NCBI GenBank assembly: GCA_964361795.1
Contig: CAYIBZ010000002.1
Span: forward strand, 9,362 to 73,361
Direction: 5' to 3'
Length of the DNA: 64,000 nucleotides
Source: an uncultured Candidatus Saccharibacteria bacterium
GTDB taxonomy: Bacteria; Patescibacteriota; Minisyncoccia; UBA6257; WO2-44-18
Shown here: positions 1 through 64,000 of the stretch, in pieces
How positions within the stretch are numbered: position 1 is the stretch's first letter
Layout of the letters: the number at the start of each line of letters is the position of its first letter
Made by a program: the position numbers and the translations under genes
The notes under the pieces: generated by a model
Seen by the model: the letters and a program-made list of their open reading frames with translations, nothing else
What the model was told of the DNA's origin: nothing
Database searches by the model: none

Positions 1-53
1 GTCAATGGATGCCGCCGCGATGACCTACTTTATCGGAAAGAAAAAAGGATAAA

Positions 54-989
54 TTACTTTTTTAAGCGTTCGGTGTAATACTCTATTGTGTGTTTCAACC
101 CGGTTTCCAGATCCACGATCGGCTTCCAACCAAGTTCTTTCTTGATCTTGGAAATATCGGCAACTAATACGTTCGGATCGCCGGGGCGTTCTCCTTGATC
201 CACTATTTTCAAATCCTTGCCGATTATTTTTTTAATCGTCAGCGCGATATCCAGCATTTTACGACCGTCACCACTGCCGACATTATAGGTTCGGAAGCCA
301 TTCTTCTTATCCATAGCGGCGAGAATGTTCGCTCGCGCCACATCGTCAACATAGATATAATCCTTAATCTGTTTGCCGCCCCAGTATACCCAAATGGTGT
401 TACCGGTCAGCGCCCACTGAATCCAGCTTGGTACGGCCCGAGTTACCGGCTTTTGCTCATCGCCCGGACCGTAAACGTTAAAATAACGTAAAGCCGCGCT
501 GTTTATTCCGAAAGAATGATAATAAGCGCTCAAAGCAGATTCAAAAGTGTATTTGGAGGCGCCGTAAGGATTAATGGGTTCTTTCTGGTCTTCTTCCTGC
601 ACCGGATTTCGTTTTGGCTCTCCATAAACTGATGAAGAAGATGAATAAATTATTTTCTTCACGCCCTTCTTACGCATCGCTTCTAACAATCGCACGCCAT
701 AAGTAAGATTATTTTCAAAGGCCGCCTCGGGTTTTTCCAAAGAGATTTTAATGATGCCTAGCGCCGCTAAATGGAACACCACATCTTTTTTATTCAGCAA
801 TTTTTCCAATAGCTTGCTGTCACTAAGACTACCCACCACAAGTTTTGCCCTAGAATCCGTAGTGCTTCGGCCGCTGGATGAAAGATCGTCAATGACCGTC
901 ACTTCGTGACCGCCATCGCACAGATGTCTGACTAAAGTGGCGCCTATAAAACCGGCTCCGCCGGTAATCAATACCTTCATTTGCTTCAA
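54..989 (-). CDS. NAD-dependent epimerase/dehydratase (UDP-glucose 4-epimerase-like extended SDR)
   Basis: N-terminal Rossmann motif VLITGGAGFIGATLVRHL. Catalytic YGASK (YxxxK) present. About 310 aa, typical of extended SDR nucleotide-sugar enzymes. Confidence 0.7.
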   Translation of the reverse strand: MKQMKVLITGGAGFIGATLVRHLCDGGHEVTVIDDLSSSGRSTTDSRAKLVVGSLSDSKLLEKLLNKKDVVFHLAALGIIKISLEKPEAAFENNLTYGVRLLEAMRKKGVKKIIYSSSSSVYGEPKRNPVQEEDQKEPINPYGASKYTFESALSAYYHSFGINSAALRYFNVYGPGDEQKPVTRAVPSWIQWALTGNTIWVYWGGKQIKDYIYVDDVARANILAAMDKKNGFRTYNVGSGDGRKMLDIALTIKKIIGKDLKIVDQGERPGDPNVLVADISKIKKELGWKPIVDLETGLKHTIEYYTERLKK

Positions 990-1029
990 CTTTAAGACCG
1001 TTTTTGACGCTTGTCAAACGATCGAGTTT

Positions 1030-1986
1030 TTAGTGAGCTGCTTTTTGCATTACAACTCGCATGTTTGAGGTTTTTCCGTAAAAAATCAAAATGACAAGGT
1101 CAAAAATAGTGAAGACTACAAGTAAGAGCGGGTTTTGATAAGTAAAAACGCTGGCAATCTTCGGATAATTCTTGTCCAGCAACATGTTTCTTATAGAGTG
1201 TATCCAAAATATCGGGTATGGAAAATACTGAATCCTGACAATCTCGAGATGCGCTAAGGCCGCCAATTCTTTCAAGCTTGTTTCGTTAAAAAGCCATAAG
1301 TGACGCGGGATCTGATAGCCGTCCCAATATCCTTTAGAAAATATTTTAGCGTCCAGCGAATCAATTGATGGCGTCTCAATAAATAAATATCCGCCGTCTT
1401 TTAGGGCGCCGGCCAGATTGTTTATTGCTTTAAGCGGATGATACAGGTGTTCGATAACCTGAAACATAGTGATTACGTCAAATTTTTCGGTGGTGGTAAA
1501 TTCATCCAATGTTCCCGGCATAACCCCGAAACCCTCATTTTTGAGCGGCTCCAAAATCTTTTCGGAAAAATCGTTAGCGTATAAATTGTCGGAACTTCCA
1601 ATGATTTTTTTCAAGATCTTTAAAAATACGCCGCTGCCAGATCCGGCATCTAAAATTTTTATTTCATCTTTTTTTCTACCCGATAATTTAATTACCGCCT
1701 TCGCCTTTCTACGTTGCAAAAAATCTCTGACAACTTTGGCTATACCGCCGATCTTATTAAACTGAAAAGGGATAAATTCCGAGGAATATATTATATCCAG
1801 CGAATCCGGAGTTGGTTGCGGATATAAATAAACTAAATTTCCATTGTCGCAGGAACGTAATTCAAAAGCATTCGCGCAGGTATTATATTCGAAATCGCGA
1901 CCCTTGCCTAAAACCGTATACGAAACAATCTCTTTGTTAAAATATTTTTCTGCTTTTTGTGTTTTTATCAAAGACTTAGACTCCAT
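1030..1986 (-). CDS. class I SAM-dependent methyltransferase with Cys-rich N-terminal segment
   Basis: SAM motif I ILDAGSGSGVFL and acidic motif II DVITMFQVIEHL. N-terminal CANAFELRSCDNG. Architecture resembles ORF 32559..33485. Confidence 0.6.
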   Translation of the reverse strand: MESKSLIKTQKAEKYFNKEIVSYTVLGKGRDFEYNTCANAFELRSCDNGNLVYLYPQPTPDSLDIIYSSEFIPFQFNKIGGIAKVVRDFLQRRKAKAVIKLSGRKKDEIKILDAGSGSGVFLKILKKIIGSSDNLYANDFSEKILEPLKNEGFGVMPGTLDEFTTTEKFDVITMFQVIEHLYHPLKAINNLAGALKDGGYLFIETPSIDSLDAKIFSKGYWDGYQIPRHLWLFNETSLKELAALAHLEIVRIQYFPYPIFWIHSIRNMLLDKNYPKIASVFTYQNPLLLVVFTIFDLVILIFYGKTSNMRVVMQKAAH

Positions 1987-2163
1987 AATTTTATTTCATA
2001 CCATCGCCTTTCCTGACTAATACTAACCAATTATTAGGATCTTCCGTTAAATCTCCTAAGCCAAAAAGTAAACAAATTGGTATTCTGATTATCGCATAAA
2101 GAGTCATGAACGGCGGCAAAGGATAAAAAAGAAATTTTTGTATTACTGTTCTCTGCATACTAG

Positions 2164-4011
2164 CTATTTAATATTATAAACTTCTACCGCTTCATTGCGA
2201 TAAACTAATTCCAAGTTACTAAGGCCATGTAAAGATATTTGGCTAAAATCCCGCTCCCATGGTCCATAGAAAACGTAATCCGCTTCAACATCTTTAAAAC
2301 TAACAAAAAATTTTTGGTAACGATCGAGTAATTCTCTAATTTTATATTCGGGAATCCGCCGATCGCGGGGGTTTTCCGGAGTGATAAAGTAATTTTGGTA
2401 CAGGTAAGTGCGCGCGTCGGCGAGGTTGCTTATGGCGTATGCCTGATCGCAATTATCGCGGCAAATTAGGCCTGCGCCGTCGCGCAGCCGGGCTCCCAAA
2501 ATTTTTGGATCAACATTAAATAATTTATTGGCGGCCAGGAAGCGCTCTTCCATGTCAAAGTTGGAAATGGAGGTAACTTGTCCCCATGGTAAAAATGGCC
2601 TGGCCGAAGTATATGCCGAGATATAAATGGAAGTCAGTAATGACGGCGATATCACTTTTGGCTCATTTAGGTTTTGGTCCATCCAGCGGTAGGCGGTCAA
2701 AACATCTTCTGGTAAAACATAATTTTTCAAAGTTTCCTGATTCGGCGAAATAAACATCGCCGCATTAATAACCTTTTTAAGGATCAGAAGTGATGATAAA
2801 ACCAGCATAATCGCCAAAATGAATTGGGCTTTTTTCGAATATTTCCAATCCTTGTATCCGCAATATACGATATCCAAAACAATCACGAACAGAATCGGAT
2901 TAATCGCTCTTGGCCAATGATCCGAGTGTGGAACATAACCGATAACTAATTGGATATTCCAAATTATGAAAGCCGCGGCTATAGCGCAAAAATACAGCAC
3001 GGCCCGCAGTCGCCTTTCCGGAACACGCCACATTGTCCAATAGACCAAAACTGCGGCGGTCGCGTAAATGATATAGGCCGGCCACACCTGCCATGTAAAA
3101 TTACGACCAATCTCCAAACCGATGCGATCAATCAGATCTTCGCCTCCAGGTACGGCCTTCAAGGCGAAATAATTTATGAAATAAGGAATGCTAACCACAG
3201 CAGTCGTCGCAACCAATAAACCGGTATTTCTCAAGCGGGGCCAATCAGTCTTTCGGAGCCGAAATAAACAATACAAAAACACCAACACTAGAACCACTGC
3301 CCAATAAACCCAAATATGAAAATAAGTATAAAATAACAACCCGGCTGTGAAGCCGGCCAAAATCGAGTATGCCCATATGGATTTCTGCCAAAATAGAAGA
3401 AAACTCGCAATAGCTGCGAGATACGGAATCGTCGTAAGTAACGGGTGATCGGCTCGAGAGTAAAAAAGCAAAGGTAAAAGCGTCTTGATCCCGGGATAAA
3501 AGTTTTTTAGAACAATGTTGGAAAAATTAGTTAAACCAAGGAAGGCTTCGGTGGTCACCAGCGAAACCGGGGTCAGGATGCCTATTAAACCGAAAAAAAG
3601 TGACCATAATTTAGTCCGTTCAAAAATTATCAGACCGATCCCGTAAAACAGCAAAAATAAAATTGCCGGAATTACAAACAGAGCCGTCAAATAACCGTTA
3701 GTAATATCGCCAAATAGTGATATAAAAAAACCCAAGATCAGCGGCGGCAAAGAAGGATACATGCCTGGACTACTGTAATCAAAAAATAGGTCGGCGGGGG
3801 GGAAGTGGCCATCCGCGACCTCCCGAGCGAATTGGAAATAACCGTCTCCACCGTCATGCAAACGTAAAAACTGATTAAGTACGAATGTCCGACCGGTTGC
3901 CTCAACGGCTTGCTTGATCAATAACTGTGGCGTAACGCTCAAGGAGCCAACCAATATAGTGGCTAGAACCAGAACTGCTATCCAAATATAATTAGCGCGC
4001 TGTTTGGACAT
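2164..4011 (-). CDS. polytopic membrane protein, putative GT-C-like glycosyltransferase (intact paralog of the disrupted gene at 34576..36652)
   Basis: More than ten hydrophobic helices plus a C-terminal soluble domain. Strong collinear similarity to the 34576..36652 gene (YFHIWVYW, IWNIQLVIGYVP, DADYVFYGPWE). The ORF-track start at 4050 is a TTG; the ATG at 4011 aligns with the paralog N-terminus and avoids overlap with the upstream GT2. Confidence 0.4.
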   Translation of the reverse strand: MSKQRANYIWIAVLVLATILVGSLSVTPQLLIKQAVEATGRTFVLNQFLRLHDGGDGYFQFAREVADGHFPPADLFFDYSSPGMYPSLPPLILGFFISLFGDITNGYLTALFVIPAILFLLFYGIGLIIFERTKLWSLFFGLIGILTPVSLVTTEAFLGLTNFSNIVLKNFYPGIKTLLPLLFYSRADHPLLTTIPYLAAIASFLLFWQKSIWAYSILAGFTAGLLFYTYFHIWVYWAVVLVLVFLYCLFRLRKTDWPRLRNTGLLVATTAVVSIPYFINYFALKAVPGGEDLIDRIGLEIGRNFTWQVWPAYIIYATAAVLVYWTMWRVPERRLRAVLYFCAIAAAFIIWNIQLVIGYVPHSDHWPRAINPILFVIVLDIVYCGYKDWKYSKKAQFILAIMLVLSSLLILKKVINAAMFISPNQETLKNYVLPEDVLTAYRWMDQNLNEPKVISPSLLTSIYISAYTSARPFLPWGQVTSISNFDMEERFLAANKLFNVDPKILGARLRDGAGLICRDNCDQAYAISNLADARTYLYQNYFITPENPRDRRIPEYKIRELLDRYQKFFVSFKDVEADYVFYGPWERDFSQISLHGLSNLELVYRNEAVEVYNIK

Positions 4012-4031
4012 AATTAAAATATTCAAAATTC

Positions 4032-4760
4032 TTAGTGGAATTTTTTCCAAACTTTAATCGTATCTTTCAAAAAACCGAAAATAATCGCCGGCCTTATGAA
4101 CGCGAAAATCTTCCCACCTGCCCATATCTGGGCCTCGGCAACGCCCCGAGTTCTGGGATAATGATGAACCCCAATCTCCCCTATCGTGAACCCGTTCCGA
4201 AGCGCGGTAAGGTAAATTTCAACGTTCACAACACCCTGCGTCAGATCAGGCAAAAAATTAACGACGTCAATCACCTTGCGACGATATAATTTGAACGCGC
4301 AATTAATATCTTTAACCTTCAGGCCAAAAAGCAACCGCATCGTCCAATTATAAATTTTAGAGGTCCAGGCCCGCATCAAAGGATCGAATCGTTTTAACTT
4401 ATAACCGGTTACGATGTCGTATTTAGAAATCAGCGGCAACAGAAGATCGAGTTCATTGATATCGAACTGCATGTCGCCATCGGTGTAAAAAATCAATTCT
4501 TTTCTAGAATTTTTGAATCCGTCCCGCAATACTTGCGCGTAGCCAAAATTCTTCGGCTTAGCTATAAGCCGCAATTGCGGAATATCTTTTTGCAGTTCCG
4601 TAGTGATCTCGTTGGTTCGATCAATACTCCCCTCGCTCACAACCAGAATCTCGTAATTCTGAAAACGCGGCTTTAAATAATTATTTATTTTCATAACGGC
4701 TTCACGGACATTTTCTTCTTCGTTATAGCAAGGTATAAAGACCGAGATGCTTTGATTCAT
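4032..4760 (-). CDS. glycosyltransferase family 2 (small DPM1-like)
   Basis: N-terminal VFIPCYNEEENV GT2 signature and a DxD-like YTDGD. 242 aa soluble GT2. Confidence 0.7.
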   Translation of the reverse strand: MNQSISVFIPCYNEEENVREAVMKINNYLKPRFQNYEILVVSEGSIDRTNEITTELQKDIPQLRLIAKPKNFGYAQVLRDGFKNSRKELIFYTDGDMQFDINELDLLLPLISKYDIVTGYKLKRFDPLMRAWTSKIYNWTMRLLFGLKVKDINCAFKLYRRKVIDVVNFLPDLTQGVVNVEIYLTALRNGFTIGEIGVHHYPRTRGVAEAQIWAGGKIFAFIRPAIIFGFLKDTIKVWKKFH

Positions 4761-5698
4761 TATTTCACTATAACCTCTTTTATATTGTAGGGAGGTTTCC
4801 CGGTGGATTCATGGTAGTTCCTTATCAATAATTCCGCTAAAAATCCCATCGCGAATAAGACCAAGCCGGAAATAAAAAACAGCGAAGCTACAAGTGGCAA
4901 TGGCGAGCGCCCGAAATCAAAACCTTCAAAAATTTTCAGATAAGCGGAGTAGCCGCCAGAAAGAATAGCCAGAAACCAACTGAACAGGGCGAGACCGCCG
5001 AAGATCAGAAGTGGCCTAACCGTGGACGTGAGAAACCTGACGGTTAAAAGATCCGATATGTCCTTAACGGCTTTCAAAAAATTATGTTTAGATACGCCTA
5101 ACTTTCTGGCGTGATGATTAACTTCCACTTCGGCGACTTTCGCGCCCTGCAAAAAAAGATATGCCGGTAAAAAAACGTGCATTTCTCCATAAAGATGGAC
5201 GTCTTTTAAAACAGACGCGCGATAGGCCTTCAGAGCGCAGGCATGATCATGAAGATAAAGGCCAGTAACTTTGCGGGTCAGCCAATTAGCCAGACGAGAG
5301 AGGACCTTCCTGTCCGCTGGGTCGTGTCGGTTTTTCCGCCAGCCGGAAACCACGTCATATCCTTCGTTAATTTTCGTGATAAGATTAGGAATATCTTCCG
5401 GGTCATTTTGCAAATCGGCGTCCATGGTGATAACGATGTCACCCTTGGCCAATTTCAACCCCGCGTCCAGCCCGGCGGTCTGACCAATGTTTTTAGCTAT
5501 AACAACTATTTTGATTGGAGAAAGTTTTTTGAGTTTTTCTAGGGTCCGATCAGTCGAACCATTATCAACAGCAATAATCTCGTAGGGCTGGCCAATTTTA
5601 TCTAATACTCTAAGAATAGTTCCATAGAGCACTTCAACGCTTTCTTCTTCGTTATAAGCGGGAAATACTACAGAAATCATTACTGAATAGTAAGCCAA
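4760..5698 (-). CDS. glycosyltransferase family 2, polyprenol-phosphate sugar transferase (GtrB/DPM1-like) with C-terminal TM anchor
   Basis: VVFPAYNEEESV and DADLQNDPEDIP motifs. C-terminal hydrophobic helices (LLIFGGLALFSWFLAIL...). Has a start/stop overlap with the adjacent GT2. Confidence 0.65.
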   Translation of the reverse strand: MAYYSVMISVVFPAYNEEESVEVLYGTILRVLDKIGQPYEIIAVDNGSTDRTLEKLKKLSPIKIVVIAKNIGQTAGLDAGLKLAKGDIVITMDADLQNDPEDIPNLITKINEGYDVVSGWRKNRHDPADRKVLSRLANWLTRKVTGLYLHDHACALKAYRASVLKDVHLYGEMHVFLPAYLFLQGAKVAEVEVNHHARKLGVSKHNFLKAVKDISDLLTVRFLTSTVRPLLIFGGLALFSWFLAILSGGYSAYLKIFEGFDFGRSPLPLVASLFFISGLVLFAMGFLAELLIRNYHESTGKPPYNIKEVIVK

Positions 5699-5721
5699 TT
5701 ACTCTTATAATTCAATCGCAG

Positions 5722-6840
5722 TTATTTCTTAAGGATTTTCTCTTTTTCCAATTTTTTCATGCTCTCTTGAAGATATTTTATAGCCTCCGGACAGCTTTTT
5801 GCCCATTCTACAAACTCCGTAACACTATCGAAAATATTTCGCTTGGGCCGCCAACCCAACTTTTTGAGTTTGGAAATGTCCATTATGGAATTACGCGGAG
5901 CGTTAATCCTGAACAGGCCGGGCAAGACCGTACGGAATTTAACTCTCACAAATTTACAAACTGCCCTCGCGAGATCATTTACTCTAGTTTGGCCTCCACT
6001 ACCGACATTAAAGACCTGATAATCCGCTCGCGGATCTTTCAAAACTGTAAGGTGGGCGTCAACAACATCATGAACATTAACAAAATCCCGAACCTGCTGG
6101 CCATCTTCCTGCATTACAATCGGTTGATCGGCCAATGCTCGCACGCAGAAATCCCGTAAGGCTCCGGAATAGAAATGACGGATGGACTGGCGTGATCCCT
6201 GGACAATCGAATAGCGAAGCGCAACGGACGGTATCTGATAAATTTTTCCAAGGATTATAGCAGTTTTTTCTGATGCCCACTTGGAAATACCATAGGGTAT
6301 CACAGGTTTCGGATCATCATCTTCCAGTTCCGGCATCGGTTCAGCTAATGCTTGATCTTTGGGACAAATCACTTCCCATTGATGTCCATGTAATTGCGAT
6401 TCCGGCCGTGATTCGGCGTAAAAAACACCATGCTTCGAACAACGGTACTTGCCTTCTCCGTAGAGAGATTGAGAAGAGGCCACGATTACCTTCTTTATCG
6501 GTAGCTTCTTTTCCAGAATAATTTCATAAAGCAAAGCTGCGCTACGTGAATTAGTATCAAAAAAAGTAGAAAAATCCGGATGATAATCCATGTAAGCGGC
6601 CAGATGGAAAACGTAAGAAACGCCCCGCAGCGCTTTTTCCCAATCTTTCTTATTCCGCACATCGCCCTTCATGAACTTCGCCTTTTTATTAAACCAATCC
6701 GGCAACTTACCGTTGTGAGTAGGCGGTTGAAGATTATCCAGCACCCGGACTCGATAACCATTTTCAATCAGCGCGTCCACTAGGTGCGAACCGATGAATC
6801 CGGCCCCGCCAGTTACTAAAACAAGGTTATTTTTGGGCAT
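5722..6840 (-). CDS. NAD-dependent epimerase/dehydratase family protein with Cys-containing insertion
   Basis: LVTGGAGFIGSHLVDAL Rossmann motif and YGISK (YxxxK). Extended SDR with an inserted segment containing CSKH...ICPKD. Confidence 0.65.
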   Translation of the reverse strand: MPKNNLVLVTGGAGFIGSHLVDALIENGYRVRVLDNLQPPTHNGKLPDWFNKKAKFMKGDVRNKKDWEKALRGVSYVFHLAAYMDYHPDFSTFFDTNSRSAALLYEIILEKKLPIKKVIVASSQSLYGEGKYRCSKHGVFYAESRPESQLHGHQWEVICPKDQALAEPMPELEDDDPKPVIPYGISKWASEKTAIILGKIYQIPSVALRYSIVQGSRQSIRHFYSGALRDFCVRALADQPIVMQEDGQQVRDFVNVHDVVDAHLTVLKDPRADYQVFNVGSGGQTRVNDLARAVCKFVRVKFRTVLPGLFRINAPRNSIMDISKLKKLGWRPKRNIFDSVTEFVEWAKSCPEAIKYLQESMKKLEKEKILKK

Positions 6841-7834
6841 AAATTTTTTCCACGATTCTTAAAGTTTCATAAGCGTCACGACCACTGGGCTTAGTCTCAC
6901 GACCACTTTTAACCGCATCGGCAAATTCTTTCAAAACTAGCGCCAAGGAACGATCAGCGTCCGAATTGCAAATAACTCTGTTTTCTTTCGGAGAACCAAT
7001 AAAATTTCCCGGCCGAATTCCGAAAATCAACTTTTCTTCCCCGCCATATCTTTTCCCTAGCCCTTCAACCTTCAAGAATCCCCTGGTTCCATATATTTCA
7101 AACGAATGGATTGGATCCCAGTTGGTCCAGCTAACATGAATGGAGGCAACCCGGTTTTTGGTGTTTTTCAAAAGTACAAATGCGTTATCGTCAACATCGG
7201 AACTCCAAAACAAATTTTCTGCGAAACCGACAATTTCTTTTACATTGCCCAAAAAATATTTAGCCAAGTCTATCATATGAACTCCTTGATCCAGCAACTC
7301 ACCACCGCCAAGAACTTTTCTGTGACGCCATTCCTTTTTATAACCAGGACGTCCGCCAAAACCGTAACGAGCCCGGATAAATAAAATCTCGCCTATCTTA
7401 CCTTCCTTGATTGCCTTATCGGCTTTCACGAAAGCGTCATGGAAACGATGGTTGAAGGATACTAAATAATGAAGCTTTTTTCTTTTAGCAAGTAAAATCG
7501 CTTTTTGAATGTCAGATGATTTTACAGCGCCCGGTTTCTCGCAAATGACATTTTTGCCAGCGCTTAAGGAGATTAATGAAATCGGCGCCAATAAAAAAGT
7601 CGGGACCGCTATGATTACCGTGTCGATATCATCACGCTTTAAAATATTCCGATAATCCGCCGCCGCCTCGCAATTTTTCAGCATGATTGCCAACTCCTTC
7701 GCGCGATTAATGTCCTTATCCGCTATGACACGCAAAGTAAAATCCGATGAATGCGTAGCTGCCATAACCCAGCGCTTGCCCATTCCACCGGCGCCGATTA
7801 AGGCCAGATTCATTTTTTTATTGATTTTTTTCAT
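6827..7834 (-). CDS. Gfo/Idh/MocA family NAD(P)-dependent oxidoreductase
   Basis: N-terminal LALIGAGGMGKRW Rossmann motif and the EKP motif (ICEKPGA) typical of the Gfo/Idh/MocA family. Confidence 0.65.
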   Translation of the reverse strand: MKKINKKMNLALIGAGGMGKRWVMAATHSSDFTLRVIADKDINRAKELAIMLKNCEAAADYRNILKRDDIDTVIIAVPTFLLAPISLISLSAGKNVICEKPGAVKSSDIQKAILLAKRKKLHYLVSFNHRFHDAFVKADKAIKEGKIGEILFIRARYGFGGRPGYKKEWRHRKVLGGGELLDQGVHMIDLAKYFLGNVKEIVGFAENLFWSSDVDDNAFVLLKNTKNRVASIHVSWTNWDPIHSFEIYGTRGFLKVEGLGKRYGGEEKLIFGIRPGNFIGSPKENRVICNSDADRSLALVLKEFADAVKSGRETKPSGRDAYETLRIVEKIYAQK

Positions 7835-7836
7835 GA

Positions 7837-9966
7837 CTATCTTCCTATGCCTAGATACTTGAACCCGGCCGAGCGGATCTCGGATTCCCGATCGGCGAAA
7901 AAGTTTCGAGTATCAAAGACAACGGCCGGATTTTTCATAATTTGCTTTAGCTTGGTAAAATCCAGACTCTTAATTTCTGGCCCAGGGGTGATAGCAAGAA
8001 TCACGTCCGATCCCGCCGCAGCCTCGTAAGGATCTTTAGAAAAATCTCCTTCCGCTCCGGCGTCAAAAATTTTCACGGAAGCTCCGTGATCTTCCAGCAT
8101 TTTTTTTACTTCCATTGGCAGAGATCTTCGAAGTGTCGGTGTCCCCGCCTTATAGGTTGCCCCGAGGATTGTAACTAATCTTCCCCGAAGACTCCCTAAT
8201 GATCTATTTAAAACATCGATAACCAGATTTTTTCTATCGGTATTTTTCTTAAGAACGCCTGTGATCACCGGCAAGGTGGTGACGCCTGACTCTTTCATTA
8301 TATCCAAAAGAGCGTTTAAATCTCGGCCCAAAGTTCCTCCGGAAAATCCCAAACTCGGATCAAGATACGCCTTGTTTCCGATGCGGGAATCGGAAACCAA
8401 AGCTTTTTTAACATCCAGAATATCCGCGCCGGTTTTTTCACAAACATCAGCGATGTCATACGCGAAGGTCAGCGAAGTCGCTAAAAAGGCGTTCAGGGCG
8501 TGCTTGGCGACTTCGGCCGATTCCGCCGACATCTTTAAAACTGGGCAATTCAACTCGGCGAAAATTTCTTTCATTTTTGCAAACGCGTCCGCGGAACCGG
8601 TGCCGACAACCACTCTCTCTGGGTTAAAGAAACAATTCACGGCATTACCCAGTCTTAAATTTTCCGGACTATAGGCGTAGTCAAATTTTAAACCGGCTCT
8701 TTTTTCTTTTATAAATTCTATGATTTTTTTAGACGTACCGACCGGCAACTGGCTGGAGATCACTATCAAAACGCCCTGTTTCACGAACGGCAAAGATTTT
8801 TCCAAAAGATCAAAAATTATTTTTACATCCGGCTTGTCTTCATCATTAACGGGAGTATCCATCGTAATCCAGAAAACATCTTGGTCGGCGATTTTACTAA
8901 AATTATCGTGGTAGGCAAGACGACCTTCGGATTGATTTTTAGATATCAATAATTCTAATTTTGGCTCGGCAACTGGTGGAACTGTGAATTTCTTCTCATC
9001 AATGCCGCTAACTTTATGTCCCAATTCCGCCAAGCCGGCAGAATAAATCTCCCCCAAATGCCATAATCCAACTACTGCGATTTTATGAGAACGGAAATTA
9101 GAATCCGGATTTTTTCTCAACATCGAATTTCCCAAAGTGGTCCTTCTAAGATTGTAGGTATCGGGATTACAGATTTCGTTTTTAAACAAGGGAAATTTAC
9201 GATAATTATCCCAAACCGCGGAAAGGATTTTGCCGGTAATCTCATTTGCTTCATTGGAAGCCAAAAACAAACAGAGATCGGCCGCTTTTTGAGGCGAAAC
9301 ACCCCCTTCTTGTTTCTGTTTTAGAAAACGTTCATATGCCTCCCGACCAACCTTTTCCGGTCCGGCAGCTAATAGGTCGTCGATCAATTTAGTATTTACC
9401 GCGCCGGGAGCAATGGCGTTGACACTGATATTAAATCCTTTGAGTTCAGCCGCTACCGTTTCATTGAAGCGGGCAATTGCACCCTTAGAGGCTGCGTATC
9501 CGCTAAAATTGGGAAAGGCGCCTTCTCCGCCGCCGACGAAATTAATTATTTTGCCTCCGCCTTGTTTTTTCATAAGCGGCGCCAATGTCTTGATCATTAA
9601 GAAAGTCCCGATGAGGTTGACATCAATAACCTTCCGCCATTCATTTAAATCGTTGTCTATAGCGGGACCGATGGGGCCGAAAATTCCGGCGGCATTAACT
9701 AAAATGTCCGCTTTATCGCCGAATTTTTCGTTCAGAATTCTTAAAATATCATTAGCGACTTTTGGATTGGAAATATCCGCGGAATAAATTTCTATTTTTA
9801 TCGGAAACGACGCGAGCTTGGACTTGGCCTTTTCGAGTTCTTCCTGACTCCTAGAAATCAAAAAAAGATCCGCTCCGGCCTTAGCGAAATTTTCTGCTAT
9901 CGTAAATCCTATTCCTCGGCTTCCGCCAGTAATAACGGCGGTTTTCCCGTTCAAAATCATATGCAT
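7837..9966 (-). CDS. bifunctional-looking fusion: classical SDR (N-terminal) + UDP-glucose/GDP-mannose dehydrogenase family domain (C-terminal)
   Basis: The N-terminal 250 aa carry TAVITGGSRGIG and YAASK (classical SDR). The C-terminal 430 aa carry KIAVVGLWHLGEIYSAGL NAD-binding and the UDPG_MGDP_dh central and C-terminal regions. The position of the catalytic GGSC motif reads GFSGGT, so the Cys appears replaced. Confidence 0.65.
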   Translation of the reverse strand: MHMILNGKTAVITGGSRGIGFTIAENFAKAGADLFLISRSQEELEKAKSKLASFPIKIEIYSADISNPKVANDILRILNEKFGDKADILVNAAGIFGPIGPAIDNDLNEWRKVIDVNLIGTFLMIKTLAPLMKKQGGGKIINFVGGGEGAFPNFSGYAASKGAIARFNETVAAELKGFNISVNAIAPGAVNTKLIDDLLAAGPEKVGREAYERFLKQKQEGGVSPQKAADLCLFLASNEANEITGKILSAVWDNYRKFPLFKNEICNPDTYNLRRTTLGNSMLRKNPDSNFRSHKIAVVGLWHLGEIYSAGLAELGHKVSGIDEKKFTVPPVAEPKLELLISKNQSEGRLAYHDNFSKIADQDVFWITMDTPVNDEDKPDVKIIFDLLEKSLPFVKQGVLIVISSQLPVGTSKKIIEFIKEKRAGLKFDYAYSPENLRLGNAVNCFFNPERVVVGTGSADAFAKMKEIFAELNCPVLKMSAESAEVAKHALNAFLATSLTFAYDIADVCEKTGADILDVKKALVSDSRIGNKAYLDPSLGFSGGTLGRDLNALLDIMKESGVTTLPVITGVLKKNTDRKNLVIDVLNRSLGSLRGRLVTILGATYKAGTPTLRRSLPMEVKKMLEDHGASVKIFDAGAEGDFSKDPYEAAAGSDVILAITPGPEIKSLDFTKLKQIMKNPAVVFDTRNFFADRESEIRSAGFKYLGIGR

Positions 9967-10000
9967 ATTATAGTATAAAAAGGCGATTTTTCAAGTTAAA

Positions 10001-10678
10001 TCAAGAAATCAGCTTCTCAACCCGTTCCAGATCGCTCGGGTTAGTAATATCACCGATAAAGTTCTGAATTTTAACCGGGTAAACTTTATGATCTTTCACG
10101 AATTGATGCAGAAGGGACGTAAAATAATATTCGCCTTTCTGGTTTGACAATGGTGAATAATTGAAAATATCGCTATTTAAAACCATAATGCCGTCAACTG
10201 CGATATTAGATTTGGGGGTCTCCGGTTTTTCTATGACCTCTTCGATCGTCCCATCCAGTCGCAGGGTAACCATGCCGTGAGCGCGCGGATTATGAGATTC
10301 GAAAGTCGCTACACTAAGCTCTTCTTTCAAACAATTTTTAAAATCTTCTTTTTTGGGCAATTCATCGCCATAAACAAATAAAAATCTCTCGCCCGCCTTA
10401 ATAAAAGGCTTGGCCGCTAAAAAACTGTAAGCATTTCCTTGATCAGAGCCCTCGGCAAATATTATTTTTTTACCGTTAAATTCACTGCCCAAAAACTGCC
10501 TGATCTGATCGCCAAGATATTTAACAACCACAATGACCTCGTCCACTTCCAGCGGCAAAGCGTCAATAACGTATTCAATAACAGGCTTATTATTTACTTT
10601 TAAAAGCGGCTTAGGCGTATTTGCGGTGAGGGTTTTCATCCTCTCTCCTTTGCCGGCCGCCAGAATAATCACTTTCAT
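10001..10678 (-). CDS. sugar- or polyol-phosphate nucleotidyltransferase (NTP_transferase family, TarI/IspD/RmlA-like)
   Basis: N-terminal MKVIILAAGKGERMK signature G-x-G-x-R motif. 225 aa, a size more typical of cytidylyltransferases of the IspD/TarI type. Confidence 0.55.
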   Translation of the reverse strand: MKVIILAAGKGERMKTLTANTPKPLLKVNNKPVIEYVIDALPLEVDEVIVVVKYLGDQIRQFLGSEFNGKKIIFAEGSDQGNAYSFLAAKPFIKAGERFLFVYGDELPKKEDFKNCLKEELSVATFESHNPRAHGMVTLRLDGTIEEVIEKPETPKSNIAVDGIMVLNSDIFNYSPLSNQKGEYYFTSLLHQFVKDHKVYPVKIQNFIGDITNPSDLERVEKLIS

Positions 10679-11988
10679 GCGAGCTCATTTTTAATTATTT
10701 GTTCCAATAAATCAACGTTTCGCTTGTAGGAAAAACCGTCCCTGAAGGGGAAATAAATAGCGGCCAACTTTTTTCTTTTTTCGGCGTCTTTATCCGGGTT
10801 ATCCAAATACTCATTGATCGCCTCGGCCAGCTCCAGCTTGCCGTTGTTGATTAGCTGGACGGCTTTGGCTTCTACTAAGGGAAAGTAGTGATTTAGCTCA
10901 AAACTTTTTAAACTCGGCTCGTAATAATTGATTACGGGCTTATCGAAGAGCATTGCTTCCAGAGAAATAGTTGAAGAATAATTAATATTCAAATCTGAAT
11001 ATGAGATTAAATATTTCAAATTTACTAGATCGTCGTCAGATAACATTTTTTCTGGTCGATCCAAATAAACATCTTTGATGTCGGAAAATTTTTTATAACG
11101 ATTCGGAGATGCCAACGGATGGACACGAATCAGAATATTAGTATAAGGAATCTTGCTTTCATCACGAAGATCGATCAACTGATGAATGAAAGCTTCTTCA
11201 AAAAAATGATTTTTTTGCGTAGTATACAAAATGGTTTTATATTTCGGATTTAGATTTTTGCTTCTTAAAAAATTTCCCCTAGTGATGGCTTTTTCTTCTT
11301 TCGTCACATAATAGTCATAGCGCATTGGACCGCTCACAAATACACGGTCCGGCAGAAAATTATGAATACGAATGGCCTCTTGGCGCATCGGTTCATGCCA
11401 AGCTATTAAATATTTAGTCGGTCGAACTCTTGTTGATCGAGTTGTTAGATTATCCCAGCCGCAATTAACAGCCACCGTAGGTATGCCAGCCTTGTTAGAT
11501 AATAGAATCGCCTCGGCCTCGAAATTATTTAGCCCCGGAGTTGATGTTAAAACCAAATCTGGTTTATATTGCTTCGTATAATTCAAAAATTCTGGCAATC
11601 CTTTGACTAAAAAACTTTCGATTTTGTATAAAAACCGGCTGGTGATCAACCAACCGAACGGAGCTGAAATAATTCGTAATAAAGTTTTACTACCGTCTTG
11701 ACCTCTACGATTTCTAAGATGTCTGGTAGTTGTCAAATGATCAAATTCCCGAGTGCAAGAAAACCGCAGGAATTTCATTATGTCCAGTAACTTCTGATTT
11801 CTAATCTGCCAACGAATATAGGAAATGTTGGAATGTTTTCGATAACCAAAATCAGACGCCGTTTCGTCGTTGGCGTGATTAGTGAAAACTACTACTTTGA
11901 ACTTGGAAGCCAGATAAGATAAGTACTGCGTTTTAAGTAAATCTCCAATAAAAGTCGGCTTGTCAACGAATAAAAATACGGTTTTCAT
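10675..11988 (-). CDS. TagB/TagF-like CDP-alcohol (glycerol/ribitol-phosphate) phosphotransferase family protein, paralog 1 of 4
   Basis: About 440 aa GT-B-like. Conserved segments shared with three paralogs in the window (VFVSGPMRYDYY, ILYTTQ, IRVHPL). Resembles Glyphos_transf family motifs; assignment is tentative. Confidence 0.45.
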   Translation of the reverse strand: MKTVFLFVDKPTFIGDLLKTQYLSYLASKFKVVVFTNHANDETASDFGYRKHSNISYIRWQIRNQKLLDIMKFLRFSCTREFDHLTTTRHLRNRRGQDGSKTLLRIISAPFGWLITSRFLYKIESFLVKGLPEFLNYTKQYKPDLVLTSTPGLNNFEAEAILLSNKAGIPTVAVNCGWDNLTTRSTRVRPTKYLIAWHEPMRQEAIRIHNFLPDRVFVSGPMRYDYYVTKEEKAITRGNFLRSKNLNPKYKTILYTTQKNHFFEEAFIHQLIDLRDESKIPYTNILIRVHPLASPNRYKKFSDIKDVYLDRPEKMLSDDDLVNLKYLISYSDLNINYSSTISLEAMLFDKPVINYYEPSLKSFELNHYFPLVEAKAVQLINNGKLELAEAINEYLDNPDKDAEKRKKLAAIYFPFRDGFSYKRNVDLLEQIIKNELA

Positions 11989-12029
11989 TTAATTAACTAT
12001 ACAACTATATTATCAGATGCCTCGTTTCA

Positions 12030-12053
12030 ATAAAAAATCCCCGTTAAACGGGG
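12030..12053 (-). terminator. intrinsic terminator hairpin CCCCGTT-TAA-AACGGGG overlapping the stop codon of 12044..13030, followed by T-tract on the minus strand
   Basis: Perfect 7-bp GC-rich stem at 12039-12053. Plus-strand A-run 12031-12038 reads TTTTTTA on the minus strand. Confidence 0.5.
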
Positions 12054-13030
12054 ACTGGAAGTTTCTTCAACCAACTCTGATGGCAAGTGCTTAGAACTTT
12101 TACAACCTCGAATCCTTCGGAGAAACCCGTTTCCACTGGCTTACCTTCTATGATAGCGTAAAAAAATTCATTCAACTCTTCCTCAATCGCATCCACAAAT
12201 GCAATCTCCATTAACATTGGTTTAGATGGCGTCTTTGCCCAATCTCGTCCAATTCGTAAAAATAAAGAATCGCGGTTCAGGTAAATGACTCCATCGGTTC
12301 CAGAGATGATGCAATATTTTTCACTCGGAACATTGTAGTTAGCTTGCAAAAATACGGCCGCTCCGTTTGCTAATCGCGCCAAGACAGCGTTGCAATCCGG
12401 CGCCTCTGTTTTGTCAGACAAGTTTTCGATCATGGCGTAAACAGATTCGATGCGTCCAAAGAGATAATGGATCGTATCAATACAATGGCTTCCCAGGGTA
12501 ATCAACGGTCCATCTTTATGTCTCGCCGCGCTAAAACGCCAATCGCCAGGCTTAGTATTGTAAGCGCCGCCATGAGAAAAATTAAAATTAACATTGACTA
12601 ATTTACCGATAACATTATCATCCAACAGCGCCTTTATACGCCGGAAACCTGCTTCCCGTCTTTGGTTGTGGCCAACCATGAAAACTTTTTTATTAGCTAC
12701 GGCCAACTCTCGCAAAACTAATGCTTGCGAAAAATCGTCTACCATCGGCTTTTCCACAAAAATGTGGTGGCGTCCAAGTTGCAATAAACGCCGCAACAAA
12801 CCGAAATGCTGATCGTTTGGAGTCGCGATTATGAATGCTTCAATATCGGGATCATTGCAAACTGCCGAAAGATCCGATAATCCCAATGGGCCATAAAATT
12901 GTGCTTTCTTTTGATCAGGATGATATAAATATTTAACATGCCAACGATTCAGTTTCTGAAGATAACTGTAAATATGTTTGCCAAAATTACCAAAACCAGC
13001 TAAACAAATACCGATTTTTTTATCACCCAT
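12044..13030 (-). CDS. Gfo/Idh/MocA family oxidoreductase
   Basis: KIGICLAGFGNFGK Rossmann motif and EKP motif (FVEKPM). Confidence 0.65.
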   Translation of the reverse strand: MGDKKIGICLAGFGNFGKHIYSYLQKLNRWHVKYLYHPDQKKAQFYGPLGLSDLSAVCNDPDIEAFIIATPNDQHFGLLRRLLQLGRHHIFVEKPMVDDFSQALVLRELAVANKKVFMVGHNQRREAGFRRIKALLDDNVIGKLVNVNFNFSHGGAYNTKPGDWRFSAARHKDGPLITLGSHCIDTIHYLFGRIESVYAMIENLSDKTEAPDCNAVLARLANGAAVFLQANYNVPSEKYCIISGTDGVIYLNRDSLFLRIGRDWAKTPSKPMLMEIAFVDAIEEELNEFFYAIIEGKPVETGFSEGFEVVKVLSTCHQSWLKKLPVPV

Positions 13031-13042
13031 GATGCCCTCAAT

Positions 13043-14338
13043 CTAGTAACCAGTGCAACCATTGCAGGGATAACAAGTATTTTTCTTGCCATTTAGATGA
13101 GCAATGCGAATCTTCATCATCTTAGGACCTTTCCAAATATTATACAGAGATTCTTGGTAAGCGTTCCCTACTCGCAAAAAGCTCAGATAATCATCTTCGC
13201 ATGGATTAACGGTACCGTCACACCAAATGTAAAGCCGGTCAAACAAAACTTTGCATTGGGTCATAGGACACAGATTTTTATGACTCTTATCGGCATTCAA
13301 CTGATAAATACTGCCTGATTGTTCGCCACGGGCATTTTTTGCGGTAAATTCATCAACTAGCGGCTCCCAAAGTTTCCGAGCCGCTTCCGGATCTTGGCTT
13401 TCCTGGAAAAGTGTCATCGAAATTCTAGAACGAACAGTTGTATTAGGAAATTCCCGCTCTCTTATTTCGTTAAACATTTTAATGTTGGAGATCACTTTTT
13501 CAAAACTTGCGCCGATTCTAATTGCTTCAAAACCTTCTTTATCAGACGCATCTACTGAAAAAACCACCGTTAGGGGCGCGCCGATCGATAGCCACTCTCG
13601 TACCATTTTCTCCGACATTGTCATTGCGTTAGTATTAAACTTAATGTCTAAGATCCCTTTTTGATGGGCATAGCGCAACATCTCGGTAAAATGTCGATTC
13701 AAAGTTGGTTCACCGCGGCCAGCGAATACCACCGCACAAAGATTGTGCTGAGCCGCCTCATCAATCAGTTTGACGTATAAATCCCAATCCATAGCTTTTT
13801 TTGGAGATGCCTTAATTTCCTTTTGTAAAACCGGATCAGATTGGTAACACATCGTACACATCAAATTGCAGGCTAAGGCCGATTCAATGTAAAGAACCAT
13901 TGGGAAATCGGCTACTTTGTATTCCTTTGGATAAGTTTTTATCTTGTAACGGTAAACTAAATAGCGTAGGGCTTGAACCGGATCAACCGCTAAATGATTC
14001 AGTGCTACTTCTACTTCGCTAAGAGCTAAAGAAAATCCTTGAGTATCACGACCCGCTTCATCGCAACTGGAAAAATCATAGTTTTTTAAATAAGACATAA
14101 TTGCCAACAAGATAGCCGCCTCAGGATGGATTCGATTCTCAAGCTCGTCCTTAATAGCCGCAATTAAACGGTCAACGGTTTCCTGGCTGACAACAATAGA
14201 ATAACGATTTACTCGATGATGGACGCCTCCATGACTCTGAGACCAATCAAAAATTTCTATCGCCCGTTTATCGTGTTCGGCCAAGACGCGCTCTCTCGAT
14301 TCGCTGATCACTTTCCCATTCGGAATGCCGTTAGTCAT
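13043..14338 (-). CDS. radical SAM protein with C-terminal SPASM-like Cys cluster and 150-aa N-terminal extension
   Basis: CNLMCTMC = CxxxCxxC radical SAM motif. C-terminal Cys-rich region CPMTQC...WCDGTVNPC...CYPCNGCTGY is consistent with SPASM/twitch auxiliary clusters. Confidence 0.7.
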   Translation of the reverse strand: MTNGIPNGKVISESRERVLAEHDKRAIEIFDWSQSHGGVHHRVNRYSIVVSQETVDRLIAAIKDELENRIHPEAAILLAIMSYLKNYDFSSCDEAGRDTQGFSLALSEVEVALNHLAVDPVQALRYLVYRYKIKTYPKEYKVADFPMVLYIESALACNLMCTMCYQSDPVLQKEIKASPKKAMDWDLYVKLIDEAAQHNLCAVVFAGRGEPTLNRHFTEMLRYAHQKGILDIKFNTNAMTMSEKMVREWLSIGAPLTVVFSVDASDKEGFEAIRIGASFEKVISNIKMFNEIREREFPNTTVRSRISMTLFQESQDPEAARKLWEPLVDEFTAKNARGEQSGSIYQLNADKSHKNLCPMTQCKVLFDRLYIWCDGTVNPCEDDYLSFLRVGNAYQESLYNIWKGPKMMKIRIAHLNGKKNTCYPCNGCTGY

Positions 14339-14430
14339 TATTCACCTCATTCAAAGATCTGACCCAATGATACTAAGAAAAAACCCTATTGTCTAGACAG
14401 TTGCAATGTTTCAACGTCTTGAAAACGATT

Positions 14431-14496
14431 TTGAAAAAAATGGCTTAATGCGCTAATATATCTCACAGGCTCTTTGACAATGTTTTGATAGGGGAA
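14431..14496 (+). promoter_or_regulatory. sigma70-like promoter (-35 TTGAAA 14431-14436, 17-nt spacer, -10 TAATAT 14454-14459) and Shine-Dalgarno AGGGGAA (14490-14496) for the B12-radical-SAM gene
   Basis: Consensus-like hexamers with ideal spacing in the 162-nt divergent intergenic region. SD lies 5 nt upstream of the ATG at 14501. Confidence 0.4.
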
Positions 14497-14500
14497 ACTG

Positions 14501-16561
14501 ATGGACAAAAAAATCACCTACGTCGGCGATCTTACGCATACTCGACAAACTGTGGCGCTCAACACAATGCCATTTCCCGTCGGATGCCTGATTAGTTATG
14601 CGAAAAAATTCGAACCGATCAATCAGGCCTATGAGTTTAAAATCTTCAAATATCCGACAAAACTCTCAGAATCGCTGTTGACGCGGCTTCCAGACATTGT
14701 CTGCTTCAGCAATTATTGCTGGAATTTTGACCTTAGTTATCAGTTCGCCGAACGGATTAAAAAGAACCGTCCAAAAGTCATCGTCATATTGGGCGGACCG
14801 AATTATCCTACAGATCAGTCGGAACAACAAGAATTCTTTTTAAAACATCCGGCAATTGACTTTTACGCCTATAAGGAAAGTGAAATTGCATTCTCCGAAC
14901 TCTTATTGAAACTGGTGGAAAACGAATTTAACGTTGAAGCGGTCAAACGCATCAATCCACGCGGCTGCCACTTTCTTCTTAATGGTCAGATAGTTTCCAG
15001 CGAGCCGGCGGAACGAATCCGTAATCTTGATGAAATCCCATCACCGTATCTTACTGGTTTAATGGATGAATTTTTCGATCCAGTCTTAATTCCTATCATC
15101 CAAACTAACCGTGGTTGCCCTTTCGCCTGTACCTTCTGCGTGGAAGGTCTAAATTACTATAGCAAGGTAAACAAACGTTCAGTGGACGTAGTATATAAAG
15201 AACTGTGCTATATAGCGGAACGACTGGCGCCGGCGGTGCACGATCTTCATATCACCGATTCTAATTTCGGAATGTATAAAGAAGATGAGGCTATCGGCGA
15301 GGCTATTGCCAAAGTTCAGGAAAAATACGGCTGGCCGCTTTATATCCATGTAGCGACTGGCAAAAATCAAAAAGAGCGTGTGCTGAAAGTGGCAAAGACT
15401 ATTAACGGCGCACTGCGTTTAGCCGGCTCCGTTCAATCTCTAACCGAAAAAGTTCTGGAAAACATTAAACGGAATAATATTTCAGCCAGTGGGTTGATGG
15501 AATTGGCAAAAAAGGCCAATGAACTGGGGGCTAACTCTTATTCGGAGATCATTACCTGTTTGCCGGGAGAAACAAGAGAAAGCCATTTTCGAACCATCGA
15601 AACTGTGGTGAATGCTGGGTTTAAATGGGTGCGCATCTATCAGTTGATGATGCTGATGGGCGTGGAAATGTCCGATTTAGCTACTCGTGAAAAGTTCGGA
15701 ATGAAAACCAAATTCCGGATTTTGCCGCGCTGTTTTGGCGATTATGATTTCCAAAACCAGGATCCGATCCTCAGCGGAGAAATAGAAGAAATCTGTGTTG
15801 CCACAAACGATATTACTTTTGAAGAATACCTGGAGAGCCGGCTCTTTCATCTAGCCGTAGAAATTTTCTATAGCGATAGTATTTCCGCGGAACTGGTGGA
15901 ATTTCTCAAACTCAATGGAATTTCCGTTTATCAATGGCTGAAATTCATCCACGACCATCGCGATACCTTCCCGGAAGAAATTAAAAAGCTCTATCAGCAA
16001 TTTTATCAGGAAACCAGAAGCGAACTTTGGGATTCCAAAGAATCATTGGAAAGATTTGTTCGAGATCGTGAGGTAATTAAAAAATATGTTTCCGGAGAAT
16101 ATGGTAGTAATCTGATCTTCAAATACAAAGCGCTAGCAATGACTAAGCACTTTACCGATATTAATTCAGTTGGCTTTGAAGCAGCGCGAAGCCTCCTTTT
16201 CGAAGTCAAACCAGAAGCATTTAAATGCTATGCCAAGTATCTGACCGACCTCCAACGCTACACTGATTGCCGAAAAACTGATATCTTCAATACTCAGCTA
16301 AGCTTTACCGAAAAATTTGATTATGATTTTAAAGAATTGGAGCGCAAAGGATTCGCCATATTGCCCGATGAAACCCTCCGTCCTGCCGGAATCCTGCTGC
16401 AATTTGCCTGCACTAATTGGCAAATGAAGATCGTTGATGATGGCTTCCGGCAATACGGAACAACAACTATTGGAATCAGTCGAATGCTCAGTAAAGTCTT
16501 CGTTGCTAAACTTTATAGAGAAGTAAGTTATGCACAGCCTAACGAATTGTTGCACCGATAA
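14501..16561 (+). CDS. B12-binding domain radical SAM protein (class B radical SAM methylase-like)
   Basis: N-terminal B12-binding-like region followed by GCPFACTFC (CxxxCxxC). 686 aa. Divergently oriented to the SPASM radical SAM gene. Confidence 0.7.
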   Translation: MDKKITYVGDLTHTRQTVALNTMPFPVGCLISYAKKFEPINQAYEFKIFKYPTKLSESLLTRLPDIVCFSNYCWNFDLSYQFAERIKKNRPKVIVILGGPNYPTDQSEQQEFFLKHPAIDFYAYKESEIAFSELLLKLVENEFNVEAVKRINPRGCHFLLNGQIVSSEPAERIRNLDEIPSPYLTGLMDEFFDPVLIPIIQTNRGCPFACTFCVEGLNYYSKVNKRSVDVVYKELCYIAERLAPAVHDLHITDSNFGMYKEDEAIGEAIAKVQEKYGWPLYIHVATGKNQKERVLKVAKTINGALRLAGSVQSLTEKVLENIKRNNISASGLMELAKKANELGANSYSEIITCLPGETRESHFRTIETVVNAGFKWVRIYQLMMLMGVEMSDLATREKFGMKTKFRILPRCFGDYDFQNQDPILSGEIEEICVATNDITFEEYLESRLFHLAVEIFYSDSISAELVEFLKLNGISVYQWLKFIHDHRDTFPEEIKKLYQQFYQETRSELWDSKESLERFVRDREVIKKYVSGEYGSNLIFKYKALAMTKHFTDINSVGFEAARSLLFEVKPEAFKCYAKYLTDLQRYTDCRKTDIFNTQLSFTEKFDYDFKELERKGFAILPDETLRPAGILLQFACTNWQMKIVDDGFRQYGTTTIGISRMLSKVFVAKLYREVSYAQPNELLHR

Positions 16562-16569
16562 AAAAATTA

Positions 16570-16594
16570 AGCCCCTTCCTTGGGGCTATTTTTA
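16570..16594. terminator. bidirectional intrinsic terminator AGCCCC-TTCCTT-GGGGCT flanked by A-run (5') and T-run (3')
   Basis: 6-bp GC stem at 16570-16587. ATTTTTA follows on plus and AAAAAA precedes. Lies between convergent genes 14501..16561 (+) and 16599..17501 (-). Confidence 0.6.
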
Positions 16595-16598
16595 TAGT

Positions 16599-17501
16599 TT
16601 AATTAAACTCTAAGAGATCATTCGCGTCGTAACGAGGAATAAAAAATTTGCTATCTTGAGCTGTAATCGAACGCCGATCAATAGTAACTGCGTATCGAAA
16701 ACCAGCTCTATCTAATAGTTCGACGGCTTCCGCCGCATAACGACCATGCGGATAGGAAAAAACATCTACTTCTTTTCTTAAAAGATCGTCCAATTTTTTT
16801 TTAGAATTCCGTAAATCAATTAACGCGTCATTCATGGACAATAGCTCAAAAGAATTATGGTTATGTGAATGGCTGCCAATTGCCATACCTTGGGAAGCCA
16901 ACTTTTTAACCTCATTAGAATTCATAAACAAAATCCGGCATAAATTATTTTCGTCTAAATTGAATTTTTTAAAATAAAAATCTAAAAATTTCTCCCTAAC
17001 GGCATCTGGCAAAATAATCATCGTCTCTTTAAAATTATTTGTCAGCATATCTCCATGTTTACGACGAAAATCGATGCTATGATCTTTCGGAATCGCATAG
17101 CTTTCGCCCGCCCAATTATTAAAAAGATCGATTAATTCTTCTGGGGAGGAACGAGAAAATAGCACGTGGAGTTTATGAGTCAGTGACACCTTAAATTCAA
17201 AAGTAGAGGTGATAATAAAAAAAGTCCCGGTAGCGCTATATTTTTTCAAAATCGGCAAGGCATTTTCGAAATTATCTTTGAAACCGTCATCAAAGGTAAG
17301 CGCACAAAACTTACCATCTACCCCGTTTTTAGCCGCTTCATAAACCTCTGAAACAGAAACAATTTTAAAATTTTCCGATAACAATTTTATCTGCCGGTCA
17401 AATTCGGCAATTGGGCAGGGATGAATACCTAACCAATCAGGACTGGGGTCACGAACATAGTGATAATTGACCACTATATATCGGTCGTTTAAAGCCGGCA
17501 T
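16599..17501 (-). CDS. polysaccharide deacetylase (NodB-homology domain)
   Basis: LTFDDGFKDN motif (TFDDG) and downstream His motifs (HSHNH). Confidence 0.65.
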   Translation of the reverse strand: MPALNDRYIVVNYHYVRDPSPDWLGIHPCPIAEFDRQIKLLSENFKIVSVSEVYEAAKNGVDGKFCALTFDDGFKDNFENALPILKKYSATGTFFIITSTFEFKVSLTHKLHVLFSRSSPEELIDLFNNWAGESYAIPKDHSIDFRRKHGDMLTNNFKETMIILPDAVREKFLDFYFKKFNLDENNLCRILFMNSNEVKKLASQGMAIGSHSHNHNSFELLSMNDALIDLRNSKKKLDDLLRKEVDVFSYPHGRYAAEAVELLDRAGFRYAVTIDRRSITAQDSKFFIPRYDANDLLEFN

Positions 17502-18820
17502 TTTTCAATTAAATCTACGCTTCTTCTATAAGATTGTCCATCGGTGAATTCAGCATAATTATGGACAACCCACTCTCTTGCCTCACTATCCAACGAGGGA
17601 TTCTCTAAGTACATATTAATAAATTTCGGCAAGTCGGCATCTTCTTTGGCCAATCTTATCGCTCCGCTTTGGAAAATCGGCCGGTAATGCTCAAAGTCAT
17701 AGGCTAGAGCAAATCGGTCAATGAATCCAATATTAATAATCGGCTTGTTAAACACGCAGGCCTCAATGGAAATAGTTGATGCATAATTAATATTCAAATC
17801 AGTGTATTCTAAAGAACGTTTCAAATTAAATAAATCGTCAATATTCATTTCTGTCTCGCCATCAAAATTTTTTCCGGCTCTTTCTATGCAAAGGTCTGGA
17901 ACATTAAAAAATTCCTGATAGTTTTCGTAGATGTCTAAGGGGTGAATCCTGATAAAAAAGTTTACATATGGAATTTTTCTAGCGTCACGCAATGAAATCA
18001 AATCACGAATATATTTTTTTTGAAAAGGGTAGGCCTTAGTAACCGTAGTGTGGAAAATGGTTTTATAATCTGGGTTGAGTCCCTTAGATTTAAGAAAAGT
18101 GTCCCGGCCGGGATTATTTTTATCCTCAATAAAATAAGGATCAAAACGAGGCGCTCCGGATACAAAAACCTTATCCGGGGAATACTTATGAATCGTCTCT
18201 GCTTCTTTTTTCATAATCGTATTCCAGGCAATCAAAAAATCCGTTTTTCTAATGTGTTTAGCGTTAGTGGTGAGGTTGTCCCAACTAAAATCTACAGCCA
18301 CTGTGGTTAACTTCAATCTTTTGGCGAATGTAATTAATTCAGCTTCCCAAGAATCAAAACCGGGAGTGGAAACAATTAAATGGTCAGGATGGTATTGGTT
18401 TGCCAATTCAAAAAAGCTTTTAGACTTAGGCAACAACCAAGATTCAAGTTTCGTGAAAAAATTTGCGGTTAAAAATCGAGAAAACGGACGACCAAAAAAG
18501 CGTAAAATTCTCCGTTTCCTGTTCTTTAAATAATTGGGACGCTTATACCAATGTTGCAGTGACCTCAGATAATCAAATTCGTTCACTAAGCTGATTCTTA
18601 GAAGTTTAAAAAAAATCCAAAAATTAGGATTCTCCAAATTTTTGCGAACATAAACAATTGTGGGCGTTTTGTAGTAATTCAAATGAGTCGCCGCTTCAGG
18701 GTCTAAAAAGGGCGCGAGAACCACTACTCGATATTTTTGAGAAAGATATTTTAAGTATTCGGTCCTAAGAAGATCTCCGCTGGCAACAAAATTAGGGATC
18801 GCTAAAAAAACTGTTTTCAT
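17489..18820 (-). CDS. TagB/TagF-like CDP-alcohol phosphotransferase family protein, paralog 2 of 4
   Basis: Collinear with 10675..11988 (MKTVFL..., VFVSGAPRFDPYF, IFHTT, IRIHPL). Confidence 0.45.
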   Translation of the reverse strand: MKTVFLAIPNFVASGDLLRTEYLKYLSQKYRVVVLAPFLDPEAATHLNYYKTPTIVYVRKNLENPNFWIFFKLLRISLVNEFDYLRSLQHWYKRPNYLKNRKRRILRFFGRPFSRFLTANFFTKLESWLLPKSKSFFELANQYHPDHLIVSTPGFDSWEAELITFAKRLKLTTVAVDFSWDNLTTNAKHIRKTDFLIAWNTIMKKEAETIHKYSPDKVFVSGAPRFDPYFIEDKNNPGRDTFLKSKGLNPDYKTIFHTTVTKAYPFQKKYIRDLISLRDARKIPYVNFFIRIHPLDIYENYQEFFNVPDLCIERAGKNFDGETEMNIDDLFNLKRSLEYTDLNINYASTISIEACVFNKPIINIGFIDRFALAYDFEHYRPIFQSGAIRLAKEDADLPKFINMYLENPSLDSEAREWVVHNYAEFTDGQSYRRSVDLIEKCRL

Positions 18821-19776
18821 TTAAACAAATTCTTAATTTCTCTAGCCACCAGGCTGGCTATATAAATTTGCGTTCTTTCAGTGGCTTCTTGAGTAGCTCC
18901 TCCTAGGTGGGGCACAATAAGCAAATTTTCGTAATTTTTTGCGTGTGTCACTAGGGGATTTTTTAATAAATGACCGCCATCGGGTGATTCGTCAGATAGC
19001 GTATCGACAGCGGCGCCGGCAATCCATTTATTGCGCAAAGCTTTCAAGAGCGCATTTTCATCTGTTATCTCCCCGCGAGCAGTGTTAATAAATATTGATC
19101 CCGATTTCATCATCCTAAAATGTTTATCACCTAACAACTTATAAGTTGTATCATTATAAATTGCGTGCAAAGAAACAATATCAGACTTTTTTAATAAATT
19201 CTCCAATGTTTCTTTCTTAACCCCGCAATAATTCATTTCTGTTCCGCCAATAAAAGGGTCGTAAGCAACAACCTTCATGCCAAAAGCAAAACTATAATGA
19301 GCAACCATTTTCCCTAATCGGCCAAAGCCAATCAGGCCAATGGTTTTCCCTTGTAATTCCTTACCGCCGTATTTTTTCCTTTCCCATTCGCCTCTTTTTA
19401 TTGAATCAAAAGCCCAGGAAATTCTGCGCAACAACGATAAGATTAAAGCCATAGTCTCCTCGGCGGTTGAAAAAGTTTTCTGGAGCGTAGTGGAATTAGC
19501 TTTTATATTCACTACTTTGATGCCGCGTCGGCGGCATTCTTCCAAATCAATATAGCGCAATTGAGTGGTGCGGGTACCAACTAATCGCAAGCATTTCGCC
19601 AGATCTAAAATTGTTTTATCCAACTTTACTTCTAATGCCGTAACAATAACATCAGCTTTGGGTAAATTTCTAAGAAAAGTTTCACTGGATTGAAAATCAA
19701 TCACATGCCCCAATTTAGTAAGAACTTTCTTGGCTTTTTCACTAAAGTCCTTCTCGGCAATTAAAATGTTCGGCAT
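18817..19776 (-). CDS. D-isomer-specific 2-hydroxyacid dehydrogenase (NAD-binding)
   Basis: GKTIGLIGFGRLGKMVA NAD-binding motif. 319 aa, typical PGDH/GyaR-like fold signature. Confidence 0.7.
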   Translation of the reverse strand: MPNILIAEKDFSEKAKKVLTKLGHVIDFQSSETFLRNLPKADVIVTALEVKLDKTILDLAKCLRLVGTRTTQLRYIDLEECRRRGIKVVNIKANSTTLQKTFSTAEETMALILSLLRRISWAFDSIKRGEWERKKYGGKELQGKTIGLIGFGRLGKMVAHYSFAFGMKVVAYDPFIGGTEMNYCGVKKETLENLLKKSDIVSLHAIYNDTTYKLLGDKHFRMMKSGSIFINTARGEITDENALLKALRNKWIAGAAVDTLSDESPDGGHLLKNPLVTHAKNYENLLIVPHLGGATQEATERTQIYIASLVAREIKNLFK

Positions 19777-19780
19777 ATTT

Positions 19781-20503
19781 CTATTTTATATTTTCTATTT
19801 TTTTCAATAATATTTCTGCTATTTCCCAATCAAAAGCGTCATTTATATCGTGAGCGGTCGCCGGCTCAACGGGCAATCCAACACGCTTGCCAACCTCCAT
19901 TTTATTTTCTTTCAAAAATAAATCCCGTCTAAACCAATAGATGTTTGCAAAAGCGTAACGTTTTGGATCGGACTGACGCGTTGGATGCCGATAATGCAGT
20001 TCCGATTGATCAAATTCTAAAAACCCATCCGAAGTGAGATGACGAATATGATAGGGATGAAATGGTCTTGGAGTTTCAACAATAGTAATGCCGGAATCAG
20101 CTGAATAATGATCTATCAGATTCATAAGATCGTCAATTTGTTTAGTTTGTATAAATGGCGATGTGGGTTGAATCATTAAAACAAAATCAGGTTGGTAATT
20201 TTCTTTTTCTGCTAGCCATTCTAGGGCGTGACGAATGACTGGCAGCATCGACGTTGAATCTTGGGCCAACGTCGCCGGTCTTAAAAATGGCGCTTCAGCG
20301 CCCCATTTTTTGGCAATTTCTGCGATTTCCTGGTCATCAGTGGTAACAATTACTTTACCAACAAATCGGCTACGCTTGGCCGCTGCAATGGCATAAGCAA
20401 TCAATGGTTTTCCGCCCAGCAGACGGATATTTTTTCGCGGCAGAGATTTGGAACCGCCACGCGCTGGAATGATCGCCACAAATTTTTTTTGAACAGCGGC
20501 CAT
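19781..20503 (-). CDS. acylneuraminate/CMP-sugar cytidylyltransferase family (NeuA/KdsB/PseF-like)
   Basis: AIIPARGGSKSLPRKNIRLLGGKPLIAYAI is the hallmark of the CTP_transf_3 family. Confidence 0.65.
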   Translation of the reverse strand: MAAVQKKFVAIIPARGGSKSLPRKNIRLLGGKPLIAYAIAAAKRSRFVGKVIVTTDDQEIAEIAKKWGAEAPFLRPATLAQDSTSMLPVIRHALEWLAEKENYQPDFVLMIQPTSPFIQTKQIDDLMNLIDHYSADSGITIVETPRPFHPYHIRHLTSDGFLEFDQSELHYRHPTRQSDPKRYAFANIYWFRRDLFLKENKMEVGKRVGLPVEPATAHDINDAFDWEIAEILLKKIENIK

Positions 20504-20520
20504 AATATTTTTACAACTAA

Positions 20521-20550
20521 TAAAAAACCCACTTTGTTTCCCAAAGTGGG
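20521..20550 (-). terminator. intrinsic terminator downstream of the SQD1-like gene
   Basis: CCCACTTTG-TTTC-CCAAAGTGGG, a 9-bp stem. Plus-strand AAAAAA at 20522-20527 gives a T-tract on the minus strand. Confidence 0.55.
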
Positions 20551-20557
20551 CAATGAA

Positions 20558-21742
20558 TTATTTTCGATTCCAGGGAATGCGCGGCTGGATAATAGTGATG
20601 TCAATCAAATCTCTGACATTCATAATTTCTTTCAGCATGGAATTAACTAATTCTTCGGAGAGTTTAATCGGCTTCAATCCTAGTTTCAGCAAGGATTCAT
20701 TGTTGGCATTATAGTAGTGCTCCTCTTTTTCAATTCGGGGATTAGGTAAATGATCAATACTGACTTTCAAACCAAGCTTAGCGCCTGCTTTCTGAACGGC
20801 CTCGGCCAGCTCAAGAACAGAAAATATCTCGGTGAACTGGTTGAGAACGCGGAATTCTGCCTCTTGGGCAGGATTCTCCACCGCCAAGGTAACGCACTGC
20901 AAAGTATCTCTAATGTTCAAAAATCCGCGCTTCTGTCCACCCTTGCCGTAAACGGTCAACGGGACACCAGCTACTGCTTGAACGCAGAAACGGTTTAGCG
21001 CCGTACCGAAGATGTCGTCGTAGTGAAAACTGGTCAAAAGACCCAGATGCAATTCGGTGCAATCTGTATGGATGCCATAAACAACGCCCTGGTTAAGGTC
21101 AGTGGCTCTTAAACCCCAAGTACGGCAGGCAAACTCGATGTTATGGCTGTCATGTACTTTGCTTAAGTGATAAAAAGACCCAGGACGTTTGGGATACAAA
21201 AGACGATCTTGCCGCCCTTTGTGTGCCACATTCAACCATCCCTCTTCAATATCTATGTTTGGCGTTCCGTATTCACCCATAGTCCCCAGCTTAACTAAGT
21301 GAGCACTAGGAACGTAACGTTTGATAGCAAATAGAAGATTAAGCGTGCCAACCACGTTATTTTTCTGTGTGAAAGCTGCCTTCTGTCGGCTAAACATCGA
21401 ATAAGGAGCTGATGGCTGTTCCGCGTAATGAATAACAGCATCTGGCCGAAACTCTTCAACAATCTTGAATAGGAATCGGTCATTCTCCGCTATGTCGCAA
21501 GCATAAATCTTAATTGTCTTACCGGTGACTTGCCGCCAAACACTGGCCCGTCTCTGCAGAGACGGTATCGGCCATAATGGCATGGAACCAAATTCAGCTT
21601 CCCAAACTCTTTTAGCCATGTTGTCCACAACTACCACATCATAGCCACGGTTGGATAAATGCATTGCTGTCGGCCATCCAAGGTAACCATCACCGCCAAG
21701 AATCATGATCTTCTTCACTTTGACTCCTTTTAAAAGTGCCAT
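20558..21742 (-). CDS. sqdB: UDP-sulfoquinovose synthase (SQD1/SqdB/Agl3-like)
   Basis: Long near-identical blocks to plant SQD1: GGDGYLGW, HLVKLGTMGEYGTPNIDIEEGW, FYHLSKVHDSHNIEFACRTWGLRATDLNQGVVYG, GTALNRFCVQAVAGVPLTVYGKGGQKRGFLNIRDTLQCV. Confidence 0.8.
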   Translation of the reverse strand: MALLKGVKVKKIMILGGDGYLGWPTAMHLSNRGYDVVVVDNMAKRVWEAEFGSMPLWPIPSLQRRASVWRQVTGKTIKIYACDIAENDRFLFKIVEEFRPDAVIHYAEQPSAPYSMFSRQKAAFTQKNNVVGTLNLLFAIKRYVPSAHLVKLGTMGEYGTPNIDIEEGWLNVAHKGRQDRLLYPKRPGSFYHLSKVHDSHNIEFACRTWGLRATDLNQGVVYGIHTDCTELHLGLLTSFHYDDIFGTALNRFCVQAVAGVPLTVYGKGGQKRGFLNIRDTLQCVTLAVENPAQEAEFRVLNQFTEIFSVLELAEAVQKAGAKLGLKVSIDHLPNPRIEKEEHYYNANNESLLKLGLKPIKLSEELVNSMLKEIMNVRDLIDITIIQPRIPWNRK

Positions 21743-21775
21743 TTCATTCTAACTGACATAATACAACTTTATCTA

Positions 21776-22972
21776 TTATTTACGCAATAGTCGCTGATCA
21801 AGGGTAACCCGCTTAAGAATTTCTACTATCTTTTCAGAAGATCGCCCGTCACCTAACCGATAACCACAACGACGTAAAGTGTTCTGGAATATAATGGTTG
21901 GAGACAAAACCAATTGCAACCCCATCTTAATAGAATTGATATCTGTGCCAACTTCAATCACATTTTCTTCACGATCTCGTCCACGTTGCCGATTTCCAGT
22001 ATTTAACGCTGGAACCTGAAAATAAGGCGCTTCAACAAACGCGGCAGAAGAATTGCCAATGATTGCTTTAGCCGACGCCATCAGACCCAAGAAATCCAGA
22101 TTATCTATATTCTTGTACGCCAAAAACTGTGTTGGAAAGTCTCGTAATGCTTCGTTAATGGCCAAAATAACGGACTGGTAGCCAGGGTCGGAACAGGGAT
22201 GTACAACCACCGCACGTAATCCGGTATCTCTAACGACAGAAAGAACGGCTTTCGCTGTCTGGTAATTCTCTTTCGCAGACTCAAAAGTGTCAGGATGAAA
22301 TATAATAATAAAATAATTTTCTCCATTCTTGAGGCCGTATTTTTCCATTGCCGCCTTCGGGTCGGTGTACATTTTTTTTACGATCCGATCGACATATAAA
22401 GAACCTACAATATGAATTTGATCCTCTTTCTCCCCTAACTCCCGGATTTTTTTAGCCGCTTTTTCGGTTTCTGGGAAATGAAGGTGGGCCAACTTAGTAA
22501 TTGCGTGTCGTTGAATATCATCAACATTCCCAGATGATTCACCTCCCTGGGTATGACCGACTGGGATGCCTAAGTTATTGGCGGCAAGAGCCATAATTAG
22601 ATGCTCGCCGCGATCACCGTGCACCATTAAAATATCTGGATTTAATTTTCTCAAAATTCTAGGAGCTTTACTAAGACACGTCGCCAAATTCTCCACTCGA
22701 ATCTCTGGAGTATCGCCGCGGCCCGTGCCCATTTCCACCGTCTCAATCTTAGAATTTGGGAAATAGCCTAAGGCTTCATTAAGAGTCCTGCCAAATTCCA
22801 CGGAAGCATGCATATCGCCGAGAATAATTTGCAATTCCAAATCTGGATCGGAAGCAACTAACTTCATAAATGGCATATAGGCGCCGAACCCGCCCCGCTT
22901 GCCAGAAAAGATCGCTATTCTTCTTGGTTGGCTCATATAGAATCTCCCAATATTTATCAAAAGACTAATCAA
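21776..22972 (-). CDS. UDP-N-acetylglucosamine 2-epimerase family (Epimerase_2; NeuC-like)
   Basis: ILMVHGDRGEHL and GNSSAAFVEAPYF motifs characteristic of the UDP-GlcNAc 2-epimerase family. Confidence 0.65.
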   Translation of the reverse strand: MISLLINIGRFYMSQPRRIAIFSGKRGGFGAYMPFMKLVASDPDLELQIILGDMHASVEFGRTLNEALGYFPNSKIETVEMGTGRGDTPEIRVENLATCLSKAPRILRKLNPDILMVHGDRGEHLIMALAANNLGIPVGHTQGGESSGNVDDIQRHAITKLAHLHFPETEKAAKKIRELGEKEDQIHIVGSLYVDRIVKKMYTDPKAAMEKYGLKNGENYFIIIFHPDTFESAKENYQTAKAVLSVVRDTGLRAVVVHPCSDPGYQSVILAINEALRDFPTQFLAYKNIDNLDFLGLMASAKAIIGNSSAAFVEAPYFQVPALNTGNRQRGRDREENVIEVGTDINSIKMGLQLVLSPTIIFQNTLRRCGYRLGDGRSSEKIVEILKRVTLDQRLLRK

Positions 22973-23017
22973 TAAAACAATTTAAGAAATCTAAAGGTTT
23001 CTTTTGAAAGACTCACA

Positions 23018-23320
23018 CTAATTACCGCCTGTTTTACTTGTATTCTGATTTGCTGAAACAAATTTATGATTAATCAGTTTTTCCAATCGGAATTTTCCCC
23101 AACGGATATTATTCCAAATCCGTTCGTGAAAAAAGAATATGACAGTAGCAATTATTTCTCTTACTAACACTACTTTTAATGAAATGCTGAAACTTCTAGT
23201 GAATAGCCAGGCGGCCGCAAAAGTATTTATCGTTCCAATCAGACGATGAGATATTGCTTTAACTACAGATCGGATTTTCCTTTCCTTTTCGCCTCTGATT
23301 ATTGGAATTGGATTCTCCAT
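23018..23320 (-). CDS. small membrane protein (DUF2061-like)
   Basis: 100 aa with two hydrophobic helices. No strand-overlap conflict. Weak family assignment. Confidence 0.3.
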   Translation of the reverse strand: MENPIPIIRGEKERKIRSVVKAISHRLIGTINTFAAAWLFTRSFSISLKVVLVREIIATVIFFFHERIWNNIRWGKFRLEKLINHKFVSANQNTSKTGGN

Positions 23321-24001
23321 TTAAAGTTTAGTGTGAAGGCCACATTCGCCGCCGACATTTTTTGTGCCGCCAAATCTGCCGGCGCGTTCAAATTGGCCTT
23401 GGCGTCCGCCGCCTTCACGAGTTTTACCAGAAGTAGTGCAAGGTTTACATCCCAAAGATAGATATCCTTTGTCGTAAAGAGGGTGATAGCTTAACTTATT
23501 TTCTTTTATATATTGCCACACATCGTCTTTGGTCCAAAAAGCAATGGGATTAATTTTGACAATTTTTCCAGTTTCGACCAGAGGAGTATTTTTGCGGTAT
23601 TCCGTTTCATCACGACGGAGTCCCGTAATCCAAGCGTCATATTTATTTAAAATGCTATTAATAGCGGGAATTTTCATTTCACAACACTTATATTGATCAT
23701 TTTTTATAAAAGATTCGCCGTACTCCTTATCGATTCTTGTTTTATCGTCCGAAGACGGCTTAACCCATTGGAAATTCATTCCTAATGTATTAACAAGAGA
23801 ATCTGCAAATTTCAGTGTTTCATCAAATTCATATCCCGTATCAATACCAATAAACTGGGCTACGGGATTCACTTGCATGGCAAGATCAACTAAAACACGA
23901 GAATCTTTACCAAAAGAACAGGCCACAAAAAGTTTCGGATAGGCTTGGGCTGATAATTTGATTATAGTTTTTGAGAGATCAACTTTTTCTTGAAGAGTCA
24001 T
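23321..24001 (-). CDS. cysH: adenylyl-sulfate / phosphoadenylyl-sulfate reductase (thioredoxin-dependent, Fe-S type CysH)
   Basis: Collinear with CysH: SFGKDS PP-loop, IDTGYEFDET, GLRRDE, KINP..W, YHPLYDKGYLSLGCKPCT and C-terminal ECGLH. CC...CxxC Cys pairs are typical of [4Fe-4S] APS reductases. Confidence 0.75.
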   Translation of the reverse strand: MTLQEKVDLSKTIIKLSAQAYPKLFVACSFGKDSRVLVDLAMQVNPVAQFIGIDTGYEFDETLKFADSLVNTLGMNFQWVKPSSDDKTRIDKEYGESFIKNDQYKCCEMKIPAINSILNKYDAWITGLRRDETEYRKNTPLVETGKIVKINPIAFWTKDDVWQYIKENKLSYHPLYDKGYLSLGCKPCTTSGKTREGGGRQGQFERAGRFGGTKNVGGECGLHTKL

Positions 24002-24109
24002 TTTTATTTTTTAATTAATATTAATTCCCGGGATTGTCCGACTGACAATCCTCTACTGTTATAACAATCAATTTAGTTGCAAAGTTTTGTAATTGAGGAG
24101 ACCTCTTCC

Positions 24110-24823
24110 TTAATCTTTGTGAACTATAAATGAATTCCCGTGCCAAGAATATTTATGAAATTCCGAAACTTTAAGTTTCGGATTTTTATTTAACCACTCT
24201 GAAAAAGCCAGTTGCTCGCCGCGTTTGGGGCTACCTCGAAACAAATACCAGTCATCAAAAACTAAAATCGTACCGTCTACGAGATAGTCAGTAATGAAAT
24301 CCAAAACTGGTACAGTTGATTCGTATAAATCGCAATCTATCCAAACTACAGCCGCAGATTTTAACGGTAAAGTCTTTTTTGTTTTTGCGTTGAGAGTTTC
24401 ATTGAACCAGCCAGGAACTATTTCAACTTTATTTTCTTTCAAACCGGCCAAACGAAGAGTTTTTTTAAAAACATCCAAACTGGCGGTATACTCACCCTGA
24501 TTGAATTGCTTAAATTCGGAATCTTTCCCTTGGATCGCCGGCAAACCCCTAAAGGAATCAAATGCATAAAATTGCATATTATCTAATTTTTTGTTCTTCG
24601 CGGCCCATTTCATCGCCGCCGCAAAATTGCCGCCTTTAAAAACGCCAAATTCTAAATAATCCCCCCTTAATCTGGATTCGGCGCAATAATTCATAATTTT
24701 CCGCAAAATCTCGTTGCGATCTCGTTCTTTTGGGGCATAGTTCCGAAATAAAGCAAAACCGGAGTGACGTTTTTCAATCCAATCAAAAACCGGATTCAAA
24801 AAATATTTTTTAAATATACCCAT
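24110..24823 (-). CDS. TylF/MycF-family (macrocin-O-methyltransferase-like) sugar O-methyltransferase
   Basis: LEFGVFKGGN and WIDCDLYESTVPVLDF..ILVFDDW match the TylF-family SAM and metal-binding motifs. Confidence 0.6.
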   Translation of the reverse strand: MGIFKKYFLNPVFDWIEKRHSGFALFRNYAPKERDRNEILRKIMNYCAESRLRGDYLEFGVFKGGNFAAAMKWAAKNKKLDNMQFYAFDSFRGLPAIQGKDSEFKQFNQGEYTASLDVFKKTLRLAGLKENKVEIVPGWFNETLNAKTKKTLPLKSAAVVWIDCDLYESTVPVLDFITDYLVDGTILVFDDWYLFRGSPKRGEQLAFSEWLNKNPKLKVSEFHKYSWHGNSFIVHKD

Positions 24824-25040
24824 GCTTTTTTAATATTTTTTTAATGTCACCAACATTTTTCACTTGGGACATTTCTCCTAAATCAATTTTTAAGCCATAA
24901 TATCTTTCCAATTCTTCAATAAGTTTAAGACCGTTGAAAGAGTCCCAACTTGATAGGTTTTCCGGACTAGTCTGATCGTTAATTTTATCCGGCTTAACCC
25001 CAAATGTCTTGGCTAAAATTTCTTCCAATGGCTTTTTCAT
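24810..25040 (-). CDS. acyl carrier protein (phosphopantetheine-binding)
   Basis: 76 aa. SWDSFNGLKLIEELE matches the PP-binding DSL/DSF serine motif. Confidence 0.55.
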   Translation of the reverse strand: MKKPLEEILAKTFGVKPDKINDQTSPENLSSWDSFNGLKLIEELERYYGLKIDLGEMSQVKNVGDIKKILKKHGYI

Positions 25041-26845
25041 TCTATAATTTGATTAATTGGGTTCATTTCCGTATCCAAAGTCGATAGATCGCCAAGAGCC
25101 GAATGATTTTCCCAAGAACGCAGAACCCTCCTCATGATTTTGCCGCTTTTGGTTTTTGGTAATTTTTCAACAAACTCGATCTCGCGCGGCACTTCATGGG
25201 CCGCCAATCGCTCTTTAACAAAATTAGCGATCTCCGTCTTTAAATTTTCTGTGGGAGAAAAATTCGGTTTTAAAATTAAAAATGACTTTACGATATTACC
25301 ATAAATATGGTGCGGCTTTCCAACCACTCCCGCTTCAGCCACCGCTGGATGGGTAATTAAAGTGCTTTCGATTTCAAATGGACTGATCCGCTCTGCTCCG
25401 CTCTTAATCATGTCGTCTTCTCTTCCTTGAAACCAAAAATATCCGTCTTTATCTTGATAAGCCATATCACCGGATATATACCAGTTTTTCTCAAAATAAG
25501 AATCAAATTTTTTTTGATTATTCCAAACTGTTTTCATCAATCCCGGCCAAGGAGTTTTTATGGCCAATCGGCCTACCGTACCTGGCGGCAATTCAGCGGC
25601 TTTATTGTCTAGAATAGCGGCCACGATACCTGGCAGCGCTTTACCCATCGATCCCTTGCGGATTGGCAAACAAGGGTAATTATTGATGAGCTGATGTCCA
25701 TTTTCAGTCATGTACCAAGAATCGTGAATTGGGATGCCAAGTTTTTCCGTAGTCCATTCAATCAAACTAGGATTCAGGGGTTCGCCGGCACTAACAATAT
25801 GTCTCAATGATTTAGCCTGATGAATCGGCATTTGATAATAACGCAACAACCGAAAAGCTGTGGGCGTACTATACCAAACAGTTATTTTCCGCTTAGCAAG
25901 AAACTGAATCCAACTGGAAGGGTTAAATGGCCCTTCCAAAATATGCGCGGCTACGCCCAAAAGGAGCGGCGCAAAAAAATTGTAGACCATCCCCGTTACC
26001 CAACCCGGATCGCCGGTATTCCAATAATTATCTCTGGGGCGAAGGTCCAGCACGTACTTGGCGGTAACAAGATGTCCAATCATTGCGCGCTGTGAGAGTA
26101 ATATGCCTTTAGGTTTAGCTGTAGAACCAGAGGTATAATGGATAATAAACGGGGTTTCCAAATCGCCAAAATGAATGTCTAAACGATTGCCTTGATTTTT
26201 TAAATTCTCTAGTAAATCAAAAATATTGACCCCTAATACGCTATTATTTTTTACGTCAGCCGCCAAAATATTCTTTAGGGTAGGAATTTTAGAAAATGGC
26301 ACATTGGGCAACAATTTATCTGTAGTATAGATCCAAGTTGCTCCACAATCTTTAAGCCGATCCTCAATCGCGTCGGGACCAAACGCCTCAAAAAGCGGCA
26401 CAACAATCGCTCCGCATTTGACAGCGGCATGCAAAACATAAACATAGGCAATGGACTTAGGCGCGTATAAAGCGAATCGATCACCAGCTTTAAGGCCGGC
26501 TGCTTGAAGATTGGATGTCAAAATATCTGTATAATTAGAAAGCTGTTTAAATGTAATGCCATTAACCTTTTGGTCAGTAGACTGAAAAATAATCGCTTGT
26601 TTTTCGCCATTTCCCTTTTGAACCTGATAATTAGTAACTTCGTAAGCGTAGTTTACTTTCCCGGTCTTGTGCCAAGAAAACTCACCGTGCCACTTCTCCC
26701 ATGAAAATTCGGCGTATTCCTTTTGATAATCTCTTAAATTAGGTTGTGAGATCATGTTTTTGTATGAGGTTATTTTACATATAAAACCTTGAATTTTAAA
26801 GATTGTATTCAGTTCACTAAATCTAAAATAAAAAAGCCTACTCAA
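25037..26845 (-). CDS. AMP-forming acyl-CoA/acyl-carrier ligase (acetyl-CoA synthetase-like)
   Basis: HYTSGSTAKPKG AMP-binding motif. YWNTGDPGWVTGMVY resembles the Acs core. C-terminal PKTKSGKIMRR. 4-nt overlap with the ACP gene downstream. Confidence 0.75.
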   Translation of the reverse strand: MSRLFYFRFSELNTIFKIQGFICKITSYKNMISQPNLRDYQKEYAEFSWEKWHGEFSWHKTGKVNYAYEVTNYQVQKGNGEKQAIIFQSTDQKVNGITFKQLSNYTDILTSNLQAAGLKAGDRFALYAPKSIAYVYVLHAAVKCGAIVVPLFEAFGPDAIEDRLKDCGATWIYTTDKLLPNVPFSKIPTLKNILAADVKNNSVLGVNIFDLLENLKNQGNRLDIHFGDLETPFIIHYTSGSTAKPKGILLSQRAMIGHLVTAKYVLDLRPRDNYWNTGDPGWVTGMVYNFFAPLLLGVAAHILEGPFNPSSWIQFLAKRKITVWYSTPTAFRLLRYYQMPIHQAKSLRHIVSAGEPLNPSLIEWTTEKLGIPIHDSWYMTENGHQLINNYPCLPIRKGSMGKALPGIVAAILDNKAAELPPGTVGRLAIKTPWPGLMKTVWNNQKKFDSYFEKNWYISGDMAYQDKDGYFWFQGREDDMIKSGAERISPFEIESTLITHPAVAEAGVVGKPHHIYGNIVKSFLILKPNFSPTENLKTEIANFVKERLAAHEVPREIEFVEKLPKTKSGKIMRRVLRSWENHSALGDLSTLDTEMNPINQIIE

Positions 26846-27785
26846 CAGTAGGCTCGTCAGAATAATTTATAATGTCATATTCAATCGCCTTCATTAGGGC
26901 ATAAAGTGTCTCATTCACGGGTACAGAGATTTTGTGCTTACTTGCTAAACGGACTACGGTGCCAACAAAGCTCTCAAATTCGAGCTTTCGTTTACGAATT
27001 CTCACATCTCTTTGAGTTGAACTCACATAGGCGCCAAAAGATTTCCCGGATTCTAAAACATCTGCGCAATCTTTCGGAGTCAAAATCACCCCTTCTTTAT
27101 TACCGACATTAACAACTTCCAAAATCAAAGCTGATAGTATTTGAGCAGATTCTGGACACTCATGAAAACGATTGAAAGGCAAATTACAAACTGCCGTAGG
27201 AATATTGATAGTACAATTCCATAAGAACTTTTTCCACATCGCCTTGCGAATATCAGGTGCATTAAATGAAGGAATGCCGGACGTTTTAAAAATTTTATTA
27301 ATTGCCGTTACCCGACCGGTAATCTCACCGCTCCATTCTCCAAAATTAATTTCGCCTTTATCTTTGTGACGTACAAATCCCTGTTTATCGACTGAAACGC
27401 CAACTAATGTAAGACCGGGCAAAACCCGTTCAGGACCGATTACAGAACTAATCTTTCCCGCGTTATCAATGCCATTTTGAATTGTTAGTACCGTAGTATT
27501 TTTACCAACCGCTGATTTAATCGCCTGAGCCGCTTCTTCGGTGTCGTAAGATTTCACTGTAAACAATATAAAGTCAGCTTCTGGCAAACCAACTAAAGAT
27601 TCGTAAATCTTAATTGGGTAAATATCAAAATCGCCCTTCATACTACGAACCCTAACGCCATTCTTACGGAAATGAACTAAATTCTGTCCTCTAGTAATGA
27701 AAGTAACATCAAACTTAGCTCGCGCTAATAGCGCGCCGAAATACGCGCCAACTGCTCCGGCACCCATAACGTAGATTCTATCCAC
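26838..27785 (-). CDS. 2-dehydropantoate 2-reductase family (PanE/ApbA-like ketoacid reductase)
   Basis: N-terminal IYVMGAGAVGAYFGALLARAKFDVTFITRG. 315 aa ApbA/ApbA_C architecture. Confidence 0.65.
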   Translation of the reverse strand: MDRIYVMGAGAVGAYFGALLARAKFDVTFITRGQNLVHFRKNGVRVRSMKGDFDIYPIKIYESLVGLPEADFILFTVKSYDTEEAAQAIKSAVGKNTTVLTIQNGIDNAGKISSVIGPERVLPGLTLVGVSVDKQGFVRHKDKGEINFGEWSGEITGRVTAINKIFKTSGIPSFNAPDIRKAMWKKFLWNCTINIPTAVCNLPFNRFHECPESAQILSALILEVVNVGNKEGVILTPKDCADVLESGKSFGAYVSSTQRDVRIRKRKLEFESFVGTVVRLASKHKISVPVNETLYALMKAIEYDIINYSDEPTVE

Positions 27786-27847
27786 GAAACACCCCCAAAT
27801 GTTGTTTTCAAAGAACTATCGAAGATTAATGAAAAAATAGCATAAAA

Positions 27848-29188
27848 TCAAGTCCACCTTGATCGTTCAAGTAAGAACTCGGCAATTCTTTTACCTGATT
27901 GACCGTCAATTTTATAGCATTGCTCTTTAACAAATTTAGATCTTTGCTCCCAATCGGCTTCGCTATTGCGAATGTAAAATTCAATTTTCCTTAATAAATC
28001 CTCTGGACTTTTAGCCAACTTGAAAGAGCCGCTTTCATAAACCCTGCGAACATGATTAAAATCCAACCACCGCGCGACACTTTTCATGTATGGGCGCTTT
28101 TCCAATCCGTCAAAACCAATCAAAATAACCGGTTTTTTAAAAATTGCCGCGTCAATGCCAATCGTTGCTCCGCCAACAACAGCAACATCGCAGTTGGCCA
28201 AACAATCCGCAAGCCAATTTAAGTCCGCTATATCCAATTCCTGATCGCGGGAAATTCCTGGCTTAAACTGGTAACCAGGTTTATCAATAAAACATTTATT
28301 ATTTGGAATGAAACCGTCTAATGAAACTTCATCATTAGGCGTCAATCTTATTAAGATCTGATAACCAGAGTTCTTAAGTATTTCCATAAAGTGCCAATCT
28401 ATATCCCAAAAACGTTTACCATTGGGAGAAAATAAAATTAATTTTTGACTAGGATTTAAATTAATCTTTTTGAAAAAAGCTTCCCGAGAAGTGCGCACAC
28501 CGGTAAAATAATGATCGAATTGCGGAATGCCACTAATAAAAATATCTCTTGGTCTCATCCCTCCAAAACGCATAGCCTCATCATGAATTATCTCATTGTG
28601 AACGATAAGTTTATCGGGTTTAACGCGAAAGAACCCCTTAGTGGTAAAGTTGTCCCAAGATCGGATCATGCCAACCGTACCTTTTTTAAATTTTTTGGCC
28701 GCTGCTAAAAACTTAATATCATAATCATTAAAAATATCTGTAGCAAAAATCAAATCTGGTTGGTATTTTTCAAAATATTTCACAATTGGCCGATAATTTA
28801 TCGTCCACAAATCTGCTAATCTTACAGCTCTTTTTATAAAACCGAGGTGGCTAAAAAATTTCAAAAATACAATGGATATCAAAAATTTCAATACTTTTCC
28901 TTTCTCCCAATAACGCTCCCGATTATGAATTAACAAAGTACGGCTGTCTGCCAATACGCTTCCCAAAAAACGGAACAGAGTGTCCTGGCGAGAAAACGAA
29001 ATAGAATCAATACCTTCAATAGAAATTCGATTGTCGCTATATCTCTTTACAAAGTAATCAACTTTGTAGTCAGGAACCAAAATAATAATCTTGATATCCG
29101 AATTAGCCTTAAGAAAATTAAAAGCGTCAGTAGATAAAATATTCCTAGAAATAAAAGGATTAAAGGCGGTTATAAAAATTGTTTTCAT
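27848..29188 (-). CDS. TagB/TagF-like CDP-alcohol phosphotransferase family protein, paralog 3 of 4
   Basis: Collinear with the other three paralogs (MKTIFITAFNPF..., IFISGIPQFDHYF, LILFSPNGKRFW). Confidence 0.45.
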   Translation of the reverse strand: MKTIFITAFNPFISRNILSTDAFNFLKANSDIKIIILVPDYKVDYFVKRYSDNRISIEGIDSISFSRQDTLFRFLGSVLADSRTLLIHNRERYWEKGKVLKFLISIVFLKFFSHLGFIKRAVRLADLWTINYRPIVKYFEKYQPDLIFATDIFNDYDIKFLAAAKKFKKGTVGMIRSWDNFTTKGFFRVKPDKLIVHNEIIHDEAMRFGGMRPRDIFISGIPQFDHYFTGVRTSREAFFKKINLNPSQKLILFSPNGKRFWDIDWHFMEILKNSGYQILIRLTPNDEVSLDGFIPNNKCFIDKPGYQFKPGISRDQELDIADLNWLADCLANCDVAVVGGATIGIDAAIFKKPVILIGFDGLEKRPYMKSVARWLDFNHVRRVYESGSFKLAKSPEDLLRKIEFYIRNSEADWEQRSKFVKEQCYKIDGQSGKRIAEFLLERSRWT

Positions 29189-29631
29189 TTTCTAGGAAAA
29201 TTAATCCTATAAAAGTTTGTTTCCACTTTCATAAAACCCATGGATTGATACATTTTGTTAGCATCCACTCGCTTAGGATTAGTGCGCAAACTAATATGTT
29301 TAGCGCGCTTTTTTTGGGCAATATCAATAGCTTTTTCTATTAAAATTCGCCCTAGTCCCCAAGCCCGATAAGGCGCGTCAACAATCAGATCTTCGACTTC
29401 AGCAATAATGCCGGTCGGAATTTTTGTTAGATAGACAATTAAAGATGCCGCTATCACGCCTTTGCTTCTAATCGCCAAAAGATAAAAATCTTTCTGGGAT
29501 AGCATCTTTTTAAGATAACTCAAAGACGTCGGCTTAGGCGCCGTTGCCGTTAAACTTAATTGCGAAGTCAGATAATTAAGCTGACTCAAGACCGATTTAG
29601 CGGCTTTTTTTAAGATTTTAACTTTAAACAT
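29185..29631 (-). CDS. GNAT family N-acetyltransferase
   Basis: RAWGLGRILIEKAIDIA acetyl-CoA binding motif (R/Q-x-x-G-x-G/A). 148 aa. Confidence 0.65.
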   Translation of the reverse strand: MFKVKILKKAAKSVLSQLNYLTSQLSLTATAPKPTSLSYLKKMLSQKDFYLLAIRSKGVIAASLIVYLTKIPTGIIAEVEDLIVDAPYRAWGLGRILIEKAIDIAQKKRAKHISLRTNPKRVDANKMYQSMGFMKVETNFYRINFPRK

Positions 29632-29641
29632 ATGCTTTTGT

Positions 29642-30427
29642 TTATTTCTTTGTAGTAATAATATAAAGAGAACTGCCGAACATTATGGGTACGGACCTCA
29701 AAAACAAAGATTCTAGTTTCAGCCAAGCAGTAAAGATACTATTAATCGGCCCAGGCAAAATGAAATCGAAGTTGTGCGGCCGTTGATTCGGAAGAAAAAT
29801 TTTCTCAAAAAAACGCCTGATAATAATTGCCGGTACAGACGGAATAACAAAATAGCTGGACTCTAAGACTTTTAATCCAACCTGTTCTAATTTCTTAATC
29901 AGATCTTTTTTGCGATAGCGACGGCGATGACCAAGATACTCGTCTTGGGCATTCCACAAAAATGGCATTGCTGGCACGCTTACCATAACTAAACCCCTGC
30001 TAACGCGTTTCATTTCCTCTAGGGCGGTAATATCTTGTTCTAAGTGCTCCAAAACATCAAAAGCAGTTACTAAATCAAAATGATTATCAGGATAAGAAAT
30101 GCTTTCAGCTCGTCCCAAGACCAATTCTTTAAATCCTCGCTCCCGACAAAAGTCCAGTGCCTCTTTGGCCGGATCAATTCCTACCACAGAACCAAAGTCT
30201 TTCAAGAATAGAATATTACCCCCGCTCCCGCAACCGACGTCCAAGATAAGATTATCAACTCCATTCAAATATCTCTTCAGTACGGAATTAAGAATGGCTC
30301 TTTTTCCAACAAACCACCAGTGAAAATTTTCCTTTTCCGCCATTCGCTGGTATTCTTCTTTTTTTAAAAGATTATCCTGGCAATTGGAAATCATAATCAC
30401 ACCATACAATAAAATAAACATCGGCAC
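29642..30427 (-). CDS. class I SAM-dependent methyltransferase
   Basis: ILDVGCGSGGNILFL motif I, then DLVTAFDVLEHL. Confidence 0.65.
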   Translation of the reverse strand: MPMFILLYGVIMISNCQDNLLKKEEYQRMAEKENFHWWFVGKRAILNSVLKRYLNGVDNLILDVGCGSGGNILFLKDFGSVVGIDPAKEALDFCRERGFKELVLGRAESISYPDNHFDLVTAFDVLEHLEQDITALEEMKRVSRGLVMVSVPAMPFLWNAQDEYLGHRRRYRKKDLIKKLEQVGLKVLESSYFVIPSVPAIIIRRFFEKIFLPNQRPHNFDFILPGPINSIFTAWLKLESLFLRSVPIMFGSSLYIITTKK

Positions 30428-30435
30428 AACGCAAC

Positions 30436-32586
30436 CTACTTTAAAAAACTGCTTGGTTTAAATAAATCCCAAGGATTATAAACGAATTCCACTTCATGGG
30501 TTCCAGCCGGGACAAAAATACCCATAAAAACGGTGTTTACTGAATAAATTGGAACTTCCGAATCATCGATCAATGCTTTCCATCCCGGCAAAAAGTTTTG
30601 AGAAAATACTAAAAATTGTTTTTCGTTGGAATTAACAGCCAATTTGATAAAAGAATTCTCTTTTTCTTTAATTGTTATTTCTCCGTCACCCACCCTAAAA
30701 GTTTCTGACTGGCAGGATGGACAAACCACAAAAGTGTCTTTAAAACCATTGTCACGCCAGGAGTTGAAAGCCAATTCCTCATTTTGAGAAAAAATCACCT
30801 TCTCGGAAAAATAAACCGCCGGTTTCGCCTCTGGATTAATATATAAGAGAGCTCTGGGAATATGTTTTTTACCGTTAATATTCACTGCCATAAAATCAAA
30901 TTGAACAAATTCTCCGGTTTGAGGAAGGCTTACGTCATAAGCTTCCAGCTTAAAACCGCTAAAAATGTATTTAATCCCCAAAAAATCAAGTAGGGGCTTT
31001 CTCTTATTAAACAATAAATGAATCAGTTCGTTTGGCGTAATATCGTGCTTTGTTAATTTCTCTGCAAGATCAATGTTGATCTGCCTTGCGCCTATCCATC
31101 CTAAAAGACGGGCGACATTGAAAGGGATTAAAGAATCGTAAAGTTCTGACGAGGGTATGCCATATAAAAGATTCAAATTCGGATGAAACGACTCGAGATC
31201 AAAGAGAAGTTCCTCATTAGGTTTATCGGGTAGCGGAGATTTAGGACCGAAAGCATAAACAAAGAAACGATAATTATCCGCAAGTGGGGAAAAGACAATC
31301 CCCGGAGGCAATTTTTTAAACATTCGAACGCTCTCGGGTAATTTTTCCACCAAAGCTCTCGGAAATTCTTTGAAAACAGCGCTAAAATTTATTGCAAAAT
31401 CTATAATCAACAAAATGATTAAAATCAAAAACCATTTTTGATTTTTTATTTTAGCCAAAAAATGTTGCGCTCCAAAAGCGGCCATTGTCGCCGCCGCAAA
31501 AGATCCGATGAACATAAAACGAGAAGGGCCGCGGAAAAAACTGAAAATAGGAAGGTGCTGAAAAAACCAAAAAAGCGGCGAATAATGAAAACTGGTCAAC
31601 AAGGCAATAATAAAAAGCCACTTAAAGAACCTTAGGGTCTTGTCTTTTCTGAAAAAAGACGCCGCCATAAACAAAAACGGAATTAATCCCATGTAAACAT
31701 AGGCATCGCCTCCGCCTTGTAATGGGTAAAAAAACCGCAATAGGTCAATCGGCTGAAGGCCACCGCCTCCGCCGCTTAACCCTTCTTGATATGATAAACC
31801 GCCGCTCCTGCCTGAAGATTGGGTCAGAATAAAGGTAGGAATCAACTGAATTAATCCAACAAGGCCGCCGATAAAATTGATAAGAATAAAGAATAAAATT
31901 AATTTTTTCCAACTCTTTTTGCGGATCCCCAAATACAGCGTAAATCCCAAAGCGGCTACGAGAGCGTAAAATGGTTGCCAGTAAGTTGTACCGGAGACAA
32001 ATCCAAAAGCGATAGTGGCAGACCCTGCCAATAAATAACCGACCCAACCTTCACCGCTTTGAACTTTTTTATTAACCCTCCAGATTATCAGAAATAAAAG
32101 AGGAAGAATTAGAGTGCCTGCCGCGCTCATAGTAGTATCCAAATAATGCAGTTCAGCGATGAAGAATGCTATTCCCCCGATCAAAGGCGCTAAAACACCA
32201 AGATCTAATGCGATCAAAAATTCAAACATGAAAAACAGCGCCAGAACTAGCGTGATAAAAAAAACCGCGTGATATGCATCAATTGGCGAAAAAATCCTAA
32301 GAAAAACTTGCGTCAGAGGAGAAAAAAATTGGATAGCGCTAGCAAACATTGGGAAACCACCGCCGTTCAGCGGATTCCAAAATGGACTTTCTCCGCTTGT
32401 CCAGGAATCTTTGATAAAGGTCCAGCTGGATATAACATACTCCAGTGAATCTCCAATAAGGATTTTTTGTCCGATTAGAAGCGGCCAAAATATCAACAAC
32501 ACCAAAAACGTCGCAACTAGGAGTCGTTTCCACCAACGATTGAAAATTTTTTCAAGAACTAATTGCATTTTCGTTTGAGAACACAA
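30436..32586 (-). CDS. large polytopic membrane protein with C-terminal extracytoplasmic domain (YfhO/GT-C-like, putative)
   Basis: 716 aa. About 12-14 hydrophobic helices in the N-terminal 400 aa, then a soluble C-terminal domain. Topology resembles lipid-carrier-dependent glycosyltransferases. No diagnostic motif verified. Confidence 0.35.
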   Translation of the reverse strand: MCSQTKMQLVLEKIFNRWWKRLLVATFLVLLIFWPLLIGQKILIGDSLEYVISSWTFIKDSWTSGESPFWNPLNGGGFPMFASAIQFFSPLTQVFLRIFSPIDAYHAVFFITLVLALFFMFEFLIALDLGVLAPLIGGIAFFIAELHYLDTTMSAAGTLILPLLFLIIWRVNKKVQSGEGWVGYLLAGSATIAFGFVSGTTYWQPFYALVAALGFTLYLGIRKKSWKKLILFFILINFIGGLVGLIQLIPTFILTQSSGRSGGLSYQEGLSGGGGGLQPIDLLRFFYPLQGGGDAYVYMGLIPFLFMAASFFRKDKTLRFFKWLFIIALLTSFHYSPLFWFFQHLPIFSFFRGPSRFMFIGSFAAATMAAFGAQHFLAKIKNQKWFLILIILLIIDFAINFSAVFKEFPRALVEKLPESVRMFKKLPPGIVFSPLADNYRFFVYAFGPKSPLPDKPNEELLFDLESFHPNLNLLYGIPSSELYDSLIPFNVARLLGWIGARQINIDLAEKLTKHDITPNELIHLLFNKRKPLLDFLGIKYIFSGFKLEAYDVSLPQTGEFVQFDFMAVNINGKKHIPRALLYINPEAKPAVYFSEKVIFSQNEELAFNSWRDNGFKDTFVVCPSCQSETFRVGDGEITIKEKENSFIKLAVNSNEKQFLVFSQNFLPGWKALIDDSEVPIYSVNTVFMGIFVPAGTHEVEFVYNPWDLFKPSSFLK

Positions 32587-33485
32587 AAAACTTGCGCAGT
32601 TTTTGAGAATGGAAGCCGCAGAAAATCAAAGGCAGCAGTGAAAGCCGCAACTGGACCGAAAAGCGGGTGTAAATGCATCGGTCTAATAGCGCTTATAGAA
32701 ATCAGATCTTTGTCGGCCAGAAATCCTAAAATACTAGCAGTCCATTGGGGAGCGCCCTGAGTATATGAAAAAGAAACAACGTCCAGTCCGCATTCTTTTG
32801 CTAGTAAACAAAGTGATGACTTACTGAAAAGCACCCAGTGTCGCGGGCAATGAAGGCCGCCCCAATTGTGGTTTCGGAAAAAATAGCGATCAACGGTATC
32901 AATGTTCGGCGTTTTAATTACAATTAGACCGCGAGGCGAAACGATTTCTCTGAGTTTCTCCATAATCAATCGAGGATCGGATACGTGTTCCAAAAGATTA
33001 ATCAGCAAAATCAAGTCAAAATTCCTGCCAGCTTTGTAATCTTCTATTCTCTGCGAATGAAAAACATGGCCTTGCCGCTCGGCCGCTTTTCTTGCAGATT
33101 CGGCAAAATCAACAACGTGGGTTTCTTTGATCCGCGAATCGGACGCCTTTACCAAACTAAGTAAATCGCCGATCCCCCCGCCGATATCCAATACCGACAG
33201 ATTGTCGCCAGAAATATTTTTTAGAATATTCCTAAACATTCTGATTTCTAAAAAACTCTTGATCCTTCGTAAGAACCTCAACCCGCCGTCAGAAAAAGAA
33301 TAATAAGTCGGTGGATAAATTTCCTCTAGACGATCCACTGGAGGATCTTTCAAAAATATCACCGGGCAATTATTGCAATAATAATATTGGAATTTTCTCT
33401 CCAAGGTACGGTATTCGGAATCCCAGCCGTGGGTAAAAAAATGGGTATTGGCATTTTTGCAAATCGGGCAAATAACTTTTTCCAT
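32559..33485 (-). CDS. class I SAM-dependent methyltransferase with N-terminal zinc-ribbon
   Basis: CPICKNANTHF...CNNCPVIF (CxxC...CxxC) followed by VLDIGGGIGDL SAM motif. Confidence 0.6.
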   Translation of the reverse strand: MEKVICPICKNANTHFFTHGWDSEYRTLERKFQYYYCNNCPVIFLKDPPVDRLEEIYPPTYYSFSDGGLRFLRRIKSFLEIRMFRNILKNISGDNLSVLDIGGGIGDLLSLVKASDSRIKETHVVDFAESARKAAERQGHVFHSQRIEDYKAGRNFDLILLINLLEHVSDPRLIMEKLREIVSPRGLIVIKTPNIDTVDRYFFRNHNWGGLHCPRHWVLFSKSSLCLLAKECGLDVVSFSYTQGAPQWTASILGFLADKDLISISAIRPMHLHPLFGPVAAFTAAFDFLRLPFSKTAQVFCVLKRKCN

Positions 33486-33486
33486 G

Positions 33487-34530
33487 TTATTTCCTTCTTC
33501 GGCTTTGCGCCAACAGAACCTTAAAAAACTGCCAATAACTAGTTCGGGAATTTCTAATCAAATCACCGATAGTAGTTTCTTGAAAATATTTTTCCATATC
33601 TTTTAAGCGAGTATAGGAAATGTGGGGATCCCAATGATGGAGCATGTGACGATTAAAGCCAGCAGATCCAAATGATTGAGAAAACCAATCGTCGCCGAAT
33701 AATCGAAGAGTGGCGCCATGAGGAATTTTAAAATAGTCGGCTTCCGGATCGGCATTCTCGCTGCGGTGTCTCAAGATCTGCCGAATGGTTCCCAAGAATG
33801 GCCAGAAAATAACCACGCCAAGAAACCAGGCAGCGGCCGCTGCGTAATTACCAAAGCTGATCAAAAATATAAGAATAGCGGACTGAACTACGACCAAACG
33901 AGCGGGATTTTTCCATTTAAGGACTTTTTTGACAGGTGACGATATTTCGGCGGTTTCTAGTTCAGAATAGTGGAAAATGGTTTTTAAGGCATGGATTGCG
34001 GTAATAGCTCGGAGCAAAAAAGATGGCTTTAAAGCATTAAAATAAGACTGTTCAGTATCTTGCAGCGAACCGAGATATAAATGATGAGGCCAATGAATTT
34101 TTCTATAAGATTCAACACTAGTAAAAAGCAATGGGCAAATCAGCCAATTGCCTAAAATATCGTTCCAACGACGATTGGGATGAATGTTAAAATGCACCGC
34201 CTCATGTAAAAACAAACTCAAAGAATGCAGCCAATAACCAATCCACATTCCGGAAAAAATTGAGGCAATCAAAGCGGCGGGAAAGCTTAAAATCGGCTGG
34301 ATAAAAATAATTGCGCCAACGCCCAATAATAAAAGAAAATAACAAACAAAAACATCTCGCCACACTATCAGGTATCTCGGCTTAAGCTGTTTGCGGAACT
34401 CGGGCCAAGAAACCGGCAAGTGGACGCTCATTTTTTCTAAATCTGGGGTCCCAGGAAGGCCTGAACGGTATTCAAGAAAATTAATGTCATCCACACTACA
34501 CATCTTATAGAAAATAGACCTCAAAAACAA
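33487..34530 (-). CDS. membrane fatty-acid desaturase/hydroxylase family protein (di-iron His-box)
   Basis: Three His boxes: HEAVHFNIH, HWPHHLY and HMLHHW. Multiple TM helices. Confidence 0.6.
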   Translation of the reverse strand: MFLRSIFYKMCSVDDINFLEYRSGLPGTPDLEKMSVHLPVSWPEFRKQLKPRYLIVWRDVFVCYFLLLLGVGAIIFIQPILSFPAALIASIFSGMWIGYWLHSLSLFLHEAVHFNIHPNRRWNDILGNWLICPLLFTSVESYRKIHWPHHLYLGSLQDTEQSYFNALKPSFLLRAITAIHALKTIFHYSELETAEISSPVKKVLKWKNPARLVVVQSAILIFLISFGNYAAAAAWFLGVVIFWPFLGTIRQILRHRSENADPEADYFKIPHGATLRLFGDDWFSQSFGSAGFNRHMLHHWDPHISYTRLKDMEKYFQETTIGDLIRNSRTSYWQFFKVLLAQSRRRK

Positions 34531-34575
34531 TCTTTCTATGGATTTGTTAAAACATAATTTTTAATATAATCTAGA

Positions 34576-36652
34576 GTGATGAAACTCAAGATTTTTCTTG
34601 TAATTTCGGCAATTTTAATAGGATCGCTCTATATTACACCGCCATTAATTATAAAATACCGCCTTCAAAAAGAAGGGAAGGTTTTTGCGCTTAATTATGA
34701 AATCTATCGAGATGAACTTTTATATCTTTCGCGGGCGCGGGAAATTTATGATGGACATTTTCCTCCAAGCGATCTCCACTTTGATGAACAGCGCCCTACG
34801 GTCCAGAATCCTATTCCATCGCTAATTCTTGCAGGGATGATTGCTCTTGCCAGCGGCAATGTTCAGGTCGGATATTTAATCGCCCAATTTATCTTCACGC
34901 CGATGATTTTCTTAATCTTCTACTGGTTGGGTAAAAACCTTTTTGAATCAACAACGTGGGCAATTTTATTTGCTTATGTTGGCATTCTTACCCCAATTGC
35001 CCTCCGAATCCTTAATTTCCATGGCGCCTAGAAACCATCCCCAAAATACCTCCGCTCGCGATATGAACCAATTTCCGCAAGGCCAAGGAGCGACGACGAA
35101 GGTGTGCTTATTGCACTCCGAGGAGGAGCCGACACCAGCCTTGCGGAAATTGGTCATATCCCTTATTAGTGGGTTGCGGCGATTTGGAGGTATTTTGGGG
35201 ATGGTTTCTATTTCAGAAATTTTCGCCGATTTCGGCAACGATGGCCTGCGAGAATCTTTTCGGGAATTTTTAGGTTATTTTGTTAAACAATTCTTTCCAT
35301 TAGTAAACACTCAAATAGAAAAACTCTATTATGCCCGGCTCGATTATCCGTTAATAGTGTTTCCAATGTATCTTCTCGCCATACTGGGCCTTTTCTTATT
35401 TTGGAAAAAACCCAGGACATCTACGGCAATTTGGGCGGCAATCCCCGCCGGATTGCTATTTTATTTCTATTTTCATTATTGGGTTTATTGGGTTGTTGTG
35501 TTGGGCCTGTTATTTATTTATTCCTTTTTTACTAAAAACAAAAATTCGCAACTTTTTAAATCTTTCTTGATTCTTATTGGCATTATCGCAGTCATAGCGG
35601 CTCCATATTTTATAAATTATCTGAACTTTAGCAAATTTCCCGATATTAATGATGTTACATTTCGATTGGGAGTTGCTACAGGACGGGCGCCGGGCCTCTC
35701 CACCATTGGTTTAGCGTATCTTGCTTACATTGTTATCGCCGTCGGAATATACTTCTTGTATTTCAAAAAAGGCGAACGAAAAACCGCCGTCTTATTTTGG
35801 TCATTCCTAATTGCCATGATAATTATCTGGAATATCCAACTAGTAGTTGGGTATGTCCCTACCCCTAATAATTGGCGTAGAACCATTAGTCCAATTCTTT
35901 ATATTGTTATTTTCCATTTCGTTTATACGCTAGTTCGAAACACAGAAATTAAATTTCCTCCGATTAAAAAAATCGCCGCCATCACGCTTATCCTTTTAAC
36001 TGCTGGCGTAGTTGCTAAAAAAGTGGCTAACGTTTATGTAATCTATCAAAATCCGGAACCGAGAATACTCACTGGCCAAACGTTGGATAAAGATTTTATG
36101 GACGCCTTCGCCTGGATTGATGCCAATCTGTCACCGGAGTCAAAAATAATCAGCAATTCATTTATGACTTCTATTTATCTTAACGTTTATACATCGGCAA
36201 GGCCATTTCTGCCGCTTTGGATGCTTTCGCCTCAATCAACCAAAGAACTAGAAAATCGTTTCTTAATTTCTCATCGTTTATTCGCAACTTCGCCTCAAAC
36301 ACTCGCAAAAATCGTTTCTTCGGATCTTCCCATAGAATGTGTTGGGGTTTGCCCGTCCAATACCGAAGAGAATCTCCGAAAAAATACTTGGCATTTGTAT
36401 GGCCACTATTTCCGTAGCCGCGGCGACATTAATAGTTACCTTAATCATCCATTAGCGATTACCGATGAATACATCATGACTTTAGTTGAAAAATATAAAA
36501 AAACTAAAGTGAATTTTTCTTCTGTTGATGCCGATTACCTATTTTTTGGTCCTTGGGAAAAGCAATTTAGCGAAATTGATTTCGATCAAAACAAAGATCT
36601 AGAATTAGTTTATCAAAATCCTAACGTGAAGCTGTTCCGAATAAAACGTTAA
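34576..36652 (+). pseudogene. GT-C-like polytopic membrane protein, paralog of 2164..4011, split into two reading frames by a 178-182 nt inverted-repeat element
   Basis: ORF 34576..35031 (frame 1) and ORF 34943..36652 (frame 2) are together collinear with the 628-aa paralog. The break coincides with the IR-bounded insertion at 35029..35210. It could also be a sequencing frameshift or a functional split gene. Confidence 0.5.
35029..35210. mobile_element. MITE-like small element: 25-bp perfect terminal inverted repeats (TAGAAACCATCCCCAAAATACCTCC), nested 16-bp internal inverted repeat, locally GC-rich
   Basis: 35029-35053 is the exact reverse complement of 35186-35210. The inner IR 35068-35083 pairs with 35138-35153. 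The element sits exactly where the host gene changes frame. Removing the 178 nt at 35031-35208 rejoins the two ORFs in frame. Confidence 0.5.
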
Positions 36653-37706
36653 TGTACAAATTCATGTAATGACTGGCGGCTTTCTCCCAGCTCATTTCTT
36701 TGGCAAATTTAATGGATTCTTGCGACATACTTTTGTGCAAATTTTTATCGGATAAAATTTTTTCCGTTGCCAAGGCTGCGGCTTGAAAATCTTGCGGCGA
36801 AACTAAAAATCCATTTCGGCCATCTAATACCGCATCCTCGGCGCTGGTTTCTTTGGTCGTCACTATCGGCAACCCCGCCGCGGCGGCCTCTAAAAACACC
36901 AATCCGAACCCTTCAATATCCTTATTGCTATCTTGTGGCAACAGGATAAACAGCTCAGCATTTTTGTACAAAGCGATCAATTCTTCCTCGCGCAAATCGC
37001 TTAAAAAAATTACCCGATCGTCCAATTCTAGATTCTGGATTCTAGATTCTAGATTCTGTCTTTCTGATCCATCACCGACTATAACGTATTTTAAATCTCT
37101 AAATTTTTCGGCGATTTTGGCAAACGCCTCAATTGAATATTCAAACCCCTTCCGTTTTTTCAACGCCCCAACACTTAAAATATAGGGTCTGAATTGTTGG
37201 GTGTTTTCGTCTCGAACATTTCCAACATTTCGAACATCAAACTTGCGAAAATCTACTCCATGATTAATCACCTCAATCTTTAAATCCGGTAAAAACTTTT
37301 GAATTTCTTTCTTAGTGTTATTGCTGACGGCAATCACTTTGCCAGCTTTGCGGTACGCCCATCTTAAAAGTGGTCGCTTCCAAAAGGAATAAAGCGACTT
37401 AACCGCTCCCGTGCCGATGGCGGTAATAATCAATTTCTTTTTCAAACCAAGAGAGGCGACCGCAGCAATAACTCCATACGGCCAACCATCCAGCGCGTGA
37501 ATAACATCGCAACTCTTGAAAACCTTTCTTATCATCGGAAAAGCTAAAAGTAATTTCAATTTGTTCGGACATAAGATATTTTCGGATGTTAAAATCTCAA
37601 TGCCAACTCCGGGAATCGCTTTTTTTACGGCCGCCGACAATGAATTATAAAATCGGCCTGCGCCGGTATTATTGCGCGTGTCATGATTTAGATAGCAGAT
37701 TTTCAT
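36621..37706 (-). CDS. glycosyltransferase family 4 (GT-B, retaining)
   Basis: GFGLVFLEAAAAGLPIVTT (E-x7-E-like GT4 motif) and a GRL-type C-terminal domain start. The linker contains a heptamer tandem repeat (37022-37057). Confidence 0.7.
   Translation of the reverse strand: MKICYLNHDTRNNTGAGRFYNSLSAAVKKAIPGVGIEILTSENILCPNKLKLLLAFPMIRKVFKSCDVIHALDGWPYGVIAAVASLGLKKKLIITAIGTGAVKSLYSFWKRPLLRWAYRKAGKVIAVSNNTKKEIQKFLPDLKIEVINHGVDFRKFDVRNVGNVRDENTQQFRPYILSVGALKKRKGFEYSIEAFAKIAEKFRDLKYVIVGDGSERQNLESRIQNLELDDRVIFLSDLREEELIALYKNAELFILLPQDSNKDIEGFGLVFLEAAAAGLPIVTTKETSAEDAVLDGRNGFLVSPQDFQAAALATEKILSDKNLHKSMSQESIKFAKEMSWEKAASHYMNLYINVLFGTASR
37022..37057. repeat. heptamer tandem repeat (AGATTCT/GGATTCT x5) in-frame in GT4 gene, encoding NLESRIQNLE
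   Basis: CAATTCT-AGATTCT-GGATTCT-AGATTCT-AGATTCT. Three units make 21 nt, so frame is kept. Confidence 0.55.
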
Positions 37707-37826
37707 CCCGTTAGAGACAGGTCCCGCTAGCGGGACCGTAACTCGGCCGAATATTTGATACCGACGTTTTATGAATAAATATCATTGTATTTCCTTTAAT
37801 CATTGATTAGTTGTCTCTAACGGGAC
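37707..37826. repeat. 120-nt intergenic unit exactly bounded by 14-bp inverted repeats (TCCCGTTAGAGACA / TGTCTCTAACGGGA) with internal perfect 18-nt palindrome GGTCCCGCTAGCGGGACC
   Basis: Left arm 37706-37719 and right arm 37812-37825. The palindrome lies at 37720-37737. The unit fills the whole gap between the start of 36621..37706 and the stop of 37827..38555. Confidence 0.45.
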
Positions 37827-38555
37827 TTATTTCTTCATTAAAATATCGATCTCTTTGGCGCCCCACCGGTTTTCCAAATAAGTCTTTAATTTTGCGCTAT
37901 GTGACGACAGATTGTAGGAAAATTTTCGCAGCCTTCCTTGAATGCCGTTGAAAATACGAGGGGTTATAAAATATTCTCTACCTACAAAATCGAAATATTT
38001 TAAGGCCGTCTTCTCAAAAACCGCCGGCGTGAGAATGGCGATGTGATTGTTCTTTTTGTGGTAAGCTGGGAAATTCCCGTGCTTCTTGAAATATTTACGA
38101 TTAGGAGGCGAAGCCACATTAATCAGCGAAACAATCAGTAATCCGTCTTTGTCCAAAACCCTGAATGCTTCTCGGAAAAAATTATAAGGATTTTCTAAAT
38201 GCGGAACAAGGCACCAGGCGGTTAAAACTTTAAAAAAGTTGTCCGGCCAGGGAATTTTATCAAAGCTTAAATCCACGGTCTTAAATTCTTTTAATAATTT
38301 CTCTTTCCCGGCAGCCAGATAATTATCTATATCCAAACCGTACAGGTTTTTAAAACCGGATCGGTGCAAATCTTCTATAAACCCCCCTGCCGCAGTTCCG
38401 CAATCCAAAATTGCGCTATTTTTATCCGACCCGGCATATTTTTCAAAAACCCGCAAACCAAAACCGTGACGAATCGTTGGCCCATTAAATTTCGTCATTC
38501 TTTCTTTGACTTTGTCCCGATTTTCTTTTAATTCTTTGGCAGAAAAGTACTGCAT
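37827..38555 (-). CDS. class I SAM-dependent methyltransferase (tandem paralog)
   Basis: ILDCGTAAGGFIEDL motif. Start chosen at the internal ATG (38553-38555) that aligns with the upstream paralog. This gives a TAATG stop/start overlap with the upstream gene. Confidence 0.55.
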   Translation of the reverse strand: MQYFSAKELKENRDKVKERMTKFNGPTIRHGFGLRVFEKYAGSDKNSAILDCGTAAGGFIEDLHRSGFKNLYGLDIDNYLAAGKEKLLKEFKTVDLSFDKIPWPDNFFKVLTAWCLVPHLENPYNFFREAFRVLDKDGLLIVSLINVASPPNRKYFKKHGNFPAYHKKNNHIAILTPAVFEKTALKYFDFVGREYFITPRIFNGIQGRLRKFSYNLSSHSAKLKTYLENRWGAKEIDILMKK

Positions 38556-39241
38556 TAAGGTTTTTGCAAAATATAATAAATGTATCTGGAAAACCATTGA
38601 TTTGCCGGAAAAATTTTTTTTAGGAATTTCAAATTGTTTAAAAACTTATATTTAAGTTCGACTTTGGCATGATCAGTTTGCAATAAATTAAAATGCTTCA
38701 GAAAAGTTTTCTTGAAAATTGCGCGGGTGAAAAATGTCAAATGATTATCGTCTTCTAAAAAGTGGAAGAGGTTTCCACGGAACAAAAACAACAAACGATT
38801 GAGAATGTGGAACGGATTCGGCGTGGAAACAATAAAGATTCCTCCGGGTTTTAACACGCGAGCGGCTTCGCGAACAAAAAAATGCGGGTTTTCCAAATGT
38901 TCTATGGTCTGAGAAGAAACGATCGCGTCTATGCTGAAATCTGGCCAAGGTAATTTTTCAAAACAAATATCCACCGCCTTAAATGCAAAATTCCTTGATT
39001 CATTAGACCTATAATCATCAATATCAACACCCTTAAGATTTGAGTATCCGCTAGCGGTTAATTGCTTCATTAAAGAACCATCGGCGCAAGCACAATCAAT
39101 AATTGACGATTTCTTCTCCGGAACGTACTTTTGCAACAAACTTAAAATTTTTCCGCTACGAACATCCCAGCTGACCCGTTGCTGTAGTGGTTTTAGAATA
39201 TCCCGTTTATCTTTTATTTCTTTCGGAGTAAGGTATTCCAT
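38555..39241 (-). CDS. class I SAM-dependent methyltransferase (tandem paralog)
   Basis: IIDCACADGSLMKQL motif. Collinear with 37827..38555 (ENPYNFFREAFRVL / ENPHFFVREAARVL). Confidence 0.6.
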   Translation of the reverse strand: MEYLTPKEIKDKRDILKPLQQRVSWDVRSGKILSLLQKYVPEKKSSIIDCACADGSLMKQLTASGYSNLKGVDIDDYRSNESRNFAFKAVDICFEKLPWPDFSIDAIVSSQTIEHLENPHFFVREAARVLKPGGIFIVSTPNPFHILNRLLFLFRGNLFHFLEDDNHLTFFTRAIFKKTFLKHFNLLQTDHAKVELKYKFLNNLKFLKKIFPANQWFSRYIYYILQKP

Positions 39242-40569
39242 AATAGATTAGCGAGCCGTTGGCCTGATTTGCCGTCTAATTTGAAACAAGCGCCCTCGGC
39301 AACTCGTTTCCTGGCTTCTCGATCAATGCCAGGATTCTCTAAATAAAGTTTCAGCAATTCTCGCATTTCTTCTGGGCTTTTGGCAATTTTTAGATTCCCC
39401 GCCTTTATAACTTCCTGCTGATGCTCATATTCATAATAACGCAATAAGCTATCCCAAAACGGCTTTGATTTTTTACCGTCGAAACCGATTAATACTGTCG
39501 GCTTATCAAAAATGGCTGCATCTAAGACTATGCTGGAGGGACTCGTGAGTACTGCGGCACTATGATAAATCAAATCCGCTAAATGCCGATCATCGCTTCT
39601 CCTTAGCATTGACTCTTCCAATTTAGAAGCATTTTTTGGAATATCGAAAACCATGCCTTTCGGCAATTGAAATCCGCCAGTCTCTAAATCGCCAAAAAGC
39701 GGGAAGCGAATCACAACCTGCTCATTCAGTTTAGCCAGCTCTTGAAATAAAAAATTATTAAAAGACTTATCGCCTGTCCAGATATCGCTTGGCGGAGTAA
39801 CAAAAATATACTTCCGTTCTGGGTCTAAACCGATCCGTCTCATAAATTCATTCCGATCGCTTCGTTTTCCAGCTAAATAATCGTCATAATGTGGAATGCC
39901 CACTACTTCAATATCACTTTCAGAAACATTGTGATATTGAATAGTCCAAAGTTTAATATTTGAATTTTGGACTATAACTTTATCTGGCAAAGTACGCAAC
40001 AGTCCTTTAGTGGTCGTACTGTCCCATGATCGGCCCATCCCTATTGTAGGAATATTATGACGTTTGGCTTCGCGAACCAAATAAGAGTCGCTAAATTCTT
40101 GAGCGCGCAAATCCTGTAAGTCCGTAGCAAAAACTAAATCTGGCCTATATTTCTCAAATAACTGCTTGAAGCCGCCGCCTGGAATTAGATAATAATCCAA
40201 AAACCGAAAAATCTTTCTTACTAAAGAAAAGCTGCCTGTCCATGCAATAAAAGAATTAAAAAAGTAATTTAAGTAATTTCGTCTTTTCCCTAACTCAACC
40301 AATCTATGAATCTTTTTACTCTTAGTATTTAATAAATTCCAAGACCAAACATGGAATAAAAGATTAATTTTAGATAGCGGACGAAATGGAATCCTTTCGA
40401 TTATCATACTCAGCCCGCCAAATTCTTTCTGGAAAAAATCGGCATTCTTCTCGGGAACCAATAAAATAATTTTAAGACCTGGTCGATCTTTAATCCGCTT
40501 GAAAAAATTAGTTTCCAGTAAATTCCGCACAACTAAATTAAAAAAGCAGCTTATAAAGATAGTATTCAT
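39214..40569 (-). CDS. TagB/TagF-like CDP-alcohol phosphotransferase family protein, paralog 4 of 4
   Basis: Collinear with the other paralogs (MNTIFISCFF..., VVGIPHYDDYL, IFVTPPSD). Confidence 0.45.
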   Translation of the reverse strand: MNTIFISCFFNLVVRNLLETNFFKRIKDRPGLKIILLVPEKNADFFQKEFGGLSMIIERIPFRPLSKINLLFHVWSWNLLNTKSKKIHRLVELGKRRNYLNYFFNSFIAWTGSFSLVRKIFRFLDYYLIPGGGFKQLFEKYRPDLVFATDLQDLRAQEFSDSYLVREAKRHNIPTIGMGRSWDSTTTKGLLRTLPDKVIVQNSNIKLWTIQYHNVSESDIEVVGIPHYDDYLAGKRSDRNEFMRRIGLDPERKYIFVTPPSDIWTGDKSFNNFLFQELAKLNEQVVIRFPLFGDLETGGFQLPKGMVFDIPKNASKLEESMLRRSDDRHLADLIYHSAAVLTSPSSIVLDAAIFDKPTVLIGFDGKKSKPFWDSLLRYYEYEHQQEVIKAGNLKIAKSPEEMRELLKLYLENPGIDREARKRVAEGACFKLDGKSGQRLANLLWNTLLRKK

Positions 40570-41960
40570 TAATTTTTTTTAAACCATCCGCTGACCTTCA
40601 AAGATGCGTAACGAAAGCCATTGGCGATAATTTCCCGATCGTGCTTATCAATAGTGAATAAATTCTTCGACCTTAACCTAAATTCCGGGTATTTTTTAGT
40701 CAATTGGCTATAAAAGAAAAAGGTGCGTTCTATGAAAATGGCGACATATACAAACGCCGAACCCACAATTTTAAGAGTTGGCAAGAAAATAAAAGAGCCA
40801 ATGGGAATAACTAAAGTTTCATTCAATAACCTCATAGTTAAAATCTTATATTCTCTTAAAACCGACAAAACAGCTTTCAAAATCTTGTAGATTCCATAAA
40901 ATGGCAAGCCGAATAGCATGATCTTAAATAATGGCAAAGCATCTAAGTATTTAGGGAAAATGTATTCGATCGCAATTGGAACAAAAAAGAAACTGACGGC
41001 AATAAATAAGAAACTAATAATAAGTATATACTTAATCGAACGCTGGAAAATAAAAGCCATTTGTTCCCGGCTCCCCAATCTTGCCAAAAAAAGCGGCGCA
41101 ATGCCATCTAATGGCATAAAACCTTCGATCATAGAAACTAGATTAACTGCCAAGCTATAGAAACCCACCGCCTCAACATTGATGAAAAATTGGATAAGCC
41201 AAGGCATTAAATTTTTTGAAAATCGGGAAATGCCGTATCGCAAAAATAACCATCCGCCATGAACTTTGAGAAAATTTCCAATCAAGGATTGCGAATCGCC
41301 AACAATGCCAACAAATTTTTGTCTAAAAGGATTCCAAAATAGAAAAACGCTCATCGCCAAAACCGCCACCAGGATACCGCCTGTATGAGCAACCGCAACT
41401 CCAATAAGATCCAGACCCCCGCCTAATAGATACAACAAAATAATCCCGAGCTTGGCAATTTCGCGCATGGCTGGAAAAAACCAATAAGAGAAAATCATAG
41501 TTGATTTTAGAAATATGCTTTCTATGGACTCAATCGCATTTAACAAAATTACTGCGCTAATAATTTTAACAAGAGTGCCAATATCCTGATCGTAAAAATC
41601 GGCTACTAGTGATGAACTAAAAAAAATAATAATCGCCAAAATTGCCATTAAACCGATTCGCCAAAATACTATGTCTAGAAAAAGTCTTTTAGCTTTACCA
41701 AATTCGCCTTTAGAAAAATATGTCCTTAGTTCTACGGAGAACGGGCCGTCTAAATTGCGAAAATCGAAACTGTCCACAATATTAAGAAAAGAAAAGACTA
41801 ATTGGAAAAGGCCAAAATGAAAAACACTCAAAGATTTAATAATGAAAAAAGAATTAACAAAGCCGAGAAGAGTGGCAAAAACATTTGAAAGGCGCTTCAA
41901 TCCTTCGCTTCGGAAAAAATAATAAGATAATTTTTCTTTTTCTAACGGTTTAGGAGTCAT
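40569..41960 (-). CDS. polysaccharide/oligosaccharide flippase (MOP superfamily, Wzx-like)
   Basis: 463 aa with about 12-14 predicted TM helices and little soluble sequence. Placed among glycosyltransferases. Confidence 0.5.
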   Translation of the reverse strand: MTPKPLEKEKLSYYFFRSEGLKRLSNVFATLLGFVNSFFIIKSLSVFHFGLFQLVFSFLNIVDSFDFRNLDGPFSVELRTYFSKGEFGKAKRLFLDIVFWRIGLMAILAIIIFFSSSLVADFYDQDIGTLVKIISAVILLNAIESIESIFLKSTMIFSYWFFPAMREIAKLGIILLYLLGGGLDLIGVAVAHTGGILVAVLAMSVFLFWNPFRQKFVGIVGDSQSLIGNFLKVHGGWLFLRYGISRFSKNLMPWLIQFFINVEAVGFYSLAVNLVSMIEGFMPLDGIAPLFLARLGSREQMAFIFQRSIKYILIISFLFIAVSFFFVPIAIEYIFPKYLDALPLFKIMLFGLPFYGIYKILKAVLSVLREYKILTMRLLNETLVIPIGSFIFLPTLKIVGSAFVYVAIFIERTFFFYSQLTKKYPEFRLRSKNLFTIDKHDREIIANGFRYASLKVSGWFKKN

Positions 41961-43021
41961 TGAGATAATAATTTAACAATTCTTGTGATAAGAGAAGGTA
42001 AATCATGTTTTTGCTTAATGGTCTCTCGCATTTTTCTGCAAAGTTCAATGTGTTGTCTTGGTGTAATAGCAAAAATGGGTTTCAATTTTTCTGCAAGATC
42101 AGCCGCATTCTGTTCCTGAAAGATCAATTCGGTGCTCAATTTATCGTCAAATATATCAAAAAATGCTTTATTGCTCACCAACACGGGCAAGCCGCAAGCC
42201 ATTGCCTCTAAAGTGCTCTTATCGAAGGATCCGGTCGTAGTTAAGTTAATAAATAAATCAAATTGATTATAAATTTGCGGTGTTTTCTGATTGGCAACAC
42301 GGCCTCTAAAATTGACTCGATTTTGTAGGCCTAGATGAGAAACCAACTTTTTTATTTTCTCATAATACGCAACTTCAGCTGGCTTGCTGTCTGTAGGATC
42401 TCCGAATATGTCCAAAGTTATATCGGGAACGGAATGATGGACGATATTAACTGCCACTAATAAAGTTTCCAAGTCTTTCACCGGCGCGATTCGTCCCAAA
42501 AATAAAATTTTATGGCCCATATTTTTCTTGGGGCTTAGGACCTTGAACTTATCTATGTCTATACCTTGTTGCAGTACAGTTAACTTTTTACTGTTCAATG
42601 GATAAGCCAATCGAGTGGAAGTAACAATGCGGTTTGCAAAAATTGCGGCAATCTGTAATTTAAGGTTCGCTAAATAATGAGCGTACCAAAAAATAATTTT
42701 CTTATTAGTTAAGCGCCACCACCAGCCAGCTAAAATCACATATTCCGGATTCATGTGGACGAAAACTTTATCGTAATCTTTCCGTAATTGCCAAATATAC
42801 TTATAAAAACGCCAAAGATATTTTAATCGAGATTGTCCGTCTTCCTTGCCAAGTGAGTAAACAGAAACATTAGCTGGCAATGCTACCCGACCGCGATATA
42901 AACAAATTACCGATAATTTTTCCACTCGCTTAGCCAACTCCTCAATCCAGCGATGATAAACGCCTAAAATATCATCGTCCAGATCTACTTTTTGGGTAAT
43001 AAACAGCGGGTGATTAGACAT
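41957..43021 (-). CDS. glycosyltransferase family 4/1 (GT-B)
   Basis: EAMACGLPVLVSN motif plus GRI-type C-terminal Rossmann domain (ILFLGRIAPVKD). Confidence 0.65.
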   Translation of the reverse strand: MSNHPLFITQKVDLDDDILGVYHRWIEELAKRVEKLSVICLYRGRVALPANVSVYSLGKEDGQSRLKYLWRFYKYIWQLRKDYDKVFVHMNPEYVILAGWWWRLTNKKIIFWYAHYLANLKLQIAAIFANRIVTSTRLAYPLNSKKLTVLQQGIDIDKFKVLSPKKNMGHKILFLGRIAPVKDLETLLVAVNIVHHSVPDITLDIFGDPTDSKPAEVAYYEKIKKLVSHLGLQNRVNFRGRVANQKTPQIYNQFDLFINLTTTGSFDKSTLEAMACGLPVLVSNKAFFDIFDDKLSTELIFQEQNAADLAEKLKPIFAITPRQHIELCRKMRETIKQKHDLPSLITRIVKLLSQ

Positions 43022-43065
43022 AGCAATAAAACCTATAACAAATTGAATCAGTTACTAAACCGATG

Positions 43066-43095
43066 TAATAAAAAAGGAGCTCATAATAGCTCCTT
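43066..43095 (-). terminator. intrinsic terminator overlapping the stop codon of 43081..43956
   Basis: AAGGAGCT-CATAAT-AGCTCCTT, an 8-bp stem. Plus-strand A-run 43067-43075 gives a T-tract on the minus strand. Confidence 0.5.
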
Positions 43096-43956
43096 GAAAT
43101 GTTTGCTATACCATTCTACTGTTTTCTTCATGCCAACTTCAATGTTAGTGAACTCAAAATCCCCAATCCAACGCTTTAAGGTTTCAGTGTTGCCTCGAAT
43201 AACTGCCTTATTTGTTTCTCCGAGACGCATTGGTAAATGCTCGATTTTTGCGCTTAACATTTCTGCAACAATGGTCGCAACCTTTATAACCGGCACACCT
43301 TCACCACTGCCGGCATCAATAACCTCGTCTGCTATCTTAGAAGTTTCTAAGGCCCTAATCAATATTTCTGCGGTGTCTTCTACGTAAACCAAGTCCATTA
43401 ATTGTGACCCGTCGCCATAAACCTGCAACGGTTGCCCCAAAAGAGCCCGGATAATGAAGCTTGGAGCAAATTTTCTCACTGGCTTGAATTTCTGGCCCTC
43501 GCCATAAACATTGAAACCTCTCACAACGTTTATTTTAGTTCCAAACTCGCGATTATAGAGCAAAGCAAAATCTTTAGCGGTCCGTTTTGTAATTGCATAA
43601 GGATTTTGCCAAACATCCGGTAATGTTATGTAAACACAAGGTTTTTTGTATTTTCTAATTGCTTCAAAAACATTTAATGTTCCCATCACATTAACATCGG
43701 CAGTTTCCAAAACGTGCTGCAATGTTTCTGCCGTGCCTAGAATACCAGCTAAGTGGATGATGCCATCGGCATCAAATACTGCTTGATCAACAGCATTCTT
43801 ATCTCGGACATCAGCAACAAAATTGTGAACGCCCTCTATGGACTTAGATAATCGCCTATCAAAACTTACTACCTGATATCTGCGTTCTAGCAGTTTCTTC
43901 ACCACATGGCTACCAATGAATCCCTGAGCACCGGTGACCAGAACTTTCATTTGCAA
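43081..43956 (-). CDS. NAD-dependent epimerase/dehydratase family protein
   Basis: MKVLVTGAQGFIGSHVVKKL Rossmann motif and YAITK (YxxxK). 291 aa. Confidence 0.65.
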   Translation of the reverse strand: MQMKVLVTGAQGFIGSHVVKKLLERRYQVVSFDRRLSKSIEGVHNFVADVRDKNAVDQAVFDADGIIHLAGILGTAETLQHVLETADVNVMGTLNVFEAIRKYKKPCVYITLPDVWQNPYAITKRTAKDFALLYNREFGTKINVVRGFNVYGEGQKFKPVRKFAPSFIIRALLGQPLQVYGDGSQLMDLVYVEDTAEILIRALETSKIADEVIDAGSGEGVPVIKVATIVAEMLSAKIEHLPMRLGETNKAVIRGNTETLKRWIGDFEFTNIEVGMKKTVEWYSKHFKELL

Positions 43957-43997
43957 ATCTCCAAAGAGCTACCTAAAGTATACTAATAAGCGTTCTA

Positions 43998-44522
43998 ATG
44001 TCAAATTTTTTTGTAAAACGAGACGAACTTAAAAAATCAGATGCGATAGTAGTTTTAACGGGAAATGGTTGGGAACGAACAGAATGGGCCATAAAACTCT
44101 ATAAGCAAGAATGGGCAACTCTACTAGTTATGATCGGATCTACGGGTAGCAGACCATCACCGGAAATGGCTGAATTTGCGGAACAGTTCGGCATTCCTAA
44201 AAATAAGATACTTATTGATACTAATTCAACCAACACCCGCCTCAATGCAAATAATGTCGTTGGACTTGCTCAAAAATACGGATGGGAACAAATTATTCTT
44301 GTTACTTCGCCCCACCACCAACTACGCTCCTATCTAACATTTAAAAAAGCAATTAAAGATTTTCAGGGCCATCTCAAAATCATTAACTATCCTCCCTTGC
44401 AATACAGCTGGTTTGAGTTAGTGGAAAGTTCAAGAAACAAAAAACACAAAGTATTAAGATTTTTTTATTTATTCAGCGAACTTTATCGAATCTTAAAGTA
44501 TAGAATCAAAGGAGATTTATAA
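43998..44522 (+). CDS. DUF218 / YdcF-SanA-ElyC-like protein
   Basis: DAIVVLTGNGWERTEWAIKLY and LILVTSPHH resemble the DUF218 family. One of only four plus-strand genes in the window. Confidence 0.45.
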   Translation: MSNFFVKRDELKKSDAIVVLTGNGWERTEWAIKLYKQEWATLLVMIGSTGSRPSPEMAEFAEQFGIPKNKILIDTNSTNTRLNANNVVGLAQKYGWEQIILVTSPHHQLRSYLTFKKAIKDFQGHLKIINYPPLQYSWFELVESSRNKKHKVLRFFYLFSELYRILKYRIKGDL

Positions 44523-45645
44523 GAGAATTTTTATATCTTTGTAAATATTCGGATTTCGAAGGAAACTGCTTTGATATTGCCAAAGTATTTCGAGAAAATT
44601 CGCCTCTTTGTTTGGGATGATTAATCAACCAAATAACTTTTTCTGCCAAAGTTAGTGCGTCACCAACAGGAACTACGAACCCATTGATACCATCCTTAAT
44701 AATTTCACGCGCAGGCGCGACATCTGTCATAATGACAGGTAACCCAGCTGCCGCAGCTTCAACTGGCGATCTTGCTCCGCCTTCATAGTTTGATGTAAGG
44801 ACAAAAACGTTGGATGTTCTGTAATAGGAAACCAAATCATCGGTCCACGGTTCAAGAATAATGTTATCCTTCAATTTTAAATTTTCAATTTTAAATTTTA
44901 AATTTCGGTGTTCCGGTCCTTCACCAACAATCAATAGTAACGACTTGGGATTGTGTTTAATAATCTCTGTCATAGCTTGTATAGCCAATCCTACATTTTT
45001 CTCTCGAGTCAAACGAGACGCAACTAAAATTATCGATTCGAAATTCGGGTATTTTTTATGGAGATCAATAGAAACCGGTTGCTTCTGAAAATCATCGGTA
45101 TCAAAAATTATCGGCAAAACAGTAATTTTAGAGGATGGCAGCTGGAAATTTTTAACTAAACTTTGCCTAATTCGTTCGCTTACCACTCGAACTCCATCGG
45201 CTTTTTTAATCAACCATGAACCTAGAAAAACTCGTATTTTATTTTTCCATGATTCTCTTTTAAAATAAGGACTTAAAAAATCACTGTGACTTTGAATTTG
45301 CAGTGGAATTTTAAATTCTTTTTTCAGCCAATAACCGACTAGTGCGGTTTCGAAAGGATCTTGGGTGGTAATAATCCAAGGATTTAGAATTTCGGATTTA
45401 GAATTTAGAATAATTTTTTTTGCTATTCGATAAACATCAAAAAAATAAAACAGCTTAAATCTGGTATTGGTTGGATAAATGAACACATGATTACTAGATC
45501 CTAAATTCTGCATTCTAAATCCTCGCTTGGTGTAAATAATAATATGCAGTTCCTCAAATAATCCGCCATAATCAATCATCCGCTGTCGAACAGAGGATTT
45601 TTCTTCAAAAATCTTTTGATCTGTAGAGAGTATTAACAACTTCAT
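44506..45645 (-). CDS. glycosyltransferase family 4
   Basis: GGARSPVEAAAAGLPVIMT motif. Contains two in-frame heptamer repeat tracts (44884-44918 and 45380-45414). Confidence 0.6.
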   Translation of the reverse strand: MKLLILSTDQKIFEEKSSVRQRMIDYGGLFEELHIIIYTKRGFRMQNLGSSNHVFIYPTNTRFKLFYFFDVYRIAKKIILNSKSEILNPWIITTQDPFETALVGYWLKKEFKIPLQIQSHSDFLSPYFKRESWKNKIRVFLGSWLIKKADGVRVVSERIRQSLVKNFQLPSSKITVLPIIFDTDDFQKQPVSIDLHKKYPNFESIILVASRLTREKNVGLAIQAMTEIIKHNPKSLLLIVGEGPEHRNLKFKIENLKLKDNIILEPWTDDLVSYYRTSNVFVLTSNYEGGARSPVEAAAAGLPVIMTDVAPAREIIKDGINGFVVPVGDALTLAEKVIWLINHPKQRGEFSRNTLAISKQFPSKSEYLQRYKNSLINLL

Positions 45646-46316
45646 AATTTTTCGAGAACGAAAAATTTGTGATAATGATCCAAAACCGGCCTGACTTCCT
45701 TGATAATACGAAAATACTTATTTAATTCTTTACGAATCTTACGAATTCGCCATCTATAAAGATCTATTTCCCAATAATGTTGGCCGGATGTTTTAATGCC
45801 GTTAAATTTAAGGGGTAACCGTAGGAAAAAGCTTAAAAAAGATTTTTTTAATAGAGTTCTAATGCCGGGAAATTTAAAAACAAATTCCCATCCTGTTGAA
45901 CGATAAGGCAAAGAAATAATGACATGTTTTTTGGAAACTCTTTGTAATTCTCTTAATGCCTTGGGGAAATCTTCATAGGAAATATGCTCCAAAACCTCAA
46001 AAGCGGTTACTATGTCAAAAGATTTATCCGATATTGGCAATGATCGGATGTCGGCAACAATATCCGGATTTAAACTCCCATCAAAATCCGCAGTGGTAAC
46101 GCTATGGCCATTTTTTTTCATATAATTCGAAAAAAATCCGTTACCTTTTCCAACTTCCAAAATTCTTGGTTCATTCGTATCATTAGCATGCATTCGCATA
46201 TTGGCATCGCGTTGCGCAACTTGCTGCGTTAAATCAACCTGATAAAAATAGGAAATAAACCTGTCAAGATCGTCGTATTTTTTCCGACAATAGTGCTCTT
46301 TATTTACTTGCGTCAT
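45642..46316 (-). CDS. class I SAM-dependent methyltransferase
   Basis: ILEVGKGNGFFSNYM motif I and DIVTAFEVLEHI motif II. Confidence 0.6.
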   Translation of the reverse strand: MTQVNKEHYCRKKYDDLDRFISYFYQVDLTQQVAQRDANMRMHANDTNEPRILEVGKGNGFFSNYMKKNGHSVTTADFDGSLNPDIVADIRSLPISDKSFDIVTAFEVLEHISYEDFPKALRELQRVSKKHVIISLPYRSTGWEFVFKFPGIRTLLKKSFLSFFLRLPLKFNGIKTSGQHYWEIDLYRWRIRKIRKELNKYFRIIKEVRPVLDHYHKFFVLEKL

Positions 46317-48525
46317 GTATTAAGTTTACTAGATTATCAACGGTTCGGCTTATGGAAAATTGCTGGGCCTTTTCTTTGGCGTTTTTGACTATCATTTCAC
46401 GAAAATCTTCGTCCCTGCTGATTCTTTCTATGGCAGTTAAAATCTGTTCTTTATTGTTCGGTTCAACCAAGATTCCCTCTTTCCCGTCCTCTATTATCTC
46501 GGTCAGGTTGCCGATATTGGTAGTCACAACGGGCACGCTAGCGTTCATTGCTTCAACCACCTGAAAAGAAAAGCTCTCAAATGAAGTATTAAGTACAAAA
46601 ACGGATGCTTTTCGCAAATGGTCCAAAAGTTTTTCCCTAGGTATCGAACCGGCTAAACTGACTTGATTATTTAATTTTAAATTTTCCTTGCCTACCGGCA
46701 GGCAGGCAATTTTAAATTTTAAATTATCGTATTCCGGCCCGTCGCCAACAATAATCAACCGCCAATCCGGCAAATCTTTCATTATATCAATCAAAACGTC
46801 AAATCCTTTCCACGGAACTAGCCTGCCGGCCGATAGTATCGTTTTGGAATTTGGTCCGCCAGCTGGCGGATTATTTTGCATTTGGATTTTGGCATTTGGA
46901 TTTTGCAATTGAATACCGTTGTAAATAACTTTGACTTTTTTCGGATTTTTTATCCAACCGCCGACCAGTTTTTGGAAATACTTGCTCGGCGTGATGACCA
47001 AATCGGCGCGGCCAACAACCCATTTCTGAATGTTACGCAATAGTTCCGTCCGCCAACCGTATCTTCGTTTTTGAAAATCATCGATTCCGTCTTTCACTCC
47101 GAAACGCTGGACGGCCTGCTCCCAGGCATAGTCTCCCGCCACACGAATGAAGAATTTTTTACCCAATATTCTCGCCGCTAACAGCGAAGGTAGGCCAACA
47201 CTGACGGGATCCTGAGCGTATACGATCTCGAAATTCTTGGACTTCCACAGGCAACTCCAAAAATAGGCTAGGTGCCTGATAATTTTCGGTTTTTTGCGAA
47301 ATTCGGTAAATGCCAGATGATCCACCTTAAAACTTCGTTTGGGTAATTCTTCTTCCAAAAGCTCGGTATAGGTGGCTGGACCCCCGATATCTGGAGGATA
47401 GATACCGGTTGCTATGAGCAACCGCTTAATTTTCAATTTTTGAAATATGGATTCCATTTTTGAGGATATTAAATCCCAAGAATAGTTTTCTAAAACCAGC
47501 TTGCGGCCGTTTTCGGAAAGTCTCGCATACAGTTTACTGTCAGTGAGTAAAATTTTCATTTTCTCCGCCAAATCTTTTGGATCGTCTACTTTAGCAAGAA
47601 GTCCCGTAGCCACTTGCCCTGAGCTTACCGAAGGATTTTTTAGGAAATCGGGAATGCCGCCCACGGCTGTTCCGATGACAGGTAAACCAGCCGCCATTGC
47701 CTCTAAAAATGAACTCCCCAATCCTTCTGATCTGGATGGCCTGACAAAAATATCTGCTTTTGCGAGATATTCCGGAATTTTCTCGGGGTCAATATGTCCC
47801 AAGAATTCAATGTAATTTTCTACTCTTAAATCCCTGACTAATTGTTTAAGTTTCAATTCGTCAGGACCGCTACCTAAAATTTTCAATTTACAATTTTTAA
47901 TTTTCAATTTATGAAGTTCGGGTATAGCGCAAATTAGGGTGTCAAGTCCGTTTTTATGCACCAGTCGCGAAGTCGTAATAATTATTTTAGCATTTGGATT
48001 TTGGGATTTTTTTTGAAAATTGAAAATTGTAAATTGAAAATTTTCTAGCGATACTCCATTCGGCACCACTTCAATTGGACATATCGCTCCATACCTTTTT
48101 GCAAAGTCGGCCAAATAATTACTGATTGCTTGAATACGATCCGCTCTTTTAAAGATTAGTCTCCAAAATGGATACAAAATTCCCACACGATTCAATATAT
48201 GCCCTTCCGAATCACCTTCCTGTAGAGTCAATAAAAAAGGGATTTTCGGATGCCGTAATTTAAATAAAAGCGCCGCGAAACCCGCATATGCGGCCATCAC
48301 TCCCCAAATCGCCTTGAAGGGCTCTTTCTTATGGGCGCGCTCCGCCGCCAACCATGAACGGAAGATATAAAAAAACTTTGCCGGCCTGCCATGGCCGTAT
48401 TTTTGAAAATCATGAGCGAAAATTTGAAAATCAAAATCCGGAAGGCGTTCCATTATTTCTTTCACGGCTATTTCCGCTCCACCGACAAATGGCGAATATG
48501 CAAGACTAAAAACGGCTACTTTCAT
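46300..48525 (-). CDS. tandem GT4-GT4 fusion glycosyltransferase (741 aa)
   Basis: Module 1: AYSPFVGGAE ... EGLGSSFLEAMAAGLPVIGT. Module 2: IYPPDIGGPATY ... FSFQVVEAMNASVPVVTT. Both linkers carry AT-rich repeat tracts. Module 2 carries the 47-nt palindromic segment. Confidence 0.65.
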   Translation of the reverse strand: MKVAVFSLAYSPFVGGAEIAVKEIMERLPDFDFQIFAHDFQKYGHGRPAKFFYIFRSWLAAERAHKKEPFKAIWGVMAAYAGFAALLFKLRHPKIPFLLTLQEGDSEGHILNRVGILYPFWRLIFKRADRIQAISNYLADFAKRYGAICPIEVVPNGVSLENFQFTIFNFQKKSQNPNAKIIITTSRLVHKNGLDTLICAIPELHKLKIKNCKLKILGSGPDELKLKQLVRDLRVENYIEFLGHIDPEKIPEYLAKADIFVRPSRSEGLGSSFLEAMAAGLPVIGTAVGGIPDFLKNPSVSSGQVATGLLAKVDDPKDLAEKMKILLTDSKLYARLSENGRKLVLENYSWDLISSKMESIFQKLKIKRLLIATGIYPPDIGGPATYTELLEEELPKRSFKVDHLAFTEFRKKPKIIRHLAYFWSCLWKSKNFEIVYAQDPVSVGLPSLLAARILGKKFFIRVAGDYAWEQAVQRFGVKDGIDDFQKRRYGWRTELLRNIQKWVVGRADLVITPSKYFQKLVGGWIKNPKKVKVIYNGIQLQNPNAKIQMQNNPPAGGPNSKTILSAGRLVPWKGFDVLIDIMKDLPDWRLIIVGDGPEYDNLKFKIACLPVGKENLKLNNQVSLAGSIPREKLLDHLRKASVFVLNTSFESFSFQVVEAMNASVPVVTTNIGNLTEIIEDGKEGILVEPNNKEQILTAIERISRDEDFREMIVKNAKEKAQQFSISRTVDNLVNLIHDASK
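46673..46719. repeat. 47-nt segment AATTTTAAATTTTCCTTGCCTACCGGCAGGCAGGCAATTTTAAATTT, copy 1 (inside tandem GT4 gene, in-frame, encodes KIACLPVGKENLKL)
   Basis: Identical to 49042-49088. GC-rich imperfect palindrome core (TTGCCT...AGGCAA) flanked by direct AATTTTAAATTT repeats. Confidence 0.6.
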
Positions 48526-49643
48526 GATTTATAAATTTCTTCGGTTTTTTTAATCATTGTCAGCAAATTCAATTTTTCTTTCAAAAAATTGTTGGCTTTG
48601 GCGGCAAAATCTCTTGCGTCTTGTGGATGTTCTAATAAGTAGCTTACTGCCCTTGCTAATTCTTGGGGTTCCTTGGGGGGCATCACTAATCCCCGTCCTT
48701 CAATAATTTCAGTCATTCCGCCAACGCGCGTCACCACAAGCGGAATTTCTGCCGCCATCGCCTCGAGCATAGTATATGGCAGTCCTTCTTTAATAGAAGT
48801 TAAAAGAAAAATATCAAATGCTTTCAAATACGGGGCGGCTGGCGCGATATTTTCTAAAATGAAAAACCGATCGCCTAATCCTAAGTTCTGAATTCTAGAC
48901 TCTAAATTCTTCTTTAACGGTCCCGAACCGATAATAAAAAAATTAACATTAGGTAATAACGCGGCGCTTTCCAGGAAAGTTATATAATCTTTTTCCGTTA
49001 CTAAACGGCCAACAGAACCTATCCATATGCCATCAATTTTCAATTTTAAATTTTCCTTGCCTACCGGCAGGCAGGCAATTTTAAATTTCTTTAGCAATTC
49101 CCGACGAGCTTCTATTTTTCCTAAAAAATTTATTGGCGCAATACCATTATATATAGTTACTAATTTTTCAAATGGCGCGATTTTGTGATTAATAGCTAAT
49201 TGTTTGTCATATTCAGAGACATTAATAATAACGTCTTGGAATCTGGCGGCTATTTTATGCAGCCAGATATAGAAATGCCTCTTTAAAGAATTTAATTTAT
49301 TATTTGGATTAAAAACCCATCCATGCGCGGTAAAAATAATCTTTTTAACTCCTGCCAACCTTGCCGCAATGGCTCCTATAACACCCGCCTTGGAACTGTT
49401 AAGATGTACAATATCTGGCTTTTCTTTCCAAAAAAAGAAAAGTAATTCTCCTAAAGCTAACAGATCGTTAATAAACAAAAAATGAGGCAAAAGAGAATTA
49501 GACAGGAAACGAGCGCCAGTCCTGCCGCCAGTTAAAATCTTCAATTCAAATCTGCTAAGGTCAAGATTTTCTTTAAGATCTTTGACGTACTTCTGCGCGC
49601 CGCCAACATCATCTTTCGTCACTAAAAGGATGATCTTAATCAT
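48522..49643 (-). CDS. glycosyltransferase family 4
   Basis: EGLPYTMLEAMAAEIPLVVTRVGG and GRLVTEKD motifs. Contains a second copy of the 47-nt palindromic segment. Confidence 0.7.
   Translation of the reverse strand: MIKIILLVTKDDVGGAQKYVKDLKENLDLSRFELKILTGGRTGARFLSNSLLPHFLFINDLLALGELLFFFWKEKPDIVHLNSSKAGVIGAIAARLAGVKKIIFTAHGWVFNPNNKLNSLKRHFYIWLHKIAARFQDVIINVSEYDKQLAINHKIAPFEKLVTIYNGIAPINFLGKIEARRELLKKFKIACLPVGKENLKLKIDGIWIGSVGRLVTEKDYITFLESAALLPNVNFFIIGSGPLKKNLESRIQNLGLGDRFFILENIAPAAPYLKAFDIFLLTSIKEGLPYTMLEAMAAEIPLVVTRVGGMTEIIEGRGLVMPPKEPQELARAVSYLLEHPQDARDFAAKANNFLKEKLNLLTMIKKTEEIYKS
49042..49088. repeat. 47-nt segment, copy 2 (inside GT4 gene 48522..49643, in-frame, encodes KIACLPVGKENLKL at a non-homologous position)
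   Basis: Identical 47-mer to 46673-46719. It lies before the GRL motif of this GT4, whereas copy 1 lies in the inter-domain linker. Confidence 0.6.
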
Positions 49644-49663
49644 TCCTTTTTATAACCCAAATT

Positions 49664-50482
49664 TTATTGACGCAGTTTCTCTATTTCTTGTTTAACTGCT
49701 TCAGCTTGAGTATCGCTGAAACCTTCGGCTGTTAAAAATTTCTCAAAATATTTTATTGCTTCCGCTTTTTCTCCGGTATCTCTATAATATAATGCCAGAT
49801 TTAATAACAAATTAGCGTCTTTTGGGACATATACCAACCCTTCAAGCAAAACATCATCCACTAAATCATACTTCTCTTTATAAAAATCTCGGTAAAATTC
49901 CGCTAATCCTAAATGAAAATTGACTGAATTGCGGTCTAATCGAAGGGCTTTATAATAGTTTGATTCGGCCTTCTTAAAATCCCGCAAATATAATGCATAG
50001 AGATTGCCAAGATTAAAATAGTTTAAGCCATAATTGGGATTAATTTTATTTGTGTGATCCCAAACATCTTTTGCTCCGACATAATTATCAACATTTTTTT
50101 TAACTAAGCCAATATCAATCCAATTATCAATCTGATCTGGATTTTTTGTAACTGCCTCTACAAGACTTAGTAATCTATTGCGATTACTTTCCACAAATTC
50201 CTTTGGATACTTTTCCAAAATCTTATAATCTCCAAGATAATCCAACTTCTGACCAGTATATTTTTGCCGAGGCGCAACATCTTTATTTGTGGTACTAATA
50301 ATGTTTTCTGTTGTAGTACTAGCTACTACGTCTGGTTGCGTTATTGGCTCCGATTTGTCAAATAAATAAGCAGAAGTTATCCAACCGCCCGCCGCTAAAA
50401 ACAAACCAAGAGCTGTTATCCAAAATAAAAATTGCTTAGACATATTGACATTTATTAAAGCAAAAAAATGACTAAAACGCAA
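49664..50482 (-). CDS. TPR-repeat protein with N-terminal membrane anchor
   Basis: N-terminal hydrophobic helix, then TPR-like repeats (YFNLGNLYALYLRDFKKAESNYYKAL...). Confidence 0.55.
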   Translation of the reverse strand: MRFSHFFALINVNMSKQFLFWITALGLFLAAGGWITSAYLFDKSEPITQPDVVASTTTENIISTTNKDVAPRQKYTGQKLDYLGDYKILEKYPKEFVESNRNRLLSLVEAVTKNPDQIDNWIDIGLVKKNVDNYVGAKDVWDHTNKINPNYGLNYFNLGNLYALYLRDFKKAESNYYKALRLDRNSVNFHLGLAEFYRDFYKEKYDLVDDVLLEGLVYVPKDANLLLNLALYYRDTGEKAEAIKYFEKFLTAEGFSDTQAEAVKQEIEKLRQ

Positions 50483-50507
50483 ACCCCTCCGATGTCCATC
50501 GGAGGGG
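50462..50507 (-). terminator. intrinsic terminator downstream of the giant surface-protein gene
   Basis: CCCCTCCGATG-TC-CATCGGAGGGG, a 9-11 bp GC-rich stem at 50484-50507. The minus strand continues TTTGCGTTTTAGTCATTTTTTT. Confidence 0.5.
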
Positions 50508-50544
50508 TAGCGCTTTAACTAAAGCTCAAGCCTTTAGCTAAGAA

Positions 50545-53500
50545 TTAACTACTCTTACTTAACGTTTCAGCAACGCCCGTATCGGTATTACTCAAACCAG
50601 GCACCAGGAATCCGTTAAACCAATCATAATCAACAACATTCTGACTGCTATTGGTAGAATTACCGGACCAGATAAAGTCGTTGTCGCTGTACAAGTCAGT
50701 GAGACCGGCAGTGGTAGCAAATATGTAACGACCAGTGCTCCAGTCATCGCTATCCGCGGTATTTTCCTTACCACCGTTTTCGTCCGCAACACGACCAGTT
50801 ACATGACCGCCAACCGCAAAGCTTGCATCGCCCTGCATCTTGACCGTAATGCTATGCGTAGTAGTGGCATTAGTGATATCACCAAGCAATTCAAACCATC
50901 TAGTTGTGCCAGCTGTAATTCGGATAGCTTCAGGCGTACCGCTAGCTGTCGCAGTCGGATTGAAGTAAACAGATAGATCAACATCTTGATCTCCTTGTAA
51001 GACCGTACCATCGCCATCAGCAATACCGCCAGCTAAAGCTTCTGTAGAAGCCTCAACCATGAATGCTGGCATATGAACGGATGTGGAACCAAAGTCCACG
51101 TTATCCTCTACGCCATTAGCAATAGCCAAAGCATATTGATTCATAAGACCGTTTGTATTTCCACAAGACGGCGTCACGAATTCATCGGAATAACATTTGA
51201 CTTGCAAGTTAGCCACTGTAAAGTCATTGCTGAAATCGGTATCTATATTACTTCCGGCGTCACCATCGTCAGTTGGCAATTCAACTACATCTTTTGAGGA
51301 AGTTGACAAGTTAAACGTGAACTTGTATAAACTGACGCCATTGGTACCCGAAGGAGCAGAGACTTTGAACCTATACAAAGCTTTGCTTGTGGCGTTTTGA
51401 CCAAATGTATTGTTCGGCAAGGACAGCTTAGTTACGGTCGGATACGCCCTTGCTAATCTAGCGCCATTAGTACCGGTGTCAGAACCCGCAGAACCGATAG
51501 TAGTTCCAGATGATCCCCCTACGCCAACAACACCTCTCTGACAAGTTGCGTTATCGCAGTTTGTTGAGTTAGAAGCGTCATAATTGATAAATAGCATATG
51601 ACCAGGACGTCCTGCTAAGGAAGTGCCAATTAGGCCTGCGTCAGCTTTAACGGTAAGAATAACCTGGCCATCTTTTGGAACGGTAACGCCAGTCAAAGTT
51701 GCAGTCGCGTAATCCGTAGAAGTGAATACTGCTTCGCCAACCTTAGTTGGTGGATTTGTTGCGTTATTCCAAATCGTTACTTTAGCAACGTCAGATGGGG
51801 AGTTAGAAGCATTGGAAGGAGCATTAGAGTCAGTTGAGGTAGCTATCTGCAAACCAAGAGTGTTAACTATAACATCCTCATCGGTAGCATTTAGTCTCAA
51901 TGACAGCAAAGTATTATCTGTAGAACCGGCCTGTACCCATTTAAGCGGAGTAACTGGATCTTCATTAGCCGACAAACTTCCGCCACTCACGGCGGTAATA
52001 ATACGGCCATCATTAGCAGTAATAGAATCTGAACCGTCAACCGTTTGGCCGGATGTCATTCCGGTAGCGGTTAGAGATGCGTCAGCATCGGTAATACCCC
52101 ATTCCCATTGATGACCAAGAGCAGCGCCAGCAACTAAGTTGCATTTAACACTTAGGGTTTTTACTGTTCCTTTCGGAACAATCAAACCGGTATCAAAGGC
52201 AAATGTTCTATTGGCCGCGCTTGTAAGGCTGTTGGTCGGATTTTCCAGATTGCCGCCAGTATTTAATGGCGTAGATCCATCGTAAAGTTGGCAATTGGTC
52301 AGATCGTCAGCGGCATTTGCGGAAGTGAAAGTAAGCCGCAACTGCATTCCTGTAACACGAACATCTTCACCGGAACCGCTTGCGTCTAGTACATAATCAG
52401 TGAACTTGTAATTACCGGTTCCAGCAACCACATTTTGAGCAGTAGTACTGCCATTAGCTTGTGTATTTGGAGTCAGAGTCAACGTCAAAACCGCGGCCTT
52501 AACAGTCATAGTACTCATCGTTACCGCGCTAGAAGGACTCGGAGTAACCGTAGTAGTAGATGTTACACCTTTCACTGTCGTCCAGTCACTGCTCGGAGTG
52601 GTAGAAGCGGCAACTGTATCGTTATTACCGATATCAGTACCAATTTTACCTTTCAAGGTATAGACCGTACGGCCAGGTTTGAATGTAACAGTATTGGTAA
52701 ACCTAATACCGTTATTACCTCCGGCTGATCCATCCACCGGACCAGCAACCACGGTGCCGCTTGCGTCAGCCAAAGTAATACCAGTTATGTCGTTAGTATC
52801 AATGGATGCGCCAGTAGCGCTATCGGTGCCATCATCAACAACACTCAAGTCAAAGTTCATGCCAGCAACAGTAATATCTTCACCTTTAACATCTACAATT
52901 AAACCACCTAGTGGCTGATCCCCCAGAGAAATTGCGATGTTCTGGGAACCAACAGAAGTGGCATTTTGGGCTGTAATTGTTCCAGAGCCAATATACGCTT
53001 CATAGGCGTCAAAGTTTGGCTCTTCCGTACCGATACTGCCGTTGTCGTCAGTAGCAGTGTGAGCGGCAGCGCCGCCATCCCTACTTGGCAAAACGGAATA
53101 ATTGTAAGTCTTGCCAACAGCTTGAATATCGGCAAATCGGAACACATCTAAGTCAACAGTTCTTCCGGAACCGCCAACCACATCACCTCTAACGTAAACC
53201 TGTTTATTCAAACCTTTCAAAACCGTAACGCCATCGCCAAATTTACCGGTGTAGTACTTTCCATCGGAACTAACGGTAGCTACATAATCTGTTCCATCAA
53301 GATTAACTTTGACGTTAGCAAGATCGGCAGCGCCCGCTGAACCGTTCTGGTACCACCTAACAGATTTAAGTAAGATGTCTTCGTCAGAACCTGCGATAAG
53401 TCTCAAGCCAGAGAAGATTGAACCAGCGGTGCCAACCTCTTTCGTTAGGCCAGCGCCCGGATCAAAAGCGCCAATTGCAACAGTTAAGGTTCCAATTGCC

Positions 53501-54438
53501 AAAGTGCTGTTAACAGTGTGAGTTGCCCCAACCAAAGGATAGGAAGCATTCACATTTGCACTCCCAGCATCAACTTTTGTTAAACTCAATGAAACCAGTT
53601 GACCATTGTAGTCATTCTGATCGCTATCAGAATCACCAGCTAAGCTCATAGTTCTGGTTTTACCAGCTTTGACGGTAAACTTTTCAGTTAACGTCAATGT
53701 ATGATCAGAACCAAATGTCTTAGTTGCGCCTAGTCTTGTGCCGTCTTCATCTAAAAGAATAACGCCTGAGAAAGCGGAATCATTAGCTTGACCAGTTCTT
53801 TCAACCTTCAAAGAATTGACGGTTACATCGCCATCAGCCGAAGCAGTGAAGTTCAATTTCGTAAAATCTCGGCTGGCAAATGATTCACCGAACAAGCCGT
53901 TTGCCGGTTGATTAGGAGCTAAAGTAACAGTTAAACCTGTACCAGCAGGAGCGCCGGGCGCAGCTGGAGCAGGAGCGCCAGGTGCGGCAGCAAGCGACGT
54001 GTACTTTGCTCTAGATTTTGGACCGAAATAACCAACAGCCGGTGAAAGGTTGTTGGCGGCTTGCCATTTGGCTACGGCTGCTCTAGACAACGAACCAAAA
54101 TAAGTAGTTTCATTGCCAGGAGAACCTGCGCCACTAGCGGCAACTTTCTGGCCAGCGCCATTTAGGTATTGCTGTAAGCATTTCACGTCATCCCCCTTTG
54201 AACCCACGGTGAGGTCGCGAGTAAAGTTGCATGACGGAGCCGCTGCAGCGCCACCTGTTTGGGCAGCCAATTGCGCCTGAAGGGCCGCAATCTGTTGTAG
54301 CAAAGCATTGATTTGCGCTTGCAAATCAGTTGCTTGTGCGTGTGCGACTGGTACAAGCATCGTAAAACCAGAAAGCCAAAGAGCAGTTGTAGCTGAAAGC
54401 ACAACTGAAGTGACTTTCCTTGTTATGTTTGTACTCAT
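50545..54438 (-). CDS. giant secreted/surface protein (1297 aa): signal peptide, coiled-coil, peptidoglycan-binding domain (PG_binding_1), Pro/Ala linker, long Thr/Gly/Ser/Ala/Val-rich beta-rich region (S-layer/adhesin-like)
   Basis: N-terminal hydrophobic signal (VVLSATTALWLSGFTMLVPVAHA) then LQAQINALLQQIAALQAQL. PG-binding motif GSKGDDVKCLQQYLNGAG...YFGSLSRAAVAKWQAANNL. APGAPAPAAPGAPAG linker. Remainder is low-complexity T/G/S/A-rich. Locally GC-rich relative to the window. Confidence 0.6.
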   Translation of the reverse strand: MSTNITRKVTSVVLSATTALWLSGFTMLVPVAHAQATDLQAQINALLQQIAALQAQLAAQTGGAAAAPSCNFTRDLTVGSKGDDVKCLQQYLNGAGQKVAASGAGSPGNETTYFGSLSRAAVAKWQAANNLSPAVGYFGPKSRAKYTSLAAAPGAPAPAAPGAPAGTGLTVTLAPNQPANGLFGESFASRDFTKLNFTASADGDVTVNSLKVERTGQANDSAFSGVILLDEDGTRLGATKTFGSDHTLTLTEKFTVKAGKTRTMSLAGDSDSDQNDYNGQLVSLSLTKVDAGSANVNASYPLVGATHTVNSTLAIGTLTVAIGAFDPGAGLTKEVGTAGSIFSGLRLIAGSDEDILLKSVRWYQNGSAGAADLANVKVNLDGTDYVATVSSDGKYYTGKFGDGVTVLKGLNKQVYVRGDVVGGSGRTVDLDVFRFADIQAVGKTYNYSVLPSRDGGAAAHTATDDNGSIGTEEPNFDAYEAYIGSGTITAQNATSVGSQNIAISLGDQPLGGLIVDVKGEDITVAGMNFDLSVVDDGTDSATGASIDTNDITGITLADASGTVVAGPVDGSAGGNNGIRFTNTVTFKPGRTVYTLKGKIGTDIGNNDTVAASTTPSSDWTTVKGVTSTTTVTPSPSSAVTMSTMTVKAAVLTLTLTPNTQANGSTTAQNVVAGTGNYKFTDYVLDASGSGEDVRVTGMQLRLTFTSANAADDLTNCQLYDGSTPLNTGGNLENPTNSLTSAANRTFAFDTGLIVPKGTVKTLSVKCNLVAGAALGHQWEWGITDADASLTATGMTSGQTVDGSDSITANDGRIITAVSGGSLSANEDPVTPLKWVQAGSTDNTLLSLRLNATDEDVIVNTLGLQIATSTDSNAPSNASNSPSDVAKVTIWNNATNPPTKVGEAVFTSTDYATATLTGVTVPKDGQVILTVKADAGLIGTSLAGRPGHMLFINYDASNSTNCDNATCQRGVVGVGGSSGTTIGSAGSDTGTNGARLARAYPTVTKLSLPNNTFGQNATSKALYRFKVSAPSGTNGVSLYKFTFNLSTSSKDVVELPTDDGDAGSNIDTDFSNDFTVANLQVKCYSDEFVTPSCGNTNGLMNQYALAIANGVEDNVDFGSTSVHMPAFMVEASTEALAGGIADGDGTVLQGDQDVDLSVYFNPTATASGTPEAIRITAGTTRWFELLGDITNATTTHSITVKMQGDASFAVGGHVTGRVADENGGKENTADSDDWSTGRYIFATTAGLTDLYSDNDFIWSGNSTNSSQNVVDYDWFNGFLVPGLSNTDTGVAETLSKSS

Positions 54439-54580
54439 ATATTTTTTATTTTCTTTAAATTATTTAACTAATTAATTGTATATTTTTTAATTGTCAGAAA
54501 AATTACCAGAAGTCCTTCTCTTACGCTCATGCGATAGAGAATCGACCCAGACAACGAGATAATTTTAGGTATCAAAGAAT

Positions 54581-54605
54581 AAAAAAACTCTCCCTTTTTT
54601 GGGAG
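54581..54605 (-). terminator. putative intrinsic terminator downstream of 54740..55342, upstream of the surface-protein promoter region
   Basis: CTCCC-TTTTTT-GGGAG short GC stem. Plus-strand AAAAAAA at 54581-54587 gives a T-tract on the minus strand. Confidence 0.4.
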
Positions 54606-54739
54606 GCCATCAGACATTAGAACAAACTTTGCGCTTGGTAAAAACCAAACACAAAAGCTTTTCTAAAAAGTCTTGATTCAGCCTCACCCGGAATCAAAAC
54701 AGAATATTAACCTATACGTTAATTATAACGAAAAAGCGA

Positions 54740-55342
54740 TTATTTCATTACATAGTAACTTCCCGGACCGCCGTTTCCAACTCTTTCAATAATGCCCTGA
54801 TTACATAACTTCTGGAGGTCATACCTCATAGTTCTTTCACTAATATCCGGAAATTCGGCAATTATATCCTTAAGCTGGAGTTGCCGATTTGCCGATTGCC
54901 GCATTCTTTCAACAATTGCCGATTGCCGCATTGCCGGATTATTGTATTGCCGGTTTTGGTTGTTTTCATCAGAAGGATAACTATGTTCCTCTGTTTGTTG
55001 AGAAGAATAAACAGGCAATCTTGAGAACAGAGACTCTAAATTTGGTACTCCTTGCGGTAATTCGGCAATTTGCTTCATTGCCGAATTAAGACTATTAAGC
55101 TCTCTAATAAGGATAGAGGCGTTGGTCGGTTCTATCTCAAAAATGGACCTGCCTACATTGATCAGGCTATCCAAAGACAATACGGTCTTGTTAATAGCAG
55201 AAAGATCCATAGATGCCGTATCTTCTATCAATTGGAAGGATAATTTTTCTATTCTTTGTTTTAATTCTGATCTCCTGATATATGCGGCAACTCTGATTAG
55301 GGCATGGCTGATTTCTTGAGCTTTCTGATTAACAAACATCAA
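54740..55342 (-). CDS. hypothetical protein with C-terminal winged-HTH-like segment
   Basis: C-terminal LKDIIAEFPDISERTMRYDLQKLCNQGIIERVG resembles DeoR/HTH-type DNA-binding helices. Internal MRQSA peptide repeat encoded by TTGCCGATTGCCGCATT direct repeats. Confidence 0.3.
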   Translation of the reverse strand: MMFVNQKAQEISHALIRVAAYIRRSELKQRIEKLSFQLIEDTASMDLSAINKTVLSLDSLINVGRSIFEIEPTNASILIRELNSLNSAMKQIAELPQGVPNLESLFSRLPVYSSQQTEEHSYPSDENNQNRQYNNPAMRQSAIVERMRQSANRQLQLKDIIAEFPDISERTMRYDLQKLCNQGIIERVGNGGPGSYYVMK

Positions 55343-55456
55343 AAATTAGTTTAAACTATGCGTATATGGAAGTCAAAAAAGCAGTTTTGCCGCTTGCCGG
55401 ACTGGGAACCCGGATAATGCCGCTAACTATACATCATCCGTAATTAAAATTTAATT

Positions 55457-57160
55457 TTGATGTTTACGAAAAAAAATGCGTTGCTCGCGCTTGCCGGCAT
55501 AATGCTGATTGGAGCCGTATTAAGATTTTGGAATATTAATCTTCCCGACATTGCCATTGATGACGCGTTATACTCCTTAAGATCAATTGGTTACATAGAT
55601 TATGTCGCCGCGATAAACCGGCAATCAACTCCAATTTCCTGGTTTTCTGAATCGCAATGGTGGCAATATCTTTCTTTTCATGATGCGCCGCCGCTAGTGT
55701 TTTGGGTGCAATGGTTATTTTTCCAAATTGGCGATGATAATATTTTTTTTGCCAGATTGCCGTTTGTAATTGCCGGATTAAGTTCAATACTGGCAATGTA
55801 CTTTTTGGGTAAAAAACTTGGAGGTGAAATTGCCGGTTTGCTTTCTGCTGGATTTTTAACAATATCAAACTATGCTATTTGGGTTTCCAGAATCGGCTAT
55901 TTAGACGGATTTTTGATTCTTTGGATCGCTTTATCTATATATTTTTTCATAAAAGCTGAAGAAAAATCTAAAAACTATATTTGGTGGGGAACAACTTTAG
56001 CCGCCGGCTTACTCACTAAATACACCTTTTTATTTATGGGTCCGGTATTTCTATTGCTGATTTTAATCTGGAGAAAAAGCGCGTTTCGCCAAAAATATTT
56101 TTATTTGGGAATTTTAGCAATAATAATTCTTATTTCTCCAATAATTGTTTATAACTTTATGATGTTCACGGCTAGAGGACATTTAGACGCCGCCCTTTCA
56201 ACTCTAGTCGGCCAAAAACCAGTTGATTTTCAAGGATTAACACGGGAAAAAAATATAGATTTGGACATTATTCCGGCAGTTAAAAGAATCGTCAGCAGAA
56301 ATTTCAGCGCGGGAATATGGATTATTTTGACAATGGGCATCATCGGTTCCATTCTCAATAAAAATAGAAATTCTAATAAGATTATAATGTTCATCGGATT
56401 GCTGTTTGGAATAATAATGTTAACTGTTACCGGGCCCAAAGACCGCTTCGGCGTCATACTTCTGCCATTCATTGCCTACCTTTTCAGCGCGGGAATTATT
56501 TGGGTTTATGCGAAATCGCCCAGTTGGAGCAAACCGTTAATTTCCATATTCACAGTGTCGTTCGTTTTATGGGAATTATTTTTTGCCGTTCAAACTCAAG
56601 TGATGGCCAACCCCTTAATTGAATCGCCGGTATTTTTATCTGTTAATCGCCCGATATTTGCCGGATACAATAATCTGGAAAATTACGTAAAAGCTTTTTA
56701 TGAAAAATTTAACGGCTTGTCAAAAATCATAATTTTCGCTGAAGAACCTCAACTTGCCAAATATCAGGAGAAGCGTGTTCTTGAACAACTGAAACTTAAT
56801 CCTAATCTTAAAAATCAAGAACATCTTCTGGTATTTGATGACCGCATGAGATGGTTTTCTTGGGTTTGGATTTTTGAGCGGCGGCGGCTTTACGAATCGG
56901 CGCCGATACATTCCATTGGCCAATTTCTGGAAAAACTGGATAAGCAAGATATTGAATTTTACACAAAGTCAGGCCTCAAAGACGCAACTTTTATTGTCGC
57001 AACCGAAAAAATATTGCCAACGGAAGAAAATTATATTGATGACCCGCGAACAAATTTTATCAGCGATTTAGAATCGTACGCCAAGCCAAACCAAGAAATC
57101 TTTGACCACCAAGGAGAAATAATTTTTAGGATGTACCGATTGCCTCTTAGCGCGTTTTAA
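55457..57160 (+). CDS. GT-C fold lipid-carrier-dependent glycosyltransferase (PMT/ArnT-like, GT39/GT83 family)
   Basis: N-terminal TM then DDALYSLRSIGYIDY and HDAPPLVFW loop motifs. About 12 TM helices and a C-terminal soluble domain. Next to the giant surface protein gene. Confidence 0.55.
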   Translation: MMFTKKNALLALAGIMLIGAVLRFWNINLPDIAIDDALYSLRSIGYIDYVAAINRQSTPISWFSESQWWQYLSFHDAPPLVFWVQWLFFQIGDDNIFFARLPFVIAGLSSILAMYFLGKKLGGEIAGLLSAGFLTISNYAIWVSRIGYLDGFLILWIALSIYFFIKAEEKSKNYIWWGTTLAAGLLTKYTFLFMGPVFLLLILIWRKSAFRQKYFYLGILAIIILISPIIVYNFMMFTARGHLDAALSTLVGQKPVDFQGLTREKNIDLDIIPAVKRIVSRNFSAGIWIILTMGIIGSILNKNRNSNKIIMFIGLLFGIIMLTVTGPKDRFGVILLPFIAYLFSAGIIWVYAKSPSWSKPLISIFTVSFVLWELFFAVQTQVMANPLIESPVFLSVNRPIFAGYNNLENYVKAFYEKFNGLSKIIIFAEEPQLAKYQEKRVLEQLKLNPNLKNQEHLLVFDDRMRWFSWVWIFERRRLYESAPIHSIGQFLEKLDKQDIEFYTKSGLKDATFIVATEKILPTEENYIDDPRTNFISDLESYAKPNQEIFDHQGEIIFRMYRLPLSAF

Positions 57161-57163
57161 GGT

Positions 57164-57898
57164 TTAAATTCCCCACTTCGTAGTTCCAAAAATAATAACC
57201 AGTAAAATCACGAAAACTGTTAAGTATCTTAAAATCAGCCGCTTGTTTAGGGATTGGTCAGCTTGGCGGGCAATCAAACTGGTTAATGTAAAATAGGTTA
57301 AAAAAACTAAACTTGCCGCGTTAATTGGCCCGAGCGGCAGTAAAGCCGCGAGCCAAGTAATTTCAGAAATAATAAACGCGGCCAGTAAAGCGACTAAAAT
57401 TTTTCTTGCGTAAAGGTTTCGTATCAGAACAAGAGCGGCTAAAAATAATCCAAAAAAATCCAATAAGAAAAATTTGGAAAGATCCGAGTAAAAAAACAGG
57501 ACGGCTGACGCGTAAAATAAAGAAAAATTTAAGAAGCTCTGCCAAAAGCTCCGATTAATTAAAATCAAATCTTTAATGCCTAAAATTAAATAAAAAAGAA
57601 ATACGGCGCCTAACCAGATCAATAAAAAATAACCGCTGTCTAAAGTTTTGCCAGCCGCCAATAAAGAAATGGCTATCAAGATCAGCAAATTGTACGATTG
57701 ATTAAAGCTATTAAACAGCGGACTGGTATAGAGAAATAAGGCAATTCCCAGAAAAAACAAAATCGGGAGCAATCCTAAACTCCCAATTTTTACCAACGCT
57801 AATCCTCCCCCAAAAATAAGGGCCTTAAGCGCTAACCGTAATTGTTGATCCCGCAAAACCAATCTTAACCTTGTCTCCATTTTTAATTTCGCCGCCAA
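57164..57898 (-). CDS. polytopic membrane protein, function unknown
   Basis: 244 aa, mostly hydrophobic helices. Overlaps the 3' end of clpB by about 70 nt, so the true start is probably internal. Confidence 0.3.
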   Translation of the reverse strand: MAAKLKMETRLRLVLRDQQLRLALKALIFGGGLALVKIGSLGLLPILFFLGIALFLYTSPLFNSFNQSYNLLILIAISLLAAGKTLDSGYFLLIWLGAVFLFYLILGIKDLILINRSFWQSFLNFSLFYASAVLFFYSDLSKFFLLDFFGLFLAALVLIRNLYARKILVALLAAFIISEITWLAALLPLGPINAASLVFLTYFTLTSLIARQADQSLNKRLILRYLTVFVILLVIIFGTTKWGI

Positions 57899-60434
57899 TA
57901 ATCTTATCTGCTAGTCTATCTAAGACCGCTTTTTGAATCAACCTCTTGATGGGGCGGGCGCCGTAATCGGGGTCAAAGCCATGGTCAACAATATATTTCT
58001 TGGCAGAACCGTCAATGGCAATCTTAATATCTCTTTCCTGTAATTTATTTCTGACTAACTCCAATTGAATGTCAACAATCTTTTCAATGTCTTTCTTTTT
58101 CAAAACATTAAAGATAATAACTTCGTCAATTCGGTTCAGAAACTCCGGCTTAAAACTATTTCGCAAAGATCCGCGCACTTTTTCCTTAAAATCGTTTTCC
58201 TGTCTGCTGATGTCTCCATCGGTCAGAGCGGTAAAACCGATCTGAGACATTTCCCGGAAATAATGGCTTCCCACGTTGGAGGTCATGATAATAATGGAAT
58301 TCTTGAAATTAACTATTTTGCCCTTGCTGTCGGTCAAGCGGCCATTATCCAAAATTTGCAGCAGTATGTTAAACACCTCCGGATGCGCTTTTTCAATTTC
58401 GTCAAACAAAATCAAACTGTAGGGCCGGTGTCTTACGATTTCCGTCAACTGCCCCCCATCTTCGTGGCCGACATATCCGGGCGGGGAGCCAATCAGTCTG
58501 GCCACTGAATGCTTTTCCATATATTCGGACATATCAATTCGCACTATGGCCTTTTCGTCGTTGAACATAAACTCCGCCAAAGCTCTAGCCAATTCGGTTT
58601 TTCCAACTCCGGTGGGGCCAAGAAACATGAAAGATCCTAGCGGACGATGTTCGTCCGATAAACCAGCTCTTGCCCGCCGCAAAGCGTTAGAAACCGCGCT
58701 TAAAGCCTCTTCCTGGCCAATAACCCGATTGCTCAAATCATCTTCCAGTCTAGTTAGTTTCCGCATCTCTGATTCCAGCATTCTATTCACCGGAATGCCG
58801 GTCCAGCGCGAAACAACCGCGGCAATATCTTCGGCGTCAATGGACTCTTTGATGGAAGAAAATTTATTTTTCTTTTCAAAATTTTTATATTCTTTTTCCG
58901 ATTGAGGCAAAGCGCCGTATAAAAGCTGGGCAACTTTTTCCAAATCGCCGTCTCTTTCCGCTATTTCCGCTTGATGCTTCAAGTCGTCAATCTTTTTGCG
59001 CAAATTATTTAATTTTTCAAACGCCACTTTTTCGGCGCTCCAATTGGCTGAAAGCGATTCATTACTATCCTTGAGAACGGCAATTTCTTTCTCTATGGCT
59101 TTTAAGCGATTTTTATTTTTGACCGCTGATTCTTTCATCAAAGCGGAACGTTCTATTTCAAGGCGAGTCAGCTCCCTCCGGGTTTTATCAATATCTGAAG
59201 GCAAACTTTCCGTTGCCAAACGGCGCGCGGCCGACGCTTCGTCAATCAAATCCACCGCTTTATCCGGCAAAAATCGGTCGGTAATATAGCGGGCCGAGAG
59301 ATTAACCGCTGACACAATTGCCTCATCGCTAATTCTCAAGCCATGATGAGTTTCGTATTTTTCTTTCAAACCGCGGAGAATTGCCATCGCGTCTTCGGTA
59401 GTCGGTTCTTCCACCATGATTGGCTGAAAACGCCGCTCAAGCGCCGGATCTTTTTCTATATGGCGCTGATATTCCCGAATGGTAGTCGCGCCGATAGCGT
59501 GCAGTTCTCCCCTTGCCAATGGCGGCTTCAAAAGATTAGAAGCGTCAATCGCGCCTTCCGCCGCTCCCGCGCCGACAATCGTGTGAATTTCGTCAATAAA
59601 CAAAATAAGGCGTCCGGCGGAATTTTGAATTTCTTTCACGAATGCTTTTAGACGATCTTCAAATTCGCCTCGGAATTTTGTGCCGGCAATTAAAGATCCA
59701 AGATCAAGCATGATGATTTCTTTATCTTTTAGGGTTTCGGGGACGTCGCCGGCGATAATTCTTTGGGCCAATCCCTCAACAATCGCCGTTTTTCCGACGC
59801 CGGGTTCGCCAATCAAAACCGGATTATTTTTTGTGCGCCGGGAAAGAACCTGAATCAATCTCCGCAATTCTTCGCCTCTTCCAATCACCGGATCTAATTT
59901 TCCCGCCTTTGCTTTCTCGGTCAAATTAATCGCGTACTTTTCCAAAACTTGAAACTTGCTTTCCGGAGTTTCGTCAGTGATTCTTGACGAACCTCGCAGT
60001 TGGGCCAAAGCTCTCAACGCCACTTCGCGCCGCGCGCCCACCCTTTCTAAAATCTTCTGGGCTGAAGATGAACAGTCAAAAATGCTTAACAGCAAATGTT
60101 CGCAGGAAATATATTCATCCTTTTGAGAAAGCGCGATTTTGCCCGCTCTATCCAAAACCTGCATTAATTCCGGCGAAAGATAAAGCTGTCCCACGCTGGA
60201 AGCGGTAAAAATTTTAGGCATCTTTTTCATCTCTTCTTCAATCTCTTTATACAAACTGTCTAAATTGACTCCGGACTTAACTAACATCGGTCTGATCAGA
60301 GATTGTTCGTCGCCCATTAGCGAATGAAGCAGATGAAGAACCCTAAATTCTCCGTGATTTTTTTGCGCCGCTAATTCCTGGGCGTTTTGCAATGCTTCTT
60401 GAGCTTTTATTGTGAACCTATTAAATGATGGCAT
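57825..60434 (-). CDS. clpB: ATP-dependent chaperone ClpB (AAA+ disaggregase)
   Basis: Two AAA+ modules ([15 protein letters not shown] Walker A; [16 protein letters not shown] second Walker A), a coiled-coil middle domain, and the N-terminal [16 protein letters not shown] Clp_N. Start set at the internal ATG (60432-60434) matching canonical ClpB N-termini. The ORF-track extension to 60581 is not supported. Confidence 0.8.
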
Positions 60435-60611
60435 AGCAGTAATGTCTAAACGCTCATTTTTCTTAATTGAAGGCCTCGATTTTGCGACCAAGTTCGAGGC
60501 GCGCTGACGAATCGTACCTGTGTACGATGAGGAAGCGTAACGAAGAAATTGTCCAAAATCGGGCCTCCTTCGGTAAGACAATTTTGATCAACTCCTTTGT
60601 TGCTCAAGCTC

Positions 60612-60629
60612 GATGTATACATATACATC
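60612..60629. promoter_or_regulatory. perfect palindrome GATGTATA-CA-TATACATC in the clpB upstream region (candidate operator)
   Basis: 8-bp inverted repeat with a 2-nt spacer, about 180 nt upstream of the clpB ATG in the only sizeable intergenic region there. Not CIRCE and not a CtsR box. Confidence 0.3.
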
Positions 60630-60712
60630 TCGCTCTCGCGCCTCGGATTTGAAACAAAATTGTTCTTATCAATTGTGGAAAATGAGTGTTTAGGCATTAC
60701 TTTAGTATAACA

Positions 60713-61936
60713 TTAAATCTTTCTTTCGGCAAGAGAAACATTTATTAGAATCTCTTTGCCGTTTCGCAAAATTTTGAGCTGAATAGTATCTCCAACCTGA
60801 TATTGCTGGATTAAAGACCCAAGCGAATTATCCCTATTAACCTTTTGTCCATTGACCTCTAAAATAATATCTTCCGCTAAAATACCCGCTTTGCTTGCCG
60901 GAGAATCGGGCATAATCGCCGGACCGTCCTCTCCGCCTCTTACTATAACTCCATAATCAACCAATAATTTTTCTTTTTCTTTAACTTCCGGCGTTATCAA
61001 ATGATAACGTACTCCAAGATACGACACCAGAATCTTGCCAGTGGATCTTACCGATTGGATATCGCGTTTTGCCTTATTAATAGGTATGGCAAACCCTATA
61101 TTTTGCGCGCCGGAAGCCACCGCCGTGTTAATGCCTACAACTTCTCCGCGCAAGTTTAACAACGGCCCGCCGGAATTCCCGGGATTAATAGCGGCGTCAG
61201 TCTGAATAATGCCCTCCAACGTTTCCCGCAGGCCGCGTCCGCCGGAAGCGGTAATTTTTCTTGAAAGCCCGGAGACTATGCCCGCTGACACCGTATTGCT
61301 GAATTCTCCGAGAGCGTTGCCAATAGCGACAACTGTTTGGCCCAATTTGATTGAATCTGAATCTCCCAGCTTTAAGACCGGCAAATTTTCCGCCTTAATT
61401 TTAACTACCGCCAAATCTTGAAAAGGATCGGTTGCCGCTACTTTCCCCGAATACTTTTTCCCGTCGCTGGTGAAAATCGTATAAGAAGCGTCGGGATCGC
61501 TAACTACGTGCTTATTCGTCAAAATCAAACCGTCGGCGGAAACCACGAATCCGCTCCCGCCGCCAATTTCTTTCTCTTGCGTTCCCTTCGGGCAAGGGCG
61601 GGAAAATTCAAATTGCTCAAAAAATTCCTCAAATCCGGGCGGCAAATTTCCAAACGGACTGTACGGGCACTGTTCAATAATAGGGACATTTTTAGTCACC
61701 ACGATAGAAACTACGGACGGCGCCGCGATTTCAACGGCTTTAATAATCCGTTCTTCGTAATCAAAAGCGGATCGATATTCCTCCGCTGGCTTAGGCGGCT
61801 GTACTGGCGTTGACGTGGCTACCTCCGCAGTCTCAGGAAAAATTCGGCGCCATAAATCTTTCAAGAAATTCGCCTCGGCAATCTGGCTATAAATTAGAAA
61901 ACCGGCGATTATTCCTAAAAATAAACTTTTTTTCAT
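60713..61936 (-). CDS. htrA: HtrA/DegP-family serine protease with PDZ domain
   Basis: Trypsin-like domain with His (TNKHVV), Asp and GNSGGPLLN catalytic Ser motif. C-terminal PDZ. N-terminal signal/anchor. Confidence 0.8.
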   Translation of the reverse strand: MKKSLFLGIIAGFLIYSQIAEANFLKDLWRRIFPETAEVATSTPVQPPKPAEEYRSAFDYEERIIKAVEIAAPSVVSIVVTKNVPIIEQCPYSPFGNLPPGFEEFFEQFEFSRPCPKGTQEKEIGGGSGFVVSADGLILTNKHVVSDPDASYTIFTSDGKKYSGKVAATDPFQDLAVVKIKAENLPVLKLGDSDSIKLGQTVVAIGNALGEFSNTVSAGIVSGLSRKITASGGRGLRETLEGIIQTDAAINPGNSGGPLLNLRGEVVGINTAVASGAQNIGFAIPINKAKRDIQSVRSTGKILVSYLGVRYHLITPEVKEKEKLLVDYGVIVRGGEDGPAIMPDSPASKAGILAEDIILEVNGQKVNRDNSLGSLIQQYQVGDTIQLKILRNGKEILINVSLAERKI

Positions 61937-61951
61937 AAAGCTTCTCTCTTT

Positions 61952-63121
61952 TTATTTTAACAATTTTATCAAAACAGAGGTAACGTAATCAAGGTCTTTT
62001 TTCGCGGTTTGCCTCCCTAAACTAAACCTTAAACTTCCCGACGCCCGCTCTTTGGAAAACCCCATCTCTTCTAATACGAAAGATGATCTGGAGATTCGAG
62101 TAGTGCAAGCGGCGCCGGGAGACGCGGCAACGCCCGCTAAATCAAGTTTAATTTGCAGTTCATGGGCGTTCTGTCCCGGAAAATAGACGTTCAAATTATT
62201 CGGCGATCTATTTCTCATTGACCCGTTAAGTTCTAATTTTGGCAGTGTTTTATGAAGTTTCGCCCAAAAATAATTCCGCAACCCCGCCGTTCGCTTGCTT
62301 TCTTTTTCGCACATTCGGTCCGCGATTTCCGCCGCTTTGGCAAACCCAACTATATAAGGGACATTATCAGTGCCGGTAATGATCGGCTTCAAGGCCTTTG
62401 GATCGCGAACATACAATGCGCCGATCCCTTTCGGCCCATAAATTTTATGCGCTGATAGAGTCATTAAATCCACGCCCAAATCGTTTACGTTGCAATTTAA
62501 ATACTGAAACGCTTGAACAGCGTCAGTATGGAAAAGGGGCTTCATCATTGAATAAAAATTATTTATGATTCTAGAAATTTCCCTAATCGGCTGAATCGTC
62601 CCAATCTCGTTATTGGCATACATCACCGAAACCAAAACTGTCCGTTCATTAAGAGCGGATTCCAGTTTCTTCAAATCCACAATTCCTTCTCGGTTAACCG
62701 GAATATAAACTATCTCAACTCCGTCTTTTGCCAGATCTTTGCAGGTTTCCAAAATAGAATCGTGTTCAATCGCCGAAACTATAATACGAGGATTCAGAAT
62801 ATAGGATTTAGAATACGGGAATTTGGAAATAGCCTTTTTCCTAAATTCTGAATTCTGAATTCTATATCCTCTCGCAACTCCTTGGAGCGCTAAATTATTC
62901 GCCTCTGTCGCCGAACCGGTAAAAATAATCTGCTTATAATCCGCTCCGATGGATTCGGCAATTTTTCGGCGCGCGGCAAAAACCGCCCGCGAAGCTTCCT
63001 GCCCAAAACCATGCAGGGCATTTGGGTTGCCGAAAATTTTTCCAAAATACGGCTTCATCGCCTTTTCCACTGCCGGATCCACCGGCGTTGAGGCCGCGTA
63101 ATCTAGGTAGACTTTTTCCAT
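61952..63121 (-). CDS. cysteine desulfurase (IscS/NifS family, PLP-dependent)
   Basis: SAHKIYGPKGIGALYV PLP-lysine motif, GSATEANNLALQG, and a C-terminal active-site region. Carries an in-frame insertion of about 22 aa, encoded by a heptamer-repeat hairpin at 62790-62869. Confidence 0.8.
   Translation of the reverse strand: MEKVYLDYAASTPVDPAVEKAMKPYFGKIFGNPNALHGFGQEASRAVFAARRKIAESIGADYKQIIFTGSATEANNLALQGVARGYRIQNSEFRKKAISKFPYSKSYILNPRIIVSAIEHDSILETCKDLAKDGVEIVYIPVNREGIVDLKKLESALNERTVLVSVMYANNEIGTIQPIREISRIINNFYSMMKPLFHTDAVQAFQYLNCNVNDLGVDLMTLSAHKIYGPKGIGALYVRDPKALKPIITGTDNVPYIVGFAKAAEIADRMCEKESKRTAGLRNYFWAKLHKTLPKLELNGSMRNRSPNNLNVYFPGQNAHELQIKLDLAGVAASPGAACTTRISRSSFVLEEMGFSKERASGSLRFSLGRQTAKKDLDYVTSVLIKLLK
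62790..62869. repeat. 80-nt hairpin-forming heptamer-repeat insertion (GGATTCA GAATATA GGATTTA GAATACG ... TAAATTC TGAATTC TGAATTC) in-frame in the cysteine desulfurase gene
   Basis: Two arms of GAATTC-type heptamers in inverted orientation around TAGCC. Encodes about 22 extra aa (RIQNSEFRKKAISKFPYSKSYILN) absent from canonical IscS. Shares the 11-mer GGATTTAGAAT with the 45380-45414 tract in a GT4 gene. Confidence 0.5.
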
Positions 63122-63706
63122 ATGTTGATAAAACCCGCAAGACTTAGGTCCTATATGTCTTATAATATTTCTTTGACAAACACAATCAAAGTCTGTATCC
63201 TTAAATGCAAAATGAAAGACGTACTGCTTTTCAATACATCGCTTGGTTTGCGGCTCTCACCGGAACAGATCGTGCGAGAAGTTATCAATTTCATGGAGGC
63301 GGAGCCAAGATACGAATATAAAATCACGATTGGGACTGATTCTTTGAAAGCTTCCGATAACACCGCTGACTTTGTCACCGCGATAGTGATTCATCGAGTT
63401 GGAAAAGGCGGACGCTATTTTTGGCGCCGAATAGAAGATGAAACTAAATTCCACACATTAAGAGACCGGATTTGGAAAGAAGTTTTGATGTCGCTGGATA
63501 TTGCCAAAAGCTTCCTCGCGCTTCTCAACGCTTCGGCCAGCCAATCCATAAAGTTTGATTTCGCGATTCACGTTGATGTCGGCCAGAATGGCGCCACTCG
63601 CGTCATGATTCAAGAGTTGGTCGGCATGATCCGCGCCAACAATTTTGAGGCCAAGACCAAGCCGGAAAGCTATGCCGCTTCCAATGTTGCCGATAGGCAC
63701 GTGTAA
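63122..63706 (+). CDS. hypothetical protein (possible RNase H-like fold, YkuK/DUF458-like)
   Basis: 194-aa ORF. True start may be the internal MKDVLLF. No confident motif. Weak resemblance to the YkuK family. Confidence 0.25.
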   Translation: MLIKPARLRSYMSYNISLTNTIKVCILKCKMKDVLLFNTSLGLRLSPEQIVREVINFMEAEPRYEYKITIGTDSLKASDNTADFVTAIVIHRVGKGGRYFWRRIEDETKFHTLRDRIWKEVLMSLDIAKSFLALLNASASQSIKFDFAIHVDVGQNGATRVMIQELVGMIRANNFEAKTKPESYAASNVADRHV

Positions 63707-63785
63707 AATCAACGAATAGCGAATCCATTATGAATAAACGAATTCGTATATTCGAAAAAGATTCGTAATTAGTTGATACCCACTA

Positions 63786-64000
63786 TGGACAAAATCGTCA
63801 TTGATATAGAAACTAAAAACACTTTCGCGGATGTTGGCGGTCAAGAAAATATAAAAGACCTGCAAGTTTCCTTTGTGGGTCTTTATTCATATAACAAAGA
63901 CCAATATCTGTCTTTTTACGAAAATGAACTTGACAAGTTGGGGCCAATTTTGAAAAATGCCGGACTCGTTATCGGCTTCAGCATCAATCGTTTTGATATT
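63786..64000 (+). CDS. partial (5' end only) DEDD-type 3'-5' exonuclease-like protein
   Basis: MDKIVIDIETKNTFAD resembles DEDD exonuclease motif I (D-x-E). The ORF runs off the window end. Confidence 0.3.

Follow-up and report, generated by a model that had tools for sequence, protein, structure and literature searches.

Heptanucleotide arrays inside glycosyltransferase and cysteine desulfurase genes of a Parcubacteria bacterium look like tolerated DNA-level passengers

The heptamer tracts that lie in frame within coding sequence in an uncultured groundwater Parcubacteria (CPR) bacterium, an organism with a gene-dense genome, look like tolerated passengers at the DNA level and not like gene switches. 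They were analysed in a stretch of 64,000 nt, here called the window. The explanation we prefer, to which as a whole we give a probability of roughly 55%, is that heptanucleotide arrays are generated by slippage and template switching and are then tolerated by the proteins that carry them. We infer that replication slippage would create and homogenise the arrays, and that template switching or short-tract gene conversion would copy them, directly or inverted, to sites close by. Selection would remove only the changes that break the protein, and the unit that would place TAG or TAA in frame is indeed the one carrying the substitution; the arrays themselves are probably of no benefit to the cell. 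A 21-nt GC-rich hairpin, a separate and frame-neutral element, has been inserted into two of them. Heptamer repeats, RPEs and cyanobacterial small dispersed repeats are already known as kinds.

Period-7 arrays and their placement in GT4 genes

A repeat run was counted if it had 14 or more matched positions and no more than one mismatch. The window holds five such runs at period 7, five at period 14 and one at period 9, and none at the other periods from 4 to 15, against averages of 0-0.1 in shuffled sequence; the family of heptamer and 14-mer repeats announced in a preliminary description of this DNA is thus real (Table 1). With 3-5 units each the arrays are short, and they are interrupted; they run in either orientation, some of them between genes, and frequently form mirror-image (inverted) pairs, many others being single and without a partner. 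Seven of the eight period-7 arrays in the window lie within GT4 glycosyltransferase genes of a glycan cluster and the eighth in IscS. GT4 genes make up 10% of the window, and a binomial estimate for this placement gives P ~1e-6. Such a concentration counts against our proposal, as a purely neutral model does not predict it unless AT-richness or relaxed constraint is responsible.

Table 1. Repeat tracts and related features in the window (positions of the whole stretch)
Position	Strand	Feature	Peptide	Context
37022..37060	-	AGAATCT heptamer array, ~4.7 units	QNLESRIQNLEL	GT4 gene 36621-37706
44870..44907	-	AAAATTT/AAAATTG array, 14-mer x2.6 (period 7 x4.7), TRF	RNLKFKIENLKLK	GT4 gene 44506-45645
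45380..45414	-	right arm, coding-strand AAATTCT units	ILNSKSEILNP	N-terminal domain, GT4 gene 44506-45645; inverted partner 45498-45523
45498..45523	-	left arm, AGGATTT AGAATGC AGAATTT	GFRMQNLG	inverted repeats I5 and I10
46672..46728	-	composite, AAAATTT/AAAATTG array broken by GC-rich hairpin	NLKFKI-ACLPVGK-ENLKLN	C-terminal half of double GT4 gene 46300-48525
46855..46870	.	perfect 16-nt palindrome TCCGCCAGCTGGCGGA	PPAGG	directly adjoins the 14-mer array
46873..46911	-	14-mer array CAAAATCCAAATGC x2.9, 88%, TRF	QLQNPNAKIQMQN	linker before C-terminal Rossmann strand, second GT4 module
47876..47907	-	arm	HKLKIKNCKLKI	inverted copy of 48013-48044
47984..48009	-	single 14-mer unit copy, 95% over 20 nt to 46873-46911	SQNPNAK	equivalent linker, first GT4 module
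48013..48044	-	arm	ENFQFTIFNFQ	inter-domain linker; inverted partner of 47876-47907
48883..48915	-	degenerate AGAATYT array	KNLESRIQNLGLG	helix of GT4 gene 48522-49643
49032..49088	-	second composite, AAAATTK array with GC-rich hairpin 49055-49076	KFKI-ACLPVGK-ENLKLKID	inter-domain linker, GT4 gene 48522-49643
62790..62869	-	hairpin cassette: left arm AGAATTC/AGAATTT units, centre GGAAAAAGGCTATTTCC, right arm complementary units	RIQNSEFRKKAISKFPYSKSYILN (+~20 aa)	IscS (61952-63121)

Most of the tracts reported earlier were recovered. The first, given as 37022-37057, is returned by TRF at 37025-37057 (period 7, 4.7 copies, 92%, coding-strand unit AGAATCT), and the array at 45380-45414 was found as described. 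The one placed at 44884-44918 exists, but it spans 44870-44907, the claimed right end entering non-repeat sequence; that at 48883-48910 stands only as a degenerate array (units AGAATTT AGAGTCT AGAATTC AGAACTT) which is missing from the TRF list at score 30. Both 47881-47911 and 48014-48043 were found, and they are inverted copies of each other, a relation that had gone unmentioned. The duplicated 14-mer was likewise located (46873-46911), together with its further copy at 47984-48009. Overlooked until now were the left arm at 45498-45523, the array at 49032-49055, the hairpin at 46686-46707 and 49055-49076, and the palindrome at 46855-46870. This palindrome belongs to a TCCGCC-N2-6-GGCGGA family with 24 occurrences in ~1 Mb of fetched loci, where 0.2 would be expected, its exact 16-mer having six copies from four sources (the window, L036, L053 with three, and L090).

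The GT4 heptamer tracts overwrite native helix or linker sequence and add no length. They align without gaps to solved GT4 enzymes, paralogs and orthologs, and fit the conserved helix positions (L, I/V, L, L) of all three. The array at 37022-37060 covers the helix after the GDGSE motif, with the length unchanged in the paralogue alignment. Its counterpart at 44870-44907 covers the equivalent helix, aligns gaplessly with PDB 7ec7, and occupies a site at which orthologs bear different array-type peptides of conserved site length. Compared with PimB', the arm at 47876-47907 brings a net change of +1 aa, and at 48013-48044 the query is 5 aa shorter and therefore carries no insertion there. Because three units of 7 nt make 21 nt, that is seven codons or one heptad, these tracts can replace helices and linkers without change of length, and 3-5 units translate into a short peptide of amphipathic or low-complexity character. 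Peptides of this kind fit the GT4 surface helix that follows the GxGP motif (L at i, I at i+4, L at i+7), and suit inter-domain linkers and exposed loops like that of IscS as well. GT4_b and GT4x2_C are only 28% identical as proteins, yet carry near-identical array DNA at the equivalent helix. Orthologs at 45-63% identity retain array-type peptides on the corresponding GT4 helix, which is a difficulty for our proposal in that it needs long-term homogenisation or recurrent origin.

The fit to conserved L, I/V, L, L positions is what ordinary protein-level conservation would give, if a need for the heptad N-L-x-x-x-I-x together with AT-rich codon bias made the DNA look repetitive. This reading, in the form of conserved linker sequence, had been named beforehand as one possible refutation of the repeat interpretation; it is itself largely refuted already, and we consider it hardly tenable. 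The DNA period is 7 and not 21, the 'free' residues being the other two frames of the same 7-mer; arrays run in both orientations and reach intergenic DNA; periods 6, 9, 12 and 15 show virtually no excess (at most 1-2 arrays per set); and the deviations from consensus cluster at would-be stop codons. A perfect consensus of 41 intragenic arrays would produce 30 in-frame stops. Stop patches account for 31 of the 137 deviations while covering 7.2% of array positions, and 43 of the 59 out-of-frame stop triplets are retained. In the array at 37022-37060 the lone off-consensus unit, AGAATCC, abolishes an in-frame TAG.

Paired arms and the constancy of unit number

Several tracts form inverted pairs around coding sequence. 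The arms at 45498-45523 and 45380-45414 are complementary across 86 nt that encode a conserved VFIYPTN...AKKI strand-helix unit, and inverted repeat I1 (47876-47907 / 48013-48044) has 32-nt arms with 97% complementarity at a spacing of 105 nt. Among five GT4 orthologs the units of left and right arm vary between genomes and complementarity is retained within each: the mean score is 12.0 within and 7.0 between genomes, and the true pairing ranks best of 120 permutations, two of these genomes showing weak complementarity at scores of 8.0 and 9.5. This co-variation could equally mean selection for a DNA or RNA stem, and hence function. Functional stems bracketing coding segments and kept paired by selection, acting for example in mRNA processing, translational pausing or recombination, would also agree with the 97% complementarity of 32-nt arms and with folds below those of shuffled sequence (z -2.1 for the IscS cassette, z -2.9 for the hairpin composite). 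We regard them as quite unlikely. Conversion from arm to arm predicts an identical pattern, and the pattern comes from five orthologs, two of them weak; many arrays are single; there was no match to an Rfam family; and inversion between the arms yields stop codons, so that this is no recoding inverton. Slippage followed by nearby copying, as preferred here, would explain the length-neutral overwriting, the arm pairs flanking conserved coding segments, and arms that remain complementary despite drift of the units.

In a template-switch mutation a sequence is rewritten as the reverse complement of one nearby, its length hardly changing. Inverted repeats with both arms translated are reported in coding sequence of mitochondrial genes of Nematomorpha (PMC6649704). 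The tracts described here resemble template-switch mutations and coding palindromes (PMC10710096, PMC6649704) in having inverted repeats within coding sequence and little change of length; they differ in that those cases are eukaryotic or mitochondrial with arms that are not heptamer arrays, and in that the mechanism here is a proposed one.

Slipped-strand variation of phase or length in surface-glycan glycosyltransferases, the second reading put forward in the preliminary description, is possible in principle with a 7-nt unit but is unsupported. Such contingency loci would gain or lose units, shift the frame and switch the enzyme on or off, as does NeuO of E. coli K1, where an AAGACTC repeat lies in the coding region (poly-psi) and three heptanucleotides make one heptad (PMC3046976). 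The NeuO arrays are N-terminal, perfect and hypervariable, with 2-93 units, and act as an on/off switch and rheostat (PMC3046976). A unit length that is not a multiple of three, the lodging of seven of the eight arrays in GT4 genes of a glycan cluster, and the precedent of NeuO, a capsule-modifying enzyme whose gene contains a heptanucleotide repeat, speak for the same behaviour here. The arrays of the window, in contrast, are internal and interrupted, with only 3-5 units, and were invariant in the comparisons made. No gain or loss of units was seen between the members of two strain pairs that are nearly identical (L005/L006; L002/L004), each pair agreeing exactly in its arrays, among them a perfect (AGAATCA)x4.6 array; the arrays at 44870-45523 of the window recur with the same sequence in a second assembly from the Hainich aquifer, and the IscS insertion peptide is unchanged in the population variant P0241. 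Arrays of the same type also occur in the housekeeping genes for IscS, phosphoglucomutase and MnmA, and the window contains no GT4 gene with a frameshift. Contingency loci are thus very unlikely. Where the members of a strain pair differ, a whole block has been replaced and its flanks have diverged; homologous recombination could have brought such blocks in as divergent alleles, in place of any local event.

Heptamers are over-represented in many bacteria, occasionally as inverted pairs able to form stem-loops, and the known heptanucleotide repeats, namely the STRR of heterocystous cyanobacteria and GGGAATC of Xanthomonas, are described as intergenic (PMC4692102). Our arrays share with them tandem 7-nt units, an excess specific to period 7, genome-specific units and some inverted pairs. 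They differ in the CPR host, in their AT-rich units, and in being nearly all located in ORFs, in frame, stop-patched and on structurally tolerant helices or loops.

The cassette in IscS

Comparison with orthologs, one of the checks suggested beforehand, separates the length-neutral GT4 tracts from a real insertion in IscS. Its size had been given as about 22 aa; it is +20 aa relative to solved IscS structures (a 20-aa gap against PDB 9wep) and +23-24 aa relative to orthologs lacking it, other orthologs having varied forms. The 80-nt inverted repeat claimed at 62790-62869 was found, with 23-nt arms at 62789-62811 and 62841-62863 (83%), and the 11-mer GGATTTAGAAT is common to the cassette and the GT4 tract family. 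Its DNA folds at -9.5 kcal/mol. In an AF2 model the insertion is a low-confidence helix extension and coil between helix 71-85 and strand 112-116, so that the suggested placement in loops holds for IscS and not for the GT4 tracts, which sit on helices and linkers.

Six independent Parcubacteria IscS loci show the excess at periods 7 and 14, every other period having no more than 1-2 arrays, and each genome compared has its own heptamers. A peptide of the type [FY]RI[QK]N..F...SKS[YH]ILNP occupies different sites in different IscS proteins. IscS site 1 of L006 holds a 63-nt hairpin, bounded by terminal inverted repeats of 11 nt, that recurs at site 3 (98% over 55 nt); L005, identical to L006 over the preceding 755 nt, has another cassette at the latter site. 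The total length inserted at the IscS sites does not rise in steps of 7 aa, which counts against our proposal.

Rickettsia palindromic elements (RPEs) are found in frame in unrelated metabolic genes, the added peptides being compatible with the fold; ten sequence families are distinguished, with elements of ~150 bp and a conserved peptide for every family (PMC10969869). The preliminary description had suggested RPE-like insertions in loops. This fits the IscS cassette and, better still, the 21-nt hairpin, both of which behave in an RPE-like manner; it does not fit the GT4 heptamer tracts, which are gapless, and the arrays show no length consensus of the RPE type. A wider version, in which all tracts would be in-frame copies or fragments of discrete palindromic mobile elements (RPE or MITE type) whose arms happen to be heptameric, draws on the 20 aa added to IscS, the single peptide type at different ortholog sites, the hairpin duplicated within one gene of L006, a 47-nt composite identical at two sites of the window, and the discrete behaviour of the 21-nt hairpin. 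It is nevertheless an unlikely account of the whole, as most GT4 tracts are replacements that add no length and the arm pairs surround conserved native coding sequence. The cassettes are of 21-80 nt and built of heptamers, with no element-length consensus common to the window tracts; the 80-nt IscS cassette, used as a BLAST query, gave only unit-level matches of 16-25 nt; no target-site duplications were seen at the tracts, and no transposase was identified among the 20 ORFs scanned at 36.6-63.7 kb.

The nested GC-rich hairpin

The 21-nt GC-rich hairpin CCTGCCTGCCGGTAGGCAAGG behaves as a discrete element. Identical copies at 46686-46707 and 49055-49076 are nested in two window arrays, and 47 nt of the composite at 46672-46728 are identical to 49042-49088, the two sites being non-homologous. 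At the former the match spans 22 nt and the inserted unit 21 nt, the excision of which restores the register of the array. The hairpin adds exactly 7 aa to one GT4 module with respect to its five paralogous modules; it is frame-neutral and open in five of six frames. At least 119 MAG/SAG loci, drawn from many phyla, contain it without a single change, as do at least 120 metagenome contigs; the carriers include CPR, Bacteroidota, Omnitrophota, Planctomycetota, Nitrospirota and Chloroflexota, and few exact copies were seen per genome. The flanks of these loci are unrelated, ~40% lie deep inside ORFs, and the hairpin is 24-fold enriched in heptamer arrays. A search for published papers with its sequence or its peptides found none.

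REP/REPIN sequences mobilised by RAYT transposases are imperfect GC-rich palindromes of 20-40 nt, extragenic and species-specific, with hundreds of copies. The hairpin is likewise strand-asymmetric, with a G.T wobble and an internal GTAG; it differs in its few exact copies per genome, many of them intragenic, and in its identity across phyla, and no RAYT was seen among the ORFs scanned at 36.6-63.7 kb. The small dispersed repeats (SDRs) of Nostoc are reportedly of 21-27 nt, with near-identical dispersed copies and unrelated flanks. One of them, SDR5, inserts precisely inside HIP1 (PMC4390886). The hairpin has the same size and dispersal and sits in register inside heptamer arrays; SDR families, however, are reported within cyanobacteria, whereas the hairpin crosses phyla and is frequently located deep inside ORFs.

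Heptamer arrays in the glycosyltransferase and IscS genes

The source of the window is a Parcubacteria (Patescibacteria/CPR) bacterium. Its IscS has a 100% identical counterpart on a 75-kb NCBI contig, and the closest other homologs, including proteins named Parcubacteria and Patescibacteria, are at most 65% identical; one of the GT4 genes of the window has an identical copy on a Hainich aquifer contig. The tandem heptamers claimed within coding sequence by the preliminary description were recovered by TRF and by a separate run-finder and are real. Head-to-tail 7-nt units in at least three copies, with an excess over chance specific to period 7, are found in the window and in six related loci; strong runs in the window number five at period 7, five at period 14 and one at period 9, against 0-0.1 in shuffled sequence. 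All eight window arrays are placed within long ORFs, as are most arrays of the relatives, and seven of the eight period-7 arrays belong to the GT4 genes, although these represent 10% of the window. The encoded peptides include NLKFKIACLPVGKENLK and YRIQNSEFRK. The coordinates had to be adjusted slightly, one array being relocated, and one tract proved to be a degenerate array only. What had been overlooked is that two tracts of the double GT4 gene are inverted copies of each other, that a tract of GT4_b (the GT4 gene at 44506-45645) pairs with a left arm, that two arrays are interrupted by an identical GC-rich hairpin and that a perfect 16-nt palindrome adjoins the 14-mer array. The window gave no match to Rfam families at gathering thresholds, no tRNA and, among 20 ORFs scanned, no Y1/HUH transposase.

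Positions of genes and repeats in the window and in related or hairpin-bearing loci (L numbers)
Feature	Locus	Position	Strand	Description
17-nt inverted repeat	window	35067-35083 / 35138-35154		perfect; arms 54 nt apart; within a 569-aa ORF (34943-36652)
Surface-glycan cluster	window	36.6-54.4 kb	minus	five GT4 genes (one double module), methyltransferases, flippase-like protein, epimerase
14-nt inverted repeat	window	37706-37719 / 37812-37825		perfect; flanks the 120-nt gap from the first GT4 gene to the next methyltransferase gene
Array in GT4_b	window	44870-44907	minus	previously placed at 44884-44918
Arms in GT4_b	window	45380-45414 / 45498-45523		tract and its left arm
Hairpin 22-mer	window	46686-46707; 49055-49076		nested in arrays of two GT4 genes
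Second mini-hairpin	window	46855-46870		exact form TCCGCCAGCTGGCGGA, peptide PPAGG
Arms in double GT4	window	47876-47907 / 48013-48044		inverted copies, 32 nt, 97%
Degenerate array	window	48883-48910
IscS gene	window	61952-63121		
Missing IscS loop	window	62380-62420		about residues 246-251
AT-rich palindrome	window	63708-63777		imperfect, about 70 nt (39-nt arms, 79%); just downstream of an RNaseH-like gene, near the window end
Split phosphoglucomutase	L001	6209-7596		two adjacent ORFs
Split phosphoglucomutase	L003	5889-7271		two adjacent ORFs
Split phosphoglucomutase	L006	7200-8636		two adjacent ORFs
Intergenic array	L001	8991-9065		75 nt, GTGTCAG/GTATCAG, upstream of IscS
GC-rich insertion	L004	10625-10800		in IscS of a Hainich strain; in-frame, about 160 nt
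tRNA-Asp-like sequence	L084	about 240-400	minus	degraded; beside an intact tRNA-Asp

It had been proposed that the repeats are in-frame insertions at tolerant sites, which is upheld for the IscS tract and for the 21-nt hairpin but not for the GT4 heptamer tracts, where the added length is zero. In IscS the tract is genuinely inserted, corresponding to a 20-aa gap in the solved IscS structures and lacking in some Parcubacteria orthologs; the AlphaFold model (mean pLDDT 88) renders it as a low-confidence extension of helix 71-100 that passes into coil ahead of strand 112-116. The GT4 tract GEGPEHRNLKFKIENLKLKDNIIL, on the other hand, matches GFGSESKKLNELIQKYGLENHVYL of PDB 7ec7 residue for residue, the arms of the double GT4 change the length by -5 and +1 aa with respect to PimB', and the alignment of six GT4 modules places the arrays exactly on the helix after GxGP. 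With insertions on one side and tracts without added length on the other, discrete mobile elements are a rather unlikely source of the tracts.

Three heptanucleotides equal seven codons and one heptad, and this accounts for the survival of the arrays on amphipathic helices: AGAATCT is read as N-L-E-S-R-I-Q and AAAATTK as N-L-K-F-K-I-E, both putting L, I and L at i, i+4 and i+7 like the native helix. Across GT4_b orthologs (45-63% identity) the helix length is constant and most carry array-type peptides, such as NLESRIKNYELG, NLKFKIENLKLQ and NLEFRIQNLELN. Conservation at the protein level could be read into this constancy; the DNA period is nevertheless 7 and not 21, the residues that appear free being the remaining two frames of the 7-mer, the arrays occur in both orientations and some arrays of the relatives are intergenic. 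As an explanation such conservation is very improbable, and the heptamer repeat is a feature of the DNA and not of the protein. In 41 intragenic arrays from ten loci, perfect consensus arrays would carry 30 in-frame stops; stop-removing substitutions make up 31 of the 137 deviations, compared with 7.2% of positions lying in those codons, and 43 of 59 out-of-frame stop triplets are retained.

We favour, with a probability of roughly 55%, DNA-level arrays that slippage would generate and homogenise and that template switching or short-tract conversion would copy locally, their retention being limited to places where the heptad-coded peptide is harmless and their stops being patched. The IscS cassette would represent the insertional form of these arrays, and the 21-nt hairpin a separate, frame-neutral element with a preference for them.

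The arrays are not peculiar to this genome. Six Parcubacteria IscS loci from separate studies show an excess at periods 7 and 14 only (1.8 arrays per 10 kb), with units specific to each genome (GTGTCAG, AGCACGA, AGAATCA and others). Across 120 IscS orthologs, three loops of 12-71, 15-156 and 15-57 aa are filled with array-type peptides; insertion lengths quantised in 21 nt were discarded, there being no mod-7 clustering at four variable sites of these orthologs, and the differences in length found within strain pairs (21 and 84 nt) are anecdotal. Period 7 likewise leads the repeat periods in about 150 kb of Bacteroidota and Ignavibacteria MAGs (0.53 per 10 kb, and 0.29 per 10 kb for period-7 arrays in other phyla), in line with a published excess of heptamers among bacteria (PMC4692102).

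Several observations on the same loci may be added. The window IscS lacks the conserved GSGQE.GLRSG loop preceding GTDNVP, a gap of about 10-11 aa with respect to PDB structures and most orthologs, with comparable deletions in a few orthologs (P0002, P0003, P0005 and P0008); the enzyme may be altered or degenerate. In three Parcubacteria phosphoglucomutase is encoded by two adjacent ORFs (domain I, then II-IV), both containing GTGTCAG-type arrays in L001, whose intergenic array lies near a gene with 23S_rRNA_IVP / bAvd domains. Arrays were rejected as the cause of gene splits, since no array marks the point where the CofD gene of L006 is split.

Inverted arms and turnover of the arrays

In five GT4_b orthologs the arrays occupy loops on both sides of a conserved VFIYPTN...AKKI unit. 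The arm units vary between genomes (AGAATTT, AGAATTA, AGAATCA, AATTTCC, etc.), and in any one genome the left arm, when reverse-complemented, gives the right one. The mean complementarity score of the arms is 12.0 within genomes versus 7.0 between genomes, and the true pairing ranks best of 120 permutations. This co-variation suggests either that the arms convert each other or that their pairing is selected; the latter would be expected of functional stems, whereas conversion would produce the same pattern, and we regard such stems as an unlikely explanation of the tracts. Inverting in silico the segment between the arms generates 1-6 stop codons for each of three arm pairs, and a recoding inverton is therefore rejected.

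The IscS genes of L005 and L006 are 100% identical over 755 nt and then differ in a 115-nt block. The L006 version of this block copies, at 98% over 55 nt, a 63-nt hairpin that is bounded by 11-nt terminal inverted repeats and situated elsewhere in the gene. L002 and L004 show no difference over 625 nt and then carry unrelated cassettes, while a second site shows two different heptamer arrays of equal length. The adjoining bases have diverged as well, which suggests that the replaced blocks are imported alleles. The GC-rich insertion of L004, SSPKPAQASGHGVPSKVRDERAEEQASSPRWGERSGLREEGFSS, occupies the site of the heptamer hairpin in the near-identical strain L002.

Outside these blocks neither L005/L006 nor L002/L004 shows any difference in its arrays, among them a perfect (AGAATCA)x4.6; another assembly has identical copies of the window arrays between 44870 and 45523, and the population variant P0241 an unchanged IscS insertion peptide. 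This identity argues against high-rate slippage and against the phase or length variation of GT4 genes that had been suggested, so that phase-variable loci, which heptamer arrays inside coding sequence might bring to mind, are quite unlikely. An apparent difference between the window and L126 comes down to the Ns of a scaffold gap whose flanks are duplicated.

A 21-nt hairpin shared across phyla

The sequence GCCTGCCTGCCGGTAGGCAAGG occurs twice in the window, each time inside the same 47-nt composite, which two GT4 genes carry at sites that are not homologous. The hairpin, CCTGCCTGCCGGTAGGCAAGG, with copies of the form CCTGCCTRCCGGYAGGCA(A)GG, consists of 7 codons and is open in five of the six frames; folding is better for the top strand, which forms a 7-bp stem containing a G.T wobble, than for the opposite one. 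The insertion measures 21 nt, adding exactly ACLPVGK to GT4x2_C (the C-terminal module of the double GT4) relative to five paralogs. Deleting 21 nt from the composite restores the AAAATTG/AAAATTT register, and the same occurs with a one-base variant in the ortholog L127 and in 15 of 16 array-flanked copies elsewhere, the junction matches being 5.4/7 for 21 nt compared with about 2.1 for 20, 22, 23 or 24 nt.

The exact 22-mer is present at a minimum of 119 genome loci (one genome per species; all 119 matches listed are MAGs or SAGs), for a chance expectation of about 0.07, and the 20-nt core preceded by a non-G base in at least 120 further metagenome contigs. The matches listed include CPR lineages, Bacteroidota, Omnitrophota, Planctomycetota, Nitrospirota, Chloroflexota, Proteobacteria, Actinomycetota and others, with 1-6 exact copies per genome and with flanks unrelated between loci. 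In the metagenome matches listed the core is preferentially preceded by A and followed by G/T-T-T, suggesting AA^TT as a putative target. Deep inside long ORFs are 47 of 123 copies, using all five open frames (LPAGRQG, CLPVGK, LPTGRQA, CLPAGR and LAYRQAG). The host genes include RpoC, TopA, PpsA, LysRS, HypF, UvrD, GyrB, S17 and another GT4, of which RpoC, TopA, GyrB, S17 and LysRS are essential genes with an in-frame copy, and in TopA the same zinc-ribbon turn is affected in two genomes. In two orthologous GlmU-like genes, with gapless flanks 70% and 69% identical, the element is identical at 22 of 22 nt and thus better conserved than its host gene. Heptamer arrays surround 10.3% of the copies (0.43% of control sites) and complementary flanks 7.4% (1.1% of control sites).

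A sequencing or assembly artefact is unlikely, as the hairpin stands in-frame at orthologous codons in MAGs of different studies (L027/L038 and L061/L123) and is also found in a single-cell genome and in contigs with long-read-style names of up to 2.97 Mb. This judgement is tempered by the restriction of all 119 genome matches listed to MAGs and SAGs; full matches were absent from 72,556 plasmids and 5,426 E. coli genomes, and carriage by phages was dismissed after 0 matches in 2.9 million viral contigs. We know of no mobility mechanism accounting for a hairpin identical from CPR to Bacteroidota, Planctomycetota and Chloroflexota. Being short and well defined, its ends, targets and co-occurring genes are open to direct test in public data.

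The variants include a perfect 20-nt palindrome, CCTGCCTGCCGGCAGGCAGG. In L022, L011, L051, L053, L072, L063, L070 and L101 the 22-mer is nested in, or tandem to, hairpins of its own family, for example as cctgcctgtccg-[22-mer]-taggcagg or as direct tandem duplicates, which suggests self-targeting or local amplification. The 22-mer also occupies the D-loop region of the tRNA-Asp-like sequence of L084, whose variable region contains another small hairpin; this sequence was discarded as a tRNA because taking out the element does not restore one. A second mini-hairpin family, TCCGCC-N2-6-GGCGGA, behaves similarly, occurring 24 times in the roughly 1 Mb of loci fetched, against an expectation of 0.2, and again within ORFs of genomes unrelated to one another; its exact form recurs in L036, L053 (three times) and L090, and variants are found in the IscS of L002/L004.

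Comparison with known repeats

Elhai reportedly described in 2008 the SDRs of Nostoc, very small dispersed repeats. The hairpin resembles SDRs in unit size (21-27 nt), in its near-identical dispersed copies with unrelated flanks (at least 119 loci and at least 120 contigs), in its filled and empty sites (GT4x2_C against five paralogous modules, and the array register) and in its insertion into other repeats; SDRs are reported from cyanobacteria, whereas the hairpin extends from CPR to Actinomycetota. The hairpin may differ from REP/REPIN sequences, which are extragenic, of high copy number per genome and associated with a cognate RAYT: a large share of its copies is deep in ORFs, the matches listed show few exact copies per genome, and the 20 window ORFs scanned include no Y1/HUH transposase. 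An intragenic inverton needs an open frame when inverted, which none of the three arm pairs provides.

The heptanucleotide repeats (SSR/STRR) of Nostoc and Xanthomonas share the head-to-tail 7-nt units and the period-7 excess but are mainly intergenic (PMC4692102), the present ones being inside ORFs. RPEs are palindromic sequences of about 150 bp forming a family with a conserved encoded peptide (PMC10969869); their in-frame insertion in unrelated genes is paralleled by the IscS tract (+20 aa) and by the hairpin (+7 aa in a GT4 module, with further host genes such as RpoC, TopA and PpsA) but not by the GT4 tracts, and the cassettes studied here are of 21-80 nt, the 80-nt IscS cassette having no second copy and unit-level matches (16-25 nt) only. 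The poly-psi motif of NeuO is a heptanucleotide array in coding sequence (PMC3046976), with three units per heptad as found here; its copy number varies between close strains, unlike that of our arrays in the strain pairs and the second assembly compared. Each of these comparisons, probably also that with REP/REPIN, breaks down in one or more defining traits, for instance location, size, variability or lineage.

Our literature search found no paper on the hairpin sequence or its encoded peptides and, among the best-ranked matches, nothing pertinent on in-frame palindromic or heptanucleotide repeats of CPR/Patescibacteria. We did not find described heptamer arrays residing routinely in frame where CPR proteins have helices and loops, the co-varying arms flanking conserved coding segments or a 21-nt hairpin identical across phyla, the hairpin being the likeliest of these to be new in kind. 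We tentatively raise the possibility that it is an undescribed ultra-small frame-neutral element, spread across phyla, favouring three unit-slots of arrays or the loops of other hairpins, and that arrays, arms and hairpin may be products or landing sites of one DNA transaction in 7/21-nt steps, constantly reshaping helices and loops at the protein surface in uncultured bacteria. Should the arrays prove general, a DNA repeat process and not protein selection would write part of the variability in sequence and length of Patescibacteria proteins, with consequences for annotation, alignment, phylogenetics and structure prediction over a large share of uncultured diversity.

The window contains further inverted repeats: a 17-nt one with arms ACCAATTTCCGCAAGGC and GCCTTGCGGAAATTGGT, a 14-nt one and an AT-rich palindrome.

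What the first reader, a model, noticed from the sequence alone, without database searches (positions are those of the whole stretch)
46673..49088. Identical 47-nt palindrome-containing segment inserted in-frame in two different GT4 glycosyltransferase genes
46673-46719 and 49042-49088 are identical: AATTTTAAATTTT-CCTTGCCTACCGGCAGGCAGGCA-ATTTTAAATTT. A GC-rich imperfect palindrome is flanked by direct AATTTTAAATTT repeats. Both copies are translated in frame as KIACLPVGKENLKL, but at non-homologous positions. One lies in the inter-domain linker of module 2 of the tandem GT4. The other lies before the GRL motif of GT4 48522..49643. The GT4 at 44506..45645 has the uninterrupted NLKFKIENLKLK version of the same linker. 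This suggests a 24-nt core inserted into a pre-existing AATTTTAAATTT repeat. The behaviour resembles Rickettsia palindromic elements, which insert in-frame into coding sequences.
Basis: seen in the sequence. Interest (0 to 1): 0.6.

Follow-up and report, generated by a model that had tools for sequence, protein, structure and literature searches.

The report
Tiny palindromic insert, shared across phyla
Two neighbouring sugar-transferase genes of a groundwater ultra-small bacterium each carry, in frame, the same 21-base GC-rich palindromic insert; it belongs to a family of 20-base palindromes found with identical sequence in at least eleven bacterial phyla and in phage contigs, so it looks like one of the smallest mobile DNA elements known, and what moves it is unknown.

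Summary
Positions 46673-46719 and 49042-49088 are identical and are read in frame as KIACLPVGKENLKL in two GT4 genes at non-homologous positions.

Orthologues and a paralogue keep the uninterrupted NLKFKI|ENLKL site with identical DNA. The insert is therefore exactly 21 nt (7 aa), not 24. It sits in a heptanucleotide array that encodes a native helix.

The core is not specific to these genes. The exact 21-mer occurs in at least 120 species genomes from at least 11 phyla, with unrelated flanks. It is a minor variant of a 20-nt perfect palindrome, CCTGCCTGCCGGCAGGCAGG, that is also present in metagenomes and in 54 viral contig stretches.

Copies are enriched in three contexts:
- heptamer arrays (19% against 1.7%);
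- hairpin apices (15% against 2.4%);
- the centre of other copies, and tRNA loops.

About 19% lie deep inside ORFs, always in frame. No neighbouring gene recurs, and there is no Rfam or literature match.

Best reading: a very small non-autonomous mobile palindrome, most like the Nostoc small dispersed repeats. It behaves like Rickettsia palindromic elements but is not one. The enzyme and the transposition chemistry are inferred, not shown. A second such palindrome, TCCGCCAGCTGGCGGA, sits in the same gene.

The parts
46673..46719 (-). 47-nt identical unit, copy 1: AT-rich heptamer arms plus the GC-rich core, in frame in the 741-aa tandem GT4 (FKI-ACLPVGK-ENLKL)
   Evidence: As single-stranded DNA it folds into one extended hairpin whose base coincides with the end of the identity.
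46686..46706 (-). The 21-nt insertion proper (CCTTGCCTACCGGCAGGCAGG; the 20-nt unit is 46687-46706). It encodes ACLPVGK, residues 607-613.
   Evidence: Empty site AAAATT|GAAAAT in paralogue 44873-44898 and in orthologues L244 and L245, with identical flanking DNA.
49042..49088 (-). 47-nt identical unit, copy 2, in frame in the 373-aa GT4, in the linker before the first strand of the C-terminal domain
   Evidence: Flanks match copy 1 at 27 of 28 positions.
49055..49075 (-). 21-nt insertion, copy 2 (20-nt unit 49056-49075). It encodes ACLPVGK, residues 190-196.
   Evidence: The closest orthologues (65-67% identity, 363-365 aa) lack both array and core here. The AF2 model places it in a coil with pLDDT below 50.
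44873..44898 (-). Unoccupied target: uninterrupted AATTTTAAATTTTC|AATTTTAAATTT array encoding NLKFKIENLKL in the paralogous 379-aa GT4
46300..48525 (-). Host gene 1: tandem (two-module) GT4 glycosyltransferase, 741 aa
48522..49643 (-). Host gene 2: GT4 glycosyltransferase, 373 aa
46855..46870 (-). Second, unrelated small palindrome TCCGCCAGCTGGCGGA, in frame (NPPAGGP) in a CAAAATC/CAAATGC heptamer array of the same 741-aa gene
   Evidence: Exact copies occur in unrelated loci L063, L092 (three), L138. It is read in another frame at the same linker of orthologue P0125.

Best explanation
The GC-rich core is a copy of a very small, non-autonomous dispersed element. The element is a 20-nt self-complementary sequence. 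Its master form is the perfect palindrome CCTGCCTGCCGGCAGGCAGG; the window carries the minor variant CTTGCCTACCGGCAGGCAGG plus one extra C.

It encodes nothing and must be copied or moved by a factor supplied in trans.

It lands preferentially in DNA that can leave the duplex form: tandem heptanucleotide arrays, the 3' side of hairpin loops including tRNA loops, and the exact centre of other copies. It makes no target duplication, or one of a single base. My preferred mechanism, which is inferred and not shown, is insertion of the element as a single-stranded hairpin into transiently single-stranded, folded DNA. The candidate enzymes are an HUH/Y1-type single-strand transposase or a reverse-transcriptase route.

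Inside genes only 3n versions in tolerant loops survive.

In this genome one 21-nt copy entered the heptamer array that encodes the helix NLKFKI|ENLKL of the tandem GT4. The 45-47-nt hairpin made of the core plus its AT-rich arms was then probably copied into the linker of the adjacent GT4. I put this at about 65:35 against an independent hit on an identical array.

Both proteins most likely stay functional, with a 7-aa surface excursion.
For: SHOWN - insertion:
- Orthologues P0133, P0138 and P0125 and the paralogue carry NLKFKIENLKL, encoded by the same 33 nt without the 21 nt.
- Orthologues of the 373-aa GT4 lack it.

SHOWN - dispersal:
Hosts include Bacteroidota/Ignavibacteria, Patescibacteria, Planctomycetota, Omnitrophota, Nitrospirota, Chloroflexota, Proteobacteria and others. 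Among them are the isolate Terrimonas sp. R1 and a 3.6-Mb contig.
- Family sample from metagenomes: perfect palindrome 78, one-mismatch form 42, CTTGCC forms 10.
- 54 viral contig stretches carry it.

SHOWN - repeated independent hits in this same GT4 family, in other positions, frames and orientations: P0047/P0057 AYRQAG, P0113 CLPVGR, P0127 LPAGRQG (the window's exact 21-mer in a TTAGAAA array), P0125 PACRQA.

SHOWN - context, sites against random positions:

| Context | Sites | Control | P |
|---|---|---|---|
| Period-7 flanks, family | 18.6% | 1.7% | 1e-12 |
| Period-7 flanks, exact 21-mer | 9/120 | 41/3600 | 2e-5 |
| Hairpin of 6 bp or more closed across the insert | 14.7% | 2.4% | 1e-7 |
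| Same, exact 21-mer | 10.8% | 2.0% | not computed |

SHOWN - other features:
- Self-nesting at the palindrome centre, and tandem copies.
- Copies in tRNA D-loops and variable loops.
- The unit is 20 nt. The base before and after is the same in 32 of 78 cases against 19 expected.
- 43 of 222 copies lie deep in ORFs and all are in frame. Deleting 20 nt does not restore ORFs.
- Copies within one genome share flanks: 35% of pairs have at least 18 of 28 identical bases, against 0.25% between genomes. The window pair scores 27 of 28.
- Both peptides fall in low-confidence surface coil of otherwise confident GT-B models (pLDDT 88.9 and 90.6).
Against: - No insertion event was observed, and no presence/absence difference was found between near-identical strains. 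The closest empty sites are in orthologues of only 61-67% protein identity.
- No enzyme was identified. No protein family recurs within 3 kb of the copies.
- Most copies (about 65-70%) are in neither a heptamer array nor a hairpin apex, so structure targeting is a tendency, not a rule.
- Identity of a 20-mer across phyla is hard to reconcile with ordinary selfish-element drift. It demands either very frequent horizontal spread or strong constraint from the recognising factor.
- Shared flanks within genomes can equally mean repeated hits on a multi-copy target sequence.
- The collection scans were capped at 120 rows, so copy numbers per genome and true taxonomic breadth are unknown.
Confidence: 0.8

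Rival explanations
1. Plain ectopic gene conversion or segmental duplication between two neighbouring paralogous GT4 genes; no mobile element is involved.
For: The two genes are adjacent and of the same family. The identity includes 13 + 13 nt of flank.
Against: - The two sites are non-homologous positions of the fold, and identity ends after 47-61 nt.
- The same 20/21-mer occurs in hundreds of unrelated contexts and phyla.
- It occurs at other positions in orthologues.
- Micro-conversion may still explain how the second copy arose from the first.
Confidence: 0.05
2. The palindrome is a functional site kept by selection: a binding site for a conserved dimeric protein, an uptake or segregation signal like parS or DUS, or an RNA hairpin. 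Its occurrences evolved or are maintained in place.
For: - A perfect 20-bp palindrome is the commonest form, and sequence identity across phyla is extreme.
- From my own knowledge: parS is a precedent for a palindrome conserved across phyla and lying inside genes.
Against: - It is a clean insertion relative to orthologues.
- It nests inside itself and forms tandems, and sits in tRNA fragments and hairpin loops.
- Density is low, 1-8 copies seen per genome.
- There is no positional regularity, no associated gene and no Rfam family.
- A function acquired after insertion is not excluded.
Confidence: 0.07
3. Repair scar. Breaks at hairpin tips or slipped repeats are healed after both ends receive the same 10-nt cap (transposon-end or telomerase-like addition), and ligation then creates a palindrome.
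For: - The perfect two-fold symmetry of the main form, the absence of a target duplication, the preference for break-prone structures, and insertion at the exact centre of existing copies.
Against: - The halves are not independent. The single-variant form makes up 32%, yet the double variant CCTACCGGTAGG is 0 of 130, against 5.6 expected, and 1 of 63 in viral contigs. Whole 20-mers are therefore copied.
- No parent element with these termini was seen in 900 kb of loci.
Confidence: 0.06
4. Artefact of sequencing or assembly: a linker or adapter, or a chimera.
For: A self-complementary 20-mer resembles a synthetic linker. Many carriers are MAGs.
Against: - The flanks are contiguous in orthologous genes and the reading frame is kept.
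- Two independent contigs encode the same proteins.
- It is present in an isolate genome, in a single-cell genome, and in assemblies from many laboratories; some contig names suggest long-read assembly, which I did not check.
- Sequence variants occur at the same site in 98%-identical contigs.
Confidence: 0.01

Closest known systems
Small dispersed repeats (SDR1-8) of Nostoc punctiforme and relatives (Elhai et al. 2008, Genome Res 18:1484). The paper is not held in the library and its content is recalled from my own knowledge. Its existence and a brief description are cited in PMC3116915, PMC2884548 and PMC4390886.
   Same: - Size class (21-27 nt against 20-21 nt) and hairpin-forming sequence.
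- Several unrelated families in the same genomes.
- Frequent embedding in tandem heptameric repeats, and nesting inside copies of themselves.
- Precise insertion without an obvious target duplication. SDR5 inserts at a fixed point in HIP1.
- No encoded protein and an unknown mechanism.
   Different: - SDRs were reported as essentially confined to one cyanobacterial subgroup. This family is identical in at least 11 phyla and in phage contigs.
- The main form is a perfect palindrome.
- Many copies are translated in frame inside enzymes.
- Sequence relatedness to any SDR could not be tested here.
Rickettsia palindromic elements (RPE; Ogata et al. 2000), about 105-146 bp (PMC3184786)
   Same: A palindromic repeat inserted in frame into unrelated protein genes, adding a peptide that the fold tolerates.
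   Different: The present element is five to seven times smaller. It is not restricted to Rickettsia, shows no sequence relation, and occurs equally in non-coding hairpins, arrays and tRNAs.
REP / REPIN sequences mobilised by RAYT (Y1 HUH) transposases (PMC3116915, PMC3733652, PMC3184786)
   Same: GC-rich palindromes of 20-40 nt, non-autonomous. The hairpin is the likely recognised form. Copies within a genome share extended context.
   Different: - REPs are extragenic and occur in hundreds of copies.
- They are species-specific in sequence and carry a terminal GTAG or CGTC tag.
- They flank a RAYT gene.
- None of these features was found here.
Dispersed tandem-heptanucleotide elements: cyanobacterial STRR, and the 4x GGGACCG elements at 49 intergenic and intragenic sites in Geobacter metallireducens (PMC2700814)
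   Same: Short arrays of 3-5 heptamers scattered through a genome, including inside genes. These are the preferred landing context here.
   Different: They are the host context, not the palindrome. In this window the arrays encode native protein segments by three-frame reading.

Membership tests
Rickettsia palindromic elements (RPE) | Length about 105-146 bp with a long stable hairpin | tested here: not met
   The insert is 21 nt, or 47 nt with the shared arms. RPE size is taken from PMC3184786.
Rickettsia palindromic elements (RPE) | In-frame insertion into unrelated protein-coding genes, tolerated by the fold | tested here: met
   Two GT4 genes in the window, and 43 of 222 family copies deep in ORFs, are all in frame. 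The peptides fall in low-pLDDT surface coil.
Rickettsia palindromic elements (RPE) | Restricted to Rickettsia, with sequence similarity to RPE-1..8 | tested here: not met
   The host is a Parcubacteria-type groundwater bacterium. Carriers span at least 11 phyla. Direct sequence comparison with RPE consensus sequences was not possible.
REP / REPIN-RAYT | Extragenic location | tested here: not met
   44-52% of copies lie in open frames of at least 100 aa, and 19% lie deep in ORFs.
REP / REPIN-RAYT | Conserved GTAG or CGTC tetranucleotide at one end of the palindrome | tested here: not met
   The main form starts with CCTG and ends with CAGG. GTAG appears only internally, in one variant. The feature is taken from PMC3733652.
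REP / REPIN-RAYT | Hundreds of copies per genome and an associated RAYT gene flanked by repeats | tested here: inconclusive
   There are 2 copies in 64 kb, and at most 8 loci were seen per genome under a capped scan. No recurrent neighbouring protein was found. Whole genomes were not available.
Small dispersed repeats (SDR, Nostoc) | 21-27 nt dispersed repeat predicted to form a hairpin | tested here: met
   A 20-21 nt palindrome. DNA fold -5.6 kcal/mol, z = -2.5.
Small dispersed repeats (SDR, Nostoc) | Often embedded in tandem heptameric repeats | tested here: met
   18.6% against 1.7% of control positions, P = 1e-12. 9/120 against 41/3600.
Small dispersed repeats (SDR, Nostoc) | Nested insertion into copies of itself | tested here: met
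   CCTGCCTAC[copy]CGGACAGGCAGG and similar in L009, L037, L088, L092, L169, L170, L176, L178 and L228. Tandem copies in L109 and L121.
Small dispersed repeats (SDR, Nostoc) | Confined to a coherent subgroup of cyanobacteria; sequence identity to SDR1-8 | tested here: not met
   No record title names a cyanobacterium; the record titles name at least 11 other phyla (some records are unclassified). Sequence identity to SDR1-8 is not testable because the paper and its sequences are not held.
MITE | Terminal inverted repeats plus a target-site duplication of 2 bp or more, at least about 50 bp long, with a parent IS sharing the ends | tested here: not met
   The element is 20 nt and consists of nothing but two abutting 10-nt inverted halves. 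The duplication is 0-1 nt. No longer element with these termini was found.

The most novel reading that the evidence does not exclude
These 16-21-nt GC-rich palindromes (at least two unrelated families in this one gene) are an unrecognised, pan-bacterial class of ultra-small mobile DNA. An unknown, widely distributed trans-acting machinery would write them, with identical sequence, into folded single-stranded DNA: heptanucleotide arrays, hairpin loops and tRNA loops. It would do so across phyla and in phages. As a by-product it would continually remodel surface loops of proteins in the candidate phyla radiation (CPR) bacteria and in other environmental bacteria.
Probability: 0.35. Interest if true: 0.9.

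Novelty: new variant of a known kind. Interest (0 to 1): 0.72.

Why it matters
If the reading is right, a 20-base sequence with no coding capacity is being copied with perfect fidelity into genomes of at least eleven phyla and their phages. It would be among the smallest mobile elements known, and far more widespread than the cyanobacterial small dispersed repeats that are its only close precedent.

Three consequences follow:
- There would have to be an unidentified enzyme system that recognises a 20-nt hairpin and inserts it at structured DNA with almost no footprint. That is of mechanistic interest and possibly of use as a tool.
- It would provide a marker for very recent DNA exchange between distant phyla.
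- It would show a concrete route by which enzymes of ultra-small bacteria gain new surface loops, seven residues at a time.

It also ties the unexplained heptanucleotide arrays of several phyla to a common process.

Tried and rejected
- Rfam: no family in the window at gathering score, and only noise at E up to 10 around the two sites.
- Literature: no paper contains the 16-20-nt strings. Keyword searches found nothing beyond the known small-repeat literature. The Elhai 2008 paper is not held.
- Plasmids of cultured bacteria: only chance 18-nt matches.
- Exact 21-mer in viral contigs: 0. The family pattern does occur there.
- Composite 32-mer (core plus 5-6 nt of array on each side) in metagenome contigs: 0, so no relatives could be found for a presence/absence test.
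- Associated gene: all-against-all clustering of 1,464 ORFs within 3 kb of copies gave only housekeeping families, such as ABC transporter, sigma-54 activator and PNPase.
- Parent element: no longer element bounded by the two half-sites.
- Mini-intron or disruptive-insert idea: deleting 20 nt does not restore ORFs any more than deleting 19, 22 or 23 nt.
- Intragenic inverton idea for the inverted heptamer-array pairs: in-silico inversion introduces stop codons.
- Selection on the core inferred from orthologous filled sites (for example L046 and L066): rejected as evidence because both were retrieved by exact match, which is an ascertainment bias.
- L122 against L123: 98% identical, so uninformative.
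Full report
**1. The observation**

The two 47-nt stretches, 46673-46719 and 49042-49088, are identical. The 23-nt GC-rich core occurs exactly twice in the window, against none in 100 shuffles. Around them similarity drops to 61 nt at 90% and then ends.

Both copies lie in minus-strand ORFs that Pfam assigns to GT4 glycosyltransferases. Both are read as K-I-A-C-L-P-V-G-K-E-N-L-K-L.

The contig comes from 0.1-µm-filtered Hainich groundwater. The nearest homologues are from Parcubacteria/Paceibacteria-type CPR bacteria.

**2. It is an insertion, and its exact size**

- Orthologues of the 741-aa tandem GT4 at 61-66% identity read GDGPE..NLKFKIENLKL. The window reads NLKFKI-ACLPVGK-ENLKL.
- At the DNA level, orthologues L244 and L245 and the window's own paralogue (44873-44898) carry AAT TTA AAA TTT AAA ATT | GAA AAT TTA AAA TT. 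This is identical to the window's flanks but lacks the 21 nt GCC TGC CTG CCG GTA GGC AAG.
- The insert is therefore 21 nt and 7 aa, not 24.
- The AATTTTA repeats at this site are not foreign. They are the native coding sequence of the helix that follows the GDGP motif in the C-terminal Rossmann domain.
- For the 373-aa GT4, the closest orthologues (65-67% identity, 363-365 aa) have a shorter linker with neither array nor core.

AlphaFold models are confident overall, with mean pLDDT 88.9 and 90.6.
- In the 373-aa protein, residues 190-196 fall in a coil between helix 176-186 and strand 207-211, with pLDDT below 50 at 191-198.
- In the 741-aa protein, residues 607-613 fall at the end of helix 599-608, before strand 622-626, with pLDDT below 50 at 614-616.

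**3. The core is not a property of these genes**

About 0.3 would be expected by chance for 596 Gb; that estimate is my own arithmetic.

Flanks are unrelated. Only positions -2 (purine, 83%) and -1 (C, 53%) are biased.

Record titles name:
- about 53 Bacteroidota/Ignavibacteria;
- 29 Patescibacteria of many classes;
- 9 Planctomycetota, 8 Omnitrophota;
- Nitrospirota, Chloroflexota and Proteobacteria;
- Thermodesulfobacteriota, Bipolaricaulota, Acidobacteriota and Actinomycetota.

They include a cultured isolate (Terrimonas sp. R1), a single-cell genome, and contigs of 1.07 and 3.6 Mb.

Extra copies in these loci that differ at the 21st base show that the unit is 20 nt.

A degenerate scan of metagenome contigs gave a sample that is unbiased at three variable positions:

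| Form | Count |
|---|---|
| Perfect palindrome CCTGCCTGCCGGCAGGCAGG | 78 |
| CCTGCCTACCGGCAGGCAGG | 42 |
| CTTGCC forms (the window's exact 20-mer: 3) | 10 |
| Double variant | 0 (5.6 expected if the halves were independent) |

The same pattern occurs in 54 viral contig stretches. One 29.5-kb contig holds six copies.

There is no Rfam family and no occurrence of the strings in the searchable literature. It is not in plasmids of cultured bacteria.

**4. Where copies sit**

In the family sample, comparing sites with random positions of the same contigs:
- flanks with period-7 self-identity of at least 0.45: 18.6% against 1.7% (P = 1e-12);
- a hairpin of at least 6 bp closing across the insert: 14.7% against 2.4% (P = 1e-7);
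- open frame of at least 100 aa: 44% against 84%.

The exact-21-mer set gives the same picture.

In hairpin hosts the asymmetric variant always abuts the 3' arm, in the order loop, element, 3' arm, and the net insert is 20 nt. This rests on about five independent cases.

Copies also lie:
- at the exact centre of other copies, and in tandem;
- at the 3' end of the D-loop in tRNA fragments (L024, L243 twice, L295);
- in the variable-loop position of a tRNA-Met that ARAGORN still accepts, where the palindrome forms an extra arm.

The bases before and after the perfect palindrome are the same in 32 of 78 cases against 19 expected. This would turn 20 nt into 21.

Of 222 copies with enough flank, 43 lie deep in ORFs and all are in frame. 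Removing 20 nt restores no more ORFs than removing 19, 22 or 23 nt, so there is no sign of intron-like or disruptive copies.

**5. Repeated independent hits in the same protein family**

Among 240 CPR GT4 homologues fetched for other reasons, family copies are translated in five further proteins, in other positions, frames and orientations:
- P0047 and P0057, AYRQAG: same linker as the 373-aa gene, opposite orientation, in a CTAAAAC array.
- P0113, CLPVGR: same linker.
- P0127, LPAGRQG: inter-module linker, the window's exact 21-mer in a TTAGAAA array.
- P0125, PACRQA.

This is the strongest comparative evidence for mobility available here.

**6. The two copies in the window**

Within genomes, copies tend to share about 10-14 nt on each side. 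Of within-genome pairs, 35% have at least 18 of 28 identical flank bases, against 0.25% of between-genome pairs. This holds in 8 of 15 multi-copy genomes. The window pair scores 27 of 28.

Two readings remain.
- (a) The 45-47-nt hairpin made of the core plus its arms was copied from the helix site of the 741-aa gene into the linker of the 373-aa gene.
- (b) The 21-mer hit two identical arrays.

I favour (a), at about 65:35, for three reasons:
- The arms are native sequence at the first site.
- Orthologues have no array at the second site.
- The identity ends where the predicted extended hairpin ends (z = -2.2 to -2.9).

However, arrays do occur in that linker in other orthologues.

**7. Mechanism: shown and inferred**

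Shown:
- insertion, dispersal, context preferences and in-frame survival;
- a footprint of 0-1 nt;
- propagation of whole 20-mers, including asymmetric variants;
- absence of a linked gene and of a longer parent element.

Inferred: the element moves as a single-stranded hairpin into folded single-stranded DNA, catalysed in trans.

The enzyme is unknown. HUH/Y1 transposases of the IS200/IS605-RAYT type are the known enzymes that recognise small DNA hairpins and join without target duplication. This statement rests on established knowledge, not on a test made here. A reverse-transcriptase route was proposed for the Nostoc repeats; that is recalled from memory.

I put about 0.8 on "dispersed insertion element" and no more than 0.3 on any specific chemistry.

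**8. Comparison with known systems**

- It works like Rickettsia palindromic elements in being translated in frame. It fails their size, host and sequence criteria.
- It fails the REP/RAYT criteria: it is not extragenic, has no terminal GTAG or CGTC tag, and shows no RAYT association and no high copy number.
- It fails the MITE criteria.
- It meets every behavioural criterion I recall for the Nostoc small dispersed repeats: size, hairpin, heptamer arrays and self-nesting. It differs in host range (at least 11 phyla plus phages) and in being a perfect palindrome.

Hence my classification as a new variant of a known kind.

**9. Limits**

- The collection scans are capped, so copy numbers and full taxonomic range are unknown.
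- Many carriers are MAGs.
- No near-identical strain pair with filled and empty sites was found.
- The Elhai paper could not be read.

Noticed in passing
window 46855-46870: A second, unrelated perfect palindrome TCCGCCAGCTGGCGGA sits in frame (NPPAGGP) inside a CAAAATC/CAAATGC heptamer array of the same 741-aa GT4. Exact copies occur in unrelated loci (L063, L092 three times, L138). It is read in another frame (LARQLADG) at the same linker of orthologue P0125, and as FNPPAGGLNP in P0036.
   Followed up: partly
window 37025-37057, 44873-44905, 45380-45411, 45494-45523, 46873-46911, 47878-47910, 48013-48042, 48879-48903, 49033-49055, 62789-62863: Short tandem heptanucleotide arrays (3-5 units) lie inside coding sequences of several GT4 genes and of a class-V aminotransferase. 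The GT4 helix after G-D/S-G-P is a three-frame reading of such an array. Orthologues use a different heptamer at the same place (NLKFKIENLKL, NLESRILNLEL, LELRIKNYEL, LQLLITNYQL). Residues 3, 4 and 5 therefore co-vary as the DNA unit dictates, which points to concerted evolution at the DNA level inside a conserved helix.
   Followed up: partly
window 47876-47907 / 48013-48044; 45379-45408 / 45494-45523; 62789-62815 / 62844-62863: The same heptamer array occurs in both orientations. The first pair is 32 nt and 97% complementary; the first two pairs are 105 and 85 nt apart, and I did not measure the spacing of the third. The first pair brackets the segment KIIITTSRLVHKNGLDTLICAIPEL inside its gene. 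In-silico inversion introduces stop codons, so these are not coding invertons.
   Followed up: yes
L283 2239-2330; L024 ~800-880; L243 664-683 and 839-858; L295 ~515-534: A phage-contig tRNA-Met carries the 20-nt palindrome at the variable-loop position and is still called as a tRNA with a long extra arm. Four tRNA 5' fragments carry the palindrome at the 3' end of the D-loop. In L243 and L295 a small GIY-YIG-type ORF starts right after the fragment.
   Followed up: partly
L024 ~851, L089, L142, L072, L188: A third small hairpin family, CCCGAT(n)ATCGGG, occurs as a roughly 20-nt insert. One copy lies next to the main palindrome in the same pseudo-tRNA-Leu.
   Followed up: no
L010, L120, L006, L028, L051, L107 and protein P0042: The widespread 'gtcattcccgc..gcgggaatc' hairpin repeats serve as hosts for the palindrome. 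They are themselves translated (PTKAGIQ) in the same GT4 linker of another orthologue.
   Followed up: no
L279, L288, L290 (IMGVR_UViG_3300037242_000417): One 29.5-kb viral contig holds six copies of the perfect palindrome, mostly at the apex of repeated composite hairpins. Its genes were not examined for a candidate enzyme.
   Followed up: no
window 21548-21565, 33828-33845, 37720-37737, 50483-50508: The window has 22 GC-rich near-palindromes of at least 14 nt, against about 7 in shuffles. They include the perfect 18-mers CCGTCTCTGCAGAGACGG and GGTCCCGCTAGCGGGACC. Neither of those two was found in the fetched loci.
   Followed up: partly
window 5722-6840: The NAD-dependent epimerase ORF matches its Pfam model in two stretches (residues 7-132 and about 172-344). 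This suggests a roughly 40-residue insertion of unknown nature.
   Followed up: no
A1 columns 154-165 (homologues P0014, P0015, P0019, P0023, P0042, P0054, P0065): A second loop of the 373-aa GT4 family, before the strand KVIFTAHGW, is filled in many orthologues with low-complexity peptides typical of heptamer arrays, for example YRAIGRIGLIGLIGPIK. The window protein has the short form.
   Followed up: no

Follow-up and report, generated by a model that had tools for sequence, protein, structure and literature searches.

At one end of a glycan cluster of about 50 kb, within the 64 kb stretch of DNA analysed here (64,000 nucleotides, which we call the window), is a gene for a very large threonine-rich protein, and 1 kb upstream of it is a gene for a PMT-like GT-C glycosyltransferase. 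The locus raises two questions: what the large protein does at the cell surface, and whether its neighbor glycosylates it, as a preliminary description of this DNA had proposed. That description was right to place the gene at the end of the cluster, with a regulator-like ORF (DeoR-like HTH) between it and the glycosyltransferase.

The surface-protein gene and its product

We found the following parts, reading the product from its N-terminus.

50545–54438, minus strand: surface-protein coding sequence ("BIG"), confirmed as a real ORF of 1297 aa
54334–54438, minus strand: signal-peptide-like N-terminus, aa 1–35 (sequence by eye, pLDDT, homologs)
54259–54330, minus strand: short coiled-coil helix, aa 37–60 (AF2 and family alignment)
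53986–54240, minus strand: PG_binding_1 domain, aa 67–151 (Pfam match and three-helix-bundle fold)
53938–53985, minus strand: Pro/Ala-rich flexible linker, aa 152–167 (pLDDT below 50, sequence)
50548–53937, minus strand: about six predicted beta-sandwich (Ig/cohesin-like) domains, aa 168–1297

Judged by eye, the N-terminus has R7 and K8 in the n-region, then a hydrophobic core and the putative cleavage site VAHA|Q. AF2 gives aa 1–36 a pLDDT below 50, and 101 of 116 homologs also have a hydrophobic N-terminus. The computed mature protein is about 129 kDa with a pI of 4.4. L39, I43, L46, I50, L53 and L57 occupy the heptad a/d positions of the helix that follows, and five of the six (all except L57) are near-invariant in the 80 aligned family members. 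Pfam matches PG_binding_1 (PF01471) to aa 82–133 with 32 bits against a cutoff of 23 (E 1.4e-7), structure comparison of aa 67–151 recovers the three-helix bundle of known PG-binding domains, and the majority of the homologs carry the same annotation. This domain is basic (pI 9.5) and has conserved cysteines at positions 70 and 87; a second pair, Cys716/Cys766 in the body, is invariant. All of these parts, from the signal peptide to the linker, had been named in the preliminary description, and they held up. Apart from the N-terminus there is no further TM segment and no LPXTG motif, and an SLH domain (PF00395) was not matched by Pfam in this protein at E<=0.01 or in five homologs at E<=1. The signal-like N-terminus, the sequence and fold of PG_binding_1, the conserved Cys pairs and the lack of any other TM segment or LPXTG motif point to an extracytoplasmic, wall-bound location. 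From its sequence, then, this is a predicted secreted protein carrying a cell-wall anchoring module.

The body had been described as rich in T, G, S, A and V and of low complexity. The composition is correct (T 12.5, A 11.3, G 11.1, S 9.0 and V 8.1%, with D and N also plentiful and Cys at 0.6%), but the low complexity is not: Shannon entropy is 3.1–3.8 bits per 50 aa and at least 3.3 in 24 of 25 such windows, BLAST finds no internal repeats, and AF2 predicts a confident fold. Mean pLDDT is 87.8 for aa 1–660 and 83.7 for aa 641–1297, the domains are all-beta, and the Ig-like fold raised in the preliminary description is the one predicted. The pTM values of the two segments (0.69 and 0.79, over 660 residues) suggest that the modeled domains are packed in a fixed arrangement and are not beads on a string. 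No Pfam family covers the roughly six confident beta-sandwich domains in the ~1130 aa beyond the linker, and a structure search returned Ig/cohesin-type sandwiches as the only fold matches, with no solved S-layer protein among the best of them. Thr and Ser are placed in confidently folded strands. The gene is indeed GC-richer than its neighbors (46.4%), as had been noticed; since the excess sits at the second codon position (GC2 0.51 vs about 0.34) and GC3 is ordinary (0.367, inside the neighbors' range), it reflects amino-acid composition.

The family is uncharacterized and has 414 representative clusters at E<=1e-30. The 80 loci that we compared come from 80 different species genomes of Paceibacteria/Parcubacteria lineages (groundwater CPR), whose record names cover Harrison-, Lipton-, Yanofsky-, Giovannoni-, Campbell-, Taylor-, Ryan-, Nomura-, Kaiser-, Vogel-, Sung- and Adlerbacteria. 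It is a core, near single-copy family, with one copy per locus in these 80 genomes. Length is constant at about 1150–1300 aa and identity across the deep lineages is 35–68%. The conserved core covers aa ~163–1050, and the final ~250 aa are the most variable region (conservation 0.1–0.5, gaps up to 77%).

The conserved module, its leader and expression

What is conserved around the gene is a unit of three genes, encoding a wHTH protein, the surface protein and a membrane-anchored TPR protein.

54740–55339 (ORF 54740–55342), minus strand: upstream partner, a wHTH protein of ~200 aa (Pfam HTH_DeoR, E 3.6e-7)
54670–54700, minus strand: leader hairpin P1 with the conserved loop GUGAGG(C)
54627–54656, minus strand: leader hairpin P2, whose sequence varies by locus (hairpin at this position seen by eye in the aligned loci)
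54580–54605, minus strand: leader hairpin P3, a conserved intrinsic terminator, CUCCC-N6-GGGAG then U7
54514–54547, minus strand: leader box/hairpin P4 (GGTCGATTCTCTATCGCATGAGCG...), pairing read by eye only
50483–50508, minus strand: intrinsic-terminator-like hairpin (11 pairs, 7 GC) starting 37 nt past the stop codon
49664–50443, minus strand: downstream partner, a TPR protein of 259 aa (Pfam TPR, one TM segment)

In the wHTH protein, a variable linker joins the helical N-domain to a C-terminal winged HTH of the DeoR type, and its gene lies upstream on the same strand in 60 of the 68 loci with enough upstream sequence. The TPR protein has an N-terminal TM anchor followed by the repeats; its gene is downstream on the same strand in 66 of 69 loci with enough downstream sequence (median gap 128 nt). 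Both partners are present in 50 of 59 loci. What comes after the TPR gene differs between lineages. A GT4/Wzx/TagF-like glycan cluster follows in 30 of the 54 loci whose downstream sequence extends 5 kb or more, and in other lineages rplJ/rplL are found instead, so the link to the glycan cluster is lineage-specific.

The terminator-like hairpins before and after the surface-protein gene suggest that it forms its own transcription unit. Upstream of it are 300 nt of intergenic sequence, which hold a conserved structured leader of about 250 nt that matches no Rfam family. Two -10-like boxes (54722–54727 and 54704–54709) stand ahead of P1, and the 5' arm of P3 is complementary to the P1 loop. P4 is conserved among the closer relatives, and from there an A/T-rich run extends to the ATG. 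In Gram-positive bacteria, genes for highly expressed surface proteins can be preceded by 5' stabilizer hairpins and transcription-attenuation leaders. The predicted leader resembles these in opening with a stable hairpin just past the -10-like boxes and in containing an intrinsic terminator, but differs in having no Rfam match and in the complementarity of its conserved loop to the terminator.

Codon use sets the gene apart from its neighbors. In the window, the GCT fraction is 0.50 vs 0.24 and that of GGT 0.46 vs 0.24, and Asn, Phe and Tyr favor their NNC codons. Across 63 loci, AAC/TTC/TAC reach 0.61/0.59/0.59 in the surface-protein genes vs 0.36/0.30/0.34, and GGG falls to 0.04 vs 0.16. 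The bias even exceeds that of the adjacent rplJ/rplL in 15 loci. Taking codon bias as a proxy, the protein is probably very highly expressed.

The glycosyltransferase neighbor and competing explanations

55457/55502–57160, plus strand: PMT_2/PMT-family GT-C glycosyltransferase, a divergent neighbor whose membership in the module is not supported
4760–5698: DPM1/ArnC/GtrB-like GT2 with two C-terminal TM helices (full-length ArnC alignment, E 8e-56)

Both enzymes are what the preliminary description took them for. Pfam assigns the neighbor to PMT_2 (E 9e-26, 91 bits) and PMT (E 7e-11, 42.5 bits), both above cutoff, and it has nine TM-like segments and an invariant loop-1 aspartate, D35, in a DDA.Y motif. 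In profile searches, the family is no closer to characterized protein O-mannosyltransferases than to other GT-C enzymes: ArnT (5ezm) scores E 3.5e-6, the PMTs 9i5k and 6p25 score 1e-4 and 1e-2, and STT3B scores 1.4e-2. With ArnT at least as close as the PMTs, the acceptor cannot be inferred from the profile. The gene is absent from the upstream slot in all 62 loci whose upstream sequence extends 3 kb or more and in six neighborhoods of homologs at 44–67% identity. Within 10 kb, 4 of the 80 loci have a strong PMT-family match (7 ORFs) and 3 more a weak one, and the closest PMT homologs (50–52% identity) sit in unrelated gene contexts. From these gene orders, the pairing appears to be peculiar to this genome. 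A second, possibly GT-C-like family of ~520 aa fills the same slot in loci L015, L020, L031 and L050. The three further GT-C-like proteins listed in the preliminary description fared unevenly: one has a family match (YfhO, C-terminal 70 aa only), and the other two (2164–4050 and 34943–36652) are polytopic with no match in Pfam/NCBIfam.

Could the surface protein still be O-glycosylated on Ser/Thr by this neighbor, using a polyprenyl-phosphate sugar made by the GT2? Actinobacteria have Pmt/Ppm1 protein O-mannosylation, and in streptococci GtrB + GT-C systems (PgtC2, Pgf) O-glycosylate Ser/Thr-rich disordered regions of surface proteins (PMC12041528). The window has both ingredients, a PMT_2-family GT-C with the loop-1 acidic motif and an ArnC/GtrB/PgfS-type synthase. 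Also in favor are the PMT_2 paralogs that directly follow the homolog in loci L051 and L053 and lie nearby in L042 and L045, the ~520-aa family just mentioned, and a relative's assembly (CAYSWC01) that has both proteins, on different contigs. Unlike those systems, however, the two enzyme genes here are 50 kb apart, with the GT2 gene close to another polytopic protein (2164–4050; a second GT2, 4032–4760, lies between them), and relatives show no synteny between the GT-C and the surface protein. The GT-C gene is also transcribed divergently, and its profile leans at least as much to ArnT, a lipid A transferase with a lipid acceptor. The density of large polytopic membrane proteins does not rise toward the gene (0.027 per kb within 4 kb vs 0.034 per kb at 4–10 kb), and the presumed substrate lacks any Ser/Thr-rich disordered stretch, its single disordered linker containing one Thr. 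With the gene never in the upstream slot elsewhere and the acceptor not inferable, the glycosylation proposal of the preliminary description is unsupported, and we consider it quite improbable. A glycan could alternatively come from the downstream cluster, built on a lipid in the cytoplasm, flipped, and moved en bloc onto an S-layer protein by an O-oligosaccharyltransferase. In Geobacillus and Paenibacillus, slg clusters follow S-layer genes, and here too a glycosyltransferase-rich cluster with a Wzx-like flippase lies immediately downstream of the structural gene, with GT4 genes after the TPR gene in those 30 of 54 loci; the two unmatched polytopic proteins are possible transferases. Unlike slg clusters, the window ORFs of at least 150 aa gave no Pfam/NCBIfam match to a Wzy_C/O-antigen-ligase-type transferase (WsaB-type) or to a priming phosphoglycosyltransferase (WsaP-type). 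Between the gene and the cluster stands a strong terminator, and the link is lineage-specific. The four TagF-like (Glyphos_transf) glycerophosphotransferases in the window suggest a teichoic-acid-like wall polymer as the product. TagO/TagA priming enzymes, a TagGH exporter and an LCP ligase were not detected within the 64 kb and may be encoded in another part of the genome. We regard this route as unlikely, but less so than the first.

Leaving glycans aside, the protein could be an adhesin or fibril, a wall-anchored stalk that binds the host of an episymbiotic CPR bacterium through its variable C-terminal ~250 aa without forming a closed layer. The tandem Ig-like arrays resemble adhesins and pilins (PrgB, SiiE, UafA, Cna-type) no less than they resemble anything else, the C-terminal region is where the family varies most, and Paceibacteria have been reported as epibionts. 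However, repeat number usually differs among adhesins, which often occur in several copies or only in certain strains. In this family, length and architecture stay constant, each locus has a single copy, there are no internal repeats and the core is strongly conserved. The codon bias above ribosomal-protein genes argues for bulk structural abundance, and the pTM values for fixed inter-domain packing. We think an adhesin is a minority possibility. Much the least probable is a peptidoglycan-remodeling enzyme or scaffold. As a rule, PG_binding_1 goes with wall hydrolases; it is found in SleB, CtpB, endolysins and L,D-transpeptidases, and some homologs carry enzyme names in the databases. These names are mutually inconsistent ("DNA topoisomerase IV subunit A", "SpoIID/LytB") and lack domain support, the body is wholly beta-sandwich, and Pfam, NCBIfam, PDB sequence and fold searches found no catalytic domain.

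A candidate S-layer-type envelope protein

The preliminary description had left open whether this secreted wall-anchored protein was an S-layer protein or an adhesin, and the fold, family conservation, codon bias and transcription-unit anatomy strengthen that general reading. A codon bias above rplJ/rplL, flanking terminators and an acidic product with a basic anchor are in keeping with a major envelope protein of the S-layer type in a groundwater bacterium of the Paceibacteria (Parcubacteria/CPR), a reading to which we give a probability of roughly 55%. The CPR envelope has been described as unclear (PMC5220378). An "apparent S-layer" has been seen on Parcubacteria cells, and PG-binding proteins, left unnamed, were proposed to form its basis (bioRxiv 10.1101/2022.04.20.488981).

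If the protein is of the S-layer type, Sec would export it and its signal peptide would be cleaved. The short coiled coil would oligomerize the N-termini, the basic PG_binding_1 domain would hold the protein non-covalently on peptidoglycan, and the Pro/Ala linker would act as a hinge. The roughly six acidic beta-sandwich domains would then point outward and pack into a surface layer, with the variable C-terminal ~250 aa as an exposed tip. The wHTH protein and the leader may control expression, and the TPR protein may help export or assembly.

The closest counterparts are Gram-positive S-layer proteins such as SbsB of Geobacillus stearothermophilus, which has an SLH anchor and six Ig-like domains (PDB 4AQ1). 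The predicted protein shares with these a putative Sec signal, an N-terminal wall-binding module, about six beta-sandwich domains, a basic anchor on an acidic body, and a low Cys content. Its gene, from sequence alone, likewise looks monocistronic and highly expressed with a long leader, and a glycan cluster adjoins it in many relatives. Unlike SbsB, its anchor is a coiled coil plus PG_binding_1 and not SLH, CWB2 or LysM, the sequences are not similar, and solved S-layer proteins are missing from the top fold matches. S-layer proteins also usually diverge fast, and conservation across deep lineages is unusually high for one here; this degree of identity would also fit a sheath, a periplasm-like scaffold or a wall spacer.

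We extend the S-layer reading to the whole family tentatively. It is possible, though we would not expect it, that the family is a Paceibacteria S-layer/envelope protein in a dedicated wHTH/TPR three-gene module and that a new structured leader gates its expression, the GUGAGGC loop of the 5' hairpin pairing with the 5' arm of the downstream intrinsic terminator in attenuation or antitermination. We know of no S-layer anchored by PG_binding_1, and if this reading is true, the combination of a coiled coil and a PG_binding_1 domain would be a first among S-layer anchors.

Sequence, predicted layout and family of the surface protein

The window, on a contig with ~40% GC, belongs to a bacterium of the Candidate Phyla Radiation (CPR), and an identical surface protein is found on contigs of Hainich groundwater well H51, 0.1 um fraction (ENA ERZ1292623). 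Its ORF lies at 50545-54438 on the minus strand and encodes 1297 aa. Judged by eye, the N-terminus, MSTNITRKVTSVVLSATTALWLSGFTMLVPVAHA|Q, has n-, h- and c-regions as in a Sec signal peptide, and 101 of 116 homologs also begin with a hydrophobic stretch. The sole Pfam match was PG_binding_1 (aa 82-133, E 1.4e-7); sequence searches of NCBIfam and the PDB gave no match, and searching six diverse family members found no Pfam family covering aa 168-1297. One homolog, P0067, is listed with the Pfam id PF27214, a family outside the Pfam copy searched here, and no match to it was reproduced.

The preliminary description called the body of the protein low-complexity, and the composition is rich in T/A/G/S/V/D/N. 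We rejected both low complexity and disorder because of the entropy (3.1-3.8 bits per 50 aa, at least 3.3 in 24 of 25 windows), the confidence of the AlphaFold2 models and the conservation; self-BLAST found no internal repeats. We ran AlphaFold2 with an 80-sequence alignment as input and in two segments, aa 1-660 (mean pLDDT 87.8, pTM 0.69) and aa 641-1297 (mean pLDDT 83.7, pTM 0.79).

Predicted layout of the surface protein
aa 1-36: signal-like, disordered stretch
aa 37-60: helix with L/I heptads
aa 67-151: three-helix PG_binding_1 domain
aa 152-167: disordered Pro/Ala linker
aa 168-1297: about six beta-sandwich domains

At 129 kDa, the mature protein has a pI of 4.4 and its anchor domain one of 9.5; no LPXTG motif or C-terminal TM segment is present. 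Cys716 and Cys766 are invariant in both family alignments, while Cys70 and Cys87 are nearly invariant in the 22 closer sequences and Cys70 is the consensus residue in the 80-sequence alignment; these conserved pairs are consistent with extracytoplasmic disulfides. By eye only, a pattern 'x-L-x-f-x-a-s-x-EDV-x-v' recurs about every 165 aa.

A word-indexed search gave 623 matches, and among the best 120 nearly all were full length (1150-1300 aa), came from Patescibacteria/Parcubacteria MAGs and had no name, or a generic or wrong one. With aa 160-1297 as the query, HMMER was run exhaustively over 1.84 billion representatives and gave 414 clusters at an E-value cutoff of 1e-30 and 905 at 1e-10. 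The core of the family (aa ~163-1050) is conserved and the C-terminal ~250 aa are variable. Scanning GTDB species genomes with an alignment of the 22 closer sequences yielded 80 loci, each from a different genome, with record names from many Parcubacteria 'candidate phyla'. Some homologs are titled 'DNA topoisomerase IV subunit A' or 'SpoIID/LytB protein', which their domains do not back, and many 'MAG TPA_asm' genomes with the family are labelled 'uncultured Candidatus Saccharibacteria' and one 'Gammaproteobacteria'. These homolog names and genome titles are probably in error.

Conserved neighbourhood, codon usage and leader

Neighbours were found by unbiased clustering of all ORFs of the 80 loci, and the denominators below are the loci with enough flank.

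Neighbours of the surface-protein gene
49664-50443, minus (same strand): TM-anchored TPR protein, ~260 aa, directly downstream, median gap 128 nt; 66/69 loci
54740-55339, minus (same strand): protein with C-terminal DeoR-type wHTH, ~200-300 aa, directly upstream; 60/68 (alignment A6)
TPR and wHTH partners together: 50/59 loci
GT4 genes, downstream: 30/54 loci
ClpB, upstream: 31/56 loci
rplJ/rplL, downstream in other lineages: 16 loci

Since the TPR and wHTH partners are near-universal and on the same strand, the conserved unit is wHTH, surface protein and TPR. The glycan cluster is linked to it only in some lineages. The N-terminal helical domain of the wHTH protein (~110 aa) had no family match. 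We also observed a protein of ~240 aa and eight TM-like segments (57164-57898, minus) which overlaps the ClpB ORF (57825-60581) by 74 nt, is kept between ClpB and the surface-protein module in 24 loci, and has a weak DUF5656 match (E 7e-5) slightly under the cutoff.

The gene was described as GC-richer than the rest of the window, and at 46.4% GC it is, with the excess confined to second codon positions (GC2 0.51 vs ~0.34 in neighbours); GC3, at 0.367, is inside the neighbours' range. The position of the excess, present in GC2 but absent from GC3, led us to reject a foreign origin; its source is the codons for Ala, Gly, Thr and Ser. Preferred codons in the window gene are GCT, GGT and, for Asn, Phe and Tyr, those ending in C (NNC); GGG, CCC and TCG are avoided. 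Across 63 loci, the frequencies of AAC/TTC/TAC are 0.61/0.59/0.59 in the surface-protein gene vs 0.36/0.30/0.34 in its neighbours, GGG is at 0.04 vs 0.16, and in the 15 loci that have all of the genes the bias is stronger than in rplJ/rplL. We infer that this codon bias reflects translational selection on a very abundant protein. Antisense ORFs of 100-200 aa occur within the gene (51722-52111 and 52435-52728, plus strand, in the window) and are found again in 26-36 loci; its codon composition most likely gives rise to them as by-products, and they are unlikely to be genes.

The 300 nt upstream of the gene contain conserved elements (alignments A3 and A8, and the upstream regions of loci L013-L053).

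Leader between the wHTH gene and the surface-protein ATG
54514-54727, minus: leader with -10-like boxes and elements P1-P4
54670-54700, minus: P1, a hairpin with the invariant loop GUGAGG(C), after the -10-like boxes

P1 was present in 25 of 54 upstream regions, which is 0.79 per kb vs 0.028 per kb in the rest of the loci, and the 64 kb window has only one hairpin of this type. Its stem covaries, with 83% of cells paired vs 67% in shuffles (0/500) and slid controls at 23-58%, and 7 of 8 pairs are changed on both sides. Cognate arms fold at -10.4 kcal/mol vs -5.5 for swapped arms. P1 lies 42-600 nt past the wHTH stop codon and mostly ~250-350 nt before the ATG (maximum 560). It is followed by P2, a variable hairpin, and in 22 of 28 cases by P3, an intrinsic terminator 50-130 nt past P1, whose 5' arm is often GCCUC, complementary to the P1 loop. 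The stem sequences of P3 vary by locus, which suggests compensatory changes. P4, a conserved box, and an A-rich run lie ahead of the ATG. Of the terminator-like hairpins, a strong one begins 37 nt past the surface-protein stop codon and two others lie past the wHTH gene. An Rfam search of the leader found no family match. The Shine-Dalgarno consensus is GGAGGUGA; GUGAGG is not collinear with it, and we dropped the P1 loop as a Shine-Dalgarno mimic. The leader could be of the attenuator type, a small RNA, or a 5' stabiliser together with the wHTH gene's terminator.

The PMT-like neighbour and the glycan cluster

The ORF at 55457-57160 on the plus strand scores 91 bits for PMT_2 and 42.5 bits for PMT. 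With its nine TM-like segments and a loop-1 Asp that is invariant, the product is by sequence a genuine GT-C enzyme. As a single-sequence query it had no match in the PDB, so a family profile was used instead; this ranked ArnT (E 3.5e-6) ahead of protein O-mannosyltransferases (1e-4 and 1e-2), a profile ranking from which the acceptor class cannot be inferred.

Co-conservation of this gene with the surface protein had been proposed as a check on their partnership. Run as gene linkage, it fails, because the PMT gene is rarely near the surface-protein gene in relatives. An HMM built from 95 homologs and scanned over up to 10 kb around the gene in the 80 loci gave strong matches in 4 only, all downstream, and 3 more weak ones. 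Six neighbourhoods with homologs of 44-67% identity have no PMT gene in the slot flanked by the ~240-aa polytopic protein and the wHTH gene; there the slot is empty or contains an NTP_transferase or an unrelated 518-aa polytopic protein. Polytopic ORFs are not enriched by the surface-protein gene (0.027 per kb vs 0.034 per kb farther off). The nearest PMT homologs (50-52% identity) are in unrelated contexts, and assembly CAYSWC01 carries homologs of both proteins but unlinked, that of PMT on contig 2 and that of the surface protein on contig 1. We found no literature on GT39 in Patescibacteria. Reporting that the link is not conserved stops the spread of an 'S-layer glycosyltransferase' mis-annotation.

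Two polytopic families deserve separate mention. PMT_2-family genes form tandem paralogs in some Paceibacteria, and a ~520-aa family has the N-terminal motif 'N-I-x-D-x-D-S-F-Y-Y'.

Loci with the two polytopic families
L053:10611-17434: three PMT_2 paralogs, directly downstream of the surface-protein gene
L051:6510-12004: two PMT_2 paralogs, directly downstream of the surface-protein gene
L012:8001-11454: two PMT_2 paralogs, unrelated context
L015:7417-8970, L020:7486-9015, L031:7127-8710, L050:6559-8136: ~520-aa family in the PMT-gene slot, upstream of the wHTH gene
L040:14347-15915: ~520-aa family, downstream of the surface-protein gene

The ~520-aa family had no Pfam or PDB match, and BLASTP between the window PMT protein and the 518-aa protein of L009/L015 found none. 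We did not accept the 518-aa protein as a GT-C enzyme, as hhalign of the family against the PMT profile gave a probability of just 49% (E 1.8e-4); the family may be a second GT-C-like one.

Glycan cluster of the window
10675-11988, 17489-18820, 27848-29188, 39214-40569, all minus: four TagF-like Glyphos_transf paralogs
2164-4050, 34943-36652: two polytopic proteins with no assigned family
In the cluster: Wzx-like flippase; many GT4 enzymes and methyltransferases, one a TylF-type O-methyltransferase; PAPS-reductase-like protein; two radical SAM enzymes, one B12-binding; AMP-binding enzyme; fatty-acid desaturase; YfhO-like protein
In the window: ArnC/GtrB/PgfS-like GT2 with two C-terminal TM helices

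The two polytopic proteins had no match in Pfam, NCBIfam or the PDB, and calling them GT-C enzymes or oligosaccharyltransferases is a guess. In the window we detected neither a Wzy_C-type oligosaccharyltransferase nor a priming phosphoglycosyltransferase, and no LCP ligase or TagGH exporter either. By its gene content, the cluster resembles a recognisable S-layer glycosylation cluster less than it does a pathway for a teichoic-acid-like wall polymer that is decorated extracytoplasmically. The pathway is unusually elaborate for a CPR bacterium of small genome.

Reading of the surface protein

On the best reading, the protein is an acidic array of beta-sandwiches that is secreted, anchored to peptidoglycan and oligomerises. 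The family is near single-copy across Paceibacteria, and from its codon bias very high expression is likely. From this bias, the near single-copy conservation and the anchored array, we therefore consider the protein the best candidate for the major surface-layer protein of Paceibacteria, with a probability of roughly 55%; the lattice, abundance and location are all inferred. The preliminary description left an adhesin open beside an S-layer protein, and we think an adhesin unlikely; a wall enzyme is very improbable.

Glycosylation would be an addition to the surface-layer reading and not an alternative to it. The known bacterial systems of GtrB plus a GT-C enzyme glycosylate Ser/Thr-rich disordered regions (PMC12041528), whereas the surface protein has no such region: its sole disordered linker has one Thr, and Ser/Thr are otherwise in confidently modelled strands. 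Glycosylation by the PMT-like enzyme, as first proposed, is doubtful in our judgement, and a GT4/Wzx route, although somewhat less so, is also improbable.

We found no characterised S-layer protein of Patescibacteria/CPR in the literature. The CPR envelope has been termed unclear (PMC5220378), SLH proteins in CPR are reported in Absconditabacteria only, and cryo-EM of CPR/Patescibacteria finds surface layers present with their proteins unnamed. For Parcubacteria, an 'apparent S-layer' was observed and unnamed PG-binding proteins were speculated about (bioRxiv 10.1101/2022.04.20.488981). CPR/Patescibacteria are a large share of bacterial diversity. A single surface protein that nearly all Paceibacteria have, that is probably very abundant and whose structure is modelled with confidence would be a concrete candidate for fitting into cryo-ET maps. 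It would also be usable as a metaproteomics marker and as an antigen or label in enrichment and imaging. The wHTH and TPR partners and the leader are testable handles on its regulation and assembly, and the protein itself would offer an entry to the study of episymbiont contact with hosts and phages.
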